From positions 24,237 through 88,236 of the forward strand of contig DATIFP010000196.1 in the NCBI GenBank assembly GCA_035455165.1: 64,000 nt of DNA, read 5' to 3'. Both the position numbers and the translations under genes were made by a program. This DNA comes from Blastocatellia bacterium (lineage in GTDB: Bacteria; Acidobacteriota; Blastocatellia; UBA7656). A model generated the notes under the pieces. The model saw nothing but the letters and a program-made list of their open reading frames with translations, was not told the DNA's origin and did no database searches. How positions within the stretch are numbered: position 1 is the first letter of the stretch; each line of letters opens with the position of its first letter. Below, piece by piece: positions 1 to 64,000 of the stretch.

Positions 1-1
1 G

Positions 2-1651
2 ACCGATCCTTACACGCCGCTGTTTAGAGCGTATGAGGAGGACAAAGTCCAGGTCCGTATTCTGGTGGGCGCGCACGAAGAAGGCCACAACTTCAGCGTG
101 CACGGCGTCAGGTGGCTGTTCGAGCCTTCCAGCGCCAATTCCGGATGGCGCAACAGCCAGATGATGGGCATCAGCGAGCACTTCGAGTTCGTGGTGCCAA
201 GAGTCACAGTGGTCGATAGCGGCAAGGCGTTTGCTGACTTCCTGTATAAGCCGGGTTCCTCGGTCGACGATCTGTGGAACGGCATGTGGGGGATCCTTCG
301 AAGTTATCAGGGAAAGCGAACCGATTTGCTGACGCTGCCGAATAACCCCAACGGCAAGGCTCCAAACATAACCAACGCGAGCAGCTTCAACGGGGTCTGT
401 CCCACAACTGCTCCCGTTAGAAGCTCCGACGTCAGTGCCGTATTGGCGCGGGACGTGCTCCCTCAAGGGAAGCTGATCTACAATCCTCGCACTAATCTCG
501 GGTCCGTCAACCCGCCCGGACCGATCAACGATCCAACGGCGATCCTGTTCGTTAGGACAGACGACCTGGATTACAACGGCAACCTCAAACCCGGAGTTGC
601 GGTCGAGCCGCTCGTGCTTCGGGCTAACGCCGGCGACTGCATCAAGGTTACGCTGCGCAACAAACTGTCGTTTACGATGCCTGACCTCGACGGCTTCAAC
701 ACGCTGCCGATGATCGTAGACAACTTCAACGCAAACCAGATCACACCCGGAAGGCGAGTGGGACTGCATCCGCAACTGTTGACCTACAGCATCACCGAGG
801 ACGACGGGGCGGATGTGGGATTCAACCCAATACAAACCGCCAACGTGGGAGAGGTCGTGACCTATCAGTGGTACGCCGGAGACGTGAAACTGTCCGGAAG
901 CACGCTGATTGCCACTCCGATCGAGTTTGGCGCTACGAACCTGATCTCGTCAGACCCGATCAAGCATAGCAACAAGGGGGCGATTGCGGCGGAAATCATC
1001 GAGCCGCAAGGCTCGACGTGGACTTGGGACTCAGGGCCCAGGCGAGCTTCAGCTACAATTGACCCGCCGGGCTCGGGTAACGCATTCAGGGAGTTCGTCC
1101 TGTTTGCGCAGAACGACGTCAACTTCAGATTCGGCGATGGATCGCCCATACCGATCATCGCGGAAGAAGAGGATCCCGAAGACGGTTCGGGCAAGGCGTT
1201 CAACTATCGCACCGAGCCGATGTGGGCCCGGTTGGGCTACGCGCCCGATACCCCGCTGACGATAACTCGCACGTTCGACTTCACCAACGCGCTTTCGAAC
1301 ATTCAGGTCGGAGGTGATCCGGTCACCCCGATCTTCACCGCGTCGGATGGAGACCGCGTGCGCTTCCGAGTGTTGATGCCCGGTGGGCATGGACGCAACA
1401 ACATATTCGTGGTCCACGGCCATGCGTGGCAGGAGGAGCCGTTTGCCAGCAGCTCTACGGTGATCGGTTCCAATCCGCGCTCTGAAGTCAAGGGAGCCGA
1501 GATGGGCGTTGGTCCTTCGTTCCACTTCAATGCTGTTCCGTTGAATGGAGCTGGCGGGAAGTTCGGGGTCCCAGGCGATTACCTGTACCGAACTTTCCAG
1601 TCATTCCAATTTGACGGAGGTATGTGGGGTATCTTCCGAGTCACGCCATAA
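2..1651 (+). CDS. 5'-truncated paralog (C-terminal ~550 aa) of the giant multicopper-oxidase-like protein; the gene begins upstream of the window
   Basis: Reading frame is open from nt 2. The translation (DPYTPLFRAYEEDKVQVRILVGAHEEGHNFSVHG...) aligns at roughly 55-60% identity to residues ~1180-1733 of the 7523..12724 product. Shared blocks include AHEEGHNF, NSQMMGISEHFEF, LRANAGDC, KHSNKGA and GGHGRNN..HGH. Stop at 1649-1651. Confidence 0.8.
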   Translation, partial: TDPYTPLFRAYEEDKVQVRILVGAHEEGHNFSVHGVRWLFEPSSANSGWRNSQMMGISEHFEFVVPRVTVVDSGKAFADFLYKPGSSVDDLWNGMWGILRSYQGKRTDLLTLPNNPNGKAPNITNASSFNGVCPTTAPVRSSDVSAVLARDVLPQGKLIYNPRTNLGSVNPPGPINDPTAILFVRTDDLDYNGNLKPGVAVEPLVLRANAGDCIKVTLRNKLSFTMPDLDGFNTLPMIVDNFNANQITPGRRVGLHPQLLTYSITEDDGADVGFNPIQTANVGEVVTYQWYAGDVKLSGSTLIATPIEFGATNLISSDPIKHSNKGAIAAEIIEPQGSTWTWDSGPRRASATIDPPGSGNAFREFVLFAQNDVNFRFGDGSPIPIIAEEEDPEDGSGKAFNYRTEPMWARLGYAPDTPLTITRTFDFTNALSNIQVGGDPVTPIFTASDGDRVRFRVLMPGGHGRNNIFVVHGHAWQEEPFASSSTVIGSNPRSEVKGAEMGVGPSFHFNAVPLNGAGGKFGVPGDYLYRTFQSFQFDGGMWGIFRVTP

Positions 1652-1666
1652 CTTGTTCACCTGGGC

Positions 1667-1698
1667 GGAATGCAGCTTGCCCTGGCAGGCTGCATTCC
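1667..1698 (+). terminator. GC-rich hairpin (10-bp perfect stem GGAATGCAGC/GCTGCATTCC, 12-nt loop) 16 nt after the stop of the truncated oxidase paralog; no clear U-tract
   Basis: Inverted repeat read directly from the sequence. Confidence 0.4.
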
Positions 1699-1933
1699 AA
1701 ATTCGATGGTTGTTCGTTTCTCGGCGCCCGCTGCGAGCTTTGAGACCTTGCGCGAACCTTGAACAGGTTCGCGAACCCCGGCAAGGAGCTTGAAGGCGCG
1801 CAGCGGGCGCGCAACAGATCAACCCTGGAGTTGACGATGACGGCGCTCGACGAAGGGCCTGCTCGAAGCCGGATGCCTTCCGCCCGCGCTGATTCACCTT
1901 TCCGCACGCACCCACCCGCTCGTCCGATTTCGT

Positions 1934-1962
1934 AAGCCTCTCCTTGACAATACAAAAATCGG
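1934..1962 (+). promoter_or_regulatory. Candidate sigma70-type promoter (TTGACA, 17-nt spacer, TAGATT) upstream of the sensor kinase gene
   Basis: Exact -35 hexamer at 1934-1939; the -10-like hexamer at 1957-1962 matches 4/6; about 145 nt upstream of the 2107 start. Confidence 0.3.
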
Positions 1963-2106
1963 GAGATAGATTACGCGCTGACAGCACTGCGTACGCTTTA
2001 TCTCCTAAAGTGTGGAACAAAAATCTCCTCCCAGGCGGTGGTGTCGCACGGTTGCCGGTAGCGACGGGAGGGTACCCTCGGTTAATTGCCCCTGAGCCGG
2101 AGGATC

Positions 2107-3558
2107 ATGAAAAAGATCGGCAGCTTCAAGCTCATCATCTTTTTCACAGCGCTCACCGTAGTCCTGACGTGGCTGGTGATTTTTGGTTACGAGAGCTATC
2201 TGCGCGGGCCCTTCTATTCGTGGGTCGAAGCACGATATCCCGGCGACAAGCCGCTTCAAGAAACGATCGAACAACGAGTCGAACATTTCTGGATATCGAC
2301 GATGGTCGATGTGATAGTCGTGACGCTGCTGCTCGGCCTGGTCAATCGCCAGCAAAGAAAGGTGAGAGAAAGCGAGAAGCGTTACCGGGCGCTGTTCGAG
2401 CACGCCGGGGACGGAATCGGCGTGGTGACCGCGCTCGATCACTTGCTCGTCGATGCAAACAAGAAGTTCGGGGACATTCTCGATCTCAACCACCAGGCGA
2501 TCGTCGGCAAGCACATCTCCGAAATAATAGACGTGGTTGGGGACGGCCCGGAACATCGCCTGCTTTCGAAGCTATGCGATAAGGGCGCCGACGAAGCCGG
2601 CGAGTGGTCGGATGAAGAGGAGCTCGATATTCGCACCGGGGCGGGTTCTCAAGTGACGGTTGCCGCATCGTGCAGCAAGCTGTCGACAGGTAAACAGCGG
2701 TTTTTCATACTCATCATCCGGGACGTAACCGAGCGCAAGCGGCTCCATCGAGAGAGGCAGGAGATAGAACGCCAGCTCTTCCAGCAGTCGAAGCTGGCGT
2801 CGCTCGGCGAGCTGTCCGCGGGCGTGGCTCACGAGATAAATAACCCGCTCAATTGCATTGTGAATTTCGCCCAGCTGCTAAGAGACGACGGCGTGGCTCG
2901 CAACGAAATGGAACGGCGCATGGTCGACGGGATAATTGAGGAAGGCGATCGAATAGCCAGCATCGTACGAAACCTGTTGACCTTCGCTCGCCAGGATTCT
3001 AATAAGCCGACCGCCGTGTCGGTCATACGCGTCATCGGGGACTCAGTCTCATTGTTCGGCAGCCAACTCGAACGGGATGGGATAACGCTCGAGCTGGAAT
3101 CAGATCCTGAAATCTATCCGGTGCGCGCCGATGCGACGAGGCTTCGCCAGGTGGTGGTCAACATGATCAGCAACGCGCATTACGCCCTGAAGGGGAAGGC
3201 GCCCGGAGAAAGGTTGTTTCGCATAACGGCGCGCAACGCGGGGCGCGCGGGTGAACGGGTCGTTCGCATGGAGTTCTACGACAACGGCCCGGGCGTTCCA
3301 AGCAAGAACGTAGACAAGATTTTCGATCCTTTCTTTACTACTCGGCGAGACAGCGGTGGAACCGGCCTGGGGCTTAGCCTGAGCTTTGGCATCATACGAG
3401 ATTACGGCGGACAGATATGGGTCGAGAGTGAAGAAGGCAGATACACGCGATTCATTGTAGAGCTGCCGGCTGAAGTCTCTCGGGAGGCGGAGTATGCCGA
3501 AAGTCTTGCTGGTGGACGACGAGCCGAACATACGCTGGACGATGGCGGAGCTGCTTAA
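2107..3558 (+). CDS. Membrane-anchored PAS sensor histidine kinase
   Basis: GGAGGA Shine-Dalgarno sequence just before ATG 2107 (the ORF tool start at 2086 is less likely). N-terminal transmembrane segments, then a PAS-like segment. H-box LGELSAGVAHEINNPLN. HATPase_c motifs (DNGPGVP, GGTGLGLS). Confidence 0.85.
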   Translation: MKKIGSFKLIIFFTALTVVLTWLVIFGYESYLRGPFYSWVEARYPGDKPLQETIEQRVEHFWISTMVDVIVVTLLLGLVNRQQRKVRESEKRYRALFEHAGDGIGVVTALDHLLVDANKKFGDILDLNHQAIVGKHISEIIDVVGDGPEHRLLSKLCDKGADEAGEWSDEEELDIRTGAGSQVTVAASCSKLSTGKQRFFILIIRDVTERKRLHRERQEIERQLFQQSKLASLGELSAGVAHEINNPLNCIVNFAQLLRDDGVARNEMERRMVDGIIEEGDRIASIVRNLLTFARQDSNKPTAVSVIRVIGDSVSLFGSQLERDGITLELESDPEIYPVRADATRLRQVVVNMISNAHYALKGKAPGERLFRITARNAGRAGERVVRMEFYDNGPGVPSKNVDKIFDPFFTTRRDSGGTGLGLSLSFGIIRDYGGQIWVESEEGRYTRFIVELPAEVSREAEYAESLAGGRRAEHTLDDGGAA

Positions 3559-5053
3559 GCGCGAAGGCTTCGAAGCGCTCACCGCGTCGGATTTCGAGAG
3601 CGCCATTTCGGTTGTCGAGAACAACGCTATCGATGCAGCCCTCGTAGATATCGTTCTGCCATCGAAAAGCGGGGTCGAGATTCTGAAGGCCCTTCAAGAA
3701 CGCGAACCCTATGTGCCCGTCATAATGGTGACGGGCGAGCCTAACATTTCTCAGATGCCAGAGATCGTGCGGGCAGGCGCGTACGACTTCCTTGCCAAGC
3801 CCGTGGTTAAGGATGTTCTGATCGCTGCTGTCTCGAGGGCGGTCGCGCACAAGCAGCTCCTGGACGAGAAGCGCCGGTTGGAGGAACAAATCAAACGGCA
3901 TGCCGAGGAACTCGAGCTGACCGTGGCAGAGCGAACGCACGAACTCGCCGAGGCTCACAATTTTCTCAACACCGTGCTCGACAGTTCGACCGAACACGCC
4001 ATCATCGCCGTAGATGCTCGAGGCTTGATTATGCTGTTCAACCGCGGCGCCGAGAATATGCTCGGATACAGCGTCCGCGAGGCATTGGGAAGTGATCCGC
4101 GAAAACTGGTGGGAAGCGAAGCATATCGAGGCGGATCGCCGTTTGGTCGTTGGGCAAGACAAGTCCGGGGCGAAGGGCGCCACAAGGCGGAAGTAGTACT
4201 CCGGCGAGCGAACGAAGAGAGATTCACCGCCTCGGTCACCGTAACACCGATCCAGGAGCAAGGTGGGCCATTGCTCGGGTACCTGTGCGTGGTGAAGGAC
4301 CTGACCGAGGAGCGACACAACGAGGAGCGTCTCCGCCAATTGAGCGCCCGGCTTGCTCACCATGAGAAGATTGCGGCGCTTGGCCGCATGGCTGCGCAGC
4401 TCGCTCACGAGATAAAGAACCCTCTGGCCGGGCTGAAACTCTACTCGCGGCACCTAAAAAACAAGATCGCGGGCAAGATCCCTCCAGCGGAAGAAAGCCT
4501 GGTCGACAAGATTAACGATGGCATAGATCAGCTTTCGGAGACTGCCGAACAGGTTCTCAGTTTCGCGCGCCCGATCACGTTGACGCCCCGTCCTGTCGAT
4601 CTCAACAGCGTCATCACCGCTTCGCTGGAGTTGGTCGAGCCGCAGCTGAGCGCCAGGAGAATCAAGGTTGAGTTGAACCTGAAGCAGCCAGGAGCCCGAG
4701 GGACAATCGACGAAGCCGCCATGCGCTCGACTTTGATAAACCTCCTGCTCAACTCGATCCAGGCGATGAGCGAGGGCGGGGAGCTCAGAGTATCAACCGA
4801 CGCGGGCGATCAGGAGCTTCGCGTGGAGATAGCCGATACAGGCTCCGGGATGACTGACGAGGAGGTGAAACACATATTCGAGCCGTTCTATACCACCAAG
4901 AGCCAGGGGTTAGGCCTCGGGCTCTTCTTTGCGGCTACGGTAATCGAACAGCACAGCGGATCAGTCGATGTGAAGAGCCAACCCGGAAAGGGCACTAAGA
5001 TTACTATAAAGCTGCCGATGGGGAGGGGAAAGGCCGATGGGGTCAGCGGGTAG
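3494..5053 (+). CDS. Hybrid two-component protein: N-terminal receiver, PAS, HisKA and HATPase_c
   Basis: Begins MPKVLLVDDEP, a classic receiver start, and overlaps the preceding kinase gene by 65 nt in another frame. PAS (AIIAVDARGLIMLFNRGAENMLGY). H-box AAQLAHEIKNPLAG. ATP-lid (DTGSGM, GLGLGL). Confidence 0.85.
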   Translation: MPKVLLVDDEPNIRWTMAELLKREGFEALTASDFESAISVVENNAIDAALVDIVLPSKSGVEILKALQEREPYVPVIMVTGEPNISQMPEIVRAGAYDFLAKPVVKDVLIAAVSRAVAHKQLLDEKRRLEEQIKRHAEELELTVAERTHELAEAHNFLNTVLDSSTEHAIIAVDARGLIMLFNRGAENMLGYSVREALGSDPRKLVGSEAYRGGSPFGRWARQVRGEGRHKAEVVLRRANEERFTASVTVTPIQEQGGPLLGYLCVVKDLTEERHNEERLRQLSARLAHHEKIAALGRMAAQLAHEIKNPLAGLKLYSRHLKNKIAGKIPPAEESLVDKINDGIDQLSETAEQVLSFARPITLTPRPVDLNSVITASLELVEPQLSARRIKVELNLKQPGARGTIDEAAMRSTLINLLLNSIQAMSEGGELRVSTDAGDQELRVEIADTGSGMTDEEVKHIFEPFYTTKSQGLGLGLFFAATVIEQHSGSVDVKSQPGKGTKITIKLPMGRGKADGVSG

Positions 5054-6452
5054 AATTCTGGTGGTCGATGATGAGAGCAGCGTCACCGACGCACTCGCAC
5101 TGATACTCGGCGATCGAGGCTACGAGATCCAGACCGCCGGTGCGGTTGCAGAAGCGGTCGAGTTGCTTGCGCGCCGCCCTGTCGACCTGGTCTTAACCGA
5201 CCTCAGGTTGAGCGATTCGACCGGACTCGAGCTCCTGACTCGCATAAAGCAAAACACGCCAGAAACCGAAGTCATACTGATGACCGCCCACGGCTCGCTC
5301 GACGTGACCATCGATGCCATCAAGAAGGGCGCGTACTATTATCTCGAAAAGCCATTCACCCCCGACCAGGTTCTAATGCTGGTCGAGCGAGCCATTGAAC
5401 TCGCAAGCGTCAAGCGTGAAAACCGAGCGCTAAAGCGCACGGAAGAAGCGAGAGCCTTCGGGATGGTGGGGCGGACGCCGAAGATGCTGGAGATCTATGA
5501 GACAATCCGCGCGACCGCGCCGTCCGAAGCATCGGTTCTGATCGAGGGCGAGAGCGGGACCGGCAAGGAGTTGATCGCCTCCGCCTTTCATTCGCATAGC
5601 AACCGCGCCCGCGCGCCGTTCGTGCGAATCAACTGTGCCGCCATCCCGCGCGATCTGATCGAATCGGAGCTGTTCGGTTACAAGAAAGGCGCCTTTACGG
5701 GAGCCGATCGCGACAAACGCGGACTGATCGAAGCGGCGTCGGGGGGAACACTGCTGCTGGACGAAGTCGCCGAGATGCCCGCGCATCTTCAAACCAAATT
5801 GCTCCGCGTGCTCCAGGACCGACGGGTTCGGCGTGTGGGTGATGAACAGGAGATTGGGATCGACTTCAGGCTTGTGGCGGCCACCAACCGCAGCACCGCG
5901 GAGGCCATGAAGCAGGGGGTTCTGCGCGAAGACCTCTACTTTCGAATCAGCACCATCAAGATAACCGTGCCGCCGCTCCGTGAGCGGTTGGACGACCTGC
6001 CCCTGCTTGCCGAAGAGATCTTGCAAAGATATGCGGGCAAGTACGGCAAAGTCATTCGCGGCGTATCGCAAGCCGCCTACTCGCTGCTTTCGCGCTATGA
6101 CTGGCCCGGCAACGTCCGTGAGCTCGAGAGCGTCATCGAACGGGCTGTTCTGTTTTGCCCGGACGCACAACTCGGCCCCGAGCATCTCCCCGATCACCTT
6201 AGGAGCGCGCGAGAGGGGAGCTTTCGATGTGAGATACCTCCCTATCTGACTCTGGAAGAGATCGAGCGGGAGGCCATCGAGCAGACGCTCGAGCGCACCG
6301 GGGGCAACGTCAAGAAAACCGCTCAGATCCTCAACATGCACCGCCCTACCCTTTACCGGAAACTTAGACGATTCGGGCTCAAGCGCGGCGTTTCAGGGGA
6401 AGATGAGACAATATCGATTGGAATAGGATCTTCGACTCAGACTCCGAGCTAG
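5037..6452 (+). CDS. Sigma54-dependent transcriptional response regulator (NtrC family)
   Basis: Receiver (ILVVDDE...DLRLSD). AAA+ sigma54-interaction domain (GESGTGKE Walker A, ESELFGY, GAFTGA-like KGAFTGA). C-terminal Fis-type HTH (KTAQILNMHRPTLYRKLRRFGL). 17-nt overlap with the upstream gene. Confidence 0.9.
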   Translation: MGSAGRILVVDDESSVTDALALILGDRGYEIQTAGAVAEAVELLARRPVDLVLTDLRLSDSTGLELLTRIKQNTPETEVILMTAHGSLDVTIDAIKKGAYYYLEKPFTPDQVLMLVERAIELASVKRENRALKRTEEARAFGMVGRTPKMLEIYETIRATAPSEASVLIEGESGTGKELIASAFHSHSNRARAPFVRINCAAIPRDLIESELFGYKKGAFTGADRDKRGLIEAASGGTLLLDEVAEMPAHLQTKLLRVLQDRRVRRVGDEQEIGIDFRLVAATNRSTAEAMKQGVLREDLYFRISTIKITVPPLRERLDDLPLLAEEILQRYAGKYGKVIRGVSQAAYSLLSRYDWPGNVRELESVIERAVLFCPDAQLGPEHLPDHLRSAREGSFRCEIPPYLTLEEIEREAIEQTLERTGGNVKKTAQILNMHRPTLYRKLRRFGLKRGVSGEDETISIGIGSSTQTPS

Positions 6453-6666
6453 ATGGGTCCAGCCCAGCCAATCCAGGCCAGCCCTGAGCCATCGTCGACA
6501 GTCTCGATAACATGCGCTCGAGGCGCGGCCGTGGATTGCATTTTGCATCACAAACTGCGGTATTAAATCCCGTTGAGCCGAGAATCCTGCCCCTCGTATT
6601 GGTTCCGTCAGTCGGCTGTGCGCGTGGTTTCTGGCTGCGATAGAAAGACGTTGCAGAGGGAGCCTG

Positions 6667-7038
6667 ATGTCCGTGGGAATGACAGTCCTGGTAGTTGATG
6701 ACGAGCCCAGTGTTCGCGATGCCCTCGAGTTGATCTTGAGCGACAGCGGCTATTTCGTTCTTGCCTCGATGAGTGGGCGGGACGCGCTCGGCAAAGCGCA
6801 CAGGCAAAGGATCGACGTCGCGATCGTCGACGTCGAACTGCCAGATATGTCTGGGCTCGATGTTCTTCGTCATCTCCGGGAAAAAGACCCAGGCCTTCAA
6901 GTCATTGTTATTACGGCGAACCCCACTCCCGCGATAGTCCAAGAAGCGAGAAAGCGAGGCGCGGCTGATTGTCTGCATAAGCCCTTTCACCCCGCGGACA
7001 TTGTCGATGCGATCCAAAGTGCTTTGGCGAGACCGTAG
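6667..7038 (+). CDS. Stand-alone CheY-like receiver domain protein
   Basis: 123 aa, VLVVDDEPSVRDALE...DVAIVDVELPDMSG...KPF; no output domain. Confidence 0.8.
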   Translation: MSVGMTVLVVDDEPSVRDALELILSDSGYFVLASMSGRDALGKAHRQRIDVAIVDVELPDMSGLDVLRHLREKDPGLQVIVITANPTPAIVQEARKRGAADCLHKPFHPADIVDAIQSALARP

Positions 7039-7354
7039 GCGCCTGAGCCCCAGCACCTGGTCATCAATAATAGAGGTCACACTATGGTTTATGTTGAATC
7101 ATACAGACGAACTGTTGATTCACAATAGAACACGGTCGGTATGCGCCCGGAAGAATGCGGTGTCGCTAACAGAGTACGAATCAGGGCTTTCTGGTTTCTT
7201 TGTGACAGTCGGCACATCGTTTGCTCGTTGGGGTGCAGCGGCTCGGCGCCTTAATCCGAAGCGGCCGATGCGCGCTAGGGTTTGCTCTAGTCTGTGATCC
7301 ATAGCCCCGAAATCCACCTTTGAATTCCGGGCCCTGTAGTTAGCCGTTCTGATG

Positions 7355-7370
7355 GCTCACGCTGAGCAGG
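7355..7370 (+). promoter_or_regulatory. Candidate sigma54 -24/-12 element (TGGCTC-N7-GAGCA) about 150 nt upstream of the giant oxidase gene
   Basis: GG at 7356-7357 and GC at 7368-7369 have the canonical 12-bp spacing; the -24 box matches TGGCAC 5/6, the -12 box is a weak match (GAGC vs TTGC). An NtrC-type activator is encoded immediately upstream. Confidence 0.25.
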
Positions 7371-7522
7371 CCAAATACATTCGAGTCCAATCATAGCCTG
7401 GAGGCTGGCGGGCTTCTGCTGGATGCGTCACCGCCGGCCTAGGGATCAGTCAACACAGCATTCGCTTCGGCGCTCATGGCCCTGGGTGCACAGGAGTAGT
7501 TTACCCATTCGAGGGGAGGGGA

Positions 7523-10500
7523 ATGATTATGAGTCGCAAAAATCGCTTGTTGCGGTTTGTGATGGGCGGCCTAGTCGCCCTGGCATTTCTCGCCATTCCT
7601 GATCCAGCCAATGCGCAATTCCAAATACCGGCGGATGGCGCAGGAGGCGGTGGAACCGCGCCGGGTTGCAATCGAACCGTTAATGCCAATGTCGTTGCGT
7701 TGGATCAGGTATTTTTCTGGAATCGTCTCGGAGCGGTGCAGCCGCAAGGGATGATCTTCGCTCTCGAGCGAGACGTCGTCGCGTCCGACCCGGCCAAGCC
7801 GATCGGCGCGGGCAACGTCAAACTCAGAGAAGACAAACGCCCGCGACCGATAGTGCTTCGGATGAACGTGGGCGATTGCCTGCGAATCAACTTCAAAAAC
7901 CTGTTGAATCCGGTTCCGGTCGATCAGGAACAAACGGTCACTCGTGTGGCTTCCATTCGGGCGAACGGGTTGCAACTGGTAACCAGCATCGCCGATGACG
8001 GCTCGAACGTTGGAAGAAACGCCAGCAGCCTGGTTCCTCCCGGTGGGGGCGCCGTTTACACGTTCTACGCAGAGCGCGAAGGCGGCTACATGCTGTACAG
8101 CATGGGTTCGACGACCGGCGGCGAAGGGGATGGCGGACAACTCAACGCCGGGCTCTTTGGCGCAGTCACCGTACAACCCACCGGCGCTGAGTGGTACAGA
8201 AGCCAGGTTACGCAAAATGACCTGGAGCTCGCCACCAAAACCAAAACACCGGACGGCCACCCGGTGGTGGACTACAACGCGGTCTATCCGAAGGACCATC
8301 CGCGAGCCGGGCTCCCCATTTTGAAGATGACGCGTGAGGGGTTTGCCGGGCCCGAGATCGTACATACTGATCTCAACGCTATCATCACTGGACCAGGCGC
8401 GGACGGTTTCAACGGGTGGTACAAAGACACCCCGGTGAATCCGAACCGCAACCGTCCCTATCGTGAATTCACCATCATCTACCACGACGAGATCGGGGCG
8501 GTCCAAGCTTTCCCGCAGTTCGAAAGCCAGCCACCTCCAAATGAGAACCCGCTCAAGTTCACGCTTCATAGCGTGAGAGATGCTTTTGCGATCAACTACG
8601 GCACCGGAGGAATCGGCGCCGAAATCCTTGCGAATCGCCTGGGCGTTGGGCCGATGGCGAATTGCGTCGAGTGCAAGTACGAAGAGTTCTTCCTCACGTC
8701 ATGGGCGGTGGGCGACCCGGCGATGGTCGTGGATAAGCCGGCCAACGCCCCATGCACGATCGAAGACATAAGGAAGGCGAACATGGGTTGCGGCCCGGCC
8801 CCGGGGTTCAAGGCCACCAAGGCTTTCTACCCGGATGATCCATCCAACGTGCATCACAGCTACATAAACGATCACGTGAAGATGAGGATCCTGCACGGCG
8901 GGTCGAAGGAACATCACATTCATCACCTGCACGCGCATCAGTGGGTGCACACGCCCGACAACGACGACTCCGCGTATCTCGACAGTCAAGCGATCGGGCC
9001 GGGCGCCGCTTTCACGTTAGAGATCACCTACAACGGCACCGGCAATCGCAACAAGGTTGTCGGCGATTCGATCTTCCACTGCCACTTCTATCCGCACTTC
9101 GCGATGGGGATGTGGGAGTTGTGGCGCGCTCACGATGTATTCGAGTCGGGAACCGTGCTCGACGAGAAGGGCCGGCCCGCGCCTGGCTCGCGCGCGCTGC
9201 CCGACGCCGAGATTCTGGCAGGCACGCCGATTCCCGCACTGGTTCCGGTCCCGACGATGCCGATGGCTCCGCTTCCGGAAGTCAAGGTGTCGATTGTTAA
9301 CGGACAGGTGCAAATCGAGCAGGGGAAATTCGGACCGCTGCCGGGCAACCCGGGATACCCGTTCTTCATTCCCGCGGTCGCCGGACATCGTCCCCCCACT
9401 GCACCGCTGGACGTAGTGGATGACGGCGGACTACCGCGTCACGTGATCCTCGATGGAAAGTTCACCGAGGTTCACACCCGGCTCGACTTCAGCAAGGTCC
9501 TCGATCTTGCCATCGCAGAGGCGCGACCGGAAGCTGGAACGCCCGTGGAGAAGGAAGCCATGAGGTTTCACGGCATCCGCTTCCACCCGACCTGCCTTCC
9601 AAACGGCATTTGCGATCAGGCAATCGATCCTACCCAGATAGGCGCGAATATCAAATTCGTCACCAACGGGCTGCCCAGAAAGACCGACGCCAACCCGCTT
9701 GGAGCACAACCGGGCGCGCCTTACGCGGATCCCTGCGTTGACGACAATGGGAAGGCCGTGGGCGTCGCGCGCATGTACAAGGCGGCCGGCATTCAGATAG
9801 ACGCGAAGCTGAACAAGGCAGGCTGGCACTTCCCGCAGCAGCGAATCCTTGCGCTGTGGGGTGACGTCAAAGCCCTGGGTGGCCTCCCCGGCCAGCCACA
9901 GCCGACGTCGCCATCCAAGCCGCCTGAGCCGTTCTTCTTCCGCGCCAACACCAACGACTGCATAACGTTCTACCATACCAACCTGATGCCCAGCGTCTAC
10001 GCGCTGGACGACTACCAGGTCAGAACGCCGACCGACATCATCGGACAGCATATTCACCTCGTGAAGTTCGATGTGACTTCTTCGGACGGCTCCGGGAATG
10101 GTTGGAACTATGAAGACGGCACATTCAGTCCCGACGAGGTGATCGAGCGAATCGATGCGATCAACCTGGGCGGCGGATTGATAGTTCCTCCAGTCGTAGG
10201 CGACGGTCCGACACTCCTCGTAAAACTGGAACCGAAGCCGCATCCGTTCTTCGGCACGCTCGGCGCGCGGACGACGACTCAGCGCTGGTATGCCGACGAC
10301 ACCTTGAACAATGCGGGCGTCGATCGGACGCTGCGCACCGTATTCACACACGACCACTTCGGCCCTTCGACTCACCAACAGGTGGGTTTGTATGCCGGTC
10401 TGGTAATCGAACCGACTGGTTCGAAGTGGCGCGATCCGGAGACCGGTCAAATCCTCGGCGGGCAAGGCGTACCGCCTCCGAGGTTTGATGGAGGCCCGAC

Positions 10501-12724
10501 CAGTTGGCGAGTAGACGTTCTGACAGCGAACTCCGCGGACAGCTACCGCGAGTTCATGCTCGAGTTCGCCGACTTCCAGCACGCCTATCTGGCAGGCAGG
10601 GGCGGCGGCCGAGAGAACCCGCATCCCGATCCGCCCGGCGCAATAAATCCGCCGGCCAAGGAAGAAGCCCCTCTGCCTATCGTGATACAGAAAGCCGCCT
10701 TCTGCTTTGGCGGCGACCCGGCGCCATGCCCCGAAGCGATCTCGGCGGCTGACGTCGGCACGATGGTGGTCAACTATCGCAACGAGCCGGTCCCGCTGCG
10801 CATCCGCAATCCGATAACCGGCTTGCAGGTGGACGGAGAAGCGGGCGACCTGTCGCACGTATTCCGGTCGGATGTTCTTCGTAAGGATCCGGCGATGAAC
10901 GTGCAGCCCAACTTCTACTTCCCGTTGACGAAAGATGTACAACCGGGCGACCCGTATACGCCACTGCTGAGAGTCAATGAGAACGACCGGGTTCAGATCC
11001 GGATCCTCGTCGGCGCACACGAAGAAGGGCACAACTTCACGGTGCATGGAATCAAGTGGCTGTTTGAGCCTTCATTCGTGAATTCGGGTTATCGCAATTC
11101 ACAGATGATGGGGATAAGCGAACACTTCGAATTCATTGTCCCGACGATGCCCAAGAAGTTGACCGATAAGACGGCCGATTACCTCTACCGGCCGGGCGCG
11201 TCGACAGACGGTACGTGGAACGGTTTGTGGGGACTGGCCCGAGCCTACAAAGGCACAAGGGCTGACATGCTGGCCCTGCCATCCAATCCGAACGGCCGCG
11301 CTCCGGCGCTCTCGAATCAGGGTGACTTCTCGGGGGTCTGCTTGAAGACGCAGATACCCAAGACTTTTGGCGTCACCGCTGTTCTGGCGCGAGATGTCTT
11401 GCCCGCCGGCACACTTGTCTACAACAGGCGCGCGACGACGGTGAAGAATCCGAACACAGGCGAGACGCACAAGGGCCCGCTACACGACCCGACTGCGATT
11501 CTGTACGTGAGATCGACGGACATCGATGCGACGACCGGCAAGCTGAGGGCGGGCGTTCCAATCGAGCCGTTGATCCTCCGCGCCAATGCCGGCGATTGCA
11601 TCAACCTCACGTTGACCAACAAGCTGCCTTCGGTGTTGCCGGATCTTGCCGGCTGGAACTTCGTGCCAATGATTGTCGAGAAGTTCAATACCAATCAGGT
11701 CAGGCCTTCGAACAACGTGGGACTGCATCCGCAATTGGTGTTCTACGATGTGCTCGACAGCGACGGCTTTAATGTCGGCTTCAACGGCGTTCAAACGGTC
11801 GCTCCCGGATTCAGCCGCACGTATCAGTGGTACGCGGGTGACCTGGTGATCGCATCGGGGATAGGCAGTCTGAAACCGTTCGAGTTTGGCGGGACCAACT
11901 TGATGTCGTCAGACACCATCAAGCACAGCAACAAGGGTGCCTTCGGTGCTCTGATAATCGAGCCGCTAAACACGAAGTGGACTGAGGACAAGGGCTCGCG
12001 AGCCAGAGCGACCGTGACTGACTCGCTTGGCACGGTTCTCTTCCGCGACTTCGTGCTTATGCACCAGACCGACCTCAACCTGAGGTTCGGTGAAGGCTCG
12101 ACGATCGGCAACGGGTCGCCGGTGCCGAACCTGAGAGGAGGCGACGATGCCGAAGACTCGGCGCAGAAAGGGTTCAACTATCGAACCGAACCGCTCTGGT
12201 TCCGAATGGGCATTGCCCCTGACACTCCTTTGAGCAAGGGAGAAGCAATAGCCGAGTTTGGGCCGGGCGGAGTCTCCACTCGCGACATCGACTTCAGCAA
12301 CGTGTTGTCGAATTCGCAGGTGGGTCCCTGCATTGGCATCGACTGCAGTGAACCGGTAACGCCGATATTCACCGCAACGGCGGGAACACCCGTTCGTTTC
12401 CACCTGCTGAACGCCGGCGGCCACGGTCGCAACAACGTCTTCGCGCTGCACGGTCACGTTTGGCCGCAAGAGCCGTTCACTGCGAGCTCGACGGTCATCG
12501 GCCAAAACGTGCAGTCGGAGTGGTCAGGTGCTCAGATGGGAGTCGGAGCAGGCTTCCACTTCGTGGCGATCCCGAGGAATGGCGCAGGAGGAAAGTTCAG
12601 GATCACAGGCGACTACCTGTACCGGACCTTCCAATCGTTGCAGTTCGACGGCGGACTCTGGGGAATCTTCAGAGTCGCTTCGTCTGCCACCACTGATCCG
12701 GCCCTCCTGGATCCTCAACAATAA
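7523..12724 (+). CDS. Giant secreted multicopper-oxidase-like protein (1733 aa) with multiple cupredoxin-like domains
   Basis: Signal peptide (MIMSRKNRLLRFVMGGLVALAFLAIPDPANA). Cupredoxin strand signatures (LRMNVGDCLRINFKNLL; LRANAGDCINLTLTNKL). MCO copper-ligand motifs HHIHHLHAHQW (HxHLHxH type) and HCHFYPHFAMGMWELW (HCHxxxHxxxGM type). A second His-rich set: HIHLVKFDV, FTHDHFGPSTHQQVGLYAG, HGHVWPQ. Size class matches MofA/MnxG-type Mn-oxidising MCOs; that comparison is inference. Confidence 0.75.
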   Translation: MIMSRKNRLLRFVMGGLVALAFLAIPDPANAQFQIPADGAGGGGTAPGCNRTVNANVVALDQVFFWNRLGAVQPQGMIFALERDVVASDPAKPIGAGNVKLREDKRPRPIVLRMNVGDCLRINFKNLLNPVPVDQEQTVTRVASIRANGLQLVTSIADDGSNVGRNASSLVPPGGGAVYTFYAEREGGYMLYSMGSTTGGEGDGGQLNAGLFGAVTVQPTGAEWYRSQVTQNDLELATKTKTPDGHPVVDYNAVYPKDHPRAGLPILKMTREGFAGPEIVHTDLNAIITGPGADGFNGWYKDTPVNPNRNRPYREFTIIYHDEIGAVQAFPQFESQPPPNENPLKFTLHSVRDAFAINYGTGGIGAEILANRLGVGPMANCVECKYEEFFLTSWAVGDPAMVVDKPANAPCTIEDIRKANMGCGPAPGFKATKAFYPDDPSNVHHSYINDHVKMRILHGGSKEHHIHHLHAHQWVHTPDNDDSAYLDSQAIGPGAAFTLEITYNGTGNRNKVVGDSIFHCHFYPHFAMGMWELWRAHDVFESGTVLDEKGRPAPGSRALPDAEILAGTPIPALVPVPTMPMAPLPEVKVSIVNGQVQIEQGKFGPLPGNPGYPFFIPAVAGHRPPTAPLDVVDDGGLPRHVILDGKFTEVHTRLDFSKVLDLAIAEARPEAGTPVEKEAMRFHGIRFHPTCLPNGICDQAIDPTQIGANIKFVTNGLPRKTDANPLGAQPGAPYADPCVDDNGKAVGVARMYKAAGIQIDAKLNKAGWHFPQQRILALWGDVKALGGLPGQPQPTSPSKPPEPFFFRANTNDCITFYHTNLMPSVYALDDYQVRTPTDIIGQHIHLVKFDVTSSDGSGNGWNYEDGTFSPDEVIERIDAINLGGGLIVPPVVGDGPTLLVKLEPKPHPFFGTLGARTTTQRWYADDTLNNAGVDRTLRTVFTHDHFGPSTHQQVGLYAGLVIEPTGSKWRDPETGQILGGQGVPPPRFDGGPTSWRVDVLTANSADSYREFMLEFADFQHAYLAGRGGGRENPHPDPPGAINPPAKEEAPLPIVIQKAAFCFGGDPAPCPEAISAADVGTMVVNYRNEPVPLRIRNPITGLQVDGEAGDLSHVFRSDVLRKDPAMNVQPNFYFPLTKDVQPGDPYTPLLRVNENDRVQIRILVGAHEEGHNFTVHGIKWLFEPSFVNSGYRNSQMMGISEHFEFIVPTMPKKLTDKTADYLYRPGASTDGTWNGLWGLARAYKGTRADMLALPSNPNGRAPALSNQGDFSGVCLKTQIPKTFGVTAVLARDVLPAGTLVYNRRATTVKNPNTGETHKGPLHDPTAILYVRSTDIDATTGKLRAGVPIEPLILRANAGDCINLTLTNKLPSVLPDLAGWNFVPMIVEKFNTNQVRPSNNVGLHPQLVFYDVLDSDGFNVGFNGVQTVAPGFSRTYQWYAGDLVIASGIGSLKPFEFGGTNLMSSDTIKHSNKGAFGALIIEPLNTKWTEDKGSRARATVTDSLGTVLFRDFVLMHQTDLNLRFGEGSTIGNGSPVPNLRGGDDAEDSAQKGFNYRTEPLWFRMGIAPDTPLSKGEAIAEFGPGGVSTRDIDFSNVLSNSQVGPCIGIDCSEPVTPIFTATAGTPVRFHLLNAGGHGRNNVFALHGHVWPQEPFTASSTVIGQNVQSEWSGAQMGVGAGFHFVAIPRNGAGGKFRITGDYLYRTFQSLQFDGGLWGIFRVASSATTDPALLDPQQ

Positions 12725-12735
12725 CTGTTCGCTTC

Positions 12736-12772
12736 CTGGAGCGCGGCCTGGCTTGATCAGGCCGCGCTCCAG
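12736..12772 (+). terminator. Strong GC-rich hairpin (15-bp perfect stem CTGGAGCGCGGCCTG/CAGGCCGCGCTCCAG, 7-nt loop) 12 nt after the oxidase stop
   Basis: Perfect inverted repeat read from the sequence; no U-tract, as is common in high-GC genomes. Confidence 0.5.
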
Positions 12773-12839
12773 CCTTCGCCCTGCGAGGAGCAGCCCGGTG
12801 CTCACCTGATGAACCTTGATGAATGCGAGATGAAATATC

Positions 12840-13079
12840 ATGAACAGCTCTGACAATCCTCGCCCGGCCTTCGAGACGACCGACCTCAATCTGGCAAGCT
12901 TCCTGCGATCGCGCAGCTTCGAGATTGCAGACATCAAACGCCAGAACTCCAAAACGATTTTTGCCTTCGATGATTCGCCGGCTCTACGCCAGGCGATCCT
13001 CGATTTTGCGAACGACGGAACGGTCGCAGTCCGGTCGTTTTGCAACACGGTCAGGGATTTGAAGGCCATCACGCGGTAG
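12840..13079 (+). CDS. Small hypothetical protein (79 aa), no recognised function
   Basis: Intact ORF between the oxidase terminator hairpin and the beta-propeller gene; no signal peptide; weak RBS. Confidence 0.4.
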   Translation: MNSSDNPRPAFETTDLNLASFLRSRSFEIADIKRQNSKTIFAFDDSPALRQAILDFANDGTVAVRSFCNTVRDLKAITR

Positions 13080-13109
13080 GCGAGCTCTATTGACGGAAAG
13101 GGAGAGATC

Positions 13110-15170
13110 ATGAAGACAGCCACCAGCAAAACGAAAAGACCCAGGGGTCCAAAGACGAGTGTCTTGTCAAATAGCGGCCGGCTCGGACTTGCTACGGCCT
13201 TGTTGCTGACCGTCGCCATTATCGCTGCGGCGGGAGTCCCCCAGTCGAAGTCGATCGCGACCGACCAGACGAAACCCGGCTCGGATGAAAAACCGGCATC
13301 TGCGTCTTCTTCCAGTCGCGAGCCGCAACGGATAGTGCACGAAGGCCTCGTCATTGATTTCAGCGTCGAACCTGTTTCCGCGCGAGGCGGAAAAGCGACT
13401 GCTCTGATCGAAGGCGATGATGCAACGGTTCGGTTCAAGATGACCGATTCCCGGACTGGAACGCCGTTGACCAATCTGCACCCCTCCGCCTGGATGGATC
13501 GCCGGGCGGCGGGAAAGACAACCGAAGGGAAAGATTGCCGTCAGAAGATACAGTCGTTCCTGCAATCGAGCCTCAGCTCCCGCCCCGATATGGACTTGAA
13601 CATCTACTACATCCTTACACTCAATCAGGAGGCCAACATATCGGTCATCGACCCATTGCTGGGCTACGGCAGCAGCAAGCTGCTCACGCTTGTGTTCCTG
13701 AAGAGCCCCGGCGAGGACTGGGTCATGAGCCGCGACAAGAAGTGGCTGTTCGTCACTATGCCGTTGGTGAACCAGCTTGCCGTTGTCGATACCTCAAACT
13801 GGAAAGTGCTTACCAACATAGATGCCGGCCCGAAGCCCTCGAAGATCGCGTTGCAGCCTGACGACAAGTATTTGTGGGTTGGAAACGACGCGGCCGATGG
13901 GGAGAGCGGCGTCACGGCGATTGATTCCAGCCAGTTGAAGGTCGCGGCGCATATAAAGACTGGAGCGGGTCATCACGAAATTGCATTTGCAGGCGATAGC
14001 CGCTACGCCTACGTGACCAACAAGCTGGACGGCACGCTTTCGGTGATCGATGTACAAAAGCTCTCGAGGGCCAAAGACATAAAGACCGGCCCGCTTCCGG
14101 TGTCCCTGGCGTTCTCAGCTCTCAGCAATGCGATTTACGTTGCCGGCGAAGAAGACGGCACGATCGCGGTGATCGGCGGTGAGATCCCCGACATCCTGGC
14201 TCGAATCAAAACCAAACCGGGCGTGAGGTCGATTCGCTTTGCTCCGGATGGACGCTATGGGTTCGTTGTGAACGGCAAAGACAGCAACGTTCACGTGTTC
14301 GACGCGTCCAGTAATCGGCTTCTGCACGCGATCGACGTCGGCAAGAATCCGGACAAGATAAGCTTCACGCGCGGCTACGCCTACGTTAGAGCGCTGGGCA
14401 GCGATCAGGTCAACATGATCCGGCTTGAAGCAATTGGCAAACCGGGCGAAGTCCCGGTGATAGAGTTCCCCGCCGGTCAGTTGGCTCCCGAGAAATCGTC
14501 GAGCAGATCGCTGGCCGATCCCATCGTCGCAACCCCGGAAGGAGAATCAGTTCTTGTCGCGAATCCCGCGGACAAGATGATCTATTACTACGCCGAGGGG
14601 ATGGCCGCGCCGATGGGCAGCTTCCAGAATTATCGCCGGGAGCCGCGCGCGGTGATGGTCTGGGACCAGAGCCTTCGCGAGACTTCGCCAGGCGTCTACT
14701 CGACTAACGTCAAGCTTGTCGGCTCCGGGGACTACGATGTTGCCTTTCTCCTGGATACTCCGCGTGTGTCCCATTGCTTTGACCTGAGCGTGGCGCCAAA
14801 TCTCGCGTTGAAAAAAGAACCGGAGGTCCCGATTTACGTTGAGCCGCTGATCACCGATTCGAAGATCAAAGTCGGTGAAACCATCAAGCTGCAGTTCCTG
14901 GTTGTGGATTCGAAAAGCAGGCTTCCCAAAGATGGCCTGAAGGACTTAGGCGTGCTTGTGTTTCTGGCTCCTGGCCAGTCGCAAAACCGCCTGTGGGCGC
15001 AATCGATCGGGGACGGCAAATACGAGGTTTCTTTTAAGCCAGCGCAAGCCGGACCGTATTACGTGTTTGTCCATTGTCCCTCGTTGAGAGTCGGCTACAA
15101 TCAGACCATTCACTTCATCCTGCAGGCCGTCGAAGCAAAACCCGCGACTCCTGCAACCCCTTCAAAATAG
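13110..15170 (+). CDS. YVTN-family beta-propeller repeat protein with N-terminal signal/anchor and a C-terminal Ig-like beta-sandwich region
   Basis: Repeated propeller blade motifs (YAYVTNKLDGTLSVIDV, IYVAGEEDGTIAVIGG, YGFVVNGKDSNVHVFD, YAYVRALGSDQVNMI). N-terminal hydrophobic segment LGLATALLLTVAIIAAAG. Confidence 0.7.
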   Translation: MKTATSKTKRPRGPKTSVLSNSGRLGLATALLLTVAIIAAAGVPQSKSIATDQTKPGSDEKPASASSSSREPQRIVHEGLVIDFSVEPVSARGGKATALIEGDDATVRFKMTDSRTGTPLTNLHPSAWMDRRAAGKTTEGKDCRQKIQSFLQSSLSSRPDMDLNIYYILTLNQEANISVIDPLLGYGSSKLLTLVFLKSPGEDWVMSRDKKWLFVTMPLVNQLAVVDTSNWKVLTNIDAGPKPSKIALQPDDKYLWVGNDAADGESGVTAIDSSQLKVAAHIKTGAGHHEIAFAGDSRYAYVTNKLDGTLSVIDVQKLSRAKDIKTGPLPVSLAFSALSNAIYVAGEEDGTIAVIGGEIPDILARIKTKPGVRSIRFAPDGRYGFVVNGKDSNVHVFDASSNRLLHAIDVGKNPDKISFTRGYAYVRALGSDQVNMIRLEAIGKPGEVPVIEFPAGQLAPEKSSSRSLADPIVATPEGESVLVANPADKMIYYYAEGMAAPMGSFQNYRREPRAVMVWDQSLRETSPGVYSTNVKLVGSGDYDVAFLLDTPRVSHCFDLSVAPNLALKKEPEVPIYVEPLITDSKIKVGETIKLQFLVVDSKSRLPKDGLKDLGVLVFLAPGQSQNRLWAQSIGDGKYEVSFKPAQAGPYYVFVHCPSLRVGYNQTIHFILQAVEAKPATPATPSK

Positions 15171-15207
15171 GAGAGCTGAACTGTCCGAGCAAAACTGAGG
15201 TGATGAG

Positions 15208-15858
15208 ATGAATATGACAGATGAAACAAAACGTCGATTAGCGGGGCCCGCGTGGACCCGCACTGTGTGGACTGCGCTTGTGGTTGCGGCGAGCGTCGGG
15301 TTCTTGACATGGCCCATAGCGGCGCAATCAAAGAGCCCGGCTCCGGACGACAAGGATTCTCCGGCGCGAAACTATTTCACAGACGTTCAGTTGATCAATC
15401 AGGACGGCAAGCCTATGCGGTTCTACAGCGACTTGCTCAAGGACAAAGTGGTCATCATCAATACGTTCTTCACCACCTGCACAAGCGTCTGTCCTCCGAT
15501 GAGCAGGAACCTGGAACGAGTTCAAAGCTGGCTGGGAGACCGGCTCGGCAAGGACGTTCACATAATCTCGATCAGCGTTGACCCCGCAGTCGACACTCCG
15601 CCGCGGCTCAAAGACTACGCCCAAAAATACAAAGCGCGGCCGGGCTGGTTCTTTGTCGCCGGCAAGAAAGAGAATGCCGAATTCGCATTGCGAAAGATCG
15701 GACAATTTGTCGAATCGAAAGACGACCACTCGACGGTGATCATCATCGGGAATCTGCATACCGGGCTCTGGAAGAAAGCAATGGGTATGGCGAAGGCCGA
15801 AGACCTGATCAAGGTCGTGGAGAGCGTGGTCGATGATAAGCCGGGAGAGGTGAAATGA
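15208..15858 (+). CDS. Sco1/SenC-family copper chaperone (thioredoxin fold, CxxxCP)
   Basis: Signal/anchor, FFTTCTSVCPPM (CxxxCP copper site), conserved His in DHSTVIIIG, ISISVDPAVDTP. Confidence 0.85.
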   Translation: MNMTDETKRRLAGPAWTRTVWTALVVAASVGFLTWPIAAQSKSPAPDDKDSPARNYFTDVQLINQDGKPMRFYSDLLKDKVVIINTFFTTCTSVCPPMSRNLERVQSWLGDRLGKDVHIISISVDPAVDTPPRLKDYAQKYKARPGWFFVAGKKENAEFALRKIGQFVESKDDHSTVIIIGNLHTGLWKKAMGMAKAEDLIKVVESVVDDKPGEVK

Positions 15859-17474
15859 AAGCGAACCCAGCCGCGGTGATGAATATCAAACGCATTGCAT
15901 TCGTGGTTGCCTTGATGCTGATGCTCTTGTTTATCGGCAGCGCCGCCGCCAGCGGACCCGGACCGGGTCAACTGACTGAGCAGGAGAAACGGGGGAAGTT
16001 CATTTACCTGCGCGGCGCCAGCCCTTCGGGTAGGGAGATAACCTGCTATCTGGGAGACGGGACGATGGAGGTGCCGGCAGCGGCGATGCTGTGCGCAAAC
16101 TGTCACGGGTTTGACGGCCGGGGAAATCCGGAAGGCGGGGTGGTGCCCTCGGACATAACCTGGGAGGCGCTCTCCAAGTCTTATGGAGTCACTCACGCGA
16201 GCGGACGAAAGCATCCTCCCTACACGGACCGCGCGCTTGGGATCGCGGTGGCCAAAGGCATAGACCCGGCGGGGAACAAGCTGCCCAACACGATGCCGAG
16301 ATACTGGATGTCGCCGGAAGATCTCGCCGATCTGGTCGCTTATGTGAAACGTCTCGGACAGGATCGCGACCCGGGGTTGACGGAGACGAGCATCCGAGTC
16401 GGGACGATCGTGGCCGGACCGGGCCCGATGTCGGAAATGGGCCACGCGGTGGAAGCGGCCCTGGGAGCTTATTTCGAGGAGGTCAACGCCCAGGGTGGAA
16501 TCTACAATCGCATGATCGAGCTGCGCGTCGCCAAGTCACCGGCTGACCCGCGAGCAGCCAAATCAAATGCCGAGCGGTTCATCGACACCGAGCAGGTGTT
16601 CGCAATGGCGGGCGCGTTCATCGCGGGAGCGGACAAGGAAATAGCTTCGCTTGTCGAAGAAAAAGAAGTAGTGCTGGTAGGGCCGTCGACTCTCTATCCG
16701 GAGATTGGCTTTCCCCTGAACCGACACACTTTCTATCTGTTCTCGGGCTTGAAAGATCAAGCCGGTGCGCTGGTCAACTTCATCGGAGACAAACTTCAAA
16801 AGCAGACCCCGCGGCTCGCGATTGTCGCTCTCGATAGCGCCGACGCCGCGGGCCTCACGGAAGCGATTGAGAAACACGCCAAAAGACGCGGCTACAACGC
16901 AATCACCAGGCTCAGCTATTCGCGCAAGCAGTTTGATCCGGGCCAACTCGTCAAGAAGCTGAGCGACGCGGGCGCGGATGCGGTTTTCCTCTCAGGTTGG
17001 GGCGGAGAAGAGCTGGCGCTTATGAAAGAGGCGGCGAGGATGAACTTTACACCGTACTTTTTGATTCCCGGGTCGCTTGCCAGTAAGGAACTCCTGGATG
17101 CCCCGCCGATCCTCAAAGAAAGGATCTTTTTGGCTTTTCCGACTCTGCCAACAGACCAGACGCCGGAGGGCGTGCGCGAGTTTCTCACGATGGCAGAAAA
17201 GCACAACCTTCCGCAAAAGCAGCTTGCCGCTCAGCTCTCGGCATACTGCGCGGCGAAGATTCTCGTTGAGGCCTTGAAGCTGACGGGCAGGGAGCTGAGC
17301 CGCGAGAAGCTCATCAGGACGCTGGAGGGTCTTTACAACTTCGATACCGGATTGAGCCCCCGAATCTCTTACGGCCCGAATCGCCGAATCGGCGCGTTCG
17401 GAGCCTACATTGTAATGATCGATCCGGAGAAAAAGCAGTTCATTCCTGCGGGCGGCTGGATTACGCCCGAGTAG
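15855..17474 (+). CDS. Fusion protein: N-terminal mono-haem cytochrome c domain plus type-I periplasmic substrate-binding (LivK/PBP1-like) domain
   Basis: Signal peptide; CANCHG haem-binding CxxCH in the first ~150 aa; the remainder resembles branched-chain-amino-acid-type periplasmic binding proteins (VGTIVAGPGPMSEMGHAVEAALGAYFEEVNAQGGIYNRMIEL...). Start overlaps the Sco stop (ATGA). Confidence 0.7.
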   Translation: MKANPAAVMNIKRIAFVVALMLMLLFIGSAAASGPGPGQLTEQEKRGKFIYLRGASPSGREITCYLGDGTMEVPAAAMLCANCHGFDGRGNPEGGVVPSDITWEALSKSYGVTHASGRKHPPYTDRALGIAVAKGIDPAGNKLPNTMPRYWMSPEDLADLVAYVKRLGQDRDPGLTETSIRVGTIVAGPGPMSEMGHAVEAALGAYFEEVNAQGGIYNRMIELRVAKSPADPRAAKSNAERFIDTEQVFAMAGAFIAGADKEIASLVEEKEVVLVGPSTLYPEIGFPLNRHTFYLFSGLKDQAGALVNFIGDKLQKQTPRLAIVALDSADAAGLTEAIEKHAKRRGYNAITRLSYSRKQFDPGQLVKKLSDAGADAVFLSGWGGEELALMKEAARMNFTPYFLIPGSLASKELLDAPPILKERIFLAFPTLPTDQTPEGVREFLTMAEKHNLPQKQLAAQLSAYCAAKILVEALKLTGRELSREKLIRTLEGLYNFDTGLSPRISYGPNRRIGAFGAYIVMIDPEKKQFIPAGGWITPE

Positions 17475-17515
17475 ATGATGCAATGCCGAACCGGAAATTC
17501 CAGAGGAGGAGACCA

Positions 17516-19108
17516 ATGAAACCCAGATTCTTTGTCCTTATCATAGCGATGATGATCGGCGCGTCTGTGACGACGGCCCAGTCCAGCTCGCCCGCAAGCC
17601 CCAGCCAACAGGCGCAAACCGGGCCCACGAAACAGGCTGCGTCGGAGCAGGTTCCGAAGCCGGCCGAAAAGAAAGTCGAAGACTGCGGCTGCGAGGCGGC
17701 CAACACCCCGATCGATGTCGCGGCGATCGTCAACGGCGTGAAGATCACCACGAAGGAAATCGATGACCAGGTGAACGATGAGAAGTCCGGTTTGCAAAAG
17801 CAGGTCGTGGACGCTCGCCGCCGAGAGCTTAACCTGCAGATCAACTCACGGCTCCTCGAGGCTGAAGCCACGAGAAGAGGCACGACAGCCGCAAACGTGC
17901 TCGAGCAGGAGATCATTGCCGCGGTCAAAGATCCGACCGACGCGGAAACCCAGGCCTTCTATGACGAGAACAAGAGCCGCATACCCGGGCCGTTCAGGGA
18001 CTTCAAGCAGCAGATAGTTGAATACATCAAAGCCCAGCGCCAGGAAGGTGCCGCGAAGAAGTTCGCCGATAAGCTCAGGTCAGCGGCCGACGTAAAGATC
18101 CTCGTACAGACCGTCACCGCTCCGCAGAGCGAGTCCGATCGCGCGAAGGTGCTGGCTACCGTTAACGGCGCAGCGATCACCTCCGGAGACGTGGAAAATG
18201 CGTTGAAGCCATTGATCTACGACGTGCAGCTCCGGGTATATGGATTGAGAAAGGCTGAGCTGGCTCTCAGGATCAACGATCTCTTGCTGGAGCAGGAAGC
18301 CCAGAAGAGGAAGATTACGCCGAAGGCGCTCGTTGACGCAGAGTTGACGCCAAATGTGAAGAAAGTCAGCGAAGCGGAGGCAAAGAAGTTCTTCGAGGAC
18401 AACAAGGATCAGATAGAGGGTGAATATGAGCAGTTGAAGGACCAGATCGTCGATCACCTTCAGAAGAAGGAACAACGCAGGGCGGAGGTCGTATTCGCCG
18501 ACCGGCTCAGGCAAGGCGCAAAGATCGAGATGAACCTGAAGGAACCTGAATCTCCGGTTTTTCAGATCGCGACCGACGATCAGCCCTCGAGAGGAAAAGC
18601 CGACGCGCCGGTCACAATTGTCGAGTTCACTGATTTCGAATGCTCGACGTGCCAACAGTCTCAACCGGTCCTGGAAAAGCTCGCTCAGGATTTTCCCGCC
18701 AAGGTGAGACTGGTGGTCAGGGACTACCCGCTCGAGAAACACAAGAACGCATTCAAGGCAGCGGAAGCCGCAGAAGCGGCGCGAGAGCAGGGGAAGTACT
18801 GGGACTATTCGGCGGTCTTGTTTGAGAATCAAAAGGAGTTGGGAGTCGAGAAGCTGAAGGAATATGCGAGCAAAGTGGGACTTGATCGCAAAAAGTTCGA
18901 CGCCGAGTTGGATGCCGGCAAGTATGCCGCGAAAGTGCAGCGCGATATGCAGGATGGAATGCGAGCAGGCGTGAGCGGAACGCCCACAATCTTCATCAAT
19001 GGACGCCGTGTCTCGGACAGGACTTATGAAGCATTGAGGGCAGCCGTCGAAGAGGCCTTGAAAACGCCTGGAAGCCAATCAGAGCGACGCGACGCCGATC
19101 GGCGCTGA
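17516..19108 (+). CDS. Secreted SurA-N-like chaperone repeats fused to a DsbA-family thiol:disulfide oxidoreductase domain (CSTC)
   Basis: GGAGGAG Shine-Dalgarno before ATG 17516. Signal peptide. CGCE motif (AEKKVEDCGCEAANTP). Two repeats of A-VNG--IT--D-type chaperone segments. Thioredoxin CxxC (VTIVEFTDFECSTCQQSQPVLEKL). Confidence 0.75.
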   Translation: MKPRFFVLIIAMMIGASVTTAQSSSPASPSQQAQTGPTKQAASEQVPKPAEKKVEDCGCEAANTPIDVAAIVNGVKITTKEIDDQVNDEKSGLQKQVVDARRRELNLQINSRLLEAEATRRGTTAANVLEQEIIAAVKDPTDAETQAFYDENKSRIPGPFRDFKQQIVEYIKAQRQEGAAKKFADKLRSAADVKILVQTVTAPQSESDRAKVLATVNGAAITSGDVENALKPLIYDVQLRVYGLRKAELALRINDLLLEQEAQKRKITPKALVDAELTPNVKKVSEAEAKKFFEDNKDQIEGEYEQLKDQIVDHLQKKEQRRAEVVFADRLRQGAKIEMNLKEPESPVFQIATDDQPSRGKADAPVTIVEFTDFECSTCQQSQPVLEKLAQDFPAKVRLVVRDYPLEKHKNAFKAAEAAEAAREQGKYWDYSAVLFENQKELGVEKLKEYASKVGLDRKKFDAELDAGKYAAKVQRDMQDGMRAGVSGTPTIFINGRRVSDRTYEALRAAVEEALKTPGSQSERRDADRR

Positions 19109-19142
19109 CCTGAGATGCCTGCGGGGATACCTGCAAGCAGAT

Positions 19143-19180
19143 GCGAGGGGCCCAACCGGGGCCACGGGTAAGCCCCTCGC
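19143..19180 (+). terminator. Hairpin (9-bp stem GCGAGGGGC/GCCCCTCGC, 20-nt loop) between the first DsbA-like gene and the HMBD-Sco gene
   Basis: Inverted repeat read from the sequence; possible partial terminator/attenuator inside the module. Confidence 0.3.
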
Positions 19181-19252
19181 GACTTAAAGCGCGTTCTCGT
19201 GCATCAACGAACCAGCCGAACTGACGAGCGGCAGAGAGAGGCGGTGCAAAGT

Positions 19253-20005
19253 ATGAAACACATAATCGCAATTACACTGATCGTTTGCGGAATCCTGGCG
19301 GCCGGCGCTGGGCCGGGTTCCGTGAATGTCGCGTTGGCCCGGCAATCCAAGAAAAAGCAGAAAGCCGCCGGCTACTACTGTGTGATGGATCCCGAGGTCA
19401 AAGCCTCGAAGCCCGGCACCTGTCCCAAGTGCGGAATGGATCTGAGGGCGATTGAGAAAGACGGCGACGCAGCCTCACCGGATACCGAGTTGTCGAAACC
19501 TAATGAAGCCGATTCTGGTTCGCCCGTGAAGCTGCAAATCCCGGACGTGAGCGTGTACGATCAGGACGGCCAGAAGTTGAAGTTTGTCACCGATCTGGTA
19601 AGAGGCAAAACGGTAGCGATAAATTTCATCTTTACAACCTGTACGACGATCTGTCCCCCGTTGGCGGCAACGTTTCGCAGAGTCCAGCAGGAGATGGGAG
19701 ATCGTGTTGGCCACGACGTGAGACTGATCTCGATAAGCGTTGATCCTGTCGTCGACACACCCGAGAGATTGAAGCAGTTTGGCGCCAAGTTCAAAGCAGC
19801 TCCCGGATGGACCTTCGTCACCGGGAGCAAGTTTGAGATCAACTCTCTATTGAAAGCGCTCGGCGCGGCGGTGGTGGACAAGAACGATCACACGCCGATG
19901 GTACTTGTGGGCAATGACGCGGCGGGCTACTGGACCCGCACCTATGGGCTCGCCCCGGCCTCGGTTCTCGTAAGAGTCATAACCGATGCGGCGAGTAAGA
20001 ACTGA
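19253..20005 (+). CDS. Sco1/SenC-family copper chaperone with N-terminal heavy-metal-binding (YHS/HMBD-type) domain
   Basis: YYCVMDPEVKASKPGTCPKCGMDL matches the YxCPMHPE...PGxCPxCGMxL metal-binding domain of CusB/CopA N-termini. Sco domain IFTTCTTICPPL, ISISVDPVVDTP, DHTPMVLVG. Start chosen at MKHIIA (signal peptide). Confidence 0.8.
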   Translation: MKHIIAITLIVCGILAAGAGPGSVNVALARQSKKKQKAAGYYCVMDPEVKASKPGTCPKCGMDLRAIEKDGDAASPDTELSKPNEADSGSPVKLQIPDVSVYDQDGQKLKFVTDLVRGKTVAINFIFTTCTTICPPLAATFRRVQQEMGDRVGHDVRLISISVDPVVDTPERLKQFGAKFKAAPGWTFVTGSKFEINSLLKALGAAVVDKNDHTPMVLVGNDAAGYWTRTYGLAPASVLVRVITDAASKN

Positions 20006-20204
20006 GCATGCGACGATAGATCTCCGCCATACTGGGACGACTCGGGGAACAAGCCGGCAACCCTCATAATTCGCGAACACCAGGGCCGATTTGACGGTCG
20101 AATCACGATCATGAGTCAATGTTCGGGTAGCCAGGGTCGAACTATGACGATGCTTCGACCTGCCGGCGTCGTTCAACACATGTTGATTCATGATTGGAGG
20201 TCCG

Positions 20205-21764
20205 ATGAAAAGGGTTTCACTGTTGATGGCGGTTGGAGCGATGATCGCTTCTCTTGCGCAACCAGGCAAGGCGTTTTTGAATGTCTCGCAGGATCGGTCC
20301 GCCGCGCCCGTCGCGAAGCAGTCCGCGGCGGCAACGCCCTCAAAATCCGCCGAGAAAAAAGCCGAAGACTGCGGTTGTGAAGTCAAGCCTCCGCCCGACG
20401 TGCTTGCGATTGTCAACGGGGTCAAGATCGCGATCAAGGACGTCGAGGAACCTCTGCAAGAGCGCATCAGGGCGCTTCAGGATCAAGTGATTGAAGCGCG
20501 AAAGCGCCAGCTTGAACTCGAGATCAATTCCAGCCTCCTTGACGCGGAAGCCCGTCGTCTTGGCATCACTACGGAAAAGCTTCTGGATCGTGAAGTAACG
20601 CAAAAGTCCAAAGAGCCGACCGAAGCAGAAGCGCGATCCTTCTACGATTTGAACAAGAGTCAGATTCAAGGCGAGTTCAAGGACGTAAAGGACCAGGTTA
20701 TCGGTTACCTGCGAGGGCTGCGTCAGCGGGAGATTGCGAAGCGGTATGCCGACCGACTTCGGACCGGCGCGCGCGTCAAAGTGCTTGTGCCGTCGGCCAC
20801 TCCTCCGGAAACTGATGCCGACCGTGCGCGTGTATTCGCGATCGTAAACGCCAAGCGCATAACGTCCGGGGATGTCGAGGATTCGCTCAAAGCGATAGTT
20901 GCCAGCGTGCAGGAACAGATCTACAGCCTCCGCAAAGACGAGTTGGACGCGAAAATCAATAACACGTTGCTCGACCAGGAGGCGCAGAAGAAGGGGGTCA
21001 CTGCGCCGGCCCTGTACCAGACCGAGATAGCACCTCGAATGAAGCCCGTGACCGATGAAGAGGCGCGCAAGTTTTACGATGAGAACAAGAGCCGTATGAC
21101 CGGGACCTTCGAGCAGCGGCAGGCGCAGATCATCGAGTACTTGCAGAACTCCAGGAGAACCGCTGCTGAGAAAGCCTTCGCGGAAGACCTGCGAAAAGGA
21201 GCGACTCTTCAAGTGTTCCTCAAGCCGCCCGATCCGCCTGTGTTCAACATACCAATCGACGATCGTCCGTGGCGAGGCGGAGCCTCCGCCCCGGTCACGA
21301 TTGTAGAATTCACCGACTACGAGTGTCCGAGCTGTGGCGCGACACAACCGGTGCTGGAGGAAATCGTCAAGGAATTCGGCGACAAAGTAAAACTGGTCGC
21401 GCGGAATTACCCCCTCGACCAGCATAAGCATGCCTTCAAAGCCGCGGAGGCTGCGGAGTCAGCGCGAGAGCAAGGCAAGTACTGGGAGTATGTCGCGATA
21501 CTGTTCAAGAATCAGAACGCTCTCGAGGTTGAGAAGCTCAAGGAATATGCCGATCAATTGGGACTCGACCGCGGAAGGTTCGATGCCGCGCTCGACTCAG
21601 GGAAGTTCGCCGACAAGGTAAGACGAGACCTCAGCGAAGGCGACAAAGTGGGAGTTGACTCGACCCCGACGGTGTTCATCAACGGGAGGAGGGCGCGTGA
21701 CAGGAGCCGCGAAGCCTTGAAAGCGGCCATAGAAGCCGCTCTTAAGGAGGGCGTCAAGAAATAG
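20205..21764 (+). CDS. Paralog of 17516..19108: SurA-N-like repeats fused to DsbA-family domain (CPSC)
   Basis: GGAGG before ATG 20205; CGCE motif (AEKKAEDCGCEVKPPP); VTIVEFTDYECPSCGATQPVLEEI; same architecture and ~50% identity to the first copy. Confidence 0.75.
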   Translation: MKRVSLLMAVGAMIASLAQPGKAFLNVSQDRSAAPVAKQSAAATPSKSAEKKAEDCGCEVKPPPDVLAIVNGVKIAIKDVEEPLQERIRALQDQVIEARKRQLELEINSSLLDAEARRLGITTEKLLDREVTQKSKEPTEAEARSFYDLNKSQIQGEFKDVKDQVIGYLRGLRQREIAKRYADRLRTGARVKVLVPSATPPETDADRARVFAIVNAKRITSGDVEDSLKAIVASVQEQIYSLRKDELDAKINNTLLDQEAQKKGVTAPALYQTEIAPRMKPVTDEEARKFYDENKSRMTGTFEQRQAQIIEYLQNSRRTAAEKAFAEDLRKGATLQVFLKPPDPPVFNIPIDDRPWRGGASAPVTIVEFTDYECPSCGATQPVLEEIVKEFGDKVKLVARNYPLDQHKHAFKAAEAAESAREQGKYWEYVAILFKNQNALEVEKLKEYADQLGLDRGRFDAALDSGKFADKVRRDLSEGDKVGVDSTPTVFINGRRARDRSREALKAAIEAALKEGVKK

Positions 21765-21786
21765 CGGTTCCGGTTCGGGAACCCTG

Positions 21787-23775
21787 TTAGCTTTGAGGCG
21801 ACGGCATCTGGAGCCGCGCGCGGAGGTCCTGAACGTCCTTGCTTACTTTGGACGCGTCGGGCGCGTCAGGCTGAAGCTGCAGGTATATAGATAGCTGGTC
21901 AATCGCTTCCTTGAGCTGTCCCTTCGCTTTGTAGGCATACGCGAGAAACTTGTGCGCGTCAACGATCACCGAACTCTCGGCGAGCGCCGCATTCAAGAAA
22001 CTAATCCCCTCGTCGTACTTTCCCTTCTTCACCAAAACTCCCCCCATGTGAAACTTCAGCATGGGGTTCTGCGGACTGAGACGCATCGCACGATCATAGC
22101 AGGCGATCGCGCGGTCATAGTTCTTGAGACCGGTGTCGAATGTGTGGATAGTGCCGAGTGCGTCCCACAACACCGGCGATGAGTCCTGGAGCTTCAGCCC
22201 TGTATCGCAAACTTCGAGGGCGCGATCCAGAATGTCGCGGTCGGGGACGGACCCGGTTGCGAGCTGTTGAGAGTATATCAGCACATAACACGAAGCGAGG
22301 TTCGCCAGGACGAGGGGGTTGTCCGGGTTTATTTTCAGGTACAGCTCCAGTTGTTCAGCCGCCTTGGGGTAGTCGGTCAAATCGATAAGCTTGTGGCCGA
22401 GCACGAAGTGTGACATTGGCTGCTCAGGTGCTGTTTTCACCCCGTGATACCACACGCTCATATCATCCTTCCACGTCGCGTTCTGTGCGAGGGCTTTCCC
22501 CGCAAACAACAACACGAGCACGGTTGTCACCGCTGCTTGCGCCCGGACCCGGCTTGCGAACGGGAGCCACTGCTCAAACGGCACTTTTGCAATGGCCATG
22601 GCGACAAGCAGTGAGAACCCTATCGATGGAATGTAAAGGTAGCGCTCCTGAACCAGGAAGTTCTCGTCGAACGCCCCCAGATTCAGAACGGGAAGCAGGT
22701 TGATCGCGAACCAGAGAATGCCGAACCGAGCAACCGTGGATTTCCAGAGCGGCCGGAGCGCAACCGCCAAACCGATAAGACCGACAAGCGGTACGATGAA
22801 ACGCACGTTCAGCGCGGTCCTCACCATCGGCGTCAGATGAAAGAGCGAAAGCTCGACGGGCCAGACCAGCAGCCCGATGTATTTCCAGATGACGAGCGGA
22901 ATGGTCTGCACTATCCACCGAGTCGGATATGTCCTGAATTCGGCGTTGTTGAGCGCAAAGCCAAGCGAATAATATCGTGCGGCGAAATAAAGTATTGCCA
23001 CTGCGAGAAAACAAGACCCAAAGACGATACCGCTCTTGAGCCGGTCACCCAGGCGCTTTTCCTGATTAACTACGAATAGCTCGTATGAGCCGATGAATAA
23101 TGAAAGAGCGACCGCGGGTTCCTTGACGAGCGTTGCAAGCAGAAACAGCAATAGCGAGAAGACAAGAAGCTTTGTCTTTTTTTCCTCTCGATAGCGCATG
23201 TACAGGAAAAGCGAGGGCAGCAGGAACACGGCGAGGAGGGGATCTGTGACGCCGCTTATCCACGCTACCGATTCGCTTCGGAGAGGATGGGCGGCGAAGA
23301 CGAACGCACCAATCGCGGACACACGAGCGTCCGCGGTGAATCGCCGCAGAACTTTGTAGACGAAGTAAGCCGCAAGAACGTGCAGCGCTACGTTGGCGAG
23401 GTGCCAGCCCGGGGCCCAGTTCCCAAACAACGCCCACATCGTCATCAGGTAGATCACAAACGCCGGCCGATAATACGGAGTGGACGGCTTGTCTTGCGTA
23501 TTCGGGTCCTGGTCCTGCTGAACTCGCCAATACCACGTTTCGGTGACGAGCGCTTTCGGTAGGTTGCCGAGATCACGAATAAACTTGTTGTCCAGTATTT
23601 GGGTAGTGTCGTCGTATGCAAATCCATTCCACAGCGTATTCGAGAACGCGAGAAACGTAACGCCCAGCACCAGCCACAGAATCCAATCCCTGGGCGTCCT
23701 GGCTTGATCGGCGTTGACTGAAGGGGTTGTGCGCGGCCTGTTCCGAAGGCTGCGTGATCGGCTTTTTTTGGCCAC
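21787..23775 (-). CDS. Multi-pass membrane protein with C-terminal TPR repeats (PMT/TMTC-like putative glycosyltransferase)
   Basis: About 400 aa hydrophobic N-terminal region followed by TPR-like repeats (AYAYKAKGQLKEAIDQL, AIACYDRAMRLSPQNP). Confidence 0.6.
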   Translation of the reverse strand: MAKKSRSRSLRNRPRTTPSVNADQARTPRDWILWLVLGVTFLAFSNTLWNGFAYDDTTQILDNKFIRDLGNLPKALVTETWYWRVQQDQDPNTQDKPSTPYYRPAFVIYLMTMWALFGNWAPGWHLANVALHVLAAYFVYKVLRRFTADARVSAIGAFVFAAHPLRSESVAWISGVTDPLLAVFLLPSLFLYMRYREEKKTKLLVFSLLLFLLATLVKEPAVALSLFIGSYELFVVNQEKRLGDRLKSGIVFGSCFLAVAILYFAARYYSLGFALNNAEFRTYPTRWIVQTIPLVIWKYIGLLVWPVELSLFHLTPMVRTALNVRFIVPLVGLIGLAVALRPLWKSTVARFGILWFAINLLPVLNLGAFDENFLVQERYLYIPSIGFSLLVAMAIAKVPFEQWLPFASRVRAQAAVTTVLVLLFAGKALAQNATWKDDMSVWYHGVKTAPEQPMSHFVLGHKLIDLTDYPKAAEQLELYLKINPDNPLVLANLASCYVLIYSQQLATGSVPDRDILDRALEVCDTGLKLQDSSPVLWDALGTIHTFDTGLKNYDRAIACYDRAMRLSPQNPMLKFHMGGVLVKKGKYDEGISFLNAALAESSVIVDAHKFLAYAYKAKGQLKEAIDQLSIYLQLQPDAPDASKVSKDVQDLRARLQMPSPQS

Positions 23776-23904
23776 TATCGAAGTCCTGCCTGCGACCCGT
23801 AATGGATTCGGTTATGAATTCAAGTAGGTCGGTGATCGACGACCAGCTCGGGAATTCGTGATCGAAATACTATCGGTCGGTTACATGCGATGTCAACGCG
23901 CCCG

Positions 23905-24837
23905 TCATGGACTTCCGTCGGGATTTCGGTCGGGTTTTCGGTCGGCTTCTTCTTTCGATTGTCCAAAGGCTTGAGAGAAGAACCCCCGGATACTGCGGGT
24001 CAGTCCGGCCGGCTCTTGCCCGCCGCGCACGACGAGCACCGGACACTCCGCGCGATTCACGATCTCGCGTGTTATGTTGCCCATGATGTAGCTCCGCAGA
24101 TTTCCACCCTCCGGTGACGATCCGGTGACGACCAGATCGTAGTCGCAGCGTCGTATCTCCTTGAACACTTCGCTGATGACCAACCCGTGACGCAAACGAA
24201 CGTCGGCTGTGACGCCCATTCCTTGAAGCGCCTCCTTCTCGCGGCGAAGGTTCTGTCCCAATCCGGAGCTCGAGTGCAAGAGCAGATTTACGTCCTCTTC
24301 CATCTTTATTAGATCCGAGTACACCGCGGGCGGCTCTGCCATCACGTGGAAGAGCGTGATGGAAGCGCCGGCCGCTTTGGCGATGGCCCCCGAGAATTCC
24401 ACTGCTCGATCGATATATTTCTCGCCACCGCTGCATATCAGTATTCTCTTGATGGTTTCGCGATTCCCGATCACCACCAGCACGGGCGGGGCAACCGCTT
24501 TTATTATCTTGTAGGCCTTCGCGGACATCAGGAAGGGACCGCGAGTGCCTTTGCGCAATGCCCCGATCACCACCAGGTCGTAGCTCGTCTCCTCTGTCCG
24601 CTTGACGATTTCCTCGATCGGCTCGCCGGCTTTCGTGATTACTTCGGCGCTGACGCCTCGGTCCCGGAGCAATTGTTGCGCGCGCCGTAGAGAGTCAAAC
24701 ACCGAGTCTTCTTCGCCAGGCTTTTCCGTGATTCCGAGGATGGTTGTGTCGGCCTCGCACTTCTCCGCGATGAGTCCTCCAAAACGCACCGCGTTCTCCG
24801 CCTGCGCAGAACCGTCTGTGCAAATCAATATCTTCAT
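23905..24837 (-). CDS. Tandem-domain universal stress protein (UspA family)
   Basis: Two Usp-like halves (MKILICTDGS... and RILICSGGEK...) with the ATP-binding G-rich motif GSRG-like. Confidence 0.8.
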   Translation of the reverse strand: MKILICTDGSAQAENAVRFGGLIAEKCEADTTILGITEKPGEEDSVFDSLRRAQQLLRDRGVSAEVITKAGEPIEEIVKRTEETSYDLVVIGALRKGTRGPFLMSAKAYKIIKAVAPPVLVVIGNRETIKRILICSGGEKYIDRAVEFSGAIAKAAGASITLFHVMAEPPAVYSDLIKMEEDVNLLLHSSSGLGQNLRREKEALQGMGVTADVRLRHGLVISEVFKEIRRCDYDLVVTGSSPEGGNLRSYIMGNITREIVNRAECPVLVVRGGQEPAGLTRSIRGFFSQAFGQSKEEADRKPDRNPDGSP

Positions 24838-24887
24838 GGGCGAATCAATCCTTCATTCGGGCGGTAGCTGACCGCCATTCACAGGTA

Positions 24888-25838
24888 TTACTTCACGTGA
24901 TGTCCCGAGAGCAGTCCGTAGATTACTATTGCAGCCCCGATCAGAGGCAGCGGCACGAACGCGAGTCTGATCTTGGGCCCGTGAAAATACTCGGTTGATG
25001 CAGCCCCGATCTGCGCGCCAATAGCGGCGCCGGTGTGCATTACAAGCGCGATCATAATATCTACGTTGCCCTTGATCGCGTGCGTCAGGGTCCCGTAGCT
25101 GGCGGAGATGACGACCTCAAACAGGTCCGTACCAACCGCCACGTGAGTTGGAACGCCGAGCAAATAGACCATTGAAGGCATCCTGATGTAGCCGGCTCCT
25201 CCGCCGAGAAACCCGCTGAAGATGCCGCCGACGAAGGCCACGAGCAGGATGGCCCACAAAGAGACCCGTTCAACACCGGACGCGCGCAGCTTGATCATCG
25301 GCGGAATATTGATTCGATGAACCTTCCGGGCGACGTGATCGAACGCCGATTCGTCTTCTTTAGCCTCTAACTTCTTGACGCCAATGCCGGACATTTCGGC
25401 CTCGCGTTTTCGGTCTCGCTGCATCTTTATAGTTTGCCAGCTCTCCCACGCAACGAACGCCGAGATGGAAATCAGCACTACTACGAACGTGATGCCGATG
25501 ACTCGATCGACGTTGGCTGCACCCAGGTGCTTCAGGCTTTCGATTCCTTGAGCGCCCACCTCGACGCCCACGATTGTCCCGATCACCATTATCGTGCCCA
25601 GCTTCAGGTCTACGTTTCCGAGCGCGCGATGTTTCTTTGCCGCCACGATAGACTTCCCGACGATGTGCGCAAGGTCCGTACCCACGACGAAGTTCATCGG
25701 AACGCCGACGGCAAAAAGGGCTGGCCCCGCCAGGAAGCTTCCTCCCACTCCGAAGAATCCTCCGAATATCCCGATGACAAATCCGGTGATCACCAGGTAG
25801 ATCGGATCGATATGAGTTTGCGAGATGAGAAAGTCCAT
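24888..25838 (-). CDS. TauE/SafE-family (DUF81) anion exporter membrane protein
   Basis: Repeated GGFFGVGGSFLAGPAL / GGIFSGFLGGGAGYIRMP motifs, 8 hydrophobic segments. Confidence 0.75.
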   Translation of the reverse strand: MDFLISQTHIDPIYLVITGFVIGIFGGFFGVGGSFLAGPALFAVGVPMNFVVGTDLAHIVGKSIVAAKKHRALGNVDLKLGTIMVIGTIVGVEVGAQGIESLKHLGAANVDRVIGITFVVVLISISAFVAWESWQTIKMQRDRKREAEMSGIGVKKLEAKEDESAFDHVARKVHRINIPPMIKLRASGVERVSLWAILLVAFVGGIFSGFLGGGAGYIRMPSMVYLLGVPTHVAVGTDLFEVVISASYGTLTHAIKGNVDIMIALVMHTGAAIGAQIGAASTEYFHGPKIRLAFVPLPLIGAAIVIYGLLSGHHVK

Positions 25839-25846
25839 TCGACTCC

Positions 25847-26092
25847 CTAGTCTGAACGAGATCGCACCAGTCGTAGCAAGAGGCTGGTAATGAATTCCAG
25901 CACGACTCCCTGCGTCACGATCAGCACCAGCGCGGTTAGTGCGTACCAGTTCTTATGGTGTTGATAGATCCGGTGCAGCCAGACGCCCAAAAGCCCAATG
26001 ACAAAAAAGACATATGCTACGACCAGCCCGGCGTAGACGAGCAGTTCGAAAAGAAATGTCCTCAAGGGGTGGGTCTTCTTTTTTCGTGCCAC
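25847..26092 (-). CDS. Small two-TM membrane protein immediately upstream of, and co-oriented with, the TauE gene
   Basis: 81 aa, two hydrophobic helices, 8-nt gap to the downstream gene. Confidence 0.45.
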   Translation of the reverse strand: MARKKKTHPLRTFLFELLVYAGLVVAYVFFVIGLLGVWLHRIYQHHKNWYALTALVLIVTQGVVLEFITSLLLRLVRSRSD

Positions 26093-26295
26093 CTTCCACC
26101 GAGTCCCTTTGATTTGACCACGAACCTCAAAGCGTCGCGCAATTGCTCATCATATAACGCCGAAGCGCGGTTAATGAAGCTGATCGAACAACACCAACCA
26201 TCCACCGAATCATCAAAGGGTGATGACGTCGCTAGCTTGTGAAGCCGCCTGGCTGGCCAGTAGAATCAAATCAGTTGCAACCGGAGGGAGAGTAA

Positions 26296-27156
26296 ATGCG
26301 ATTTAGAGCAGCTTGTGTGATGGTAATTTGCATTCTCGCAAGTTCATCAGTGATTTGTCATCAAGGGAATTCATCTCAGGGCGTGACGCCCGACATTGCC
26401 CAAGTCATTAAGCGCTTCGCTGAAGCCGAGACCCAGAACGGTATCGCCCGAAATAATTACACTTTCACGCAGGATTTCGACTTGGTGACGATCGGCGAGG
26501 CCGGCTCGATAACAGGACGATTCAGGCGGACGTCCGACATAGTCTTTGACGATCGGGGAAACAGATTTGAGAAGATCACTTTCTTCCCTCCCTCCACTCT
26601 CGTCTCACTTCAGATGACCGCCGAGGACATGCAAGATCTAGCCGGTGTGCAGCCGTTTGCACTAACAGACAGGGATCTTCCGAAATATCAAATCGACTAT
26701 GTCGGGAAGGAGAAGATTGACGAACTGAACACATATGTCTTCGACGTCAGGCCAAAATCGATGGCCAAGGGTGAAAGATATTTAGAAGGCCGGATATGGG
26801 TCGACGATCAGGATCTCCAGATTGTGAAGGTCAAGGGTCAGGCCGTTCCCGAAGTCGGCGATCAGAAATTTCCGCACTTTGAAAGCTACCGCGAGAACAT
26901 AGATGGCAAATTTTGGTTTCCTACCTATACCTACGCGGACGACGTGCTTGAGTTCAGGAAGGGACCGGCGGTCCATTTGCGAATGACTGTGCGCTATACA
27001 AACTACAAGAAGTTCACCGGGCGAATTCGACTTGTAGACGAAGGCGAGGCGGCCCCCGAGGAAGATGTAAGGAACCAGCAGAAGTCCAAGCCGGTGCCTC
27101 CGCCCGTGAAGCCGCCCGAGCAACCGAAGCCCGAATCAAAACCAAAACGCCCGTGA
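26296..27156 (+). CDS. Secreted LolA-like (outer-membrane lipoprotein-sorting protein fold) protein, paralog 1, with a Pro/Lys-rich C-terminal tail
   Basis: Signal peptide. Blocks shared by all three paralogs: YQIDYVGKEKIDELNTYVFDV, GRIWVDDQDLQIVKVKG, FPHFESYREN, WFP, VRYTNYKKF. Tail PVPPPVKPPEQPKPESKPKRP. Confidence 0.6.
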   Translation: MRFRAACVMVICILASSSVICHQGNSSQGVTPDIAQVIKRFAEAETQNGIARNNYTFTQDFDLVTIGEAGSITGRFRRTSDIVFDDRGNRFEKITFFPPSTLVSLQMTAEDMQDLAGVQPFALTDRDLPKYQIDYVGKEKIDELNTYVFDVRPKSMAKGERYLEGRIWVDDQDLQIVKVKGQAVPEVGDQKFPHFESYRENIDGKFWFPTYTYADDVLEFRKGPAVHLRMTVRYTNYKKFTGRIRLVDEGEAAPEEDVRNQQKSKPVPPPVKPPEQPKPESKPKRP

Positions 27157-27252
27157 TAGGGCGAGGCTTGCCTTGCTTGTCCACTGCCTGCGAACGTAAG
27201 CTTCAATTCCTTGAGTCGTGATTCGCAATCCGAGCGGCGGAGGCATATCGCG

Positions 27253-28011
27253 ATGAAGCCGACATTCTCGCAACGAATCGCATGCGCGTGTGTGTGTGCA
27301 GTTTCCATTGGTCTCTCGGTCGGCGGAAGCTCCCTCGGACAATCGGCGGTCGCCCCGGAAGAGGCCCTGAAACGCGCCGCGGCCAACGAGCAAAAGCTCA
27401 AAGCCGCCGAGCGCGACTTCTTTTATCGGCAAGATATTCTGGTTCAAACGTTCGGAGAAGCGAACAGCGTCAGCGCTCAGTTGCATCGAGTCTCGGAAAT
27501 GACCTACGACAGTGCCGGCAACCGAACTGAAAAGATCCTCGAGTATCCACCTTCGCCCCTCACCGTGCCGCTGGGCGTCCTTCAGCCGGATTTCAAGGCG
27601 CTGCTTGGGGTCGATCTGTTTTTCTTGATGCCGGATCTGGTGCCGAATTACACGATCAAGTTCGCTGGTCGTCAGAAGATCGACGACCTGAGCACCTATG
27701 TCTTTGATATCGAGCCGGCGGATCCAAAGAACTTTCCAAAGCGTGACAAGGGCGACCATCCGTTCAAGGGTAAGATCTGGATTGACGATCAGGACTTCGA
27801 GATGGTCAAGTTTGAAGGCCGGGCGGTTGTTGCAAAGGATGAAAGCTCGCGCTTCCCAAAGTTTGAGTGCTACCGCGAAAACGTCGAACGCAATCTGTGG
27901 CTTCCGAGCCTTGCTTACGCTCGCGATGTGCTCGACCTCAAACGCGTTGACCTTCCGATCAAGATTGAGATCAAGTATACAGGCTACAAGCGAATCAAAC
28001 CGGGGAGATAA
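27253..28011 (+). CDS. Secreted LolA-like protein, paralog 2
   Basis: GGAGG before ATG 27253; signal peptide; YTIKFAGRQKIDDLSTYVFDI, GKIWIDDQDFEMVKFEG, FPKFECYREN, IKYTGYKRI. Confidence 0.6.
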   Translation: MKPTFSQRIACACVCAVSIGLSVGGSSLGQSAVAPEEALKRAAANEQKLKAAERDFFYRQDILVQTFGEANSVSAQLHRVSEMTYDSAGNRTEKILEYPPSPLTVPLGVLQPDFKALLGVDLFFLMPDLVPNYTIKFAGRQKIDDLSTYVFDIEPADPKNFPKRDKGDHPFKGKIWIDDQDFEMVKFEGRAVVAKDESSRFPKFECYRENVERNLWLPSLAYARDVLDLKRVDLPIKIEIKYTGYKRIKPGR

Positions 28012-28014
28012 AGC

Positions 28015-28767
28015 TTGAAATACGGTGGGCAAACAAGTTGCCTGGTCGCGGTTACGCTGGCCCTCGCGGTGAGTTCGTCGTGTTTCTCCGTTTGTCGCGC
28101 GCAGGACCCCGGGAAACTATCGCCCCCCGAAATACTCGCGGCGGCCGCGGAGCGAGGCAAGCAGTTGCAGTTGGCGCTGCGCCAATACTCCTACTATGCT
28201 GAGCTGACCATCCAAACGATCAGTCAATCGGATACGATCACCGGCAAGTTCTATCGCTTCGCGTTGATCTCTTTTGACCGCGACGGCAATCGCAATGAGA
28301 AGGTGCTCGAGAACACGTCGACTCTTCCGAGAGACGTGTACATCGGTACGAATGCCGCCAACAATATGACTCGCGTATACCAGTTTATTGTCACGCCGGA
28401 AACGCTCACTCAGTATGAGCTGACATATGTCGGTCGCGAGCGCATCGATGAGCTGAACACTTATGTATTCGACGTGAAACCCAAGGTAAAAATGCCGGAC
28501 CCGGACAAGAGCGATGAGCGCTATCTGAGAGGCCGCGTTTGGATTGACGATCAGGATCTGTGCGTGGTCAAGATCGCGGGAGAAGCACTGCCCGAACAAG
28601 CCGCCCATCACACTCCGAAATTCGAAACCTACTTCCAGAATTACGACAAATATTGGTTTCCCGCAGCCACGTCGGCGGACGACAGCATACGCGTGGGGCG
28701 GCGCTTTACTCGTGTGGTCGTCAATGTTCGCTTCACTGGATACAAGAAAGCGAGCCCGCCAGGATGA
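28015..28767 (+). CDS. Secreted LolA-like protein, paralog 3 (TTG start)
   Basis: Starts 3 nt after the paralog 2 stop; YELTYVGRERIDELNTYVFDV, GRVWIDDQDLCVVKIAG, TPKFETYFQN, VRFTGYKKA. Confidence 0.55.
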   Translation: MKYGGQTSCLVAVTLALAVSSSCFSVCRAQDPGKLSPPEILAAAAERGKQLQLALRQYSYYAELTIQTISQSDTITGKFYRFALISFDRDGNRNEKVLENTSTLPRDVYIGTNAANNMTRVYQFIVTPETLTQYELTYVGRERIDELNTYVFDVKPKVKMPDPDKSDERYLRGRVWIDDQDLCVVKIAGEALPEQAAHHTPKFETYFQNYDKYWFPAATSADDSIRVGRRFTRVVVNVRFTGYKKASPPG

Positions 28768-30878
28768 CCGCCGGCCCAGCCGACAATCACCCCATTTCCA
28801 GGATTCGCGTACTGTGCGCTCTGACAGTATTTCTCGCCTCGATTGTTTTGTATGCATTGACCCTCGCTCCGACGGTGGTGTTTGTAGACAGCGGAGAGTT
28901 GATCGTGGCGGCGCGCTCGGTCGGGGTCGCGCACCCCCCGGGGTTCCCGCTCTACGTATTATTGGCCCATTTGGCGACGCTGGTTCCGATCGGCAACGTT
29001 GCGGAGAGAGTGAATTTCGCGTCGGCGCTATTTGGCGCGCTCGCCTGCGCGGCCCTGACGCTTGCGGTGATCGAAGTACTTACCACCCCACAGACGCCGA
29101 TTGACAAAGCGGGAAAGAAACTAGACCGCGGCAGAAAGCGAAGAAAGGCGAGCACCACAAATCAGGCGTCGAGCGACGTTCCTCAGAACACGCGATGGTT
29201 GATAGTCTCGTCGGTGACCACCGGCTTGTTATTCGCCTTCTCGCGAACGCTCTGGGCGTATGCAACGATCGCCGAAGTCTACACTCTGAACTCGCTGCTC
29301 ATCGCGACCGTCGTCCTGCTCATGTTTCTATGGCGTCGCGGCGTTCTCGAAGCGAAGCGATCGAGGCCTGATTCGTCTGGCCGTCGCGTCGCATCCGCGT
29401 CGCCGTCCGATCGTTACCTGTATGTGGCGGCATTCTTCTTTGGTCTCGCGCTCGGAGTGCACCATGTGACGGTTGGGTTGATGCTACCTGCGCTGGCGGT
29501 GCTGGCGCTCGCAACAGAGGGGATTGGGTTCTTCCGGAGCCGGCGGCTTCTTTATTCGGCGTTGTGTGCAATAGCGGGTCTGAGCATATACGCGTACCTG
29601 CCTCTGGCTGCTTCACAATCCCCGATCATGAACTGGGGCGATCCGCGAACCTTCGAGCAGTTCTGGTGGCACGTCTCCGGACGCCAGTACCAGGTATTCC
29701 TGGAGTGGTCGCTCAAAACGATGGCTTCTCAACTGGCCGGCTTCATCAAGCTCGTGGTTACTCAGTTTGGACCGTGGTGGTTTCCAGCGGCGCCAGGGCT
29801 CGCGATCGCGGGAGCCGTCGCGATATATCGCCGCGACAAATCGCTCTTTTGGTTTATTGTGCTTGTAGTCGCGGCCGATCTCGTCTATTGCCTTGGCTAC
29901 GAGATTGCCGAGGACAAGGACGCGTACTACCTGCCGTCGATAATCGCGGGGACAATGGCAGCGGGCTTTGGTGCGCAATGGTTCATCGCAAAAGTCATCG
30001 CCTGGAGACGACTCGAATCGAATCTCGGTCGCGACTTAGCTGTCTGTTTCATCGCCGTCGTATTGATTGCCGCCCTTGCCACGAATTTGCCCTTCAACAA
30101 CCGTCGCGGATATTTCATTGCGGCTGACTATCTCGACAACATCTATTCCTCGATTGAGCCGGGCGGAATGTTGTTGACGCGCGACTGGCAGGTCTACTCG
30201 CCGGCTCTGTACTTTCGAGAGGTTGAAGGCCGTCGCGAAGACGTGGTCGCAATCGATATCAACCAGCTTCGGCGGTCCTGGTACTTTGATTATCTCAAAC
30301 GCGCTTATCCATCCACCATCGAGCAGGCACGAGATAAGGTAGACGCTTTTTTGGAAGACCTGCGCCAATGGGAGCACGATCCGGATCTCTACCAGCGTGA
30401 CGTTGTGCTCAATAGGCGGATCAGTGCTCGATTTTACGATATGATTCTCGCGTTCGTGAGCAATCACCTGCGGTCGGCGCCGGTTTACGTCACCCTGGAT
30501 ATCGCCGCCAACCGCGATGGAGAAGATGCAGAGCTGACGAAGTCGCTTACCGGCTCCTATCAACTGGTCCCGCAGGGTCTGATCTTTCAGGCAACGCGAC
30601 AGCGCGAGTTCCAGCAGCCTACGGATCGGCCGCTAAATACGCGCGGGCTCGCCGGCGGGACGACCAGATTCGAGGACACCGACGTCGTGAAGCAGAAGGT
30701 ATTGCCGGCCTACGTGACAATGCTGTACAACCGGGGGCGTTATCTGGCGGCGAACGGCATGCACGAACAGGCGATCGTGGCTTTCAAAGAGGCGCTCGAG
30801 CTTCAGCCAGGATTCTCCCCGGCACAGCAGGGAATAAACGAGAGCGTGAATGCCAGGGGCAAAACAGGCCTCCGCTGA
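28764..30878 (+). CDS. DUF2723-type multi-pass membrane protein (putative PMT/ArnT-like glycosyltransferase) with C-terminal TPR
   Basis: ATGA start/stop overlap with paralog 3. N-terminus MTAGPADNHPISRIRVLCALTVFLASIVLYALTLAPTVVFVDSGEL...PPGFPLY. C-terminal TPR-like AYVTMLYNRGRYLAANGMHEQAIVAFKEALEL. Confidence 0.6.
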   Translation: MTAGPADNHPISRIRVLCALTVFLASIVLYALTLAPTVVFVDSGELIVAARSVGVAHPPGFPLYVLLAHLATLVPIGNVAERVNFASALFGALACAALTLAVIEVLTTPQTPIDKAGKKLDRGRKRRKASTTNQASSDVPQNTRWLIVSSVTTGLLFAFSRTLWAYATIAEVYTLNSLLIATVVLLMFLWRRGVLEAKRSRPDSSGRRVASASPSDRYLYVAAFFFGLALGVHHVTVGLMLPALAVLALATEGIGFFRSRRLLYSALCAIAGLSIYAYLPLAASQSPIMNWGDPRTFEQFWWHVSGRQYQVFLEWSLKTMASQLAGFIKLVVTQFGPWWFPAAPGLAIAGAVAIYRRDKSLFWFIVLVVAADLVYCLGYEIAEDKDAYYLPSIIAGTMAAGFGAQWFIAKVIAWRRLESNLGRDLAVCFIAVVLIAALATNLPFNNRRGYFIAADYLDNIYSSIEPGGMLLTRDWQVYSPALYFREVEGRREDVVAIDINQLRRSWYFDYLKRAYPSTIEQARDKVDAFLEDLRQWEHDPDLYQRDVVLNRRISARFYDMILAFVSNHLRSAPVYVTLDIAANRDGEDAELTKSLTGSYQLVPQGLIFQATRQREFQQPTDRPLNTRGLAGGTTRFEDTDVVKQKVLPAYVTMLYNRGRYLAANGMHEQAIVAFKEALELQPGFSPAQQGINESVNARGKTGLR

Positions 30879-30971
30879 TCCCCGTTGAGCCGACTCCTCT
30901 GAGTCCCAGGTCAACCGTCTTCTCAACCGACGCACATCGAGACTATAATCGACTTTCCAGGGAAATTGATT

Positions 30972-31340
30972 ATGGCCGCCACTGACGAGGACGACAGTCA
31001 TCCCGGGCGTTCGTTGAGCGCGGGAGAAATCTACATTGAGATGAAGCGCCGTCTCGATCGGGGCGCTCGCGCAGCGATGGCGACGGTTGTGAAAACTCGA
31101 GGATCGACGCCTCAGCAGGTCGGCGCCAAGATGGTGATATTCGACGACGGTTCGTTTATCGGGACGGTAGGCGGCGGTTGCGTCGAAGCCGACATCTGGG
31201 CCGAAGCCCGCGAAGTATTGAGCACGGGAAGGACTGACATCTATCATTTCAACTTGAACGACGAATACCAAGACGCCGAAGGCATGGTCTGCGGGGGTCA
31301 GATGGACGTGCTTATCGAGCGCTGGTCGTACGAAGAGTGA
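30972..31340 (+). CDS. Stand-alone XdhC/CoxI-family N-terminal domain protein (no Rossmann-type C-terminal domain)
   Basis: AAMATVVKTRGSTPQQVGAKMVIFDDGSFIGTVGGGCVEADIW matches the XdhC_CoxI N-domain pattern; the ORF stops after 123 aa and 130 nt of non-coding sequence follow. Confidence 0.6.
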   Translation: MAATDEDDSHPGRSLSAGEIYIEMKRRLDRGARAAMATVVKTRGSTPQQVGAKMVIFDDGSFIGTVGGGCVEADIWAEAREVLSTGRTDIYHFNLNDEYQDAEGMVCGGQMDVLIERWSYEE

Positions 31341-31472
31341 GACTGCCCCATCTCCTTACGAGCTGCTGTTCATCCGAAGAGACCAATCAACTTGTGCCGC
31401 CTCAGAGGCGAGCGGATCAAGTGCGACGTGTGGCGTCGATTCGGCTCGCGTGTACGGGGCTCTTGAACTCCT

Positions 31473-32873
31473 ATGCTAGACTCTTCTCGAATGTCCGATC
31501 AGCGCGTGTTAATTGTGGACGATGAGGAAGCCGCGCGGCAGGGCCTCAGCGAGGTTGTCGCGAGCTGGGGCTACGTGACCGAGACCGCTCCGGACGGGAG
31601 GGACGCAGTTGATCGGGTCGAGAGCTTCGCTCCCCTCGTTGTCATCACCGATGTAGTGATGCCCAATCTCGATGGTTTCAAGTTGCTTGCGCATCTCAGG
31701 GCTGAACACCCGGAGACCTCTGTGATCCTGCTGACCGGGCAAGGCTCGGTAGACGCCGCGATCCGTTCCGTCAAGGACGAAGGCGCTTTCTACTATTTCG
31801 AAAAGCCGATTGAGATGGGAAGGCTGCGTCTGGTCCTGCGAAAAGCCGCGGAATACAGCAGCGCGCGGCGCGAAAACGAGTTGCTTCGTCGCCAGCTTCG
31901 CCAGTACGGATGTTTCGGCGACATGGTGGGTGATTCGGAAGCGATGCGCGAGATTTATACGCTGGTCGAGCAGGTTGCGCCGAGCGCGGTGTCAGTGCTG
32001 GTCACCGGCGAGTCGGGCACAGGCAAGGAAATGGTCGCGCGGACGATCCATAAGCTCAGTCCGCGGGCGAGCCAGCCCTTCATTGCCATCAACTGTGCGG
32101 CGGTGCCTGAAACGCTCATGGAATCCGAGTTGTTTGGGCACGAGAAGGGAGCATTCACCGGCGCCGCCGACCGGCGCATTGGTTGCTTCGAGCTGGCCAA
32201 CAACGGAACGCTGCTGCTTGACGAGATTGCGGACATGCCATTCCTTCTTCAGGCGAAGCTCCTGCGAGTGCTCGAAGACAAAAAAGTACGCCGGCTCGGC
32301 TCAACCAAAGAGACGAACGTCGATGTCCGAGTCATCGCCGCTACGAACAGGGATCCGGTGAAGGCGGTGCAACAGGGTACACTGAGAGAAGACTTGCTGT
32401 ACCGTTTGAACGTAATTACAATCAAGCTTCCTCCGCTGCGCGATCACCGCGACGACATCCCGCTGCTGGTTCAGTACATGATCGACGAACTGAGCAAGCG
32501 GCACAACAAGTCGGCGCGGCTCATGTCGGCTGACGCAATCGAGGCTCTGCTTGGGTATCATTGGCCGGGCAACGTTCGCGAGCTGCGGAATGTAGTCGAA
32601 CGCGCGGTTGTGATTTGCGACGGGGAACAGATCGAAAAGCGCCATCTGCCTTTTCACATCACCGGCCAGGAACCCTCACCAACTGCCGACGCCGTGATGA
32701 TACCGATCGGCATGCCCCTCGAAGAAGTAGAACGGCGTGTGATACTCAGCACACTCGCTCGCACTGAATACAACAAGACGCGGACTGCTGAAACTTTGCA
32801 TATCAGCCTCAAGACGCTCCACAACAAGTTGAAGGCGTACAAAGAGGCGGGCCTGGAAAAAGACGAAGTATGA
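31473..32873 (+). CDS. Sigma54-dependent response regulator (NtrC family)
   Basis: Receiver (VLIVDDEE...DVVMPNLDG), [24 protein letters not shown]-terminal HTH ([19 protein letters not shown]). The true start may be the MSDQ codon at 31494. Confidence 0.9.
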
Positions 32874-32907
32874 GTGGAAACCTGCGTTTCAACTCGTTCT
32901 TATTGAC

Positions 32908-34872
32908 ATGGCGACGACAATAGCGGCAGGGGAACAGCCCAAACAAGCGGAAGAGCGTTCCGCGAAAGTACGAGTGCGATCGGGCAGTCCGCTTCGACTG
33001 AACCTCGGAGTGCGAGCTCGCCAGATTGCCATCATCACCCTCCTGATCGCATTGATAATTGTTGTCTATTCGGCAGTCAATATCGCCAATCTGACCGGCG
33101 TCATCATCGGCCGCGCAACCGAAGAGGCTCGCCAACTGTCGGCCCAAATCGATTACGCCGTCAGGCAAGAACTTGCGCACAACGCCGCAGTCGATCGCGT
33201 CGATGACTACACGGCTCTAGTGAGCGAGCACTCGGGTATCCGGGGGCTGATGGAGTCAACCATCGTCAGTTCGAACAATATCGCTTATGTGTATCTGGCG
33301 AACGTCAGCGGAGCGATTATCGGGGATTCCGAAGGACACCGCGAGCTGGCGGCCAATCGATACATGATCGGGGACGCTCGGAGCGAGCGCCCCGACCTTT
33401 ATCGGTTGGCGAACCAAAACGGATACGCTCAATTGTTGAGGGTCTTGCTCGGCGGTCCGATCTACGAGTATCGCGAGCACCTTCCGATTCCGCGCAAGGG
33501 GTCCATCGAGCCCGAAGGATCTTTTGCCGGTGAGCTGCACATCGGCGTTTCAGCCACAATCGTTCGGAAAGAGTTGCTGGGTTCAGTTGCGACGAATCTG
33601 ATTATCGGGTTGTTGGCATTGGTTGCAGCCGCGGTCGTTGCGGTCAGTTCCGCTAACCTGTTGCTGCGCCCCCTTCAAGCGATCTCAACCAGCATCGATC
33701 GATTGGGGCTTACGGATGAAGAGCCGCTTCTCACCGGCGACGATCTGCCGCGCGACGAAATGGTGACCGGCGTGACTGCCCGGCTCAGACAATTGGGGGA
33801 ACGGCTGGCTGGCGAGCGCAGCGAGCTCGAGCTCATGCGCGGGCGCCTTCGTCAGGTGGTGAGCCATCTCGAAGAACGCCTGCTCTTGATAAATCGAGAG
33901 GGGAGGGTAATTCTTGCAAGCCCGGACGCCGAGCAGATACTCGGAATCAACGGCGTCGATCTCACCGGACTCCCGATCGACGAGACGCTCGGCGCCGACC
34001 ATCCTCTGGTCGCAACGGTCGAACGCGCCTTCAGCCAGAGAAGATCGATCGCGCGAACAACCCTGCAGCTTCCCGGAGCGCCACGCCCGCGCCAGCTCCT
34101 GGCGTCGGTGCAGTACATCGAAGACGCGGGCGAGCCGGTGGGTGCTCTCGTCAGCATGCGCGACTACGAATCGTTTCAAAAGTTTGAGTCTCAGTGGGAT
34201 CTGTCCAAGAAGCTCGCGGACCTTGGTCGAATCACCTCAGGCATCGCGCACGAAGTTAAAAACCCTCTGAACGCTATGGTGATCCATCTGGAGATTCTTC
34301 GTTCGAAGCTCGAGACCGGAAAGCCGGATCACAAGCCGCAACTCGAGATACTGGACTCGGAGATCAAGCGACTCGATCGGGTCGTTCAGACCTTTCTAAC
34401 CTTCACCAGACCCGTCGAAGTGCACCTTCAGCCGATCGATTTGAATATTATCGTGAGCCAGGTGATCGCTCTGGCGTCCACCGAGGCCCAGGAGCGCGGG
34501 GTGAAGATCAACACTCAACTCGAGCCCGGACCCCTGGTCGTAAAAGGAGACTCCGACCTCCTGAAACAAACGCTGTTGAACATCATCATCAACGGTTGTC
34601 AGGCGATGCCCGAGGGAGGCCCGATGAAAGTCGCAACCTCGCGAGGCGACGACGGCTCGGCGCGGATAACAGTAACCGATCGCGGAATCGGCATCGCCGA
34701 TGAAGACCAAGCTCGTATCTTTAATCTCTACTACACGACGAAGAAGGGCGGAACAGGGATCGGGTTGGCCCAGGCGTTCCGCGCTGTCCAACTGCACGGT
34801 GGAGAGATCGCATTTCATAGCCAGGTAGGTGTCGGAACCGCCTTCGAGATAATCCTGCCCGCTGCGGCGTGA
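32908..34872 (+). CDS. Sensor histidine kinase (two TM segments, periplasmic sensor, PAS, HisKA, HATPase_c), NtrB/AtoS-like partner
   Basis: TM1 IAIITLLIALIIVVYSAV and TM2 LIIGLLALVAAAVVAV. H-box GIAHEVKNPLNAM. DRGIGI, GGTGIGL. Confidence 0.85.
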   Translation: MATTIAAGEQPKQAEERSAKVRVRSGSPLRLNLGVRARQIAIITLLIALIIVVYSAVNIANLTGVIIGRATEEARQLSAQIDYAVRQELAHNAAVDRVDDYTALVSEHSGIRGLMESTIVSSNNIAYVYLANVSGAIIGDSEGHRELAANRYMIGDARSERPDLYRLANQNGYAQLLRVLLGGPIYEYREHLPIPRKGSIEPEGSFAGELHIGVSATIVRKELLGSVATNLIIGLLALVAAAVVAVSSANLLLRPLQAISTSIDRLGLTDEEPLLTGDDLPRDEMVTGVTARLRQLGERLAGERSELELMRGRLRQVVSHLEERLLLINREGRVILASPDAEQILGINGVDLTGLPIDETLGADHPLVATVERAFSQRRSIARTTLQLPGAPRPRQLLASVQYIEDAGEPVGALVSMRDYESFQKFESQWDLSKKLADLGRITSGIAHEVKNPLNAMVIHLEILRSKLETGKPDHKPQLEILDSEIKRLDRVVQTFLTFTRPVEVHLQPIDLNIIVSQVIALASTEAQERGVKINTQLEPGPLVVKGDSDLLKQTLLNIIINGCQAMPEGGPMKVATSRGDDGSARITVTDRGIGIADEDQARIFNLYYTTKKGGTGIGLAQAFRAVQLHGGEIAFHSQVGVGTAFEIILPAAA

Positions 34873-35010
34873 AGCCGCCATCCTTCGCAACTCCGGCTTT
34901 TCGTTGAAGAAACGAAATTCATCTGTGCAGCGCACCCGAGGCCCTTTTCCGTCATCGGAATGTCTGGGGTTTATCGAATGGAGCAGAGGGGGCCGCGCGG
35001 GAGGACTTCG

Positions 35011-36288
35011 ATGTTCATGAAATTCCGCAGACGTGCAGCCGTCTCTGCTACAGTCTCCCTGATTCTGACCGCCACCTTCGTCGGAGCGCAAAGCGAAGGG
35101 GACATCCTAAAGATAACTCGCCCTCATAGCGGCGAAAAACGGTACACCCGCAGCACTTCCTTGGCCCAACTGAGTCGCGAGGCGGTGTTCGACAGGATGC
35201 ACGCGGCAACCACGCCCATTCCCCAATTGAAGAGTCGACGCAACCAGCGCATCGAGGCCGCGCGCGCGAGTGCCTTCGGTCGAACGCGCGGATCGGCCTC
35301 CGCGCCGACGCTCCTGAGTTTCGGCACCGGCGGAGGTGATATCAGCGAAATCGAGCCCAACGATCAAGTCGCCCAGGGCGTGTCCTTGCCGGTGAATCTT
35401 TTTGGCGAGATCCGGTTTGACGGCGACGTTGATTTCTTTGCTTTTCAGGCCCTGGCGGGTCAGCAAATCACTATCGAACCAATCGCCGCCAGACTCCCTG
35501 CTTCGCAGCTTGTCGCGGACATCGCGCTGTTCGATTCTACGGGGAAGCTGATCGAGGCCAAGACCGGCGACGAGAACACCGATCCGTTGATCCGCTTTGT
35601 GTCTCCGATAGATCAAGCGCTGTCAGTTGGTATCTCGGATGCTGACGATCTGGGCGGCCGCAGATTCGACTACATCCTGAATATCACGCGTGGCGTCGAT
35701 GTCGACGAACAGGAACCAAACGACCAAAACGCGCAGAGCGTGAACGAACTTCCAGCTACGATATTTGGCGACATCACCGGACGCGACGACGTCGACTTCT
35801 ACAGCTTTACAGCGCTTGCCGGCCAGACACTGATCGTGGATGTCGATGCCGAGGTGCTGGGTTCACGATTGGACGCCGAGATAAACGTGAGCGACCCCGA
35901 GACTGGAGTCGAGTTCTTCTATAGCGATCAAAACGACGGCGACGATCCGCGATTCAATATCGTATTGCCCTACACCGGCCGCTATGTGGTTGGCATAGGC
36001 GCGTTCAATAACAACTCGAGCGGGTTCTACCGGATCAACGCGTCGCTCGTTTCGTCCGCGGGCGCCCCCATTATCACTTCGGTTACGCGGCTGTCGAAGA
36101 AGTTCATCGAAATCAGCGGCGCGGGATTCACCGAGCGATCTGTCGTGGAAGTGAACAGCTTAGCGCGTCGAACCAACTTGACGAGCGAAGGAAAACTGCA
36201 GGCTAAGATAAAGTCTCGGACTGGAGACGTCGTCACGGTTTCCAATTCGCCCGATGACCGCAGGTCGAATCCCTTGCTGGTACAGTAG
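35011..36288 (+). CDS. Secreted protein with two pre-peptidase C-terminal (PPC)-type domains
   Basis: GGGAGGA before ATG 35011; signal peptide; two repeats of EPND--AQ-V--LP---FG-I----DVDF--F-ALAGQ. Confidence 0.6.
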   Translation: MFMKFRRRAAVSATVSLILTATFVGAQSEGDILKITRPHSGEKRYTRSTSLAQLSREAVFDRMHAATTPIPQLKSRRNQRIEAARASAFGRTRGSASAPTLLSFGTGGGDISEIEPNDQVAQGVSLPVNLFGEIRFDGDVDFFAFQALAGQQITIEPIAARLPASQLVADIALFDSTGKLIEAKTGDENTDPLIRFVSPIDQALSVGISDADDLGGRRFDYILNITRGVDVDEQEPNDQNAQSVNELPATIFGDITGRDDVDFYSFTALAGQTLIVDVDAEVLGSRLDAEINVSDPETGVEFFYSDQNDGDDPRFNIVLPYTGRYVVGIGAFNNNSSGFYRINASLVSSAGAPIITSVTRLSKKFIEISGAGFTERSVVEVNSLARRTNLTSEGKLQAKIKSRTGDVVTVSNSPDDRRSNPLLVQ

Positions 36289-36545
36289 CCCGCACGACCT
36301 TGACCCTGAAGGCAGCCTGTAAGTCTTGAAGCCGCGCATCTTGACACAAGTAGCGGCCCATGGTTGAATGCGACCGATCCGTATAGACAATCGGCTGACC
36401 TCGTTTTGAATAGCAGAATCCCGATCTTTCGATCTACACCTGTGAGCGTGTGAGTTTGCGCCGGCCGCAGACGTGCGCTTCGTCGTGTGGAACGAGATGC
36501 AGGTCATCGGTTCTGGCTGATTTTGTCAAGTGAAAGGTAAGAAGG

Positions 36546-38330
36546 ATGACCCTGTTGCGCAGGAATTCGCATTGGCTCGGCCTGTTTCTCGCATTCATTT
36601 GCCTTAATACGCTGCCGGCGGCGGCGACAACAGTCGTGATGCTCCCGGATACCGACCTGATTGTGAGCTCTCGGCTGATAGTCACAGGACAAGTTGTCTC
36701 GGTAGTCAGCGCGTGGGACGATCGGGGCTCAATGGCGTGGACTTACGTGGAGGTTCTCACTGATAGAGTTCTTAAGGGCGAGTCTGAGACAACGATTGTG
36801 CTGAAACAGATGGGAGGCACGGTCGGCGAATCAGGAATATACATACCAGGGCAGCCCCGATTTGCTCCGGGCGAGCGAGTGCTTCTATACTTGAACTCAG
36901 CCAAAGATGGGAGCCTTCACTCCGCTCATGCTTTTGTCGGCAAGTTTTCGATAGTGAGAGACTCGGCAGGGCGCGAGTTCGTTGAACGCTCGATTGATTC
37001 CCGCGACGTTCAGTTTCTCCTTCAGGCGAACGACTCCGAAATTACAAATCGAGCGCCGTTAGACTCTTACCTTGAGACGATTCGCGAGACCTTGAGGCGT
37101 GAAGCGAATCGCGCGGCAGAGATCGACGGGAGTCGGGCTGGAGAGCCTGTGACCGCGGTACCCGCGGAGTACGCGCGCAAGAAGCAGCAGTCTCGTGGAT
37201 ATGCGCCCGAGTTTGTGCTGTTCGGCGGCGGAGTGCGGTGGATGGAAGCCGATTCAGGGCAGGCGATTTCGTACAACCTGAATACCAACGCGTCGCCGGT
37301 GGCGGGAGGCGGCTCGGCGGAGGTTACGCGTGCAATGAGCGCCTGGTCCGGTAGCGGGGCAGGCATCCGGCTTCTGATCGCGAATCAAACTGGAAACTGC
37401 GGCATCGTGTTTGACAATTCAAACACCATCTCGTTTGGCGATTGTATGAATCAATTGGATCCACCTGTTGGCTGTGCCGGCGTCGCTGCGCTGACGGCGT
37501 TCAGTTGGACCCGCGAATTTAAAGTTATTGGCGGCACGACTTTCAGCCGCCTGATCGAAACAGACACAATCTTCAACAAAGGAATGGAGTGCTTCCTTGG
37601 AAATTCAGCGAATCTGGCTGAGGTGGCGTGCCACGAGCTGGGACATTCGATAGGTCTCGATCATTCGACGGACGCGTCCGCAATCATGTGGTATCAGGCT
37701 CACGGGCGCGGACGTGATGCCACGCTCGCCGCGGATGACCGGGCGGGAGCGCTGGCGATTTATCCCACGACTGGCGGTGGAGGAGGACCCGGGCCGGCAC
37801 CCGGGGCACCGGTGATCATCACCAGCTTGAGCGCGAGCGATGGGGTCCGAGATCGCCAATACAGCTCTACTTTAACTGCAAGCGGAGGGATACCACCCTA
37901 CCGCTGGAGCTTGATCTCGGGCACGTTACCGCCGGCGTTGAGTCTTTCCACGAACGGCACGATCGCGGGCATTCCCACGGCAGCGGGTTCGTATACGTTT
38001 GCGGTTCAAGTGTTCGATTCTGGGAGTCCCGTTCAATCGGACGCCAAATGGTTGTCGATCAAGATTCGCGAGTCTGGTGGCTCGTCGGGCGCGCCGTCGA
38101 TCACTCGAGTGAAACTCAAGGGATCAAGAAAGCTCAGAATCTTCGGCCTGAACTTCCGTGCGAATTCTCTAATCGTCATCAACGGGTTGGTGTACCAGCC
38201 CACCAGCTACGAACAAGGCGGATCTGAGGATAACCTTTTTCTCAAGAAGAGGCTCCAGCTCGGCCCAGAAGGAACGAACATAGTGGTGGTCAGCAACACC
38301 GACAACAGTTCCGCACCATTCTTCTTTTAG
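36546..38330 (+). CDS. Secreted zinc metalloprotease of the matrixin/M10-like type with C-terminal putative-Ig/cadherin-like domain
   Basis: Signal peptide. HELGHSIGLDHSTDASAIMW (HExxHxxGxxH plus Met-turn). C-terminal region PPYRWSLISGTLPPALSLSTNGTIAGIPTAAGSYTFAVQVFD, typical of the dystroglycan-type putative Ig domain. Confidence 0.75.
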   Translation: MTLLRRNSHWLGLFLAFICLNTLPAAATTVVMLPDTDLIVSSRLIVTGQVVSVVSAWDDRGSMAWTYVEVLTDRVLKGESETTIVLKQMGGTVGESGIYIPGQPRFAPGERVLLYLNSAKDGSLHSAHAFVGKFSIVRDSAGREFVERSIDSRDVQFLLQANDSEITNRAPLDSYLETIRETLRREANRAAEIDGSRAGEPVTAVPAEYARKKQQSRGYAPEFVLFGGGVRWMEADSGQAISYNLNTNASPVAGGGSAEVTRAMSAWSGSGAGIRLLIANQTGNCGIVFDNSNTISFGDCMNQLDPPVGCAGVAALTAFSWTREFKVIGGTTFSRLIETDTIFNKGMECFLGNSANLAEVACHELGHSIGLDHSTDASAIMWYQAHGRGRDATLAADDRAGALAIYPTTGGGGGPGPAPGAPVIITSLSASDGVRDRQYSSTLTASGGIPPYRWSLISGTLPPALSLSTNGTIAGIPTAAGSYTFAVQVFDSGSPVQSDAKWLSIKIRESGGSSGAPSITRVKLKGSRKLRIFGLNFRANSLIVINGLVYQPTSYEQGGSEDNLFLKKRLQLGPEGTNIVVVSNTDNSSAPFFF

Positions 38331-38431
38331 TTCGGGCGAAGGCCTTCATCAGCGCGTGCATTACTCGAAGCGCAAACGCGGTCGAATGGTGGAAATCCCC
38401 AGCGGCATCTGCTAATCTCTTTGCCTCATAA

Positions 38432-38504
38432 CGGGCGCTTAGCTCAGTCGGTAGAGCACTGTGTTCACACCGCAGGGGTCACTGGTTCGAGTCCAGTAGC
38501 GCCC
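38432..38504 (+). tRNA. tRNA-Val (anticodon CAC)
   Basis: Cloverleaf folded by hand: acceptor GGGCGCT/AGCGCCC, D-arm GCTC-AGTCGGTA-GAGC, anticodon stem CTGTG/CGCAG with loop TTCACAC, T-arm ACTGG-TTCGAGT-CCAGT, discriminator A, CCA not encoded. Confidence 0.85.
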
Positions 38505-38553
38505 ACTGTTTTTGGCCCGCCTTCATTAGGGTTGTGGCAAGAGTCAAATCGTT

Positions 38554-38919
38554 ATGATGAGACGTCCTACAAAGGTCATCAGCAGAATCGCGAACTCGGT
38601 TCGCATCATCAAAATAACCGGCCGTCTTGATCCCGGCGACGGTCCCGATCCCTTGTTCGAGATGGTTCAGCGGTTTGTCGAAGAGGATGAGGTGGGCTTC
38701 TTGCTCGATCTTCGAAGTGTCACCTACATCAGCAGCACGGGCGTTGGCAGTCTCATCAAGTGTTATCGGTCGGTGCTCAAAAAGAAGGGTCAGGTGAAAC
38801 TGCTTTCCCCGTCCCAGTCGGTGAGGAACATTCTGGCAATCTCGAAGCTTGACGGGGTGTTTGAGATTTTCTCCGACGAGGGGGAAGCGCTGGCCAGCTT
38901 TAAGGGGAAGAAGGAGTGA
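38554..38919 (+). CDS. STAS-domain protein (anti-sigma-factor antagonist, SpoIIAA-like)
   Basis: 121 aa, ITGRLD...GFLLDLRSVTYISSTGVGSLI...KLLSPSQSVRNILAISKLDGVFEIF. Confidence 0.7.
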   Translation: MMRRPTKVISRIANSVRIIKITGRLDPGDGPDPLFEMVQRFVEEDEVGFLLDLRSVTYISSTGVGSLIKCYRSVLKKKGQVKLLSPSQSVRNILAISKLDGVFEIFSDEGEALASFKGKKE

Positions 38920-38926
38920 AGAGCCT

Positions 38927-39139
38927 TTATGAAGGCTTCTTGCCTTTAGGAGGCGGTTCCTTTGGTTTTTCGGTCTTTCCCTTATCCTTTACTACCGGCG
39001 GTCCGGGTGGGTCCTTCTTCTTTCCGTCCCTATCCCTATCTCTCTTTTGAGCGAACACCACCGAAGTGCCTTCGGGTGTTGTCCCGACGGCGACAACGCC
39101 AAAAAGCGCGATCGTGATCATGAGTAAACACTTCTTCAT
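38927..39139 (-). CDS. Small secreted Lys/Pro-rich basic protein
   Basis: Signal peptide MKKCLLMITIALFGVVAVG followed by a low-complexity KD/PP-rich tail. Confidence 0.45.
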   Translation of the reverse strand: MKKCLLMITIALFGVVAVGTTPEGTSVVFAQKRDRDRDGKKKDPPGPPVVKDKGKTEKPKEPPPKGKKPS

Positions 39140-39165
39140 GAGCTTGAACTCGATTTACGTGGCTG

Positions 39166-39375
39166 TTATGGCTTCCGGTTGCGATCCTCTGTGCGCGGCC
39201 GTTGAGACCGGTTGCCATTTCCGGGTTGCTGCCTCTTGTCCACCACGACGACTGTTACCTTCTGCTTCCGCTCCTTGTCATCAACCGGGCCCGCGGTTGG
39301 CTGAGCAACCGCTCCAGCGCTCAGCGTCGACACTAGAATACCACCAATAATACCTGCCCAGAACACCTTTTTCAT
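39166..39375 (-). CDS. Small secreted basic protein (tandem to the 38927..39139 gene)
   Basis: Signal peptide MKKVFWAGIIGGILVSTLSAGAVA then a charged tail. Confidence 0.45.
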   Translation of the reverse strand: MKKVFWAGIIGGILVSTLSAGAVAQPTAGPVDDKERKQKVTVVVVDKRQQPGNGNRSQRPRTEDRNRKP

Positions 39376-39626
39376 TTAGCCTCCGGTGAGGCAAGTCCGC
39401 ATTCGACCTAATAACCGGGGCAATCGCTATTCCACGCCTGTTGCCTCCGCAAACTAACTAATCGCTTAGTTTGCGGTTTACGCGGCGGTTCGCCTGCCAT
39501 CACGAGTCAACCTTTCAGTTCAAATGCATACCTTTTAGTGCAACGGTAGGATGCCCGGTTTGACCGGGGAAGTTGTTAGGGGCCGGCGTGAGATTGATAT
39601 TTAGAAGTGATATCGACTCCGGAGTC

Positions 39627-39911
39627 TTATTTCTTCCGCTTGTTCACGGCCTCTTTTAGCTGTTTGCCGGCGCTGAATCTGACCGATTTGGTGGCCGGTA
39701 TCCTGATTCGCTCGGCGGTGTAGGGGTTATGACCTCTCCGTGCCCGACGGTGCGAAACTGCAAAGGTGCCGAAACCGACCAGTGTCACCTTGTTGTTTTT
39801 GCGCAGGCTGTCAGTGATCGACTCTTTGACCGCGTTGATTGCCCGCTCTGCTTCCGCCTTGCTGATCGAGGCCCCCTTCGCCACTTTCTCGATCAAATCA
39901 CCCTGGTTCAT
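39627..39911 (-). CDS. hup: HU-family nucleoid-associated DNA-binding protein
   Basis: MNQGDLIEKVAKGASISKAEAERAINAVKESITDSLRKNNKVTLVGFGTFAVSHRRARRGHNPYTAERIRIPATKSVRFSAGKQLKEAV; start taken at MNQ rather than the upstream in-frame ATG. Confidence 0.9.
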   Translation of the reverse strand: MNQGDLIEKVAKGASISKAEAERAINAVKESITDSLRKNNKVTLVGFGTFAVSHRRARRGHNPYTAERIRIPATKSVRFSAGKQLKEAVNKRKK

Positions 39912-40091
39912 TGTGCCTCCCAAATATCGTAGGTTATCTAATGAGCTAACCCAATATGTGGTAGCCCGTTGCGCGCGTTTATAACACTGGCGCTATACGC
40001 TGTCAACGACTTTCTTTGCTCGGCGGCCCTGGAATCGGTTCTGGTGGCCTGATTCAGGGCGGAGGGCTCCCTTGACGACCTCAATCGATCC

Positions 40092-41057
40092 TCACGAGAT
40101 GTGTAGGATTACCTTCATAGTGTTAGGGTCAGCAGCTTTCTCGAACGCGAGCAAGGCCCTGTCCAGAGGCAACCGCTCGGAGATCAACTGACCGGGATCC
40201 AGTCGGCTGCTTGTCAAAAAATCGATCGCCTGGCGCAGTCGCCCACACCGCGAGCCGATCAGCCTTAGCTCGTTCACAACGATCGCCGACGTGTCCAACG
40301 GCGTCGAGTCGTGATGGGTCGATTTCAACACCACGGTGCCTCTCGGCCGCACCAGCTTCAGCGCCGTGCCTAAGCCCACCGGCGAACCGCTCGCCTCTAT
40401 CGCAACGTCAAAAGAGCCGAGATATTTGGAGCCGAGCGAAGGGGAGTCAGCCAAAACGGATTTGGCGCCGAGCGTCTGAGCGAGCACAAGTTTCTTTTCA
40501 TGCTTGCCGACGACCGCAAGGTCGCATCCCGTCTGTGTCATCACGAGGACGATCAACTGCGCAAGCTTGCCGTCCCCCACGATAACGACTCTCGACGAGG
40601 GAAGGATATCGATCTGCTCAAGAATGTTGAATGCCGCGGCTAGTGGTTCGGCGAACACCGCCGCTTCGTCGTTCAGGGAATCCGGCACGTTTACCAGGTT
40701 GTGCACGGGAAGGGAAAGGTACTCGGCAAAAGCTCCATCGCGACCCTTGATCCCGAGCACAGTCCGAGTCGCGCAGTGTCTCGGATCGCCCTTCGTGCAG
40801 AGTATGCACTCGCCGCATCCCGCGTTGATCTCTCCAACAACCCGCTGTCCGACTATCGACTCGCCGGGCGACTCAACCACGCGCCCCACAAACTCGTGGC
40901 CGAGCGTCCCGCGGAATCCGCCATACCCCCTGACGATTTCGAGGTCCGTGTTGCAGATGCCCGCGCAGATCACTTGAACGAGCGCTTCGCCTTCGCGCCG
41001 GGGCACATCCGCGTCGTGCACGAGCTTGAGACCGTCATCAAAACGAAGCGCCTTCAC
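40092..41057 (-). CDS. Zinc-dependent medium-chain alcohol/threonine/sorbitol dehydrogenase family oxidoreductase
   Basis: GICNTDLEIVRG, GHEFVGRV, structural-zinc Cys cluster GCGECILCTKGDPRHC, Rossmann VVIVGDGKLAQL. Confidence 0.8.
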   Translation of the reverse strand: MKALRFDDGLKLVHDADVPRREGEALVQVICAGICNTDLEIVRGYGGFRGTLGHEFVGRVVESPGESIVGQRVVGEINAGCGECILCTKGDPRHCATRTVLGIKGRDGAFAEYLSLPVHNLVNVPDSLNDEAAVFAEPLAAAFNILEQIDILPSSRVVIVGDGKLAQLIVLVMTQTGCDLAVVGKHEKKLVLAQTLGAKSVLADSPSLGSKYLGSFDVAIEASGSPVGLGTALKLVRPRGTVVLKSTHHDSTPLDTSAIVVNELRLIGSRCGRLRQAIDFLTSSRLDPGQLISERLPLDRALLAFEKAADPNTMKVILHIS

Positions 41058-41063
41058 GATCGA

Positions 41064-43190
41064 TCACCGGGCAAAAACAAATGAGTTCGAGACAATCCCA
41101 CTGCCGGCCGGGCTTTCAACGCGGACAACGAAGCTTCCACGTTTCACCAGTTTCTTAAAGAGCTTCTTCTTCGACGCATAAAATACCGTGCCTTTTCCAT
41201 CAGGTGGAGGAGGGTCCAAAAAGAACACCTTGGGAAGCGGTATATCCTCGCCGTCCTTTTGTGCAGTGACTGCGGTATTCTGCGTGACAAATCCGGCCCC
41301 GTCTATCTTGAGCGCATCGCCGAACGGAACGCTGGTGAACTCAATGTGAGTTATCGTCGGATACCCGACGCGGATCTTCAGCTGACCTCCGTTTCCTTTG
41401 CCGCTCACTTCGATCAAATACTTCGTTCCGCGCTGAGCGGGGAAGGTCAGCAGCGACTTATTGGTCGCGTTGGCAGGGTCGCCGACGTCGTCGTTACACG
41501 CAACCGGCGTAAGAGCCCCGCAATCTCCAGTATGGACGGTGATGATCGTGTCGTAGTCGCTGAGAGTGGTCTCGATCCCGTATACGGCGTCCGCGGCGGC
41601 GGTCAATGAATACCAGATGCTGTTTGTATCTCGAGCCCCGGTGCACGATACGGGATCGCCGGGCGATGATGTCGCCGATCTCGTGTCAATCGTGTCCTGG
41701 AAAGGCAAAGCAGCAATCGCGCGCGGGCTCGAGCAGTCGTCGGCAAGTGAAACGGGTGGGGGCGGCGACGACCCGAAATCGAGCTGGCCATAGAATATCT
41801 GCTGTGTGCCGCGACGAGTATCGGTCCACAAGACATGCGCCTTGCCCCGCACGGCTGCGACGCCAATATAGTCGCCGATGCCGATCGCGATGGAATTCTT
41901 GCCGGCCACATCTGACTGGACGCGTGGATCAGAAGACGCGGAACTGATCCTCGAGTTCTCGGCGAAGCTCAGGCCGCCATCCGTTGAACGTGCGACGTAG
42001 GTGTTCATCAGAATAGAGCCCACGTTGTCACGCCGGTCATAGAACGCCACCGCGACGGCGCCGGTCGATGCATCGACGCTCAACCACGGGAGGAATTGAT
42101 CCACTCCGCTGCCACCGGTGTTTACTCTGACCGGAGAGCTGACATCTGGAAGCGAACCGGGCCTCGGAGTGATTCTGACCAGGAAGATATCTGTGTCGAT
42201 ATGGTTCGTAGTCTCGGCCCAGGCAACGAAGACGCGGCCTCGATTGGGCCCTCCGCTTCGATCTACGTCGATCGTGGGATAACTGTTTTGTCGCGTCAAG
42301 CCATCGATGAAGAAGGGTGCATTGGGTCCGTCGAGCGAGCCAATGTAGTTGTGCACCGTCATATCAATCGACGCGAGGCCGGGCAAGAACGTATCGCCTC
42401 CATCCGTCGAGGCGTTGAACAGTAAAAGGCGGGCCGGCATCCCCACCCAGGCTGCATAGAATTCACCGTTTGGTCCTGTCGCGAGCGACGGTCCGCGCAT
42501 ATCTCCCAGATGTCCGATGGCTTTTGAGAGAGAAAAGCCTGCGTCCCCGGGTCTGCGGCGCGCGAACCTGATTCCAGCAGTGTTCTGTCCGATATCGTCC
42601 ATTACAGTGCTTGTCCAAACCGCATATACGGTGTTCTTGAACGGGCTCGACACAGACGTATCAACGGTGATGTTGGGCTTGCTGGCACGAGTGGGGTTTG
42701 TAAGATTGCCGATGTCGACCACGACCGGTACGGGATCTTTGAATGTTCGGCCTCCGTCCGTTGATTTGAAGACATATACACCGGTATCGAAGCTCGAATT
42801 GTCGAGCATTATGACGCCGAGATAAAAATTACCCTCGAGGTCTGAAGCGACTGACGGGTCAGATGCGCGGCTCCAGGTTTTTTGCGGAGTGTCGAGTGTC
42901 AATAGCCCGGTCCCCCACGTCTGTCCTCCGTCGGAAGAGTAGTAATAAGCTACAAGGCTGTTCCCTTGCACCGGGCCCGCTCCGCCCTGAATCACTTTGG
43001 ACGCACCGACGATTGTCTGATCGTTCTGCTGGCTGACCGCAATCGAAGCAGCATCACGTGGATCCGGATCGCCGACCGGGCTCGCGGTTATTTCGAGCGC
43101 CGCGGACGGGCTTCCGGCATTGATCGGCCAGAACGTACCAGCGAGAGCTCCGGTCATCGCCAGCCCAAGTACAAGTTTCAGCTTCGACAT
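41064..43190 (-). CDS. Secreted BNR/Asp-box repeat (sialidase-like beta-propeller) protein with C-terminal beta-sandwich domains
   Basis: Asp-boxes SSDGGQTW, STDGGRTF, STDGGDTF, STDGGLSF. Signal peptide from MSKLKLVLGLAMTGALAG; start set at 43190 (the ORF tool start at 43298 is probably too long). Confidence 0.7.
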   Translation of the reverse strand: MSKLKLVLGLAMTGALAGTFWPINAGSPSAALEITASPVGDPDPRDAASIAVSQQNDQTIVGASKVIQGGAGPVQGNSLVAYYYSSDGGQTWGTGLLTLDTPQKTWSRASDPSVASDLEGNFYLGVIMLDNSSFDTGVYVFKSTDGGRTFKDPVPVVVDIGNLTNPTRASKPNITVDTSVSSPFKNTVYAVWTSTVMDDIGQNTAGIRFARRRPGDAGFSLSKAIGHLGDMRGPSLATGPNGEFYAAWVGMPARLLLFNASTDGGDTFLPGLASIDMTVHNYIGSLDGPNAPFFIDGLTRQNSYPTIDVDRSGGPNRGRVFVAWAETTNHIDTDIFLVRITPRPGSLPDVSSPVRVNTGGSGVDQFLPWLSVDASTGAVAVAFYDRRDNVGSILMNTYVARSTDGGLSFAENSRISSASSDPRVQSDVAGKNSIAIGIGDYIGVAAVRGKAHVLWTDTRRGTQQIFYGQLDFGSSPPPPVSLADDCSSPRAIAALPFQDTIDTRSATSSPGDPVSCTGARDTNSIWYSLTAAADAVYGIETTLSDYDTIITVHTGDCGALTPVACNDDVGDPANATNKSLLTFPAQRGTKYLIEVSGKGNGGQLKIRVGYPTITHIEFTSVPFGDALKIDGAGFVTQNTAVTAQKDGEDIPLPKVFFLDPPPPDGKGTVFYASKKKLFKKLVKRGSFVVRVESPAGSGIVSNSFVFAR

Positions 43191-43333
43191 CAAGAACCTC
43201 AATAACGAGAGAGTGACATCAAGGGAGAGAGCGAACACGAAGGATTCTTCCATACTGAATTCAGAGGGCGCAAGCAACGAAGCCGGCAAACTTTTCAAAG
43301 GAGTATCGCGCAGCTATACTGGCTCAACTCAAT

Positions 43334-44773
43334 TTGGAAGGCGAGCACTTGGAAAGAAAGCACTATCACCTGATTGGGATCTGCGGAACGGCGATGGCTT
43401 CGCTTGCAGGGATGCTCGTTCAGCAAGGACATCAAGTCACCGGTTCGGACGAGAACGTGTACCCGCCGATGTCAACAGAGCTCCAGCGGTTGGGGATTCC
43501 CGTGTCCGAAGGATACGGCTCCCAGAACATACCGGCGCGACCAGACGTCGTGGTCATTGGCAATGCGATAACACGGGGTAACCCCGAGCTTGAATATATC
43601 CTCAACGAAAAGATGCACTACACCTCGATGGCTGCAGTCGTCGAGGAGAACTTCATACGCGGGCGGCATTCGGTTGTCGTAGCGGGAACGCACGGCAAAA
43701 CTACGACCACTTCGCTGATCGCCTGGGCGATGGAGTGCGCGGGAGCTAATCCGTCGTTTCTGATCGGCGGTGTGGCGGAGAACTTCAACTCCTCATTTCG
43801 CGTGACCGATAGCCCTTATTTCGTGATCGAAGGCGACGAGTATGACACCGCCTACTTCGACAAGGGCCCCAAGTTCATGCACTACCTGCCCGACACGGTG
43901 ATCCTCAACAATATCGAATTCGACCACGCGGACATCTATCGCGATATCGACGCGGTCAAATTCGCGTTTAGCCGGCTGATCAATCTCATACCCGGCAGCG
44001 GCCAATTAGTCGCAGGGTGGGATTCCGAGCTGGTGAGGGAACTGGCCCCGCGGGCACTGTGCCACGTCGATTCATTCGGAATCGACCAGAATGCTTCCTG
44101 GCGCGCTGAGGACATCAGCCTCACAAGCGGGAGCACTGATTTCACCGTGCGGGTCGAGGGTCGTGAGTTTGGCAGATACAGCACCCCCCTGGCCGGTTTG
44201 TTTAACGTACGCAATTGCCTTGGCGTAATTGTCGCGTGCGAGCGACTGGGATTCGATCGCGCCGCTGTGAGCCAGTCGCTCGCGGCCTTCAAGAGCGTAA
44301 AGCGGCGGCTTGAAGTGCGCGGGCAGGTTCGAGGAGTCACCGTGATTGACGATTTCGCGCACCACCCAACCGCGGTGCGCGAGACTCTCCAGGCTGCGCG
44401 CGCAAAATATCCGGGAAATCGGATCGTCGCGATCTTCGAACCGCGCTCTTACACTGCGCAGATCAAACTCTTTCAACAGGCTTTCGAAGATGCGCTCGCA
44501 GAGGCCGACGAGATAATAATCGCGGGCCTGTTTCACCCCGAGCGCTACACCGCCGAAACCGCAATCTCACCGAACGAGATGGTGGACCATTGGCGCGCCC
44601 GCGGTCGTGAGGCGCACTACATCCCCACTGCGACTGAGATTGTCAGCGATCTCACCCCGCGACTGCGGGGCGGCGAAATAGTAGTGATAATGTCTAACGG
44701 TTCGTTCGACGGGATCCACGCCAAACTCTTGAATGCGCTTCAAGATTCCGAAGCAAGTGCTGCTGAAGGCTGA
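43334..44773 (+). CDS. mpl: UDP-N-acetylmuramate:L-alanyl-gamma-D-glutamyl-meso-DAP ligase (Mpl; MurC paralog for murein peptide recycling)
   Basis: HYHLIGICGTAMASLAGML..GHQVTGSD, GTHGKTTTTSLIAW, Mur ligase C-domain. TTG start as given by the ORF track; exact start uncertain. Confidence 0.75.
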   Translation: MEGEHLERKHYHLIGICGTAMASLAGMLVQQGHQVTGSDENVYPPMSTELQRLGIPVSEGYGSQNIPARPDVVVIGNAITRGNPELEYILNEKMHYTSMAAVVEENFIRGRHSVVVAGTHGKTTTTSLIAWAMECAGANPSFLIGGVAENFNSSFRVTDSPYFVIEGDEYDTAYFDKGPKFMHYLPDTVILNNIEFDHADIYRDIDAVKFAFSRLINLIPGSGQLVAGWDSELVRELAPRALCHVDSFGIDQNASWRAEDISLTSGSTDFTVRVEGREFGRYSTPLAGLFNVRNCLGVIVACERLGFDRAAVSQSLAAFKSVKRRLEVRGQVRGVTVIDDFAHHPTAVRETLQAARAKYPGNRIVAIFEPRSYTAQIKLFQQAFEDALAEADEIIIAGLFHPERYTAETAISPNEMVDHWRARGREAHYIPTATEIVSDLTPRLRGGEIVVIMSNGSFDGIHAKLLNALQDSEASAAEG

Positions 44774-44779
44774 GGGCGG

Positions 44780-45223
44780 CTACTCGCCGCCGGGGCTGTC
44801 GGCGACAACGGACAGTCGTCCCTTTGGTTCTATGCGCCCGCGCAAGACATTCTTGACGGGGCCCGGCAGGAAAAACTCGGCAATCTTCGCGATGCTGTCC
44901 ACCAGTTCCTTGATGTCGTATCGACCCTTCCAATGATCGAGCACCACTCTTCGGTCGGCGCGGTTCAGAAGTCTCAGTATGGAAATCGCAAGCAAGTAGG
45001 AGTCGTCAACCTGCCCTATGAATGGAATGAAGTCGGGGATGATATCGATCGGGACAACCACGTACATGATGATGCCGGCCAGAATGGCCTTGTCGGCCTG
45101 GGAAACGCGTTCGTCCCGGAGCAAGCCTATAAGGAGTCCCAGCAGATGCGGGATGAACAACAACAATTCTCGCATCTTTCTTCTCATCTTACGTGCCTCT
45201 GACATCCGACCTCCGGACCACAT
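44780..45223 (-). CDS. DUF1232 (YkvA-like) membrane protein
   Basis: PIDIIPDFIPFIGQVDD signature. Confidence 0.7.
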   Translation of the reverse strand: MWSGGRMSEARKMRRKMRELLLFIPHLLGLLIGLLRDERVSQADKAILAGIIMYVVVPIDIIPDFIPFIGQVDDSYLLAISILRLLNRADRRVVLDHWKGRYDIKELVDSIAKIAEFFLPGPVKNVLRGRIEPKGRLSVVADSPGGE

Positions 45224-45385
45224 TCAGAACTTGATTTGTATTCTAGAGGCATCGCGTGGCGGGCGTCAATTTTTTGAAGCGCGGGCGATGCGCGAAGCGC
45301 CGCGAGGTTAACCGAAAGTAAAAACTGCGCGGCAACCGCAATAGCGATTGCTCGCGCAGGATCTGAAGCCCTATTAACCCGATCG

Positions 45386-46171
45386 CTAGAACTCGCAGTT
45401 GTCTGGATTCGCGGACTGGTCCCGGAGCAGCGCGGCTCGTTGTAGCTCAACTCGTCTCACCGACTCTATTGCGGCTCTTACCTTGCACTCGGCTGCTTTG
45501 CTGGAAGCCGCGGGGGACTTTATCTGGATGAGCACTCTCAGACTTTGAGGGATCTCCAGGGTTTTGAACCTTCGTTTCGACTCAACGCGCCGAAGGCGAA
45601 ATTGGCTTTCAATTGAGCTCAACCACTCCTTCTGCACCGCAGCTTGCTTGAGCGAGTCCAGGCCTTGGAGAGAATCCGCGCCTGCCTTGAAGGCAGCCTC
45701 GATCGCCCCGGCGTGAATCGCGAGTGCACCGGAATCGATAACCGCTAAACTTCGCTCGATTGCCCGGCGCTCGGTGGCCTTTGGACAAGCGCGTCGCGCG
45801 ATGCTCGTTCTTTGGGGGTGACCGTCATTCGCCGCTGGCAAAATCGCGGGGGCGGGGATCGCCTCGCGGGCGCAGGCGGTCTCGATGCGGTCCTGTGCAT
45901 CGTCAGCCGCGTTCGACGGCTCGCCTTCCGGGCATTTAACAGCGGCTAGTTCAGATTGGGCTCCTCGCTGGTAGCCTCCACCAAACGCTTCCGTTATCTG
46001 GCCCCAAACATCCATTGCGGCGGCCAGCCTCGGGCTGAGCGTTAACGGAACGCCCGCGAACCGAAGCGAAACTGGAACCACTGCGAGGCCCAAGCAAAGG
46101 AAAAACGCGGTGCCCAGGTGTGCTGTTTTGCTTGTCCGTTGCATCACTATCTCTCCCACCGCCTCGATCAA
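45386..46171 (-). CDS. Hypothetical secreted protein
   Basis: Intact ORF with a signal-like segment (MQRTSKTAHLGTAFFLCLGLAVVPVSL); no recognisable domain. Confidence 0.4.
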   Translation of the reverse strand: MIEAVGEIVMQRTSKTAHLGTAFFLCLGLAVVPVSLRFAGVPLTLSPRLAAAMDVWGQITEAFGGGYQRGAQSELAAVKCPEGEPSNAADDAQDRIETACAREAIPAPAILPAANDGHPQRTSIARRACPKATERRAIERSLAVIDSGALAIHAGAIEAAFKAGADSLQGLDSLKQAAVQKEWLSSIESQFRLRRVESKRRFKTLEIPQSLRVLIQIKSPAASSKAAECKVRAAIESVRRVELQRAALLRDQSANPDNCEF

Positions 46172-46357
46172 TGCTTCCGATCTTTGGAGGTCTCAAACGG
46201 CCAAAAGCATTGAAGGTTCAACTTTTTCTCCGCTGGTCTTTCTTTCGTCGCAGCGGTAAGTGGCGCTGGGAATGAAAAGGTTGCAGTGATTTTTCTTCGG
46301 AAATAGATCAGCAGGGCTGGAGGCCGCCGTGGGTTCCCTATGGGCTTGTGTGAGGCG

Positions 46358-47395
46358 CTAGAACAGACTGGCTTGATCCGGCTGCCCGCCCGCCCTTTTG
46401 AAGTCGAGACCCAGGTGCTCGTGCGCAAGGCGGGTCGCGATCCGCCCACGCGGAGTGCGGTTCAGAAAGCCTATCTGCAACAGATACGGCTCGTAGATTT
46501 CTTCAATTGCATCCTTTTCTTCGCTAATGGCGGCGGAGAGGGTTCCGAGACCCACCGGTCCGCCGTCGAATTTTTCTATGATTGTCAGCAATAACTTCCG
46601 ATCAACTTCGTCCAGGCCGTAAGTATCGACCTCCATTCGATTCAACGCGCTTGCGGCGACGTCGTCAGTTACGCGCCCATCGTGCAGCACTTCGGCGATG
46701 TCGCGGACGCGGCGCAGCAAGCGGTTTGCAATTCGCGGCGTCCCTCGTGAACGCTTGGCTATCTCGTGCGCGCCACTGGTTTCAACTGTTATGCCGAGGA
46801 TGTCGGCCGAGCGGTTCACGATCACTTCCAGGTCCGAAATGGGATAGAAGTCCAGATGAAGCGGAATTCCGAAGCGTCCGCGAAGCGGCGCGCTGATCAG
46901 ACCCGCTCGAGTCGTTGCGCCGACCAGCGTGAACTTCGGAAGCTCCAGCTTTATCGACCGAGCCGATGGCCCCTGCCCGATGATGATGTCAAGCTGATAG
47001 TCCTCCATTGCCGGATAGAGGACTTCTTCGATAGTCGGGTTGAGCCGATGGATCTCGTCGATGAACAGCACGTCGCCTTCCGCGAGATTCGTGAGCAGAG
47101 CCGCGAGATCGCCCGCCTTTTCGATGACCGGTCCGGCCGTCGATTTTATGTCGCTGCCCATCTCGTTTGCGATTATGTGCGCGAGAGTGGTCTTGCCTAG
47201 ACCCGGCGGCCCGTAGAGCAACACATGATCAAGCGCCTGGCCGCGTTTGCGCGCGGCTTGGATGAAGATCGACAGATTCTCCTTGGCTCTTTGTTGCCCG
47301 ATGTATTCTCGCAGCCACTTGGGTCTGAGGCTCAACTCGAACTGCTTCTCATCGTCGCCGTCGGTGCCCGCTGAAATGATTCGGTTTTCCACCAT
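46358..47395 (-). CDS. ruvB: Holliday junction branch migration ATPase RuvB
   Basis: [47 protein letters not shown], sensor 2/winged-helix C-terminus. Confidence 0.95.
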
Positions 47396-47510
47396 TTATC
47401 GGAGACTCCCTAACGCGTCTTCTGATCGCGCAGTTTATCATAAGCTGCGGCTCGCCCGGAAAGCGTTACAAATGCGAATGCTCGCCGTATAATTTTCGCA
47501 AACGAAGCCG

Positions 47511-48128
47511 ATGACAAAACAGCCGGAAGAGGGAACGATCTGGGAATGGCGCGCATTCGGGCGGGTTGACGACGACCTCGCTGCCAAGGTTCGCGATCAT
47601 CCCCCAAGGCTTGGAATAATCGATCTTCGCGGCGAAGATGTTTACCTGATCTCGCCCACCAGCGATCAGAACGTCAAGCTGCGACGATACTCCAGCGGCT
47701 GGGTGCTCAAGTTCAAGCTGTTGTTTGAGACGCGGCCCGGCGCCTTTGCGCTCTACAACGAGAGCGCCGAGTTTACGTACCAGTTCCCGGTCCCGCTCGC
47801 GACGCTTCAAGACGCCGCGCGGCTGCTCGAGGTCAACCTGCCCGATCTGGAGCTTTCGCCGAACCTGACCGATGTTGAATTCGTCGGCGCGCTCGCGCGA
47901 TCTTCGCCCGCGGTGAAGGATACAAAAGTCACGAAGCGGCGATCGCAATATCAGTTCGGCGGAGGATGGCTCGAGCTCGCTGACGTCGAATTCACGTCGC
48001 GCAGCGTGCAATCGATATCGATTCACTCCCCTGATCTCGAAGTCGTCAGAGGAATACTCGACCGTCTGAAGCCCGGCGATCAATTGGAAGCAATGAACTA
48101 CATTGAGGCGTGCCGACGCTGGGGATAG
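47511..48128 (+). CDS. Hypothetical protein (possibly CYTH-like; weak)
   Basis: 205-aa intact ORF; no firm motif match. Confidence 0.4.
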   Translation: MTKQPEEGTIWEWRAFGRVDDDLAAKVRDHPPRLGIIDLRGEDVYLISPTSDQNVKLRRYSSGWVLKFKLLFETRPGAFALYNESAEFTYQFPVPLATLQDAARLLEVNLPDLELSPNLTDVEFVGALARSSPAVKDTKVTKRRSQYQFGGGWLELADVEFTSRSVQSISIHSPDLEVVRGILDRLKPGDQLEAMNYIEACRRWG

Positions 48129-48144
48129 TAGAGTGGCGAGCGCA

Positions 48145-50163
48145 TCATTTCAACCGGGCGCCGTTTGGAACGTCCTCGGTGAATGTCGCGAGCACAGGGC
48201 GGCCATCCTCTCCAACCGACGCGGCAAGCAACATCCCGTTGGACTCGAGTCCGCGCAGCTTGCGGGGGGCCAGGTTCGCGACGATGATAATCTTTCGTCC
48301 GACAACATCCTCGGGCGAATAGTATTGGGCGATGCCCGCCAGTATTTGTCTCGGTTGGGCTTCGCCCAGATCGACGACCAGCCTCAAAAGCTTATCGGCT
48401 TTTGGAACCTTCTCCGCTTCCAACACAGTCGCGGCGCGAAGCTCGATCTTAACGAAATCATCGATGGTGATGATCTGAGCGTCAGGCGCGCCTTGGATCG
48501 AAGGCGTTGTCTTCGGGGCCGCCGCTTCTGTACCGGGTTGCCCGGTGCGGTCGACTGACCTGGCCTGCTCACTGACAGGCGGGCTGGTTTCGTTCTCGAT
48601 CTCCGCCATTATTCTTTCCTTTTCAAGCTTTGGAAACGCCGGACTGACGCGATCGATCTTCGACACGTCGAGCGCCTCGCCCCATTTTGTTTCATTCGGA
48701 TTTACTCGAAGCGGATCGCCCGACAAGCCCATCTGTCCCCATATTTCGCGCGAGGTCGCGGGCATCACCGGAGCAACCAGCAAGATGATATGGCGCAGGG
48801 CTTCATAAGCAGTCGCGAGCACGTCTTCGAGCCTCGGCCGGGCCTCGGGGTCCTTCGCCAGCCTCCAGGGCTGGTTGTCAGTGATGAACTTGTCAACTCG
48901 CGCGATTCCCGCCCACGCTGCTTCAAGCGCGCGCGAGAGATTGAGCTCGCTGAATTCCGCGTCAAATCGTCGCTTTGCTTCATCGATTCGGCGTTCGACA
49001 TCCGCGGCATCATCCGACCGTTCACGCCCCGGTCGCGGAGGACGGCCCTCGAAGTAATTGCGCACCATCGTCAGCGTCCGGCTCGCGAAATTGCCAAGCC
49101 CGTCCGCGAGATCGGAGTTGACTCGATCTATCAATCCTTCGTAGGTTACTTCGCCGTCTTGCCCGAACGCGACTTCCCTCAGCAGGAAATATCTGATTTG
49201 ATCGGGCGCAAAGTGACGCTTTAGGATGCCGAGGTCGATCGCGTTCCCAAGGCTTTTTCCCATCTTCTGACCGCCGCGCAACAGCATCCCGTGAGCGTAA
49301 ACCATTCGCGGCAGTTCGATGCCCGCGGCCATCAGGAACGCCGGCCAATACACCGCGTGAAACCGCAGGATGTCCTTTCCGACAAGATGAAGCGCCGGCC
49401 AGTAGCGATCGAACTTCTCGTGATCGTCCGAGCCCCACCCAAGAGCGGTGATGTAGTTCGACAACGCCTCAAACCAAACGTAGATCGTGTGACTCGGGTC
49501 GCCGGGAACCGGAATGCCCCACTTCACCGAGACGCGACTGACGGATAGATCCGTGAGGCCGCCCGACACGAACGAGATCACTTCATTGCGTCGCACATCC
49601 GGCTGCACGAACTCGGGATGCTTTTCGTAGTGTTCGAGCAGCGGCTGCTGAAAGGCGGAGAGGCGGAAGAAGTAGCTTTCTTCACCAAGCCACTCGAGCG
49701 GCCGTTCGTGTGTCGGGCAGCTCGGCCGCTCGACCGAGTCCGGTCGGGCATCGACGTCTTTGAACTCGTTGCAGTTTCCGCAATACCAACCCTCATATCT
49801 CGATTCATAGATGTGACCGCGCTCGTCGAGTATCCGCCAAAGCTTCGCGACCGCGGCCTCGTGCAGGGGATCGGTGGTGCGAATCCATTGGTCGTATTCG
49901 ATACCAAGGGGCGCAAACGCGGTCTTGAATTCATCGACGATTTCATCGACGTGTGTTTTGACCTCAAGTCCGCGAGCCGCAGCCGCGCGTTCGATGTTTA
50001 TGCCGTGTTCGTCGGTGCCGGTTAGGAAGTAGGAATCGATTCCACGCTGTCGGTGAAACCGAGTAAGAATATCGCACACGATGGTTGGATACGCATGCCC
50101 AATGTGCGGCTTCGCGTTTACGTAGTAGATCGGTGTTGTGACGTAGAAGGTTTTTACTCCCAT
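48145..50163 (-). CDS. metG: Methionine--tRNA ligase with C-terminal tRNA-binding (EMAP-like) domain
   Basis: TTPIYYVNAKPHIGHAYPTIVCDIL (HIGH), zinc knuckle CGNC...CPTHE, KMGKS (KMSKS), C-terminal LRLVVDLGEAQPRQILAGIAQYY tRNA-binding domain. Confidence 0.95.
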   Translation of the reverse strand: MGVKTFYVTTPIYYVNAKPHIGHAYPTIVCDILTRFHRQRGIDSYFLTGTDEHGINIERAAAARGLEVKTHVDEIVDEFKTAFAPLGIEYDQWIRTTDPLHEAAVAKLWRILDERGHIYESRYEGWYCGNCNEFKDVDARPDSVERPSCPTHERPLEWLGEESYFFRLSAFQQPLLEHYEKHPEFVQPDVRRNEVISFVSGGLTDLSVSRVSVKWGIPVPGDPSHTIYVWFEALSNYITALGWGSDDHEKFDRYWPALHLVGKDILRFHAVYWPAFLMAAGIELPRMVYAHGMLLRGGQKMGKSLGNAIDLGILKRHFAPDQIRYFLLREVAFGQDGEVTYEGLIDRVNSDLADGLGNFASRTLTMVRNYFEGRPPRPGRERSDDAADVERRIDEAKRRFDAEFSELNLSRALEAAWAGIARVDKFITDNQPWRLAKDPEARPRLEDVLATAYEALRHIILLVAPVMPATSREIWGQMGLSGDPLRVNPNETKWGEALDVSKIDRVSPAFPKLEKERIMAEIENETSPPVSEQARSVDRTGQPGTEAAAPKTTPSIQGAPDAQIITIDDFVKIELRAATVLEAEKVPKADKLLRLVVDLGEAQPRQILAGIAQYYSPEDVVGRKIIIVANLAPRKLRGLESNGMLLAASVGEDGRPVLATFTEDVPNGARLK

Positions 50164-50244
50164 GTTGTTTGTTGGTGAAACGTGATACGTGATTCGAGAT
50201 CGGAATGAGTGGGCTCTTCCGAATCACGTATCACGTATCTTCCG

Positions 50245-50865
50245 TCATCGATCGTGATTAAGGATGAGCGACATAGCTTCCGCCCGCGTGCGCTGATCCT
50301 TCAAGAACCCGCCGCGCAGCGCGCTGGTGACCGCCCTGGCGCCGGGCTTCTTGATCCCGCGCATCTCAATGCACATATGCTCGGCCTCGATGACCACCAT
50401 CACGCCGGTCGGCTTGAGCATCTCGTCGAGAAGGTCCGCGATCTCCGTTGCCAGGCGCTCCTGAATCTGAGGCTTTCGAGCCATCAAGTCAGCCACTCGC
50501 GCGAGCTTCGACAGCCCGACGATCCGCCCCTCCCTCGGGATATATGCGATATGCGCGACCCCGACAAACGGCAGCAGATGATGCTCGCAAATCGAGTAGA
50601 TGGGGATGTCTTTTACGATGACCATCTCATCGTGCGTCTCGGCCGGGATAACGTGGAGGAATTGTCGCGGATCGCTGTGCAGTCCCGCGCATATCTCCTC
50701 GTACATGAGCGCGACCCGGCGCGGCGTTTCATCGATTCCCGGGCGGTCGGCGTCTTCGCCGATCCCTTCGAGAATCAGACGCACGCCCGCCTCGATCTTC
50801 GCCGAATCGAATGGTCTGCGGTTCGCTGCGGCGTCAGACTCGATGCTTTTCTTTGAGTTCGCCAT
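50245..50865 (-). CDS. folE: GTP cyclohydrolase I
   Basis: [43 protein letters not shown]. Confidence 0.9.
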
Positions 50866-52093
50866 ACTCCTGACTCGTTTCCGCGCGGGCGTTCATCTTG
50901 TTTCGATACTCGGCGCTCGCCGCTGCTTGCACTTCAAGAAGTGGAACGCCCGCCTCAATTGCCAGACGCGCGCAATCTTCGTACTCAGGTTGAAAGTGTA
51001 GCGTGCGGTCGCCGTCACGCGCCACCTTGATGCGCACTCGCCCGTAGTTCGTCTCGACCATCTCGCTGGTCCTTTCGAGCACGCGCCGTTTCGCCTCGTA
51101 ATATCGAGCCCCAAGCGTCGTAGTCTCCGCCAGCAGCATCGCCAGAAGCGGCTCAAGTGCCTGGTGCTTGCACAACACTGTCAGCAGGGCTCCCGGCCTG
51201 TCCTTCTTCATCTGAGCCGGAACCACGAATACGTCCAGCGCGCCGAGCGCGAAAGCGCGCTCCATAACAAATCCGTAAGCCTGCGGGTTCATGTCATCGA
51301 TGTTCGTCTCCACCACGACCACAGTCTCATCAGGCCTGGGATAGACTTCGGTCTGTGCTTGTGCGCCTTCGTCGATCAATTCTCCCAACACAAGCCTCAA
51401 CGCGTTCGGGAACCCTTTAGGATCGCGCGAGCCGGCCCCGTATCCGACTTGATCGATTTTCAGCGGCGGCATCGCCCCAAAGCCCTCGCAAAGCGTCGCG
51501 ACGATTGCGGCTCCTGTCGGCGTGACGAACTCGCCTTCAAGCTCGCCCGCATAGAGCGGCACACCCTGCAGAAGCTCGACCGTAGCCGGCGCCGGGATCG
51601 GCAATCGTCCGTGCTCAGTCTCGACCAGGCCGCCCCCGACTCGAAGCGCCGAGCACAGGAACCGTTCGACGCCGAGCAACTCGAATCCGATCATCGCGCC
51701 CGCGATGTCCACGATCGAATCGACCGCGCCGACCTCATGAAAATGAACCTCATCCGGAGATGTCCCGTGAACTCGCGCCTCCGCGTCAGCGAGCCGCTCG
51801 AATGCTGTAATCGACCGCGACCTGGTGGTTTCGGATAAACTCGATTTCTGGATGATCGATCGAATATCGGCAAGCGATCTTTCCGGTTGGTCTTGTTGTT
51901 CCACATCAACATTGAACTTCACTGCCGAGATCCCACTTCGGTGAACGCGCCGGCTCCTGATCTGGCAGCCCTTCAATCCGAGCGACGACAGTTGCTGCCT
52001 GAGCGTTTCAAGATCGACGCCCAGATCGAGCAGAGCGCCGGCGATCATATCGCCGCTCACCCCCGCGAAGCAGTCGAAGTAAACAATGCGCAT
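50834..52093 (-). CDS. larC: LarC-family (DUF111) nickel-pincer cofactor nickel-insertion protein
   Basis: [26 protein letters not shown], the typical LarC N-terminus; 32-nt overlap with folE. Confidence 0.8.
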
Positions 52094-52201
52094 AGGTAAA
52101 CGCTCCTCAAGAGCGCCGAGGCCCTAGCGAGCTTTGCGGATCTTGGCGTCTTTGCGCGAAACACGATTTGGTTCTCGCAAAGCTCGCAAAGCTCGCCAAG
52201 G

Positions 52202-53008
52202 TCACCCTCGCTGCTTCAAGAACTGCGGCAGCACCTCACCAGCCTTGCCGAGGATAGTAAAATCCGCCATGAAGGAGATATCCGTCATCTCAGGATTCAC
52301 TTCAATCACACGAGCCCCTCTGCGTTTCGCCGTTATTGGAAGCCCCGCGGCCGGAAATACGACCGCCGAAGTCCCGATCACGAAGAAGAGGTCCGCACTC
52401 GCGGCCGCCTCTTCGGCGCGTTCAAAGACTCCTTCAGGAAGCATCTCCCCAAACAGCACGACGTCGGGTCTGGCGGGTCCGCCGCAAGCGAGACACCGCG
52501 GGGGATTCTCCTCAATAGGGCACTCACGAGCTTCGAAAGTGCTCGCGCAGCGCAGGCAACGCGCCCGCCAAATGTTGCCGTGCAGCTCGAGCACGTTCAT
52601 GCTCCCCGCCGCCCGATGCAGATCATCGATGTTTTGAGTCACCAGTGTAAAGTGTTCGAACCTGCGTTCCCAATCCGCGAGCGCGAAATGGCCAGGATTA
52701 GGTTCGATGCTGGCGAGCATTCCTCTTCGATAATCGAACCACTCCCACACGAGTTTCGGATCAGCAGCCATGACTTCCGCCGAAGACAACTCCGTTATGT
52801 GTTTTCCGCGCCATGTCCATATCTCAGTGCCGCCCCCGCCCCGAAAAGTAGGCACGCCGCTCTCGGCGGACACGCCGGCTCCGGTGAGCACGGCCACGCT
52901 CCTCGCGCGATCGAATATCGATTGCAGCTCGTCGGTGACTTGAGTGAGTACGGTCGACAATTTGACACCTCGGCGAAACGGAGATGCTATAAACCGGCGT
53001 CCGTGCAA
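52202..53008 (-). CDS. cobB: NAD-dependent protein deacylase (Sir2/CobB family)
   Basis: LTGAGVSAESGVPTFRG, zinc ribbon CLRC...CLAC, GTSAVVFPAAG. Confidence 0.9.
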   Translation of the reverse strand: MHGRRFIASPFRRGVKLSTVLTQVTDELQSIFDRARSVAVLTGAGVSAESGVPTFRGGGGTEIWTWRGKHITELSSAEVMAADPKLVWEWFDYRRGMLASIEPNPGHFALADWERRFEHFTLVTQNIDDLHRAAGSMNVLELHGNIWRARCLRCASTFEARECPIEENPPRCLACGGPARPDVVLFGEMLPEGVFERAEEAAASADLFFVIGTSAVVFPAAGLPITAKRRGARVIEVNPEMTDISFMADFTILGKAGEVLPQFLKQRG

Positions 53009-53285
53009 GTCAAGCGCTCTGATTATTGCGTATTGATGTCCTAATGCCGGGGCGGTTACGTGTATCTGTCCAAAATCGAATACATTGCTGGTGCTCTAGT
53101 TTCATTTGGCGTTAAGACAATCTCACCGCGGAGACGCCGAGCACGCCGAGGCGGCGCAGAGAAGGGCTTTTTCTCCGCGTGATCTCAGCGTTCTCTGCGT
53201 CTTTGCGGTGATGACTGATTGATGTACCTTAAACGGGCGTGCGAGGCCGCTCTAAACCTGCTCAGCTCTGGGAGGAATGAATTGA

Positions 53286-53858
53286 ATGGCGCTAATCGCA
53301 GCCAACGAACTAAAGCGCAAAATGCTGATCGATTTCGACGGGCAGCCCTATGTAGTCCTCGACGTTTTCTTTGCGTCGCCGACGGCAAGGGGCGCGGCGA
53401 CGATGGTACGCACCAGGTTGCGTCATCTGTTGACAAGTGCGGTCCTGGAAAAGAGCTTCCGTTCGAGCGAGAAGTTTGGAGAACCGGATGTCGAGCTGGC
53501 GCCCGCTTCATTTCTTTATAGTGACGGGGACGGTTTTCATTTCATGGATGAGAAGAGTTACGAGCAATTCTCGTTTTCAGTCGAGGAGGTCGGCACTGAT
53601 GCCGGTTATCTCAAAGAGGGTGTATCTCTGGAGGTGTTGAGATACAACGGGGCTCCCGTGTCGCTCCAACTCCCGCAGTATGTCGAGCTAGCGGTTGTCT
53701 CTTCGGAGTTAGGTCTACGAGGCGACACGGCAGCGGGGGGAGCAACCAAGCAGGCGACGTTGGAGACGGGCCTCGTCGTGCGAGTGCCGCTTTTCATCAA
53801 GGAAGGCGAAGTCGTCCGCGTCAACACTCAGACTGGCGAGGTGGCTGGCCGGGCTTAG
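53286..53858 (+). CDS. efp: Translation elongation factor P
   Basis: 190 aa, ELKRKMLIDFDGQPYVVLDV, three OB-like domains typical of EF-P. Confidence 0.9.
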   Translation: MALIAANELKRKMLIDFDGQPYVVLDVFFASPTARGAATMVRTRLRHLLTSAVLEKSFRSSEKFGEPDVELAPASFLYSDGDGFHFMDEKSYEQFSFSVEEVGTDAGYLKEGVSLEVLRYNGAPVSLQLPQYVELAVVSSELGLRGDTAAGGATKQATLETGLVVRVPLFIKEGEVVRVNTQTGEVAGRA

Positions 53859-54101
53859 TTTAAGTAGAAAGTGAAGAATGCTGATGACGCCCGCTCAATT
53901 GCAAAGAGCTGGCAACCGAGACACGAGGCCAAGAAGGGTCAGTCTTTGTGCAGCTTAGTGATTTGGTGTCCTTGTGGCAAGAAAATATCCCGCCACCACC
54001 TGCTATCGGGTAACCTTCCAAATCAACGTACGTGGCTGATAATATTCCTGACTTCAAGAAACTGAATTGTTCTCCGTGTGGCGAGAAGAGGCGACTAGCC
54101 G

Positions 54102-56084
54102 ATGACCGTTCAGGAAACAATGCGAGAGCGCGTGAGGGCGGCGATCAACCGGTTGTTCGATATCGATCTGCCCGAGATTCCAGTTGAAGTTCCACCCAGG
54201 ACCGAGCTCGGCGACCTGGCGTTTCCTGTTGCATTCGAGCTCGCCAAGAGACTCAAGGCGGCGACCGGGCAGAAACAGAACCCCAGGGACATCGCGACAA
54301 AATTAGCGGAGGAGATGCGCGCGACGGAAGGTGTATCGCGAGTCGATGTCGCTGGCGCGGGGTACTTGAATCTCTATCTGAAACGCGCCGAGTTTGTCCT
54401 GAGATCGCTTGGTGAGCCGGGAAAGGGTGAGCCTCAAGTTGGCGGGAAGATTATCGTCGAACATACCGCGGTCAATCCCAATAAGGCGGCTCATATCGGG
54501 CACTTGAGAAATGCCGTGCTGGGAGACACCACGGTCCGGATGCTCCGCGAGGCAGGCGAGACAGTCGAAATCCAGAACTACATTGACAACACCGGAGTTC
54601 AGGTTGCTGACGTCGTTGTCGGGTTCAAATACCTCGAGCAGCTGACACTCGATCAGATCAAAGCTCTTGGAGACAAGTTCGATTATTACTGCTGGGATCT
54701 GTACGCGCGAGTCGGAGGGTTCTACGAAGAAGACACCGCAAGACTATCGCTCAGGACCGACACGCTTCACGCGATCGAGTCGGGCGAGGGCGAAACCTAC
54801 GAGATGGCCGATTACATCTCGACGAGAATTCTACACTGTCACTTGAATACAATGGCGCGCGTTGCGATCGAGTACGACTTGTTGCCTCGAGAGTCGGATG
54901 TGCTGCACATGAATCTATGGAGGCGGACGTTTGAGTTACTCAAACAACGAGGAGCGATCGAGTACGCCACTGAAGGCAAGCTCGCGGGCTGCTGGGTGAT
55001 GCGCTCGGCGGATGAGGCAGACGAGGGTGAGCAGACCGAGCACGAGCTGGACAAGGTCATCGTGAGGTCTAACGGGACGGTGACGTATACGGGCAAGGAC
55101 ATCAGCTTTCATTTGTGGAAGCTCGGGCAGCTGGATCTGGATTTCTATTACAAGAAGTTTCACACCTACGCGGACGGGCAAATAGCATGGATCACCTCTT
55201 CTGAGCCGGACGAGAATGATCCTGCTCATCCTCAATTCGGAAACGGCGCCGCTTATTTCAACGTGATAGACATCGGCCAGTCTTATCCCCAGCACTACGT
55301 CAAGCTCGGGGTGATGGCGGTCGATAACGATGAGCGAGTTCAGCGAAGCGCGCACGTGGGGTACGAGAAAGTCGTGTTGACGACCGCGACGGCCGAACAG
55401 CTCGGGCAGCAGGTGACCGACGAAGATCGCAAGCGCGGCGTCGTCAGCATGTCCGGCCGCAAGGGTCTCGGGGTGAAGACCGATGACTTCATCGATCAGC
55501 TCGAAGCGAATGCGCTGGCTGAAGTCGCGAACCGGCATCCGGAATTGGACGAGCAGGAACAGCTCGAGGTCGCGCATAAAATCGCCGTTGGAGCCCTTCG
55601 GTATTTCCTGCTCAAGTTCACGCGCAATTCGATAATCTCATTCGACTTCAAGGAAGCACTGGCGTTTGACGGCGAGACCGGGCCTTATGTGCAGTACTCC
55701 GTAGTGCGCGCGAATTCTATTTTTCGAAAGCTCACGGACGCGGGCATCGCTACGAGCGCCGACGACGTTCGAAATGTATCGCGCGATCGGCTCGGCGAAT
55801 TGCTGAGCGGCGAAGCAGGCGATGATCTGTGGTCGATTCTCTATCTGGCGGAGAGACTGGCGGACGTTGTGCGTGGCGCGGTTGCGGCTCTCGAGCCCGC
55901 AGTGATCGCCAAGTGGACTTTCCAGCTCGCGCAGCGGTACAACATCTTTTATCACAACTATCACATCCTGTCGGAACAGGACCCCGAGCGCAGAGCGTTG
56001 CTGGTCGCGATCACAACGGTTGTGCGAAGGCAATTGATTCGCGCGCTGGATGTGCTGGGTATCGAGGCCCCCGAGAGGATGTGA
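54102..56084 (+). CDS. argS: Arginine--tRNA ligase
   Basis: N-terminal additional domain (ELGDLAFPVAFELAKRLK), class-I HIGH region NPNKAAHIGHLRNAVLGD, C-terminal DALR-type anticodon-binding domain. Confidence 0.75.
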   Translation: MTVQETMRERVRAAINRLFDIDLPEIPVEVPPRTELGDLAFPVAFELAKRLKAATGQKQNPRDIATKLAEEMRATEGVSRVDVAGAGYLNLYLKRAEFVLRSLGEPGKGEPQVGGKIIVEHTAVNPNKAAHIGHLRNAVLGDTTVRMLREAGETVEIQNYIDNTGVQVADVVVGFKYLEQLTLDQIKALGDKFDYYCWDLYARVGGFYEEDTARLSLRTDTLHAIESGEGETYEMADYISTRILHCHLNTMARVAIEYDLLPRESDVLHMNLWRRTFELLKQRGAIEYATEGKLAGCWVMRSADEADEGEQTEHELDKVIVRSNGTVTYTGKDISFHLWKLGQLDLDFYYKKFHTYADGQIAWITSSEPDENDPAHPQFGNGAAYFNVIDIGQSYPQHYVKLGVMAVDNDERVQRSAHVGYEKVVLTTATAEQLGQQVTDEDRKRGVVSMSGRKGLGVKTDDFIDQLEANALAEVANRHPELDEQEQLEVAHKIAVGALRYFLLKFTRNSIISFDFKEALAFDGETGPYVQYSVVRANSIFRKLTDAGIATSADDVRNVSRDRLGELLSGEAGDDLWSILYLAERLADVVRGAVAALEPAVIAKWTFQLAQRYNIFYHNYHILSEQDPERRALLVAITTVVRRQLIRALDVLGIEAPERM

Positions 56085-56123
56085 CAACTGGGAAATTAGC
56101 CGCAGCGGCCAAATGGAGAACTG

Positions 56124-57149
56124 ATGCTCATCGTAATGAAACCTGAAGCCACCGAAGCTCAGGTGGAAGAAGTGCTCGACGTCATCCGAAGTCTTGGGTT
56201 CAAGCCGCATCCGATGCCCGGCGCCACTCGCACCGCAATCGGCGTGACTGGCAATCAGGGCGCCATCGATCCAGCTCACTTCGAGATGCTCGCCGGAGTG
56301 GCCGAAGCGATAAGGGTCTCGAAGCCCTACAAGCTGGTCAGCCGCGACCTGAAGCACGATGACACCGTTGTCCGCGTCGGAGAGACTGAAGTAGGCGGCC
56401 TCGACCCCGTGATCATTGCGGGACCGTGCGCGGTTGAGTCTTACGAACAAACGATGGCGATTGCGGAACTCGTCGCCTCGACTGGAGTCAAGCTGTTTCG
56501 CGGCGGCGCGTTCAAGCCTCGAACTTCTCCATATTCATTTCAAGGTCTCGGCGAAGAAGGTTTGAAGATACTCCGAGATGTGCGCGACCGATTCGGTCTT
56601 CGCATAGTGACTGAGGTTCTGGACACAGAGACCGCCGATCTGGTCGAAGGGTATGCGGACGTGATCCAGATCGGCGCACGCAACATGCAGAACTTCTCAT
56701 TGCTGCGGCGAGTGGGGCAGGCGCAAAAGCCGGTGATGCTCAAGCGAGGCATGTCGGCTACGCTCGACGAGCTGTTGCTGGCGGCTGAGTACATAATGGC
56801 TGAGGGCAACTACAACGTGATCCTGTGCGAGCGGGGCGTGCGGACGTTTGCCGATCACACGCGCAATACGCTGGACTTATCCATCGTCCCGGCGGTACAG
56901 CATCGCTCTCATCTTCCGATCATCGTGGATCCTTCTCACGGAACCGGCAAACGTGAAAAAGTGATTCCGCTTGCTCGCGCGGCCGTAGCTGTGGGAGCTG
57001 ACGGAATTATGGTCGAGGTTCACGATCATCCCGAACACGCGTTGTCAGACGGCCCACAGGCCTTGTTGCCTGATATGTTCAGGCAGCTGGTCACCGAGGT
57101 CAACGCAATTCACAAGGTGATCGCCGAAGCGAACGCCAGCCTCGTGTGA
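56124..57149 (+). CDS. aroF: 3-deoxy-7-phosphoheptulonate (DAHP) synthase, class I-beta, with N-terminal regulatory domain
   Basis: N-terminal ACT/ferredoxin-like regulatory domain ([28 protein letters not shown]); catalytic core [21 protein letters not shown]. Confidence 0.85.
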
Positions 57150-57154
57150 GGTCC

Positions 57155-57321
57155 TTGGGAGCGCACGCGGCTCGCGTGGCCTGATTTCGCTTCTGTTGGA
57201 TCCAGAGCACGCGGGCCGCGTGAATTCCCGGTGGGGATGCGGCGACGCGATGCGCCCTGGGAGCGCACGCGGCTCGCGTGGCCTGATTTCGCTTCTGTTG
57301 GATCCAGAGCACGCGGGCCGC
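57155..57321. repeat. Perfect 66-bp segment present twice in direct orientation (101-bp period), each copy containing two GC-rich palindromes
   Basis: GGGAGCGCACGCGGCTCGCGTGGCCTGATTTCGCTTCTGTTGGATCCAGAGCACGCGGGCCGCGTG occurs exactly at 57155-57220 and 57256-57321; flanking 35 nt are also similar. Lies between the DAHP synthase stop and the next gene. Confidence 0.85.
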
Positions 57322-57360
57322 GTGCGGTCCCAGGCAGGATAGCGACGCGATTGCCCGGGT

Positions 57361-59007
57361 ATGATGGTTAAGCCGTCAACTATACTGGAAGACGATGGAG
57401 CTCGCCTGAAGCGCCGAGTCATTCGCAGGCGCACAATCCCTCTCAACGTAAGCCCTGCTCTTGCTGTCGTCGCGGTGGCGGCGACGCTCTCCATAGCATC
57501 GTTTGTCTTCTTCTTCGCAAACGGAATGACCAACGTCTACGGCGATGGAGTCGCTCACGTCAATATTGCGCGGAAGGTGGTTGACTCGCCGGACGACTCG
57601 CTCTGGCAGCGGTACATGCAGATAGGTTCGCCGTGGCTTCCGGTTCAAACGGTGTTGATGTTGCCGCTGGTGACTAACGAATGGATGTGGCGAACCGGAG
57701 CCGCAGGCAGCGTGATATCGATGCTGTCGTTCGTTATCGCGGCTCTTTCGCTGTATCAGCTTGCGAAGGGCTTATACAGGAATGAGGGCGGCTCGTTGGA
57801 AGAAGCTTTGCCGCTCCTGTCAGTCGCGATCTTTGCGACCAATCCGAGCGTGCTGTACCTGCAGTCCACCCCAATGACCGAGCTTGTTTTCATGGCCGCT
57901 CTGGTTACCGCTGTCTACTGGCTTCAGCGCTGGATCGAAGAGCAGAGCCCAAAACGGCTTGCGGCAGCTGCGTTAGCGACCGCGGTTGCGACTCTGGCCC
58001 GCTACGAGGCATGGCCGGTCGCGGCGCTTTCGATCTTGATTGTGGCTGTTGCTTCGAGCGGCGATCGCATAGCGCGAATCAAACAACTAACGATCTACTC
58101 CGCGCTGGTTGCGATTGGTCCGATGTATTGGCTGTGGCACAACTGGGCGATCTACGGAGACGCGTTCGAATTCCTGACCGGTCCAAACTCGGCGCGCGGA
58201 ATCTATCTCCAAAATCGAGCGAGCCTCGGCTGGTCGAAGATCTTCGTTGGTAACGCCGCGCTGGACACATTGACCATTGCGACCGCTACCGCGGTGTGCG
58301 TCGGGCCCTTCGTTTTGTTTATCGGAGCAGCGGGCTTCGTCAGGTGGCTTGTTGGCGAACGCAAAACACTGATCAACAGCTCGCCTGCGCTGTTGCTGCT
58401 TGTGCCTTTCTTCTTTCACGTCCTGAGCTTGTACCGTGGTGAGATCCAAGTATTTCCCTTGAGCGCTTTTGGTTTGCACAACGTCCGATACGGCTTGCCG
58501 CATATGTTTGGAGTCGCGCTGTGGGCGCCCGCGGCAGTCTTATTCTTCAAGCCCCCGGCGCGTCGTTGGGCGGTGGCCGCCGCATTCGCGGTCGTCTTCC
58601 TGCAATACGGTTACCTGGCATCGGAGGGGCCTTCGCAGCTTGCGGTCTATCAAGAGGGTTATCGGAACGGGGTCAACGCGCGGCCCGCGCGCGATCGGGC
58701 GAAAGTGTCCGAGTACCTGCGAAGCAACCCGCCGAGCCGGTTGGTCCTGATGAATACCGGGGCGCTTGGGCCGCTCGTGTCGCAGGGCGGATTGCGGTTC
58801 TCAAACTTGATCCACGAAGGCTCTGCGCGATGGCATCAGCTCAATAATGGGATTCCGGGAGACGTGTCGATGGTGATCGTTCAGGAGGGGGATCCGCTCG
58901 ACCTGCGACTGAATCGCGAGCCGGCGCTTGCCCGCGATTTGGCGCGGGAGTTTCAAGAAGAGCTGTCGGTCGGGGGCATCAAATTGTTTGAGCGCACAGC
59001 GAACTGA
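57361..59007 (+). CDS. Multi-pass membrane protein, putative ArnT/PMT-like (GT39/GT83-like) glycosyltransferase
   Basis: About 12 predicted hydrophobic helices; N-terminal periplasmic-loop motif DGVAHVNIARKVVDSPDD resembles PMT/ArnT family loop 1. Confidence 0.5.
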   Translation: MMVKPSTILEDDGARLKRRVIRRRTIPLNVSPALAVVAVAATLSIASFVFFFANGMTNVYGDGVAHVNIARKVVDSPDDSLWQRYMQIGSPWLPVQTVLMLPLVTNEWMWRTGAAGSVISMLSFVIAALSLYQLAKGLYRNEGGSLEEALPLLSVAIFATNPSVLYLQSTPMTELVFMAALVTAVYWLQRWIEEQSPKRLAAAALATAVATLARYEAWPVAALSILIVAVASSGDRIARIKQLTIYSALVAIGPMYWLWHNWAIYGDAFEFLTGPNSARGIYLQNRASLGWSKIFVGNAALDTLTIATATAVCVGPFVLFIGAAGFVRWLVGERKTLINSSPALLLLVPFFFHVLSLYRGEIQVFPLSAFGLHNVRYGLPHMFGVALWAPAAVLFFKPPARRWAVAAAFAVVFLQYGYLASEGPSQLAVYQEGYRNGVNARPARDRAKVSEYLRSNPPSRLVLMNTGALGPLVSQGGLRFSNLIHEGSARWHQLNNGIPGDVSMVIVQEGDPLDLRLNREPALARDLAREFQEELSVGGIKLFERTAN

Positions 59008-59068
59008 GAATATCGAGGTTACAAGTTACAAAATGCGGATTGACGTGCGACTTGAGAATTGCTGCTCA

Positions 59069-60814
59069 TCACTTCGCGTCGATGTTGGTGTAGCTTCTGT
59101 GCGCAAGAGTGCGCACGCGATTGCGGCCGGCGGCTTTCGCCAGGTACATCGCGCGGTCAGCCATTTCCACCAGCTCCTCCTTGCTCTTAGCGCCCGACGG
59201 GTAAGTCGCTACGCCGAAGCTGGCGGTAATCTGTCCAACTCCCTTCACCGGAGCCGAAGCAATTGATCCTCGCAGTCTCTCGGCCGCATCCATTGCGCCT
59301 TCGCGATCGCACTGTGGGAGTATCAGGACAAATTCCTCGCCGCCGTAGCGGGCACAAATGTCGACGTCGCGCACCCCTGACTTCATAAGTGCGGCGACGT
59401 GGCGCAAGGCTGCGTCCCCGGCGCGGTGCCCGTGCGAGTCGTTTATGCGCTTCAGATGATCGAGATCCAGCAGAATCAGCGAAACTGAATCGTCGTTGCG
59501 ATCTGCGAGCCTGGTCTCGCGGTCGAGCCGGTCTTGAAAGTACCTGTGGTTGTAGAGTCCGGTAAGCGCGTCGGTCATCGCCTGAGTCTGCACCTGACGA
59601 AACAGCCGGGCGTGACTTATTGCGACTGAGAGTTGATCGGAAACAGTCTTCACCATCAGGATCTCTTCATCTTCCCAGTTGCGATAAGGGGTATCGTCCT
59701 CAACCATCATCACGCCGATAACGGAGTCGCGATAAGAAATGGGCACCTCCAGCGGGCGTGGGGTCGACCATCGCTCCTCCGTCTCTTCGGAGGTCGTCGT
59801 TGCGCCTAAATCAGCCTGGCCCGGATCTGCGGCCGGTGACGCCGTCGCGCTGGCGTCTGCGGTCGCGAGAATATCGCAATGCGCAGCCTGCGAACGCCCA
59901 TTCCGGTTATCGTACGGTGAGTCTTCCGGCCGCTCGTAGATACTCATGCCCTCGGGGATAGACTTGCCTTCTTGCCAGAGCACGAGCGCCGCTCGTCGCG
60001 CATTGAGCGCGCTGCCGACCTCCTCCACCGCAGACTGAAGGATGTTTTCAAGCTCAAGCGTGCTCGAGATCGCCGAGCTTATGCGATTGGTTGCCATCTC
60101 GAGTTCGTTCTGACGCTGCATAACCACCGTCAGTTTTGTCGTGAAGGTGAGCGCGAGCTTCAGCGACGAACTGCGGGGCGTGCACACGCTCAACAGGGAT
60201 TCCAATCTCGCCCGCTCTTCCGGTCTCTGAACGCTGAGGCGGGAGATCAAGTATTCGATGCCAGTAAACACGACGTTGGGGTCGAAGGTCCACACCATCT
60301 CATACACGGTCCCCTGATTATTCCTCTCGTCGGTTAGAACACAGGAAGCCAGCAGCCCGCAGAAGCGGGGCTCGAGCACCAATATAAACGGGCCTGTTTC
60401 GATGGCGTGGTAGTCGCTCTCCTCAAGGCTTGTCAGTTTGAAGGAGTTCTTTGGCTCGAAGGTTCGTGATTCACATTCGGAGTTACATGAGAATTGGTAC
60501 ATGCGGCGCGAAACGGCCGCGAGCTTATCCAATCGCAGGCTTTCGCGCAGCGGGTCTCCGGTCAGACAGCCTCCCTCCATAACAAGCGCCGAAAGCTTGT
60601 TTTCCGTGACAACGTCTTCGAAGGACCGCACCAGACGCAGCACAGTCTGTTGGTTACAGCGAACAGGCACAAATTCTTCACGGTGCTGGTCGGTTAGCAC
60701 GTAGTAGAGCGAATTCATCAAGGCGGATTTCTCAGGGGAATGTGCTACGGGGTATGGGGACCGACGATTCGTTTCAATTCTAACTTGAGTGTCCTCGGAG
60801 TCAATTCTTTTCAT
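59069..60814 (-). CDS. GGDEF diguanylate cyclase with N-terminal GAF-like sensor domain(s)
   Basis: DALTGLYNHRYF, LLDLDHLKRINDSHGHRAGDAALR, RYGGEEFVLIL (GGEEF). Confidence 0.85.
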   Translation of the reverse strand: MKRIDSEDTQVRIETNRRSPYPVAHSPEKSALMNSLYYVLTDQHREEFVPVRCNQQTVLRLVRSFEDVVTENKLSALVMEGGCLTGDPLRESLRLDKLAAVSRRMYQFSCNSECESRTFEPKNSFKLTSLEESDYHAIETGPFILVLEPRFCGLLASCVLTDERNNQGTVYEMVWTFDPNVVFTGIEYLISRLSVQRPEERARLESLLSVCTPRSSSLKLALTFTTKLTVVMQRQNELEMATNRISSAISSTLELENILQSAVEEVGSALNARRAALVLWQEGKSIPEGMSIYERPEDSPYDNRNGRSQAAHCDILATADASATASPAADPGQADLGATTTSEETEERWSTPRPLEVPISYRDSVIGVMMVEDDTPYRNWEDEEILMVKTVSDQLSVAISHARLFRQVQTQAMTDALTGLYNHRYFQDRLDRETRLADRNDDSVSLILLDLDHLKRINDSHGHRAGDAALRHVAALMKSGVRDVDICARYGGEEFVLILPQCDREGAMDAAERLRGSIASAPVKGVGQITASFGVATYPSGAKSKEELVEMADRAMYLAKAAGRNRVRTLAHRSYTNIDAK

Positions 60815-61125
60815 CGGCGCGTGGTGTTCGGATTCTGCGCTGTTGGTGGCTTGCCGTTCTGCGCCCGGACGCAGCGAAGCTGTGTTGCTTCACGCCGAGT
60901 GACCGGGATGTAAAAATTTCACACGGCATTGGAAACTCCTACAAAACCCCTTGAGTTCGCTGGCTGACTAGACAATCGAACTGCGCGTTTTATGAGAATG
61001 CAGGGTCTCATTCGCCGTTCGGAATGGCACGGGGTTCGCTCTGTAGCAAATAGTGACGCGCCAGGCATTCGACGAGGTTCTAATCTCACATCGGCGCAGG
61101 ATTAAACCCGAGGAGGGAGGAAACG

Positions 61126-61887
61126 ATGTACAAACTACTTTGCGTCGCAGTCTTGATGGCGCTAGCTGTTGCATTCGAATCCGGTTGCGCTACCAAGAAG
61201 TACGTACGCAACCGAGTAGCGGAGCGTGTCGCTCCCCTAGAGAATCGCACGGGTGAGTTGGAAGAAACCTCGCGGCGAAACACTCAACAAATCGGCGAGC
61301 TGAGGTCGGGTATCGATGATGTCCGGATGCGGGCGGATAGGGCTCAGGGTACCGCAAACAACGCGGCGTCTTCTGCCGAGCAGGCCAACACCCGCGTAAC
61401 AACTGTGGAGCGCAACGTGGAAGACCTGCGCGCGAACCTGGACAAGTACACCATCAAGACGACGTCAATGGTCTTCTTCAAGCCGGGAAGCGCGACGCTC
61501 ACACCGGAGGCGATGGCTCAGCTCGATCAGTTTGCTTCTCAGATCACCGACCGGCGGGGATTTGTGCTTGAGATAGTCGGGTATGGCGATTCAGCCAGGG
61601 CGACCAATTACAATCAGAGCCTGGCGCAGTTACGAGCCGAAGCAGTTCAACGCTACCTAGCCGACAAGGACAATGTCCCTCTGATGCGAATGTTCGCAGT
61701 CGGGTTCGGGGCTGCCAGGCCTTCAATTGAGAGCGTCTCCAACACGAGTAATTCAGGGGCGACTTCCGGCGGGAACGGCACATCAATGTTGCCGCGCAAG
61801 GTGGAGATCCGGCTGCTGACCAATGCAGCTGTGGAAAGCTCGCCGGCAAGGCCCGGCACCACAAGCGCAGTTTCTCAAAACCCATAG
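61126..61887 (+). CDS. OmpA-family (OmpA/MotB C-terminal domain) lipoprotein with coiled-coil N-terminal region
   Basis: Lipobox-like LAVAFESGC; OmpA-like domain LEIVGYGDSARATNYNQSLAQLRAEAVQRYL...VEIRLL. Confidence 0.75.
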   Translation: MYKLLCVAVLMALAVAFESGCATKKYVRNRVAERVAPLENRTGELEETSRRNTQQIGELRSGIDDVRMRADRAQGTANNAASSAEQANTRVTTVERNVEDLRANLDKYTIKTTSMVFFKPGSATLTPEAMAQLDQFASQITDRRGFVLEIVGYGDSARATNYNQSLAQLRAEAVQRYLADKDNVPLMRMFAVGFGAARPSIESVSNTSNSGATSGGNGTSMLPRKVEIRLLTNAAVESSPARPGTTSAVSQNP

Positions 61888-62081
61888 TCACGGTTGTCGA
61901 GCCACTGTGATCATGGCAGGACTGGGGGCGGTCGTAGTCAACGTCCGCCCCCGGTTTGGATTCGCGGGCAGCCCGGAATTATCCCCTCCTTCCTTACACA
62001 AATCAATTCATTAACATACTTTAAGTGTTATAATCGCGGAGCAACCGGATTTAGGGCCCTCGCATCACAGGGTGTGAGGTC

Positions 62082-62675
62082 ATGGCCTATATCGCACACA
62101 CGCTGACAATGACCGTGACCGGTGAACGACTTCAACCAGCGTCGGACCTGGAGCTGGCCAGGGCGGCAGCCGCTGGTGATTCGGTGGCGTTTGAAAAGTT
62201 GTATGAGCAGCACCACAGGCGGGTCTACTCGCTCTGCTGGCGAATGCTCGGGAATACCACGCACGCGGAAGATCTCACTCAGGAAGTCTTCCTGCAGGTC
62301 TATAAGAAGATCGGGAGTTTTCGCGGGGATTCGGCCTTCACGACCTGGCTTCATCGCTTGACTGTAAATCAGGTGCTGATGCACTTTCGAAAGCGAGGCG
62401 TCAAGCTGGAGCACACGAGTGAAGAAGGCGACTTTACCAATATCGTCGAAACACCTCTGCAAAGCACGCGAAGAATCTCGATGGTCGACAGGCTTGCGCT
62501 TGAAAAGGCAATATCGCAATTGCCCCCGGGCTACAGAACGGTGTTTGTGCTGCACGATGTCGAGGGATATGAGCACGAAGAGATATCCGGTTTGTTGGAG
62601 GTGAGCATCGGCACTTCCAAGTCGCAGTTGCACAAGGCGCGAATGCGGCTTCGCGAGCTGTTGACAAAGAGGTGA
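62082..62675 (+). CDS. ECF (sigma-70 family group IV) sigma factor
   Basis: Region 2 ([52 protein letters not shown]) and region 4 ([34 protein letters not shown]). Confidence 0.85.
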
Positions 62676-63373
62676 GTGAAGTCGTCAGGTTAGAACAAAT
62701 GGTCTGCAAGGATTGTCAGGAATTACTATCCGAATACATAGACGGCGCGCTCGAGTTGGGTGAGCAGGTTGGGATCGAGCGTCACCTCGCCGATTGCGAG
62801 CCCTGCCGGGCGGTGCGAGATGACTTGCTGCAAATAGTTCATTTTAGCCAGCAGCTTCCGTTGCATTCGCCCTCCGTTTCTCTGTGGCAGCGAATCGATT
62901 CCGATCTCGCGCAGGTGCGGCCACGTATCTGGGCCCGGCCGCTGAGGTGGTGGACCAGAATCAGGACGTCCAGCTTCAATCTGTCCGTGCCGCAGATGGT
63001 CGCGGCCGCCGCGGCGCTTGTGATCGTTGTATCGATCGGCGTGATCGTTTCGCGCCATGAGAGTCCCCCGCTTAATGCGCTCGTCGATGGTTCGCAGCTC
63101 CAGCCAAACCAGGTGACTCCGCTTTCGAACACGGATCTGCAGCAGTTGGAAAAGCAGATCAGCCAACTGAGCGAATCCGTCGAGCAGCGTAAAGGCTCTT
63201 GGGACCCTGAGCTCCGAACTGCATTCGAGCGAAACCTGTTCTATGTGGACCAATCGCTGATGGAGTGCCGCCATCAATTGAACGACAACCCGGCTGACGG
63301 TGTGTCCCAGGAATTGATGCTCAACGCCTACCGGGAGAAGGTCCGCCTCCTCGCGGGCTTTGAAAAGTTCTAA
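62672..63373 (+). CDS. Zinc-finger (zf-HC2) anti-sigma factor, single-pass membrane
   Basis: ATGA overlap with the sigma gene; [35 protein letters not shown] (HxxxCxxC); [20 protein letters not shown]. Confidence 0.8.
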
Positions 63374-63417
63374 CCCTGAGCGGTAATCTCGTACGTCGAG
63401 GTCTGGTGTAGCGAGCT

Positions 63418-64000
63418 ATGGTCTACCGGAGCCATACGAGACAAAGAACCTTTACGTACCTGGCCCCGCCTCTCTTCTCTCTCATTTTCTATTTTGCACT
63501 TATCGCGGCCTCCGCCGACTCACCTGGCCGCTTCGAGCGGAGCTATTCGCCAAATCGCCCCGCCCACATCACTGTCTCCAACGTAAACGGCAAGATTCAC
63601 GTATCGGGCTGGGACCGGAAGTACATTCTCGCGAGAGCCACAACCGCGCCGTCCGTCAAGGTTGGCGACGAGGTCGTGGGTGACGACATCAAAATTTGGA
63701 CCAGGCCAAATATACGGCTGGGCCGGGCTGACTTCGAGATCTCTGTGCCGCCCGAGACTTCCGTGACAGTCAAGAATTACGTCGGCGACATCGAGATCCG
63801 CGGGGTCACCGGCCACGTGACCGTCACCTCGATCGACAGCGACGTTCACCTGTTCAAAATTACGAGCCCGGCTGTTGACGTAAGGGTAACCAGCGGCGAT
63901 GTATTCTTCGACGGCGAACTGAGCGAAGGCGGCTCGTACAGTCTTCAAACCATGAAGGGCGACCTAGACGTTACCTTGCCGGCAGCGACCCCGTTCAACC
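63418..64000 (+). CDS. DUF4097-type (putative beta-helical adhesin-like) protein, 3'-truncated by the window end
   Basis: Open frame from ATG 63418 to the window edge; repetitive V-V-T/S-S-GD-V pattern (VTVKNYVGDIEIRGVTGHVTVTSIDSDVHL...VDVRVTSGDVFF); the standard partner of ECF sigma/anti-sigma pairs. Confidence 0.6.
   Translation, partial: MVYRSHTRQRTFTYLAPPLFSLIFYFALIAASADSPGRFERSYSPNRPAHITVSNVNGKIHVSGWDRKYILARATTAPSVKVGDEVVGDDIKIWTRPNIRLGRADFEISVPPETSVTVKNYVGDIEIRGVTGHVTVTSIDSDVHLFKITSPAVDVRVTSGDVFFDGELSEGGSYSLQTMKGDLDVTLPAATPFN

Follow-up and report, generated by a model that had tools for sequence, protein, structure and literature searches.

The locus described here raises the question whether two giant oxidase-like genes, the regulator genes between them and a run of genes for exported proteins behind them constitute a system of their own or a variant of a known one. 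A first-pass annotation of the window (the whole 64-kb stretch of DNA that was analysed) had favoured the former. The cluster in this soil acidobacterium is real and well conserved, and it is of a kind that has already been described: it is best explained, with the mechanism proposed below, as an acidobacterial (Blastocatellia-like) form of the Pseudomonas putida GB-1 MnxG-type manganese(II)-oxidase cluster, and we regard this reading as likely. The genes listed at first pass, here A to L, were all recovered as intact + strand open reading frames at the positions originally assigned.

Giant multicopper oxidases

2..1651, + strand: gene A, second predicted MnxG-family paralog, C-terminal 549 aa, cut by the 5' edge of the window (NF041487)
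7523..12724, + strand: gene F, predicted MnxG-family multicopper oxidase, 1733 aa, Sec-type signal peptide (NF041487, PDB 9bxa_A, copper motifs)

The product of F matched the NCBIfam profile NF041487 (copper_ox_MnxG) with 1433.7 bits and, along its whole chain, the MnxG structure PDB 9bxa_A (E=1e-97). The product of A matched positions 1467-1894 of the 1894 profile positions (449 bits) and is 56% identical to residues 1143-1718 in the C-terminal part of F, and two diverged paralogs do bracket the regulators as initially described. No significant Cu-oxidase match was obtained for either protein in the Pfam profile search (best match Cu-oxidase_2, E=0.44); the earlier reading as multicopper-oxidase-like giants stands on the MnxG profile, the structure match and the copper motifs. 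On these grounds A and F are assigned to the MnxG family of multicopper oxidases, though F, with 1434 bits against an NCBIfam equivalog cut-off of 3100 bits, falls short of an ortholog-grade match to Pseudomonas MnxG.

Conservation of the copper ligands in orthologs, on which the first-pass annotation had made its proposal depend, was complete: all four multicopper-oxidase copper motifs of F (H465/H468/H470, H519-C520-H521...H525...M530, H843/H845 and H943/H945) are invariant in 42 homologs. Judged by these motifs, the type-1 copper site and the trinuclear-cluster ligand set of F are intact; the AF2 model of residues 1-1200 was too poor for judging copper-site geometry. F contains 17 Cys and no twin-arginine motif, and its Sec-type signal peptide is the only thing seen in favour of the former label 'extracellular'.

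The characterised members of the family, from Bacillus (biochemically) and P. putida (genetically), lie at its opposite ends and both oxidise Mn(II); by analogy with these two distant proteins, Mn(II) would be the substrate of F. To our knowledge, no acidobacterial member of the MnxG family has been shown to oxidise Mn(II).

Accessory genes and their linkage to mnxG

12840..13079, + strand: DUF5659 protein, 79 aa, between F and G (PF18903, E=3.8e-14)
13110..15170, + strand: gene G, exported YVTN/cytochrome-d1-type beta-propeller with C-terminal Ig-like region (Cytochrom_D1, 6e-17; YNCE; TIGR02276, 4e-20)
15208..15858, + strand: gene H, Sco1/SenC copper chaperone or thiol-disulfide protein with CTSVC and DHS motifs (PF02630, 6.5e-17)
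15855..17474, + strand: gene I, monohaem cytochrome c (CANCH) fused to a type-I periplasmic binding protein (Cytochrom_C, 5.7e-8; Peripla_BP_6, 6.7e-43)
17483..19108, + strand: gene J, exported SurA_N-like region fused to a DsbA-type thioredoxin (CSTC), with N-terminal D-C-G-C-E (Thioredoxin_4, 2.5e-31; DSBA, 1.2e-17)
19199..20005, + strand: gene K, heavy-metal-binding domain (HMBD; CPKC) fused to Sco1/SenC (CTTIC, DHT) (HMBD, 5.2e-9; SCO1-SenC, 5.8e-18); likely start ATG at 19253
20190..21764, + strand: gene L, second SurA_N-like/DsbA-type fusion (CPSC), with N-terminal D-C-G-C-E (Thioredoxin_4, 4.5e-31; DSBA, 1.5e-15; SurA_N_3, 4.7e-6)

The tightly spaced set G to L follows F as annotated, but the DUF5659 gene ahead of it had been missed. 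Copies of this gene, 58-68% identical, lie directly upstream of the propeller gene at 10 genome loci and at metagenome loci, and in locus L121 it is called as a gene; its product has no signal peptide, and the AF2 model (pLDDT 76.6) gave no significant fold match. The accessory proteins all carry export signals together with redox or metal motifs. In the SurA-like/DsbA proteins a CxC and a CxxC motif are conserved in 34/34 homologs and D-C-[GA]-C-E is invariant. The SurA_N-like region of both J and L is below the Pfam cut-off, and the SurA_N_3 match of J is weak. We infer maturation roles for the accessory proteins; the propeller, the cytochrome c/binding-protein fusion and the DUF5659 protein are probably assembly factors or partner subunits.

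Where 8 kb or more of downstream sequence was available (46 mnxG loci), a propeller gene was found downstream at 30, a Sco gene at 25, a cytochrome c/binding-protein gene at 25, and all three at 23. The loci retrieved include those of the cultured bacteria Pyxidicoccus fallax, Roseomonas populi and Methylobacter luteus, in which propeller, Sco and cytochrome matches lie beside mnxG. In the reverse direction, with 39 loci found through protein I, Sco and mnxG were present at every locus with enough flank; the homologs of I in soil metagenomes always adjoin Sco, with mnxG at most 10 kb away wherever flanks allow. Across phyla, a specific linkage to mnxG is seen for the genes of DUF5659, the beta-propeller, Sco, the cytochrome c/binding protein, SurA_N-DsbA and HMBD-Sco. 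The co-conservation of the oxidases with the Sco/DsbA/cytochrome module, on which the first-pass proposal depended, is thereby borne out.

Regulators and promoter elements

2086..3558, + strand: gene B, membrane-anchored PAS histidine kinase (PAS_9, HisKA, HATPase_c); likely start ATG at 2107
3494..5053, + strand: gene C, soluble receiver-PAS-histidine kinase (Response_reg, PAS_9, HisKA, HATPase_c)
5037..6452, + strand: gene D, NtrC-type sigma-54 enhancer-binding (EBP) response regulator (Response_reg; Sigma54_activat, E=9e-68; AAA_lid_14; HTH_8)
6534..6549, + strand: tentative sigma-54 -24/-12 element TGGATTGCATTTTGCA upstream of E (GG-N10-GC with 3 mismatches)
6667..7038, + strand: gene E, single-domain response-regulator receiver (Response_reg, E=2e-30; REC only)
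7084..7133, no strand: two 19-bp palindromes, 7084-7102 ATGGTTTATGTTGAATCAT and 7115-7133 TTGATTCACAATAGAACAC, 31 bp centre to centre
7210..7225, + strand: sigma-54 -24/-12 element CGGCACATCGTTTGCT (GGCAC-N5-TTGC), some 300 nt ahead of the start codon of F
12736..12772, + strand: perfect 15-16 bp G+C-rich hairpin directly 3' of the F stop codon, without T-run (read from sequence)

Genes B to E represent a two-kinase, two-receiver two-component set. The two kinases, the sigma-54 activator and the lone receiver had been called a phosphorelay at first pass, which is loose wording since an HPt domain is absent from B to E. B contains two hydrophobic N-terminal segments predicted from its sequence to be transmembrane, and a tentative sigma-70-like TTGACA-17-TAGATT lies upstream at 1944-1972; C is 27% identical to B, over the kinase core only, and D has a GAFTGA motif. 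Homologs of B (49-60% identity) are found upstream of mnxG at loci L003, L010, L012, L049 and L067, those of D (64-72% identity) upstream of mnxG on the same strand at 15 of the 43 loci whose upstream sequence spans 6 kb or more, and E keeps its place between EBP gene and mnxG in L001, L010, L021, L067, L073, L089 and L090.

The element at 7210-7225 is the only site of such quality on the + strand within positions 1-26000 of the window. Sites of this type are about 10-fold enriched upstream of mnxG homologs (0.48 per kb versus 0.05 per kb background) and tend to occur where an EBP gene is adjacent (13/18 versus 4/35, Fisher p=1.5e-5). A weight matrix built from 17 palindrome sites, all from other loci, ranked 7084-7102 and 7115-7133 first in the whole window (15.5 and 13.9 bits), with two sites of at least 13 bits observed versus 0.35 in shuffles; the same arrangement was found at three loci outside the training set (L089, L090, L003). 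The palindromes, which like the -24/-12 element go together with the neighbouring NtrC-type activator gene, are predicted to be upstream activator sites bound by D. The sigma-54/NtrC-type control of F put forward at first pass is thus supported, as a prediction, by the -24/-12 element and the conserved palindromes. It is not universal in the clade, as the closest relatives of F (L081, L082 and L121) are without regulators and promoter signature. Similar -24/-12 sites occur upstream of E homologs in 5/8 regions scanned, that of the window counted, which is weak evidence for the tentative element at 6534-6549.

The hairpin behind F (minimum free energy of 12725-12800, -43.4 kcal/mol) may act as a terminator or attenuator, or may stabilise the mRNA. 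Given this hairpin and the 115-nt gap after F, and with no sigma-54 site or palindrome before DUF5659/G in the window, co-transcription is not established here. The arrangement in L003, where one such promoter precedes the DUF5659, propeller, SurA/DsbA, HMBD-Sco and mnxG genes, argues for it.

Comparison with P. putida and proposed mechanism

The putative mnxG operon of P. putida GB-1 and relatives comprises mnxG, a YVTN beta-propeller, two SCO1/SenC proteins, a substrate-binding protein with a cytochrome c domain and a SurA-domain protein (PMC11409713 Table 4; PMC8218464), i.e. the same gene set as in the window. The regulatory logic is also the same, with two kinases and a sigma-54 response regulator: in strain GB-1 the MnxS1/MnxS2/MnxR sigma-54 pathway is needed for Mn(II) oxidation and rpoN is required, and sigma-54 and IHF sites lie upstream of P. 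putida mnxG. The sensors differ, in that B and C carry PAS domains and are 27% identical, whereas Pseudomonas MnxS1 and MnxS2 are without PAS and 58% identical. No functional test of any accessory protein was found in the Pseudomonas mnxG literature consulted for this cluster.

In the proposed mechanism, kinases B and C would set the phosphorylation state of activator D, with receiver E as modulator or phosphate sink, and D would bind the palindromes at 7084-7133 and open the promoter at 7210-7225. F would be transcribed from this promoter, and the downstream genes by read-through past the hairpin. F would be exported unfolded by Sec, held and supplied with its disulfides by the SurA_N-DsbA proteins, and loaded at its copper centres by the two Sco proteins, of which one would capture copper with its additional HMBD. 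Mature F may then oxidise Mn(II) to Mn(III/IV) oxides and reduce O2 to water at the trinuclear cluster.

Alternative explanations

The same family and cluster might act on a physiological substrate other than Mn(II), with Fe(II), Cu(I), phenolics and humic compounds as candidates. Promiscuity is common among multicopper oxidases, F scores below half of the MnxG equivalog cut-off and has low identity to Bacillus MnxG, and many genomes contain two or three diverged mnxG paralogs (L014, L015 and L031 are from one MAG), which could reflect substrate diversification. However, the Bacillus and P. putida members both oxidise Mn(II), the accessory gene set is that of the Mn-oxidising Pseudomonas operon, and proteobacterial homologs score the same as F on the MnxG profile; we consider another substrate unlikely. 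Less probable still is that the propeller, the cytochrome c/binding-protein fusion and perhaps Sco are working partners of the oxidase and not maturation factors, forming a module in the periplasm for electron transfer or for handling Mn(III) that is tied to the respiratory chain. Linkage to mnxG is as tight for the cytochrome c/binding-protein gene as for Sco, a multihaem cytochrome adjoins the cluster in L121, and Mn oxidation in P. putida requires cytochrome c maturation genes, with electron transfer to the respiratory chain raised in the literature as a possibility. Yet the ligand set of the trinuclear cluster is complete in F, which should thus be able to pass electrons to O2 alone, no quinol- or oxidase-linked genes occur in the cluster, and Sco, HMBD and DsbA domains have classic assembly functions.

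CuA assembly is the best-known role of Sco1/SenC proteins, and H and K carry the CxxxC and DH(S/T) motifs, so that the Sco, DsbA and cytochrome c genes might serve cytochrome c oxidase and neighbour the oxidase genes by chance, as the first-pass annotation had considered. This is already disfavoured, and the least credible of the readings: no cox or other cytochrome oxidase genes were found anywhere in the 64-kb window, the homologs of I are always with Sco and mnxG and not with cox genes, and the set is kept beside mnxG across phyla. Hardly better placed is the original proposal of a previously undescribed, self-contained enzyme-plus-assembly system. In the literature consulted, the DUF5659 protein, the DsbA fusion with CxC motif, the HMBD-Sco fusion, the lone receiver, the PAS-type sensors and the placement of regulators between two paralogs are not reported for Pseudomonas. 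The published Pseudomonas gene set and its sigma-54 two-component control nevertheless mean that the core layout is not undescribed, and public databases already annotate homologs as 'manganese oxidase' or 'copper oxidase'.

Downstream flank

21787..23775, - strand: gene M, polytopic membrane protein with C-terminal TPR repeats (TPR families), convergent with L

The membership of M in the MnxG-type system is uncertain; it is syntenic in close relatives, with copies of 60-63% identity at the same position in L082, L089, L090 and L092.

Gene content of the cluster

The gene cluster is a phylogenetically distant member of the known mnxG system, with several modest variant features. The plus strand of window positions 1-21764 carries twelve intact open reading frames (ORFs) and one that enters at the 5' edge; these are listed here together with the convergent gene M. 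The domain assignments of the first-pass annotation were borne out, gene by gene, in profile searches.

A, 2-1651 (+), oxidase paralog, entering from the 5' edge
B, 2086-3558 (+), PAS histidine kinase (profile search)
C, 3494-5053 (+), receiver-PAS-kinase (profile search)
D, 5037-6452 (+), activator with REC, sigma-54 AAA+ and HTH_8 domains, GAFTGA present
E, 6667-7038 (+), single receiver domain
F, 7523-12724 (+), full-length MnxG-family multicopper oxidase, 1733 aa
DUF5659 gene, 12840-13079 (+), 79 aa, between oxidase gene F and propeller gene G
G, 13110-15170 (+), YVTN/cytochrome-d1-type beta-propeller
H, 15208-15858 (+), Sco1/SenC protein
I, 15855-17474 (+), cytochrome c (CANCH) fused to Peripla_BP_6
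J, 17483-19108 (+), SurA_N-like domain with Thioredoxin_4/DsbA
K, 19199-20005 (+), HMBD with Sco
L, 20190-21764 (+), SurA_N-like domain with Thioredoxin_4/DsbA
M, 21787-23775 (-), polytopic membrane protein with C-terminal TPR repeats, convergent with the cluster

The oxidases F and A

The full-length oxidase F was aligned end to end, from profile position 1, with the NCBIfam profile NF041487 ('manganese-oxidizing multicopper oxidase MnxG'; built on a Pseudomonas protein, 1894 positions) at E=0 and 1433.7 bits, and the truncated paralog A covers profile positions 1467-1894, i.e. through the last position. The score of F lies well below the equivalog cut-off of this profile (3100 bits). Homologs from Methylobacter, Roseomonas, Indioceanicola, Pyxidicoccus and a Pelobacter MAG score 1186-1417 bits, and all non-Pseudomonas homologs scored were equally distant from the Pseudomonas profile; since the proteobacterial, myxobacterial and Pelobacter homologs thus also fall far below 3100 bits, the cut-off delimits the Pseudomonas clade and not the family.

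The MnxG chain of PDB entry 9bxa (9bxa_A) was matched by F at E=1e-97 in six stretches that span chain residues 14-1207, and, with regard to a putative architecture of six cupredoxin domains in three pairs, HMMER alignments of F reveal three internally related units matching the domain pairs of Bacillus MnxG. The copper motifs of F (H465-x2-H468-x-H470, H519-C520-H521-x3-H525-x4-M530, H843-x-H845 and H943-x-H945) align with the equivalent motifs in 9bxa, and these four multicopper-oxidase motifs (HxxHxH, HCHxxxHxxxxM and two HxH) are invariant in sets of 12 and of 42 homologs. A Pfam search of A and F gave no Cu-oxidase match at E<=0.01, and Cu-oxidase_2 only, at E=0.44, when extended to E<=10. 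Absence of cupredoxin or multicopper-oxidase profile hits had been named in the first-pass annotation as evidence against its assignment; this absence is nearly complete in Pfam, and the NF041487, 9bxa and copper-motif results support the assignment. In view of these three results, the missing Pfam match is a failure of sensitivity and not evidence against the fold. An AlphaFold2 model of F residues 1-1200 (42 homologs; mean pLDDT 55, pTM 0.51, copper-site segments below 50) was too poor for domain count, site geometry or fold search, and was left unused.

The signal peptide of F is of the Sec type and lacks a twin-arginine motif; the protein contains 17 cysteines. Paralog A shares 56% identity with the C-terminal third of F, in agreement with the earlier description of the two giant oxidases as diverged paralogs. 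Homology to two distant characterised enzymes, together with the shared operon, suggests Mn(II) as the substrate of F. Strong G+C-rich hairpins without T-runs are found 3' of both oxidase stop codons (F, 12736-12772; A, about 1675-1706), which could be terminators or mRNA stabilisers.

Comparison with the Mn-oxidation systems of Pseudomonas and Bacillus

The putative mnxG operon of Pseudomonas putida GB-1 (IMG 641547570-641547575) includes mnxG, two genes for 'electron transport protein SCO1/SenC' and one for a 'SurA domain' protein (PMC11409713, Table 4 and Fig. 3), as well as genes for a YVTN beta-propeller and for a substrate-binding protein with a cytochrome c domain (PMC11409713; PMC8218464). 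Pseudomonas sp. MS-1 and DSV-1 have kept this operon (PMC11409713), and it was drawn for Pseudomonas strain OF001 as well (PMC8218464). Compared with the published gene list, the domain content of the GB-1 operon matches that of F-G-H/K-I-J/L on the same strand. The observations of the first-pass annotation are confirmed and its interpretation was partly right; its statement that the layout is not that of a described system is not upheld, as the core gene set (PMC11409713; PMC8218464) and sigma-54 regulation have been published for GB-1.

The present cluster differs from the GB-1 operon in its host phylum (Acidobacteriota), in the length of the oxidase (1733 aa for F, against 1894 positions of the Pseudomonas-based NCBIfam profile), in the position of the second Sco gene behind the first SurA-like gene and in the HMBD that this second Sco carries. 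Furthermore, the SurA-like gene is duplicated here and its products carry a DsbA-type thioredoxin domain and a D-C-[GA]-C-E motif, a DUF5659 gene is inserted between mnxG and the propeller gene, and a second mnxG paralog is located 6 kb upstream.

The regulators described for GB-1 are those of the MnxS1/MnxS2/MnxR pathway (PputGB1_2519-2521; two sensor kinases and an NtrC-type response regulator) together with sigma-54 (rpoN). An rpoN::Tn5 mutant of strain MS-1 shows no Mn oxidation, and sigma-54 and IHF sites were predicted upstream of mnxG and mcoA. By domains, the kinases B and C, the activator D, a -24/-12 element at 7210 and a set of palindromes form a MnxS1/MnxS2/MnxR-like arrangement here. 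MnxS1 and MnxS2 are 58% identical and have no PAS or HAMP domain; in contrast, PAS domains are found in both B and C, a receiver forms the N-terminus of C, and the two kinases share 27% identity, confined to the kinase core. The single-domain receiver E is additional to MnxS1/MnxS2/MnxR. The regulator genes are found directly upstream of mnxG in the present cluster, whereas those of GB-1 form their own operon, drawn apart from the mnxG operon (PMC11409713). The first-pass annotation had termed B-E a phosphorelay: the set of two kinases and two receivers is present, whereas no HPt domain was found in B-E in profile searches, so a His-Asp-His-Asp relay is not represented.

Bacillus MnxG comprises 1227 aa and acts on the spore surface together with two small subunits, MnxE and MnxF. 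F is homologous over all domain pairs to the catalytic subunit of the Mnx complex of Bacillus sp. PL-12/SG-1 (MnxE3F3G; PDB 9bxa), a biochemically proven Mn(II) oxidase, and keeps the T1 and trinuclear-cluster motifs; the accessory set differs from the Bacillus complex. No convincing MnxE/F-like small ORFs were found upstream of F, and the sole small conserved ORF is the DUF5659 gene. The MnxG proteins of Bacillus and P. putida are reported to share 25% BLASTP identity.

Linkage of the accessory genes to mnxG

The proteins of the window were searched by tblastn against 80 mnxG loci, of which the 46 with at least 8 kb of downstream sequence were counted. Downstream of mnxG and on the same strand, a propeller gene was found in 30 of the 46 loci, a Sco gene in 25, a gene for the cytochrome c/binding protein likewise in 25, and a SurA/DsbA-type gene in 10; propeller, Sco and cytochrome c/binding protein were all present downstream in 23, and 15 of the 46 represent 'orphan' mnxG paralogs with no such accessory gene downstream. 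Among the loci retrieved, those of the cultured Pyxidicoccus fallax, Roseomonas populi and Methylobacter luteus (Myxococcota and Proteobacteria) showed propeller, Sco and cytochrome matches beside mnxG. In the reverse test, with 39 soil-metagenome loci retrieved through protein I (the cytochrome c/binding fusion) alone, a Sco gene was located directly upstream of the homolog of I wherever room allows, and mnxG was present in every locus with about 8 kb of flanking sequence. The exact gene order of the window, convergent M included, is kept in four loci (L082, L089, L090 and L092).

The Sco proteins H and K carry the signature PF02630 (E=6.5e-17 and 5.8e-18, respectively) and the copper-site motifs CxxxC (C91/C95 in H, C148/C152 in K) with the DHS/DHT histidine, and resemble in PF02630, CxxxC and DH(S/T) the Sco1/SenC factors of CuA assembly. 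The Sco, DsbA and cytochrome genes might accordingly serve the assembly of a cytochrome oxidase. In CuA assembly, the partner genes are cox genes, whereas the partner gene here is a multicopper oxidase and one Sco is fused to an HMBD; no cytochrome oxidase (cox) genes are present in the 64-kb window, and the forward and reverse tests alike place the Sco genes with mnxG, so that a role in cox assembly is disfavoured. The cytochrome c maturation (ccm) genes of P. putida are required for Mn oxidation according to published work; the cytochrome c/binding-protein gene is a candidate explanation for this requirement, by assembly or by electron transfer. That the cytochrome c/binding fusion, perhaps with the propeller, links Mn(II) oxidation by MnxG to the respiratory chain and is not a maturation factor appears highly improbable. 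If true, it would explain the long-known and unexplained ccm requirement in Mn oxidation by Pseudomonas, and abundant soil Acidobacteriota with multiple mnxG paralogs would be energy-conserving Mn oxidisers.

For expression and maturation of the oxidase, the following sequence of events is proposed as the most probable. The activator D, controlled by the kinases B and C and the receiver E, would activate the sigma-54 promoter of F; the oxidase would be exported through Sec, the SurA_N-DsbA proteins would chaperone it and form its disulfides, the Sco proteins would load copper into it, and mature F would oxidise Mn(II) with O2.

In the locus of Roseomonas populi (L069), the cytochrome c/binding-protein gene is succeeded, at about 20196-23700, by ORFs whose N-termini resemble those of type II secretion pseudopilins, an arrangement that would be compatible with MnxG export through such a secretion system. 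The closest ortholog of F (89%; L121, Blastocatellia MAG GCA_049273835.1) has no regulators upstream and, in their place, genes for a molybdopterin oxidoreductase with Fe-S and Rieske subunits (arsenite-oxidase-like; 4472-7960); a multihaem cytochrome gene follows the HMBD-Sco gene (22898-23968).

Regulation

On the plus strand of window 1-26000, a single GG-N10-GC site, CGGCACATCGTTTGCT at 7210-7225, departs from TGGCAC-N5-TTGCA by no more than two mismatches; it is located upstream of F. In 72 mnxG upstream regions the density of such sites is 0.48 per kb, compared with 0.05 per kb in the background, and they favour loci with an adjacent D-like activator gene (13 of 18, against 4 of 35 loci; Fisher p=1.5e-5). 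Loose sigma-54 matches across the window were not above chance (39, against 60 expected); these sites can be judged only by the stricter, comparative analysis that takes position into account. A weaker sigma-54-like site precedes the receiver gene E in the window and in four other loci, and the E-type single-domain receiver is conserved between the activator gene and mnxG.

These upstream regions of mnxG also share two tandem 19-bp palindromes, with a consensus of approximately (G/A)TG(A/T)TTCA-N3-TGAA(A/G)CA(C/T). A weight matrix built from 17 sites, all from other loci, gave its two highest scores in the entire 64-kb window to the palindromes at 7084-7102 (first) and 7115-7133 (second); the spacing between the two is 31 bp, and the -24/-12 element of F follows about 100 bp downstream. 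The same palindrome pair and promoter are present in two loci outside the matrix set (L089 and L090). The closest relatives of F (L081, L082 and L121) show neither regulators nor the promoter signature.

In locus L003, the palindrome pair and promoter are located upstream of DUF5659, propeller, SurA/DsbA, HMBD-Sco and mnxG genes, an indication that accessory genes and oxidase can share one sigma-54 promoter. In the present window, a perfect hairpin of 15-16 bp (12736-12772) comes after F, and a further promoter signature upstream of the DUF5659 gene and G was not found; read-through from F is therefore what we infer for the accessory genes. A sigma-54-like site at 12892, inside the DUF5659 ORF, was rejected: two of its positions are mismatched, one of them the -12 T, and no palindrome precedes it. 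A Mn riboswitch in the leader of F (290 nt) was also considered and dropped; the leader matched no Rfam family and its structure is not unusual (z=+0.9). Rfam searches of the whole window found only a tRNA.

DUF5659 and SurA_N-DsbA proteins

The DUF5659 gene had not been listed in the first-pass annotation. Its product has no signal peptide, and the gene is kept directly upstream of the propeller gene (58-92% identity) even where the propeller gene is not beside mnxG. An AlphaFold2 model of fair quality (pLDDT 76.6) predicts a beta-alpha-beta-beta-alpha-alpha fold, for which Foldseek found nothing significant in the PDB (best E=0.34); sequence comparison with the PDB likewise gave nothing, and no Mnx chain was listed up to E=10. 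The SurA_N-DsbA proteins J and L possess a DsbA-type CxxC and an N-terminal D-C-[GA]-C-E motif, both present in 34 of 34 homologs; the latter is located at residues 61-72 (approximately), just past the signal peptide, and its sequence may represent an extra metal-binding or redox site.

Distribution

Few natural oxidants and sorbents in soil are as strong as Mn oxides, and knowledge of bacterial Mn oxidases is drawn from a few strains of Bacillus, Pseudomonas and Leptothrix. In a survey of 2022, nearly all homologs fell within Proteobacteria, Actinobacteria and Firmicutes, and MnxG in Acidobacteriota has since been noted in metagenome papers. The best matches of F are proteins from MAGs of Blastocatellia and other Acidobacteriota (89% identity and below), many of the top matches being already annotated as 'copper oxidase' or 'manganese oxidase'; the exact F protein is absent from the protein records searched. 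A relative of F is encoded in at least 586 matched stretches of a collection with one genome for each of 185,579 species, and residues 1-1200 of F match 915 clusters (at 50% identity) at E<=1e-30 and 1862 at E<=1e-10. Paralogs of mnxG are often tandem or multiple (L021, L032, L033, L079 and L081; three loci from one MAG). A plasmid search with F matched an unannotated Indioceanicola chromid, and the plasmid homologs of the Bacillus group share about 27% identity with F.

The complete Pseudomonas-type mnxG operon is common in soil Acidobacteriota (Blastocatellia, Pyrinomonadaceae and Thermoanaerobaculia), with a dedicated sigma-54 regulator adjoining it in a subset of the loci. By their conservation across phyla, the genes for the propeller, the two Sco proteins, the cytochrome c/binding protein, the SurA-like protein and, in Acidobacteriota, DUF5659 stand out, and the predicted activator-binding palindrome offers a concrete handle on regulation; the general picture of how such systems are built is unchanged by these results.

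In the soil contig most similar to the window (L081, 14511-21617), the first complete cluster is immediately followed by another mnxG and another propeller gene, which looks like a tandem cluster duplication. On a contig labelled as Candidatus Methanoperedens nitroreducens MAG (L025), an mnxG with 58% identity is followed downstream by a weak propeller match (29%); the presence of this mnxG in an archaeal MAG probably reflects a binning error and not an archaeal gene.

Other features of the window

A second polytopic membrane protein with C-terminal TPR repeats, and with a TMEM260-like O-mannosyltransferase domain, is encoded at 28560-30878 (+). Another NtrC-type sigma-54 activator and a PAS histidine kinase, followed by a secreted PPC-domain protein and an M10 (matrixin-like) metallopeptidase with an Ig-like domain, are encoded at 31473-38330 (+), and may constitute a further sigma-54-controlled secreted-protein unit. 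A tRNA gene is located at 38433-38505 (+), a gene for a LarC-type nickel-insertion protein at 50834-52093 (-), and a gene for a GAF-GGDEF diguanylate cyclase at 59069-60814 (-); the remaining window represents ordinary chromosomal housekeeping genes (RuvB, MetRS, ArgRS, DAHP synthase and a Mur ligase).

What the first reader, a model, noticed from the sequence alone, without database searches (positions are those of the whole stretch)
7523..12724. 1733-aa secreted protein carrying canonical MCO copper motifs plus a second, atypical His-rich set
The HHIHHLHAHQW and HCHFYPHFAMGMWELW motifs correspond to MCO signature regions 3 and 4 (trinuclear cluster plus type-1 Cu). Cupredoxin-like GDC strands recur at least three times. 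Additional His clusters (HIHLVKFDV, FTHDHFGPSTHQQVGLYAG, HGRNN..HGHVWPQ) suggest extra metal sites or a six-domain architecture. The C-terminal ~550 aa are shared with the truncated paralog at 2..1651, so the conserved C-terminal block is likely functionally essential.
Basis: partly seen in the sequence, partly recalled or inferred. Interest (0 to 1): 0.7.

Follow-up and report, generated by a model that had tools for sequence, protein, structure and literature searches.

The report
MnxG-type six-domain copper oxidase gene
This gene encodes a large exported copper enzyme of the known MnxG family, whose studied relatives oxidise manganese, and it sits in an acidobacterial version of the Pseudomonas putida manganese-oxidation gene cluster, so it is a well-read but ordinary finding.

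Summary
The 1733-aa ORF (7523..12724, +) and every quoted motif are real. The protein is a six-cupredoxin-domain multicopper oxidase (MCO), colinear with Bacillus MnxG (PDB 9BXA). Its only NCBIfam hit is the Pseudomonas-type MnxG model NF041487, at 1433 bits against a 3100 cut-off.

It carries one complete copper set, not two. Domain 2 supplies the type-1 site (H465, C520, H525, M530) and half the trinuclear cluster (H468, H470, H519, H521). The "atypical" HIHLVKF and THDH motifs in domain 3 (H843, H845, H943, H945) supply the other half. All twelve residues are invariant in 68 homologues. The HGRNN..HGH motif in domain 6 is a remnant of signature region 3, with no partner residues.

The neighbouring genes match the P. 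putida GB-1 mnxG operon: YVTN beta-propeller, two SCO1, cytochrome c–binding protein and SurA/thioredoxin. Two PAS histidine kinases, a sigma-54 regulator and a sigma-54-type promoter also match. The family is large, centred on Acidobacteriota, and already labelled "manganese oxidase".

Verdict: new member of a known kind, most likely a Mn(II) oxidase. The substrate is inferred, not shown.

The parts
2..1651 (+). C-terminal 549 aa (domains 4-6) of a second, divergent MnxG-type MCO paralogue; the gene runs off the window start
   Evidence: 56% identity over 576 aa to aa 1143-1718 of the main ORF. NF041487 hit at 449 bits to the profile's C-terminus.
2086..3558 (+). PAS sensor histidine kinase (MnxS-like by architecture)
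   Evidence: PAS + HisKA + HATPase_c. The start codon is uncertain (TTG).
3494..5053 (+). Receiver-PAS histidine kinase (second sensor kinase)
   Evidence: Response_reg + PAS + HisKA + HATPase_c.
5037..6452 (+). [quoted passage not shown]
   Evidence: Response_reg + Sigma54_activat + HTH_8. A homologue of at least 45% identity lies within 6.5 kb upstream of the MCO in 14 of 44 loci with enough flank.
6667..7038 (+). Single-domain response regulator
   Evidence: Response_reg, E = 2e-30.
7210..7225 (+). Candidate sigma-54 (-24/-12) promoter cGGCACatcgtTTGCt, 314 nt upstream of the MCO start codon
   Evidence: One mismatch to TGGCAC-N5-TTGC. Such sites (at most 1 mismatch) occur upstream of the MCO gene in 16 of 78 loci, against 3 of 234 same-size in-gene controls.
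7523..12724 (+). 1733-aa MnxG-type six-domain multicopper oxidase (the finding)
7523..7615 (+). Predicted Sec signal peptide (aa 1-31, cleavage after ANA)
   Evidence: Read from the sequence. Homologues have the same layout and no Tat consensus.
8912..8944 (+). Domain 2, MCO signature region 3: H465 (type-1 Cu), H468 and H470 (trinuclear cluster)
   Evidence: Aligned to the HxxHxH of 1AOZ, a two-domain laccase and 9BXA. Invariant in 68 sequences.
9077..9124 (+). Domain 2, signature region 4: H519, C520, H521, H525, M530
   Evidence: Aligned to HCHxxxHxxxxM of 1AOZ and the laccase. H525 aligns to residue 340 of the 9BXA 'H340A' mutant. Invariant.
10049..10075 (+). Domain 3, signature region 1 equivalent: H843-x-H845
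   Evidence: Aligns to HIHFVKFDV of Bacillus MnxG. Invariant. Absent from domains 1 and 5.
10343..10399 (+). Domain 3, signature region 2 equivalent: H943-x-H945 ... QQVGLYAGLVIEP
   Evidence: Aligns to FFHDHLFANSHQQHG of Bacillus MnxG. Invariant.
10940..11251 (+). Core of domain 4, with the conserved GAHEEGH motif (aa 1164-1170) at the region-3 position; no Cys and no HCH
   Evidence: E1167, E1168 and H1170 are invariant. Bacillus MnxG has AHEESH here.
12422..12469 (+). Domain 6 remnant of region 3: H1634 (84% conserved), H1643 and H1645 (invariant)
   Evidence: Bacillus MnxG domain 6 has HTFHLHGH here.
12840..13079 (+). Small conserved ORF (79 aa)
   Evidence: 85% identical to the 85-aa gene at the same position in L001, which carries PF18903 DUF5659.
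13110..15170 (+). YVTN-repeat beta-propeller protein
   Evidence: Cytochrom_D1/YNCE/Lactonase in Pfam. TIGR02276 YVTN repeat. Found downstream of the MCO in 31 of 47 loci. Same gene type as in the P. putida mnxG operon (PMC11409713).
15208..15858 (+). SCO1/SenC copper chaperone
   Evidence: 26 of 47 loci.
15855..17474 (+). Cytochrome c fused to a periplasmic binding protein
   Evidence: Cytochrom_C + Peripla_BP_6; 26 of 47 loci. [quoted passage not shown]
17483..19108 (+). SurA_N plus thioredoxin/DsbA-like protein
   Evidence: 'SurA domain' gene in the P. putida operon (PMC11409713).
19199..20005 (+). Heavy-metal-binding domain plus SCO1/SenC (second copper chaperone)
   Evidence: HMBD + SCO1-SenC; 25 of 47 loci.
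20190..21764 (+). Second SurA_N plus thioredoxin/DsbA-like protein

Best explanation
The ORF encodes a Sec-exported, six-cupredoxin-domain multicopper oxidase of the MnxG family, most likely a Mn(II) oxidase. It has one catalytic copper set. The type-1 copper (H465, C520, H525, M530) in domain 2 takes single electrons from the substrate. These pass through the H519-C520-H521 triad to a trinuclear copper cluster at the domain 2/3 interface, held by four His from domain 2 and four from domain 3, where O2 is reduced to water. Domains 1 and 4-6 have lost their copper ligands and complete the six-domain ring. Because export is by Sec, folding, disulfide formation and copper loading would happen in the periplasm. 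The co-transcribed SCO1 chaperones and thioredoxin/DsbA-like proteins would help with this. Expression is probably driven from a sigma-54 promoter by the adjacent two-kinase, sigma-54 regulator system, as in P. putida GB-1. Shown here: homology, folds, ligand conservation and gene context. Inferred: the Mn(II) substrate, the copper-loading route and the regulation.
For: - **Homology.** The only NCBIfam hit is NF041487, manganese-oxidizing MCO MnxG. The only significant PDB sequence hit is Bacillus MnxG 9BXA (E = 1e-97; profile 2e-145), colinear over the whole chain.
- **Folds.** The AF2 model of aa 1125-1733 (pLDDT 85.5) matches 9BXA at 1e-39 and ceruloplasmin at 3e-17. The model of aa 45-1135 (pLDDT 73.6) matches 9BXA at 4.5e-34, then ceruloplasmin, small laccases and ascorbate oxidase at about 1e-9.
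- **Ligands.** All 12 ligand positions are invariant in 68 homologues. Regions 3 and 4 align to known ligands of solved MCOs. The internal-repeat alignments show a complete set only in domains 2 and 3. This agrees with PMC3600357.
- **Gene context.** The neighbours reproduce the six gene types of the P. putida GB-1 mnxG operon and its MnxS1/S2/R-type regulators (PMC11409713, PMC8218464). The module recurs across phyla.
- **Promoter.** The sigma-54 motif is enriched upstream of the MCO gene, 16 of 78 loci against 3 of 234 controls. P. putida mnxG has a predicted sigma-54 promoter (PMC11930936).
- **Export.** Signal peptides across the family are Sec-type.
Against: - No activity data exist for this protein or for any acidobacterial member, and MCO substrate cannot be read from sequence.
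- The NF041487 score is under half the equivalog cut-off, so this is not an orthologue by NCBI's criterion.
- The domain 3 motifs align at sequence level only with Bacillus MnxG, not with classical MCOs.
- Kinase and regulator orthology to MnxS1/S2/R rests on architecture and position alone.
- The sigma-54 site is a consensus match, not a mapped promoter.
Confidence: 0.7

Rival explanations
1. It is the same enzyme class and electron path, but the physiological substrate is not Mn(II). It could be Fe(II), Cu(I), or phenolic or humic compounds (ferroxidase, cuprous oxidase or laccase-like role).
For: The NF041487 score is well below the equivalog cut-off. Five other family representatives also score only 1045-1192 bits, so the family is much broader than the tested enzymes. 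Several genomes carry two or three divergent copies, which leaves room for different substrates. Many sources name these proteins only 'copper oxidase'.
Against: Both relatives with experimental or genetic support, Bacillus MnxG and P. putida MnxG, are Mn oxidases (bioRxiv 10.1101/2022.11.10.515945; PMC11409713). The whole accessory and regulatory gene set of the P. putida Mn system is retained.
Confidence: 0.25
2. One reading: the additional His clusters form extra metal centres beyond the canonical four coppers, such as a second copper site or a dedicated Mn-binding site in domains 4-6.
For: H1643, H1645, H1679 and H1170 are invariant, as are E1167 and E1168 of the GAHEEGH motif. The HGH of domain 6 and the AHEE.H of domain 4 are also kept in Bacillus MnxG, which is only 21-26% identical in the fold alignments. 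Such conservation suggests function.
Against: Two of the three 'extra' clusters are the ordinary trinuclear-cluster ligands of domain 3. Domains 4 and 6 lack Cys and HCH, and domains 1 and 5 lack HxH, so no second type-1 site or trinuclear cluster can form. Conservation could equally be structural. No geometry could be measured.
Confidence: 0.15
3. It is a degenerate or non-catalytic paralogue that serves a structural or regulatory role.
For: Two paralogues lie in one locus.
Against: All 12 catalytic ligands are intact and invariant. The ORF is uninterrupted. It has its own accessory operon.
Confidence: 0.02

Closest known systems
Pseudomonas putida GB-1 MnxG (NCBIfam NF041487) and its mnxG operon with the MnxS1/MnxS2/MnxR regulators
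   Same: It is a large exported six-domain MCO and the best and only NCBIfam hit. The same accessory gene types follow the oxidase: YVTN beta-propeller, two SCO1/SenC, a cytochrome c-containing substrate-binding protein and a SurA-domain protein (PMC11409713). Two sensor kinases, a sigma-54 response regulator and a sigma-54-type promoter are also present (PMC11930936).
   Different: The score is 1433.7 bits against the 3100-bit cut-off. The host is an acidobacterium (best hit 89% identical, a Blastocatellia MAG). The regulators lie directly beside the oxidase and between two paralogues. The locus has an extra SurA/thioredoxin gene and a DUF5659 gene. Gene order differs slightly.
Bacillus sp. 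PL-12 MnxG (Mnx complex, PDB 9BXA)
   Same: It is colinear over all six domains. The type-1 and trinuclear-cluster ligands are in the same places in domains 2 and 3. The AHEE.H motif of domain 4 and the HGH of domain 6 are shared. It is the best fold match for both halves.
   Different: Bacillus MnxG is 1227 aa against 1733 aa here. The extra roughly 470 residues are a signal peptide and long insertions between domains 1/2, 2/3 and 3/4 and within domain 3. Identity in the fold alignments is 21-26%. No pair of small mnxE/mnxF-like genes precedes the oxidase here. Bacillus domain 6 keeps a full HxxHxH, whereas this protein keeps only HGH.
Ceruloplasmin / hephaestin (eukaryotic six-domain MCOs)
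   Same: It has the six-cupredoxin-domain ring fold and the same four-copper chemistry.
   Different: [quoted passage not shown]
Two-domain 'small' laccases (e.g. Streptomyces SLAC)
   Same: The domain 2 copper motifs align directly at sequence level (profile E about 1e-7). This fits a two-domain repeat unit.
   Different: Small laccases form homotrimers with three active centres. This protein is a single chain of three such units with only one centre retained.

Membership tests
Multicopper oxidase superfamily | Ligand set HxH, HxH, HxxHxH and HCHxxxHxxxxM (1 type-1 Cu + 3-Cu cluster) | tested here: met
   H843/H845, H943/H945, H465/H468/H470 and H519/C520/H521/H525/M530 are all invariant in 68 homologues. 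Regions 3 and 4 align to 1AOZ and a small laccase.
Multicopper oxidase superfamily | Cupredoxin-fold domains | tested here: met
   Both AF2 models hit MnxG, ceruloplasmin, factor V/VIII, laccases and ascorbate oxidase with probability 1.00.
Multicopper oxidase superfamily | Recognised by the Pfam Cu-oxidase models | tested here: not met
   No Pfam family at E <= 0.1 for either paralogue. Homologues carry only a faint precomputed PF07732 hit. This is a sensitivity gap in the models, not evidence against membership.
Multicopper oxidase superfamily | Ligand geometry compatible with copper binding | not testable with these tools
   Model coordinates are not exposed.
Bacterial six-domain MCO, MnxG type (Bacillus MnxG, 9BXA) | Colinear homology over six domains | tested here: met
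   (E = 2e-145 with the profile).
Bacterial six-domain MCO, MnxG type (Bacillus MnxG, 9BXA) | Single type-1 site in domain 2; trinuclear cluster between domains 2 and 3 | tested here: met
   Internal-repeat alignments A4 and A5. The rule is stated in PMC3600357.
Bacterial six-domain MCO, MnxG type (Bacillus MnxG, 9BXA) | MnxE/MnxF small accessory subunits encoded upstream | tested here: inconclusive
   No pair of small genes precedes the oxidase. No MnxE/F sequences were available for a search.
P. putida-type MnxG equivalog (NCBIfam NF041487) | Score at or above the curated cut-off (3100 bits) | tested here: not met
   1433.7 bits.
P. putida-type MnxG equivalog (NCBIfam NF041487) | Operon with YVTN propeller, SCO1 x2, cytochrome c-binding protein and SurA-domain protein | tested here: met
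   against PMC11409713 Table 4. The module is conserved in related loci.
P. putida-type MnxG equivalog (NCBIfam NF041487) | Two sensor kinases, a sigma-54 response regulator and a sigma-54 promoter | tested here: met
   The architectures are present and adjacent. The promoter motif is present and enriched. Orthology to MnxS1/S2/R is not established.
P. putida-type MnxG equivalog (NCBIfam NF041487) | Mn(II) oxidase activity | not testable with these tools
   Needs expression and a Mn oxide assay.
Ceruloplasmin-type six-domain MCO | Trinuclear cluster between domains 1 and 6; type-1 sites in domains 2, 4 and 6 | tested here: not met
   Domain 1 has no HxH. Domains 4 and 6 have no Cys or HCH.

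The most novel reading that the evidence does not exclude
The conserved residues left in the copper-less C-terminal half form one or more extra, non-canonical metal sites. Candidates are GAHEEGH in domain 4 (E1167, E1168 and H1170 invariant) and H1643, H1645 and H1679 in domain 6; the domain 4 and domain 6 HGH motifs are also kept in Bacillus MnxG. The most interesting possibility is a Mn-binding or Mn(III)-holding site that lets this MCO class carry Mn(II) through to Mn(IV) oxide. A still more remote reading is that the conserved cytochrome c-binding protein and beta-propeller partners form a complex with the oxidase and divert electrons to the respiratory chain.
Probability: 0.15. Interest if true: 0.55.

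Novelty: new member of a known kind. Interest (0 to 1): 0.25.

Why it matters
The practical value is modest. A published survey of sequenced genomes placed 98% of Mn-oxidase homologues in Proteobacteria, Actinobacteria and Firmicutes (bioRxiv 10.1101/2022.11.10.515945). Here the MnxG-type family is very large in Acidobacteriota genomes assembled from metagenomes, often with several copies per genome and the full accessory operon. If these enzymes do oxidise Mn(II), abundant soil Acidobacteria would contribute to Mn oxide formation. The locus also gives a clean ligand map and a candidate set of accessory and regulatory genes for anyone expressing such an enzyme. It further shows that Pfam's copper-oxidase models miss this family.

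Tried and rejected
- **Pfam scan** of both paralogues found nothing.
- **Exact-sequence lookup** of the window protein found it is not on record.
- **Domain 3 against PDB sequences** gave only Bacillus MnxG plus chance hits to phosducin-like proteins, so regions 1 and 2 could not be aligned directly to classical MCOs.
- **Literature on 9BXA.** Searches for the structure paper ('9BXA', 'H340A Mnx', 'MnxE MnxF structure') found nothing relevant. Geszvain et al. 2013 is not held.
- **Getting a true P. putida MnxG sequence.** A search seeded with the Methylobacter luteus homologue returned the same acidobacterial-type clade. Five long representatives all scored below the NF041487 cut-off. No direct identity to P. 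putida MnxG could therefore be given.
- **First sigma-54 scan** had an indexing error and was redone.
- **Rejected idea.** A ceruloplasmin-like arrangement was rejected, as was a second complete copper centre.
Full report
**Observation.** The ORF at 7523..12724 (+) is 1733 aa, and all six quoted motifs are present at the positions listed. "GDC" occurs twice (aa 117, 1357), with NDC (aa 811) at the homologous strand. The N-terminus reads as a Sec signal peptide ending ANA|Q. 62 of 68 homologues lack any twin-arginine pattern. The sequence at 2..1651 is the C-terminal 549 aa of a second gene that runs off the window. It is 56% identical over 576 aa to aa 1143-1718 of the main protein, so it is a diverged paralogue and not a truncated copy.

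**What it is.** Pfam finds nothing at E <= 0.1. NCBIfam gives a single hit, NF041487 "manganese-oxidizing multicopper oxidase MnxG", at 1433.7 bits against a 3100-bit cut-off.
- Against PDB sequences, the only significant hit is Bacillus sp. PL-12 MnxG (9BXA_A). The E-value is 1e-97 for the protein and 2e-145 for a 68-sequence profile, and the match is colinear along the whole chain.
- The AF2 model of aa 1125-1733 (pLDDT 85.5, pTM 0.89) hits 9BXA at 1e-39 and ceruloplasmin at about 1e-16 to 3e-17.
- The AF2 model of aa 45-1135 (pLDDT 73.6, pTM 0.81) hits 9BXA at 4.5e-34. It then hits ceruloplasmin, small laccases and ascorbate oxidase at about 1e-9.

**Ligand assignment.** Domain 2 aligns residue-for-residue with solved MCOs.
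- KEHHIHHLHAHQW matches the HxxHxH of ascorbate oxidase and a two-domain laccase. This gives H465 (type-1), H468 and H470 (trinuclear cluster).
- FHCHFYPHFAMGM matches HCHxxxHxxxxM, giving H519, C520, H521, H525 and M530.
- 9BXA is the "H340A" mutant, and its residue 340 aligns with H525.
- The two "atypical" clusters align with HIHFVKFDV and FFHDHLFANSHQQHG of Bacillus MnxG domain 3. They have the form of MCO regions 1 and 2 (HxH, and HxH followed by Q..GL.G...EP).
- All twelve residues are invariant in 68 full-length homologues of 62-90% identity.

Aligning the even domains (2, 4, 6) and the odd domains (3, 1, 5) with each other shows where ligands survive. Only domain 2 keeps regions 3 and 4, and only domain 3 keeps regions 1 and 2. 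Domain 4 keeps H1170 at the type-1 His position but has no Cys. Domain 6 keeps only H1643 and H1645. Domain 5 keeps H1402. Domain 1 keeps none.

This is the layout PMC3600357 reports for all the bacterial six-domain MCOs it analysed: cluster between domains 2 and 3, type-1 site only in domain 2. It differs from ceruloplasmin, where the cluster lies between domains 1 and 6.

So there is one copper centre. The "second His-rich set" is its other half, and HGRNN..HGH is a remnant. I could not measure ligand distances because model coordinates are not exposed.

**Other conserved features.**
- Each odd domain carries an invariant Cys pair: 49/119, 738/813 and 1273/1359, the second Cys being the C of the G/N-D-C strand. 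I infer one disulfide per odd domain.
- An invariant CxxC (381/384) and a 1061/1069 pair lie in inter-domain insertions.
- Relative to Bacillus MnxG (1227 aa), the extra roughly 470 residues are the signal peptide plus insertions between domains 1/2, 2/3 and 3/4 and inside domain 3.
- GAHEEGH in domain 4 and HGH in domain 6 are also kept in Bacillus MnxG. This is the only real support for extra metal sites.

**Gene context.**
- Upstream lie a PAS histidine kinase, a receiver-PAS histidine kinase, a sigma-54 response regulator and a single receiver domain.
- A site cGGCACatcgtTTGCt lies 314 nt before the start codon.
- Downstream lie a small ORF (85% identical to a DUF5659 gene in L001), a YVTN beta-propeller, SCO1, a cytochrome c fused to a periplasmic binding protein, SurA_N-thioredoxin, HMBD-SCO1 and a second SurA_N-thioredoxin.
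- PMC11409713 (Table 4) lists the P. putida GB-1 mnxG operon as mnxG, YVTN propeller, SCO1, SCO1, a substrate-binding protein with a cytochrome c domain, and a SurA-domain protein. MnxS1, MnxS2 and the sigma-54-dependent MnxR are the required regulators.
- PMC11930936 predicts a sigma-54 promoter upstream of mnxG.

The window therefore holds the same gene set.

**Related loci.** They are mostly from Acidobacteriota, with others in Gemmatimonadota, Chloroflexota, Planctomycetota, Pyxidicoccus fallax, Methylobacter luteus and Roseomonas populi.
- Among 47 loci with at least 8 kb downstream, the propeller follows in 31, SCO1 in 26, the cytochrome c-binding protein in 26 and HMBD-SCO1 in 25.
- A sigma-54 regulator lies upstream in 14 of 44 loci with enough upstream flank.
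- A TGGCAC-N5-TTGC site with at most one mismatch occurs within 600 nt upstream in 16 of 78 cases, against 3 of 234 in-gene controls.
- Tandem oxidase pairs recur in L022, L033, L034 and L080. Some metagenome-assembled genomes carry three copies.
- The catalytic region matches 612 clusters (50% identity level) at E <= 1e-30.

**Mechanism and rivals.** The best-supported reading is a Mn(II) oxidase working as in Bacillus and P. putida MnxG. The substrate is oxidised at the domain 2 type-1 copper, electrons pass through the His-Cys-His triad to the domain 2/3 cluster, and O2 is reduced to water.

Sec export implies periplasmic copper loading and disulfide formation. I infer that this is the job of the two SCO1 proteins and the thioredoxin/DsbA-like proteins, by analogy with Sco/TlpA systems (named in PMC11409713). 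The substrate is inferred from homology and context only.

The main rival is a different substrate, which the low NF041487 score and the multiple paralogues leave open. Extra metal sites in domains 4-6 remain possible but unproven. A pseudo-enzyme is very unlikely, given intact and invariant ligands.

**Novelty.** Sources already name these proteins "copper oxidase" or "manganese oxidase". An Acidobacteriota genome carrying only MnxG has been reported from rock varnish (PMC13439051). This is a new member of a known kind.

Noticed in passing
window 2..1651 and 7523..12724; L022, L033, L034, L080; L015/L016/L032: MnxG-type oxidases often occur as tandem or multiple diverged copies. This window has two (56% identical). 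Four fetched loci, including Methylobacter luteus, have adjacent pairs, and one Thermoanaerobaculia MAG has three contigs with a copy each.
   Followed up: partly
window 7523..12724: Pfam's copper-oxidase models give no hit at E <= 0.1 for a protein with all twelve canonical MCO ligands, so Pfam-based surveys would miss this family.
   Followed up: yes
window 12840..13079: A small 79-aa ORF between the oxidase and the beta-propeller is 85% identical to a gene at the same place in L001 that carries DUF5659. It has no signal peptide and its role is unknown.
   Followed up: partly
window 8663..8674 (aa 381-384): An invariant CxxC lies in the insertion between domains 1 and 2, alongside an invariant C1061/C1069 pair in the domain 3/4 insertion. 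Bacillus MnxG lacks most of these insertions.
   Followed up: no
window 31473..32873 and 32908..34872: A second sigma-54 response regulator and PAS histidine kinase pair lies about 10 kb downstream of the oxidase operon. It is followed by a PPC-domain protein and a matrixin-like metalloprotease.
   Followed up: no
L026; P0168: A full-length homologue (about 57% identical) is recorded in 'Candidatus Methanoperedens nitroreducens' assemblies, including a 3.3-Mb contig. That would be an O2-dependent oxidase in an anaerobic methane-oxidising archaeon, unless it reflects transfer or binning error.
   Followed up: no
L001 1173..9649: In the closest relative (89% identical oxidase, Blastocatellia MAG) the upstream regulators are replaced. 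Instead there is a PAS kinase, a molybdopterin oxidoreductase, an Fe-S protein, a Rieske protein and an SLAC1-type channel.
   Followed up: no
P0038, P0097, P0111, P0012, P0046: Some homologues are 2200-2950 aa long and carry added Tol-type beta-propeller/PD40, carbohydrate-binding, PKD or fibronectin-III domains.
   Followed up: no
window 38433..38506 and 40000..64000: The rest of the window is ordinary chromosomal housekeeping: tRNA-Val, RuvB, Met- and Arg-tRNA synthetases, DAHP synthase and a Mur ligase. The oxidase locus is therefore chromosomal and not on an obvious mobile element.
   Followed up: partly

Follow-up and report, generated by a model that had tools for sequence, protein, structure and literature searches.

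Closest described systems

The closest described counterpart of the gene under study belongs to the mnxG operon of Pseudomonas putida GB-1, which, as published, lists a gene for a substrate-binding protein with a cytochrome c domain. The same two-domain description, cytochrome c plus LivK-type binding protein, fits a gene in the window, the whole 64-kb stretch of DNA analysed here, where the genes follow one another as mnxG, YVTN propeller, Sco, fusion gene, and SurA/DsbA-like gene. The partners of the P. putida GB-1 gene (mnxG, YVTN propeller, SCO1/SenC, and SurA-domain protein) are likewise the same and in the same order. Sigma-54-dependent two-component control is also a feature of P. putida GB-1, and candidate counterpart genes are present in the window. 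The two loci differ in that the window has one Sco gene before and one after the fusion gene, its SurA-like proteins occur in two copies and include DsbA domains, and its DNA comes from an uncultured member of the Blastocatellia (Acidobacteriota). Likened by architecture and synteny, the window gene is probably the counterpart of the GB-1 gene; the fusion itself is already known from that operon, and the window gene adds a member to an uncharacterised family. No experiment or knockout on the gene or any of its orthologues was found in the literature searched.

Natural fusions of Sco with cytochrome c, in which haem and Sco-bound copper reportedly exchange electrons (Banci et al. 2011, J Biol Inorg Chem 16:391), resemble the window locus in placing a class-I haem c beside a Sco copper site. 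In those fusions the haem domain sits on Sco itself, whereas in the window the haem is carried by a binding-protein fold that is only translationally coupled to Sco. The retention of haem c beside a Sco copper site suggests one-electron exchange from haem to copper in copper handling. Cytochrome, Sco, and propeller genes are not known from the mnx operon of Bacillus. Its MnxE and MnxF, which accompany MnxG in PDB 9bxa, are small accessory proteins co-encoded with the oxidase, as is the fusion protein, but they have no sequence or fold relation to it, and MnxG alone is homologous between the two systems.

E. coli LivJ and LivK and other cluster-B binding proteins (PDB 2liv, 1z15, 1usg, 4n03) share their fold with residues 179-536 of the fusion protein (Foldseek E values of 1e-16 to 1e-20), which differs from them in its low identity (15-20%), its extra N-terminal haem domain, its replaced amino-acid-binding residues, and the lack of a LivHMGF-type partner. 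In cytochrome c-tethered copper nitrite reductases (for example PMC13324648), a class-I cytochrome c is built in as the redox partner of a copper enzyme of the cupredoxin type. The cytochrome of these reductases is fused to the enzyme itself and supplies the electrons for catalysis, whereas the window cytochrome forms a polypeptide of its own, carried on a binding-protein scaffold, and the enzyme of the operon is an oxidase with no obvious need of a donor.

The mnxG operon of the window

The features of the operon and its surroundings are collected in Table 1. The product of the first operon gene carries HxH and HCHxxxHxxxxM copper motifs and had no match in Pfam; the oxidase beside the fusion gene is by its sequence of the MnxG multicopper type and not a respiratory haem-copper enzyme. 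The genes for two histidine kinases and a sigma-54-dependent regulator upstream may correspond to MnxS1, MnxS2, and MnxR, as judged by their architecture and position. Matches to TGGCAC-N5-TTGCW were no more frequent in the window than expected by chance, and therefore position alone supports the candidate promoter ahead of mnxG. The end of a paralogous oxidase gene lies at the window start, and second copies of the Sco and SurA/DsbA-like genes lie downstream. The analysis points to complete MnxG systems, present in duplicate, in soil Blastocatellia.

A link to PQQ/lanthanide systems was considered and dropped: the propeller protein scored 94.7 bits against TIGR03866 (PQQ-dependent catabolism-associated propeller), the cutoff of which is 287.3, and the fusion protein matched none of the PQQ-system binding-protein models.

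Table 1. Positions of genes, domains, and motifs in the window
Feature	Position	Strand	Evidence or remark
Second mnxG paralogue, 3' end, 549 aa	2-1651	+	Cut by window start; 56% identity to aa 1143-1718 of the MnxG-type protein below
PAS histidine kinase, receiver-PAS histidine kinase, sigma-54-dependent response regulator	2086-6452	+	Pfam architectures; upstream of operon
Stand-alone receiver-domain protein	6667-7038	+	Response_reg E 2e-30
Candidate sigma-54 (-24/-12) promoter, CGGCACATCGTTTGCT	7210-7225	+	About 300 nt upstream of mnxG; one mismatch to consensus TGGCAC-N5-TTGCW
MnxG-type giant multicopper Mn(II) oxidase, 1,733 aa	7523-12724	+	First operon gene; phmmer E 1e-97 to Bacillus MnxG (PDB 9bxa_A)
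YVTN-type beta-propeller protein, 686 aa	13110-15170	+	N-terminal anchor, C-terminal Ig-like domain; Cytochrom_D1, YNCE, and beta_rpt_yvtn matches
Sco1/SenC copper chaperone, CTSVC motif	15208-15858	+	PF02630 E 6.5e-17; translationally coupled to fusion gene
Cytochrome c/type-I binding-protein fusion gene	15855-17474	+	Uninterrupted ORF, 539 aa
Predicted N-terminal signal peptide or membrane anchor	15855-15953	+	aa 1-33, hydrophobic helix, AAA-S site, read from sequence
Class-I cytochrome c domain	15966-16379	+	aa ~38-175; PF00034
CANCH haem-attachment motif	16092-16106	+	aa 80-84; single CxxCH of fusion protein
Met147-Pro148, predicted distal haem ligand motif	16293-16298	+	Invariant in both homologue alignments
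Type-I (LivJ/LivK-like) periplasmic binding-protein domain	16389-17423	+	aa 179-523, Peripla_BP_6
SurA_N-like/DsbA-like thioredoxin protein, CSTC	17483-19108	+	Thioredoxin_4 E 2.5e-31; SurA_N_3 weak
Second Sco, N-terminal heavy-metal-binding domain (HMBD), CTTIC	19199-20005	+	PF02630 and PF19335
Second SurA_N-like/DsbA-like protein, CPSC	20190-21764	+	Pfam

The fusion protein and its haem domain

The ATG of the fusion gene is preceded by a GGAGAGG ribosome-binding site and overlaps the Sco stop codon (ATGA). Pfam recognised Cytochrom_C at residues 78-167 (34.4 bits, cutoff 21.3) and Peripla_BP_6 at residues 179-523 (148 bits, E 6.7e-43) of the product, the AlphaFold2 model of which had a pLDDT of 81.6 and a pTM of 0.74, and all top Foldseek matches of that model were LivJ/LivK-type binding proteins in the PDB, with E values down to 1.5e-20. 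The union of a CxxCH haem domain with a type-I binding-protein fold, proposed in the initial annotation from the letters alone, is thereby confirmed, as is its operonic linkage to Sco and DsbA-like genes, both of which were recovered by Pfam. A search against the phage families of PHROGs gave no match. The protein is predicted to be exported by way of its N-terminal signal or anchor, which has no lipobox cysteine in residues 1-33, forms a helix over residues 5-28 in the AlphaFold2 model with low pLDDT beyond it, and shows no conservation among homologues.

In isolation, the haem domain matched PF00034 with an E value of 8e-9 (37.1 bits), and it gave only marginal matches (E at least 0.18) in a search of solved structures. 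A motif scan showed CANCH to be the only CxxCH in the whole operon. The CxxCH is kept in 120 of 120 close homologues and in 146 of 150 diverse homologues (50%-cluster representatives), the four exceptions being N-terminally truncated. From the sequence, haem is expected to be attached covalently at CANCH, and Met147 is the putative distal ligand. The cytochrome domain is the best-conserved part of the protein, with a mean identity of 70% versus 54% for the binding-protein domain among close homologues and 51% versus 36% among diverse ones.

The binding-protein domain

In the phmmer alignment to 2liv and 1z15, the LivJ positions Ser79 and Thr102 fall on Ala257 and Leu280 (with Thr279 adjacent), and Tyr202, Glu226, and Tyr18 fall on Trp382 (variable among homologues), Gly406, and Met195. 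This mapping, a sequence alignment at about 20% identity, is indicative only, and suggests a loss of the residues by which LivJ holds the alpha-amino and alpha-carboxylate groups. The NCBIfam equivalogs for LivK and UrtA were also not reached, with scores of 57 versus 477 bits (PRK15404) and 27 versus 493 bits (UrtA). As anticipated in the initial annotation, no adjacent ABC permease or ATPase was present, and Pfam found none among the scanned ORFs of at least 150 aa in the window. Across related loci, a loose and crude motif scan placed an ABC ATPase-like ORF nearby in only 11 of 85, and in the locus checked by Pfam (L002) the ATPase is part of a system that includes a type-II binding protein of its own. 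A transport role is unlikely because no Liv-type ABC importer adjoins the gene, and it was rejected on the lack of ABC permeases and ATPases among the window ORFs scanned, together with the NCBIfam scores and the replaced LivJ residues. Purifying selection on the domain is still clear, with a Pfam E value of 1e-43 for distant members, and a real small-molecule ligand is therefore possible.

Family and gene neighbourhood

Although the architecture had been thought uncommon, more than 1,400 homologues were found, with 1,815 representatives at E <= 1e-30, and they are spread over 270 GTDB reference species. Related loci occur in Acidobacteriota, Gammaproteobacteria, and Entotheonella, and a plasmid search located distant relatives (23% identity) on megaplasmids of Ralstonia and Paraburkholderia, again with a multicopper oxidase and a Sco gene nearby. 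The homologues are named 'ABC transporter substrate-binding protein' in databases, a misleading annotation on more than a thousand entries.

Gene neighbourhoods were compared in 83 related loci, 44 of which form a full-flank set that extends 8 kb or more to either side. MnxG was present in 39 of the 44 and the YVTN propeller in 40, and no more than 300 bp separated a Sco gene from the fusion gene in 40 of the 44 and in 74 of all 83. The Sco-fusion pair is kept even where a locus has no MnxG, as in the full-flank loci L013 and L072. The fusion gene is very probably a conserved cytochrome gene of MnxG/Sco operons and not a component of a transporter.

Proposed role and alternatives

On balance, and with modest confidence, we read the fusion protein as a redox accessory that carries one electron at a time for the Sco/MnxG copper machinery. 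The initial annotation offered a redox relay for the oxidase, a role that is plausible and has support from gene context. What we infer about its partners, about which way electrons flow, and about what the binding-protein domain does may be put as follows. The cytochrome c maturation system would load one haem at CANCH, with His84 and Met147 as axial ligands, and the resulting periplasmic redox module would exchange electrons with the adjacent Sco chaperone(s) and/or MnxG. It could set the Cu(II)/Cu(I) state while the many copper sites of MnxG fill, or it could tie MnxG to the electron pool of respiration. The LivK-like domain, since it comes without an ABC transporter and without the amino-acid-binding residues, would most likely be a docking or ligand-gating scaffold and not a transport receptor.

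Counting against a redox accessory, multicopper oxidases turn over without a cytochrome because the electrons of the substrate pass to O2 internally. In its favour, manganese oxidation in P. putida requires cytochrome c maturation genes (Caspi 1998; de Vrind 1998, as cited in later papers), and the fusion protein is a candidate reason why the process needs c-type cytochromes. In Pseudomonas, however, the ccm defect also abolishes the oxidation that depends on McoA, and no cytochrome of this kind is encoded in the mcoA operon, so the phenotype may have another cause.

An alternative that we consider unlikely makes the protein a periplasmic redox or ligand sensor, in which the binding-protein domain would capture a small molecule (a Mn/Cu species, a chelate, or an organic acid) or the haem would report redox state, with the signal passing to the MnxS-type kinases and sigma-54 regulator that control mnxG. 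Binding proteins serve as co-sensors in TorT-TorS and LuxP-LuxQ, and the wide reuse of type-I binding-protein folds as sensors favours such a role, as do the genes for two histidine kinases, a sigma-54 regulator, and a receiver protein immediately ahead of the operon, the solo family members in L013, L015, and L072 that are divergent from a PilS-like kinase and a sigma-54 regulator, and a Tectomicrobia member that adjoins a Che-like signalling cluster. Against it, among the 83 loci only 5 gave a match to the sigma-54 regulator, and only 5 and 10 to the kinases, compared with the 74 that have a close Sco gene. Neither window kinase shows a recognisable domain for docking in the periplasm; one opens with a receiver domain and lacks a membrane segment at its N terminus, and in the other a short hydrophobic stretch is all that precedes the PAS domain. 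The haem domain is, moreover, more conserved than the domain that would bind the ligand, and the sensor is the weaker reading when set beside the redox relay.

It is quite unlikely that the cytochrome takes Mn(II)-derived electrons from MnxG or the cell surface to a terminal oxidase and so yields energy. The potential of the Mn(II) to Mn(III) step lies far above that of typical class-I cytochromes, MnxG as a complete oxidase carries out the reduction of O2 on its own, and the scanned ORFs of the window included no genes for a terminal oxidase or bc1. The strict conservation of the haem motif is in keeping with such a respiratory link, and so is a 'putative cytochrome c' (PRES513_05637) that is up in a hyper-oxidising strain of P. 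resinovorans; this protein is a candidate relative by its COG class 'EC', a class that fits a fusion of LivK and cytochrome c. The respiratory link overlaps the redox accessory and differs from it only in partner and direction.

Bolder, and very unlikely, is a ligand-gated cytochrome, in which closure of the lobes round a Mn/Cu species or chelate would switch the exposure or potential of the haem and thereby gate electron flow between MnxG/Sco and the respiratory chain. If this were true, the protein would be the missing cytochrome behind the 1998 ccm mutants unable to oxidise Mn(II), and manganese oxidation would be coupled to energy metabolism in many soil bacteria. An ordinary binding protein of a branched-chain amino-acid, amide, or urea ABC transporter with an extra cytochrome domain, to which the automatic database names and the LivK/LivJ-type best matches in NCBIfam and PDB sequences point, is largely refuted by the scores, ligand residues, and gene neighbourhoods given above and is now scarcely credible.

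Significance

Manganese-oxidising bacteria shape the cycling of metals and carbon, and at issue are why cells carry out this oxidation and why c-type cytochromes are needed. A strictly conserved haem protein travels with MnxG and Sco across Acidobacteriota, Gammaproteobacteria, and Entotheonella, and the fusion family gives one specific gene to target in the tractable P. putida GB-1 model.

Domain architecture of the fusion protein

The fusion gene encodes a 539-aa protein in which a Cytochrom_C domain (aa 78-167, 34.4 bits against a Pfam cutoff of 21.3) precedes a Peripla_BP_6 domain (aa 179-523, 148 bits, E 6.7e-43), in agreement with the initial annotation, which described a single CxxCH haem domain joined to a type-I binding-protein fold. 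Searched alone, the N-terminal haem domain still reaches 37 bits. For an AlphaFold2 model made from 50 homologues (mean pLDDT 81.6, pTM 0.74), the top PDB matches are all LivJ/LivK-type type-I binding proteins (Foldseek E 1.5e-20 to 1e-14), so the C-terminal domain is predicted to take the expected fold, and the PDB contains no solved structure uniting cytochrome c and type-I binding-protein domains. Together, the domain matches, the motifs, and the predicted fold make the fusion real, far beyond chance. Residues 1-33 are basic and hydrophobic, end in ...IGSAAA/SG, lack a lipobox cysteine, and form a predicted Sec signal or membrane anchor. GGAGAGG lies ahead of the start codon, whose overlap with the stop of the preceding Sco gene (ATGA) indicates translational coupling.

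A role as a transporter component was rejected. No ABC permease or ATPase turned up when the larger ORFs of the window were scanned with Pfam, an absence already taken to argue against transport, and the fusion scores far under the cut-offs of the NCBIfam LivK and UrtA models. By phmmer alignment to 2liv/1z15, indicative rather than proof at ~20% identity, the residues that grip the amino-acid backbone in LivJ are replaced: Ser79 by Ala257, Thr102 by Leu280 (Thr279 is adjacent), Tyr202 by Trp382 (itself not conserved across the family), Glu226 by Gly406, and Tyr18 by Met195. ABC ATPase-like ORFs lie near the fusion in only 11 of 85 loci (motif scan), and in L002, a gammaproteobacterial locus checked with Pfam, the ATPase is part of a complete importer that has a type-II binding protein of its own. 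This importer, directly upstream of the fusion, consists of an SBP_bac_11 protein, a BPD_transp_1 permease, and an ABC ATPase that carries a fused low-molecular-weight phosphatase/arsenate-reductase-like domain; in Gammaproteobacteria MAG loci L022, L027, L028, L036, L047, and L050 the motif scan places an ABC ATPase-like ORF likewise (~6500-9920). The binding-protein domain is under purifying selection and has family-specific invariants (R219, F293, D434, T498-G499, R510-R511), so a ligand or fixed protein partner is likely.

Distribution and conservation of the family

The architecture had been called uncommon, a view that the database searches overturn. At least 1,406 relatives were found among scored candidates in a search of 5.8 billion proteins, and the best 120 of these are all of one length, each with a single CxxCH. 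Among 50%-identity representatives, an exhaustive profile search returned 1,815 proteins at E<=1e-30, of which the top 150 (E<1e-139) are mostly full-length fusions; CxxCH, expected to be conserved in orthologues, is present in 146, and the remaining four are N-terminally truncated. When each GTDB species was represented by one genome, relatives were found in 270 species, most of them Blastocatellia and Pyrinomonadaceae (Acidobacteriota), with further hosts among Gammaproteobacteria, including a Chromatiales USCg_Taylor MAG, and Candidatus Entotheonella. By identity (78-89% over the operon), the window is nearest to Blastocatellia MAGs. In close homologues the haem domain averages 70% identity to the query and the binding-protein domain 54%, and in a diverse set 51% and 36%; C80, C83, H84, M147, and P148 are invariant in family alignments.

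The MnxG operon and its surroundings

The 1,733-aa ORF that opens the operon has no Pfam match; it matches the Mn(II)-oxidising multicopper oxidase MnxG of Bacillus (PDB 9bxa, E 1e-97, five segments) and carries HxH and HCHxxxHxxxxM copper motifs. Sco and DsbA-like genes share the operon with the fusion, as initially noted, all products downstream of mnxG have N-terminal export or anchor sequences on reading of the sequence, and the only CxxCH in the operon is that of the fusion. The window start falls inside a second mnxG-type gene, so at least two MnxG paralogues exist in the source organism, one on each side of the regulatory genes. Matches to the sigma-54 consensus are not enriched over chance across the window.

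Features of the window and of the fusion gene
Feature	Position (nt)	Strand	Basis or remark
Second mnxG paralogue, last 549 aa	2-1651	+	56% identical to MnxG C-terminus
PAS histidine kinase, receiver-PAS histidine kinase, sigma-54-dependent response regulator, stand-alone receiver	2086-7038	+	upstream of mnxG
Mechanical ORF	6379-7080	-	probably spurious, because receiver gene 6667-7038 (+) fills the stretch
Candidate sigma-54 -24/-12 element CGGCACATCGTTTGCT	7210-7225	+	one mismatch to consensus; intergenic, ~300 nt upstream of mnxG
mnxG	7523-12724	+	match to Bacillus MnxG
YVTN beta-propeller protein	13110-15170	+	profile matches
Sco1/SenC protein with CxxxC	15208-15858	+	Pfam and motif
Cytochrome c/type-I binding-protein fusion	15855-17474	+	539-aa ORF
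Haem motif CANCH	16092-16106	+	motif position
Met-Pro motif, typical of distal haem ligand	16293	+	motif position
SurA_N-like/DsbA-like protein	17483-19108	+	Pfam
HMBD-Sco protein	19199-20005	+	Pfam and motif
Second SurA_N/DsbA-like protein	20190-21764	+	Pfam
LolA-like protein, TPR protein with CcmH/CycH-like TPR region, tandem universal stress protein, TauE/SafE exporter	21787-25838; 26296-27156	-; +	downstream flank

The YVTN propeller, which has a filamin/Ig-like domain at its C-terminus, scores well below cut-off on models for clade III lactonase-type N2O reductase, hydrazine synthase beta, and a PQQ-catabolism-associated propeller. The two SurA_N/DsbA-like proteins are paralogues of ~530 aa, each with a weak SurA_N-like chaperone region and, at the C-terminus, a DsbA/Thioredoxin_4 domain (CSTC, CPSC); their matches to the Rcas_1661 thioredoxin-like (seleno)lipoprotein model fall short of its cut-off.

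In Pseudomonas putida GB-1, six genes are assigned to the putative mnxG operon, among them mnxG, a YVTN propeller gene, two "electron transport protein SCO1/SenC" genes, a gene for a cytochrome c-domain substrate-binding protein, and a "SurA domain, porin chaperone", and the MnxS1/MnxS2/MnxR two-component system and a sigma-54 requirement are also mentioned (PMC11409713, 2024). The window reproduces this gene set gene for gene, so the fusion is a known, annotated MnxG-operon component with a putative function only; its orthology to the GB-1 gene rests on architecture and synteny. Two differences are that P. putida encodes MnxS1/MnxS2/MnxR ~70 genes from mnxG, whereas similar kinases and a regulator lie between two mnxG genes here, and that only a "SurA domain" protein is listed where the window has SurA_N/DsbA-like proteins. 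The fusion is thus genuine and conserved, and the literature already lists genes of its kind.

Gene neighbourhood across loci

Window proteins were run by tblastn against 83 loci with a family member, with features counted relative to flank length. Sco lies within 300 bp of the fusion in 74 of the 83, always on the same strand (upstream in 45, downstream in 29). MnxG and the propeller were counted only in the 44 loci whose flanks reach 8 kb or more on each side, flanks being short elsewhere; MnxG is present in 39, the propeller in 40, and Sco within 300 bp in 40. Three gene orders recur: mnxG-YVTN-Sco-fusion, as in the window, YVTN-Sco-fusion-Sco-mnxG, and the gammaproteobacterial fusion-Sco-(YVTN reversed)-mnxG. 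The Sco-fusion pair is kept in loci with no detected MnxG, including full-flank L013 and L072, and is therefore the most conserved core.

Solo fusion copies with neither MnxG nor propeller (Pyrinomonadaceae/Acidobacteria MAG loci L013, L015, and L072, match ~10001-11650) are divergent from a 6TM PilS-like PAS histidine kinase and a sigma-54 regulator. MAG JAKEHD01 has two fusion copies on separate contigs (L008, L074), so paralogues exist, possibly with different roles. Ralstonia and Paraburkholderia megaplasmids carry far more distant relatives (23-24% identity over 91% of length); in Paraburkholderia largidicola (AP028202.1, 1-18015) and Ralstonia syzygii, Pfam detects only the cytochrome. 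There the gene follows those for a multicopper oxidase, a 2,723-aa cadherin/Big_9 protein, and a LolA-like protein, and precedes a Sco-domain protein and a type II secretion cluster, which may be another copper-oxidase surface system. A LolA-like gene is thus near both the window operon and the Paraburkholderia relative.

Possible functions

Loading MnxG takes many copper ions, and the usual view of Sco proteins is that they deliver copper. We lean towards the fusion being a one-electron redox accessory to the copper machinery that the operon encodes, because the haem domain is its most constrained part, its gene is translationally coupled to and nearly always adjoins Sco genes, and the operon products are all predicted to be extracytoplasmic. 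There is also a precedent in natural Sco-cytochrome c fusions, in which haem c reportedly exchanges electrons with Sco-bound copper (Banci and colleagues, 2011). Being tethered, the cytochrome could adjust the balance of Cu(II) and Cu(I) or poise the system in some other way. A related but rather improbable reading is that the cytochrome joins MnxG to the respiratory chain, a link invoked in recent Pseudomonas papers to account for ccm mutants unable to oxidise Mn(II). Two points speak against both readings: multicopper oxidases are self-sufficient, and the ccm phenotype removes McoA-dependent oxidation too.

The main rival is a sensor role, suggested by the kinases and sigma-54 regulator adjoining the window operon, by the PilS-like kinase and regulator beside the solo copies, and by a Che-like cluster beside a Tectomicrobia family member; signalling genes accompany the fusion in only a small minority of loci, however, and this role seems unlikely.

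As one gene open to testing, the fusion is a candidate explanation for why bacterial Mn oxidation has long been tied to c-type cytochromes, and its analysis shows that the transporter label carried by a large protein family is misleading.
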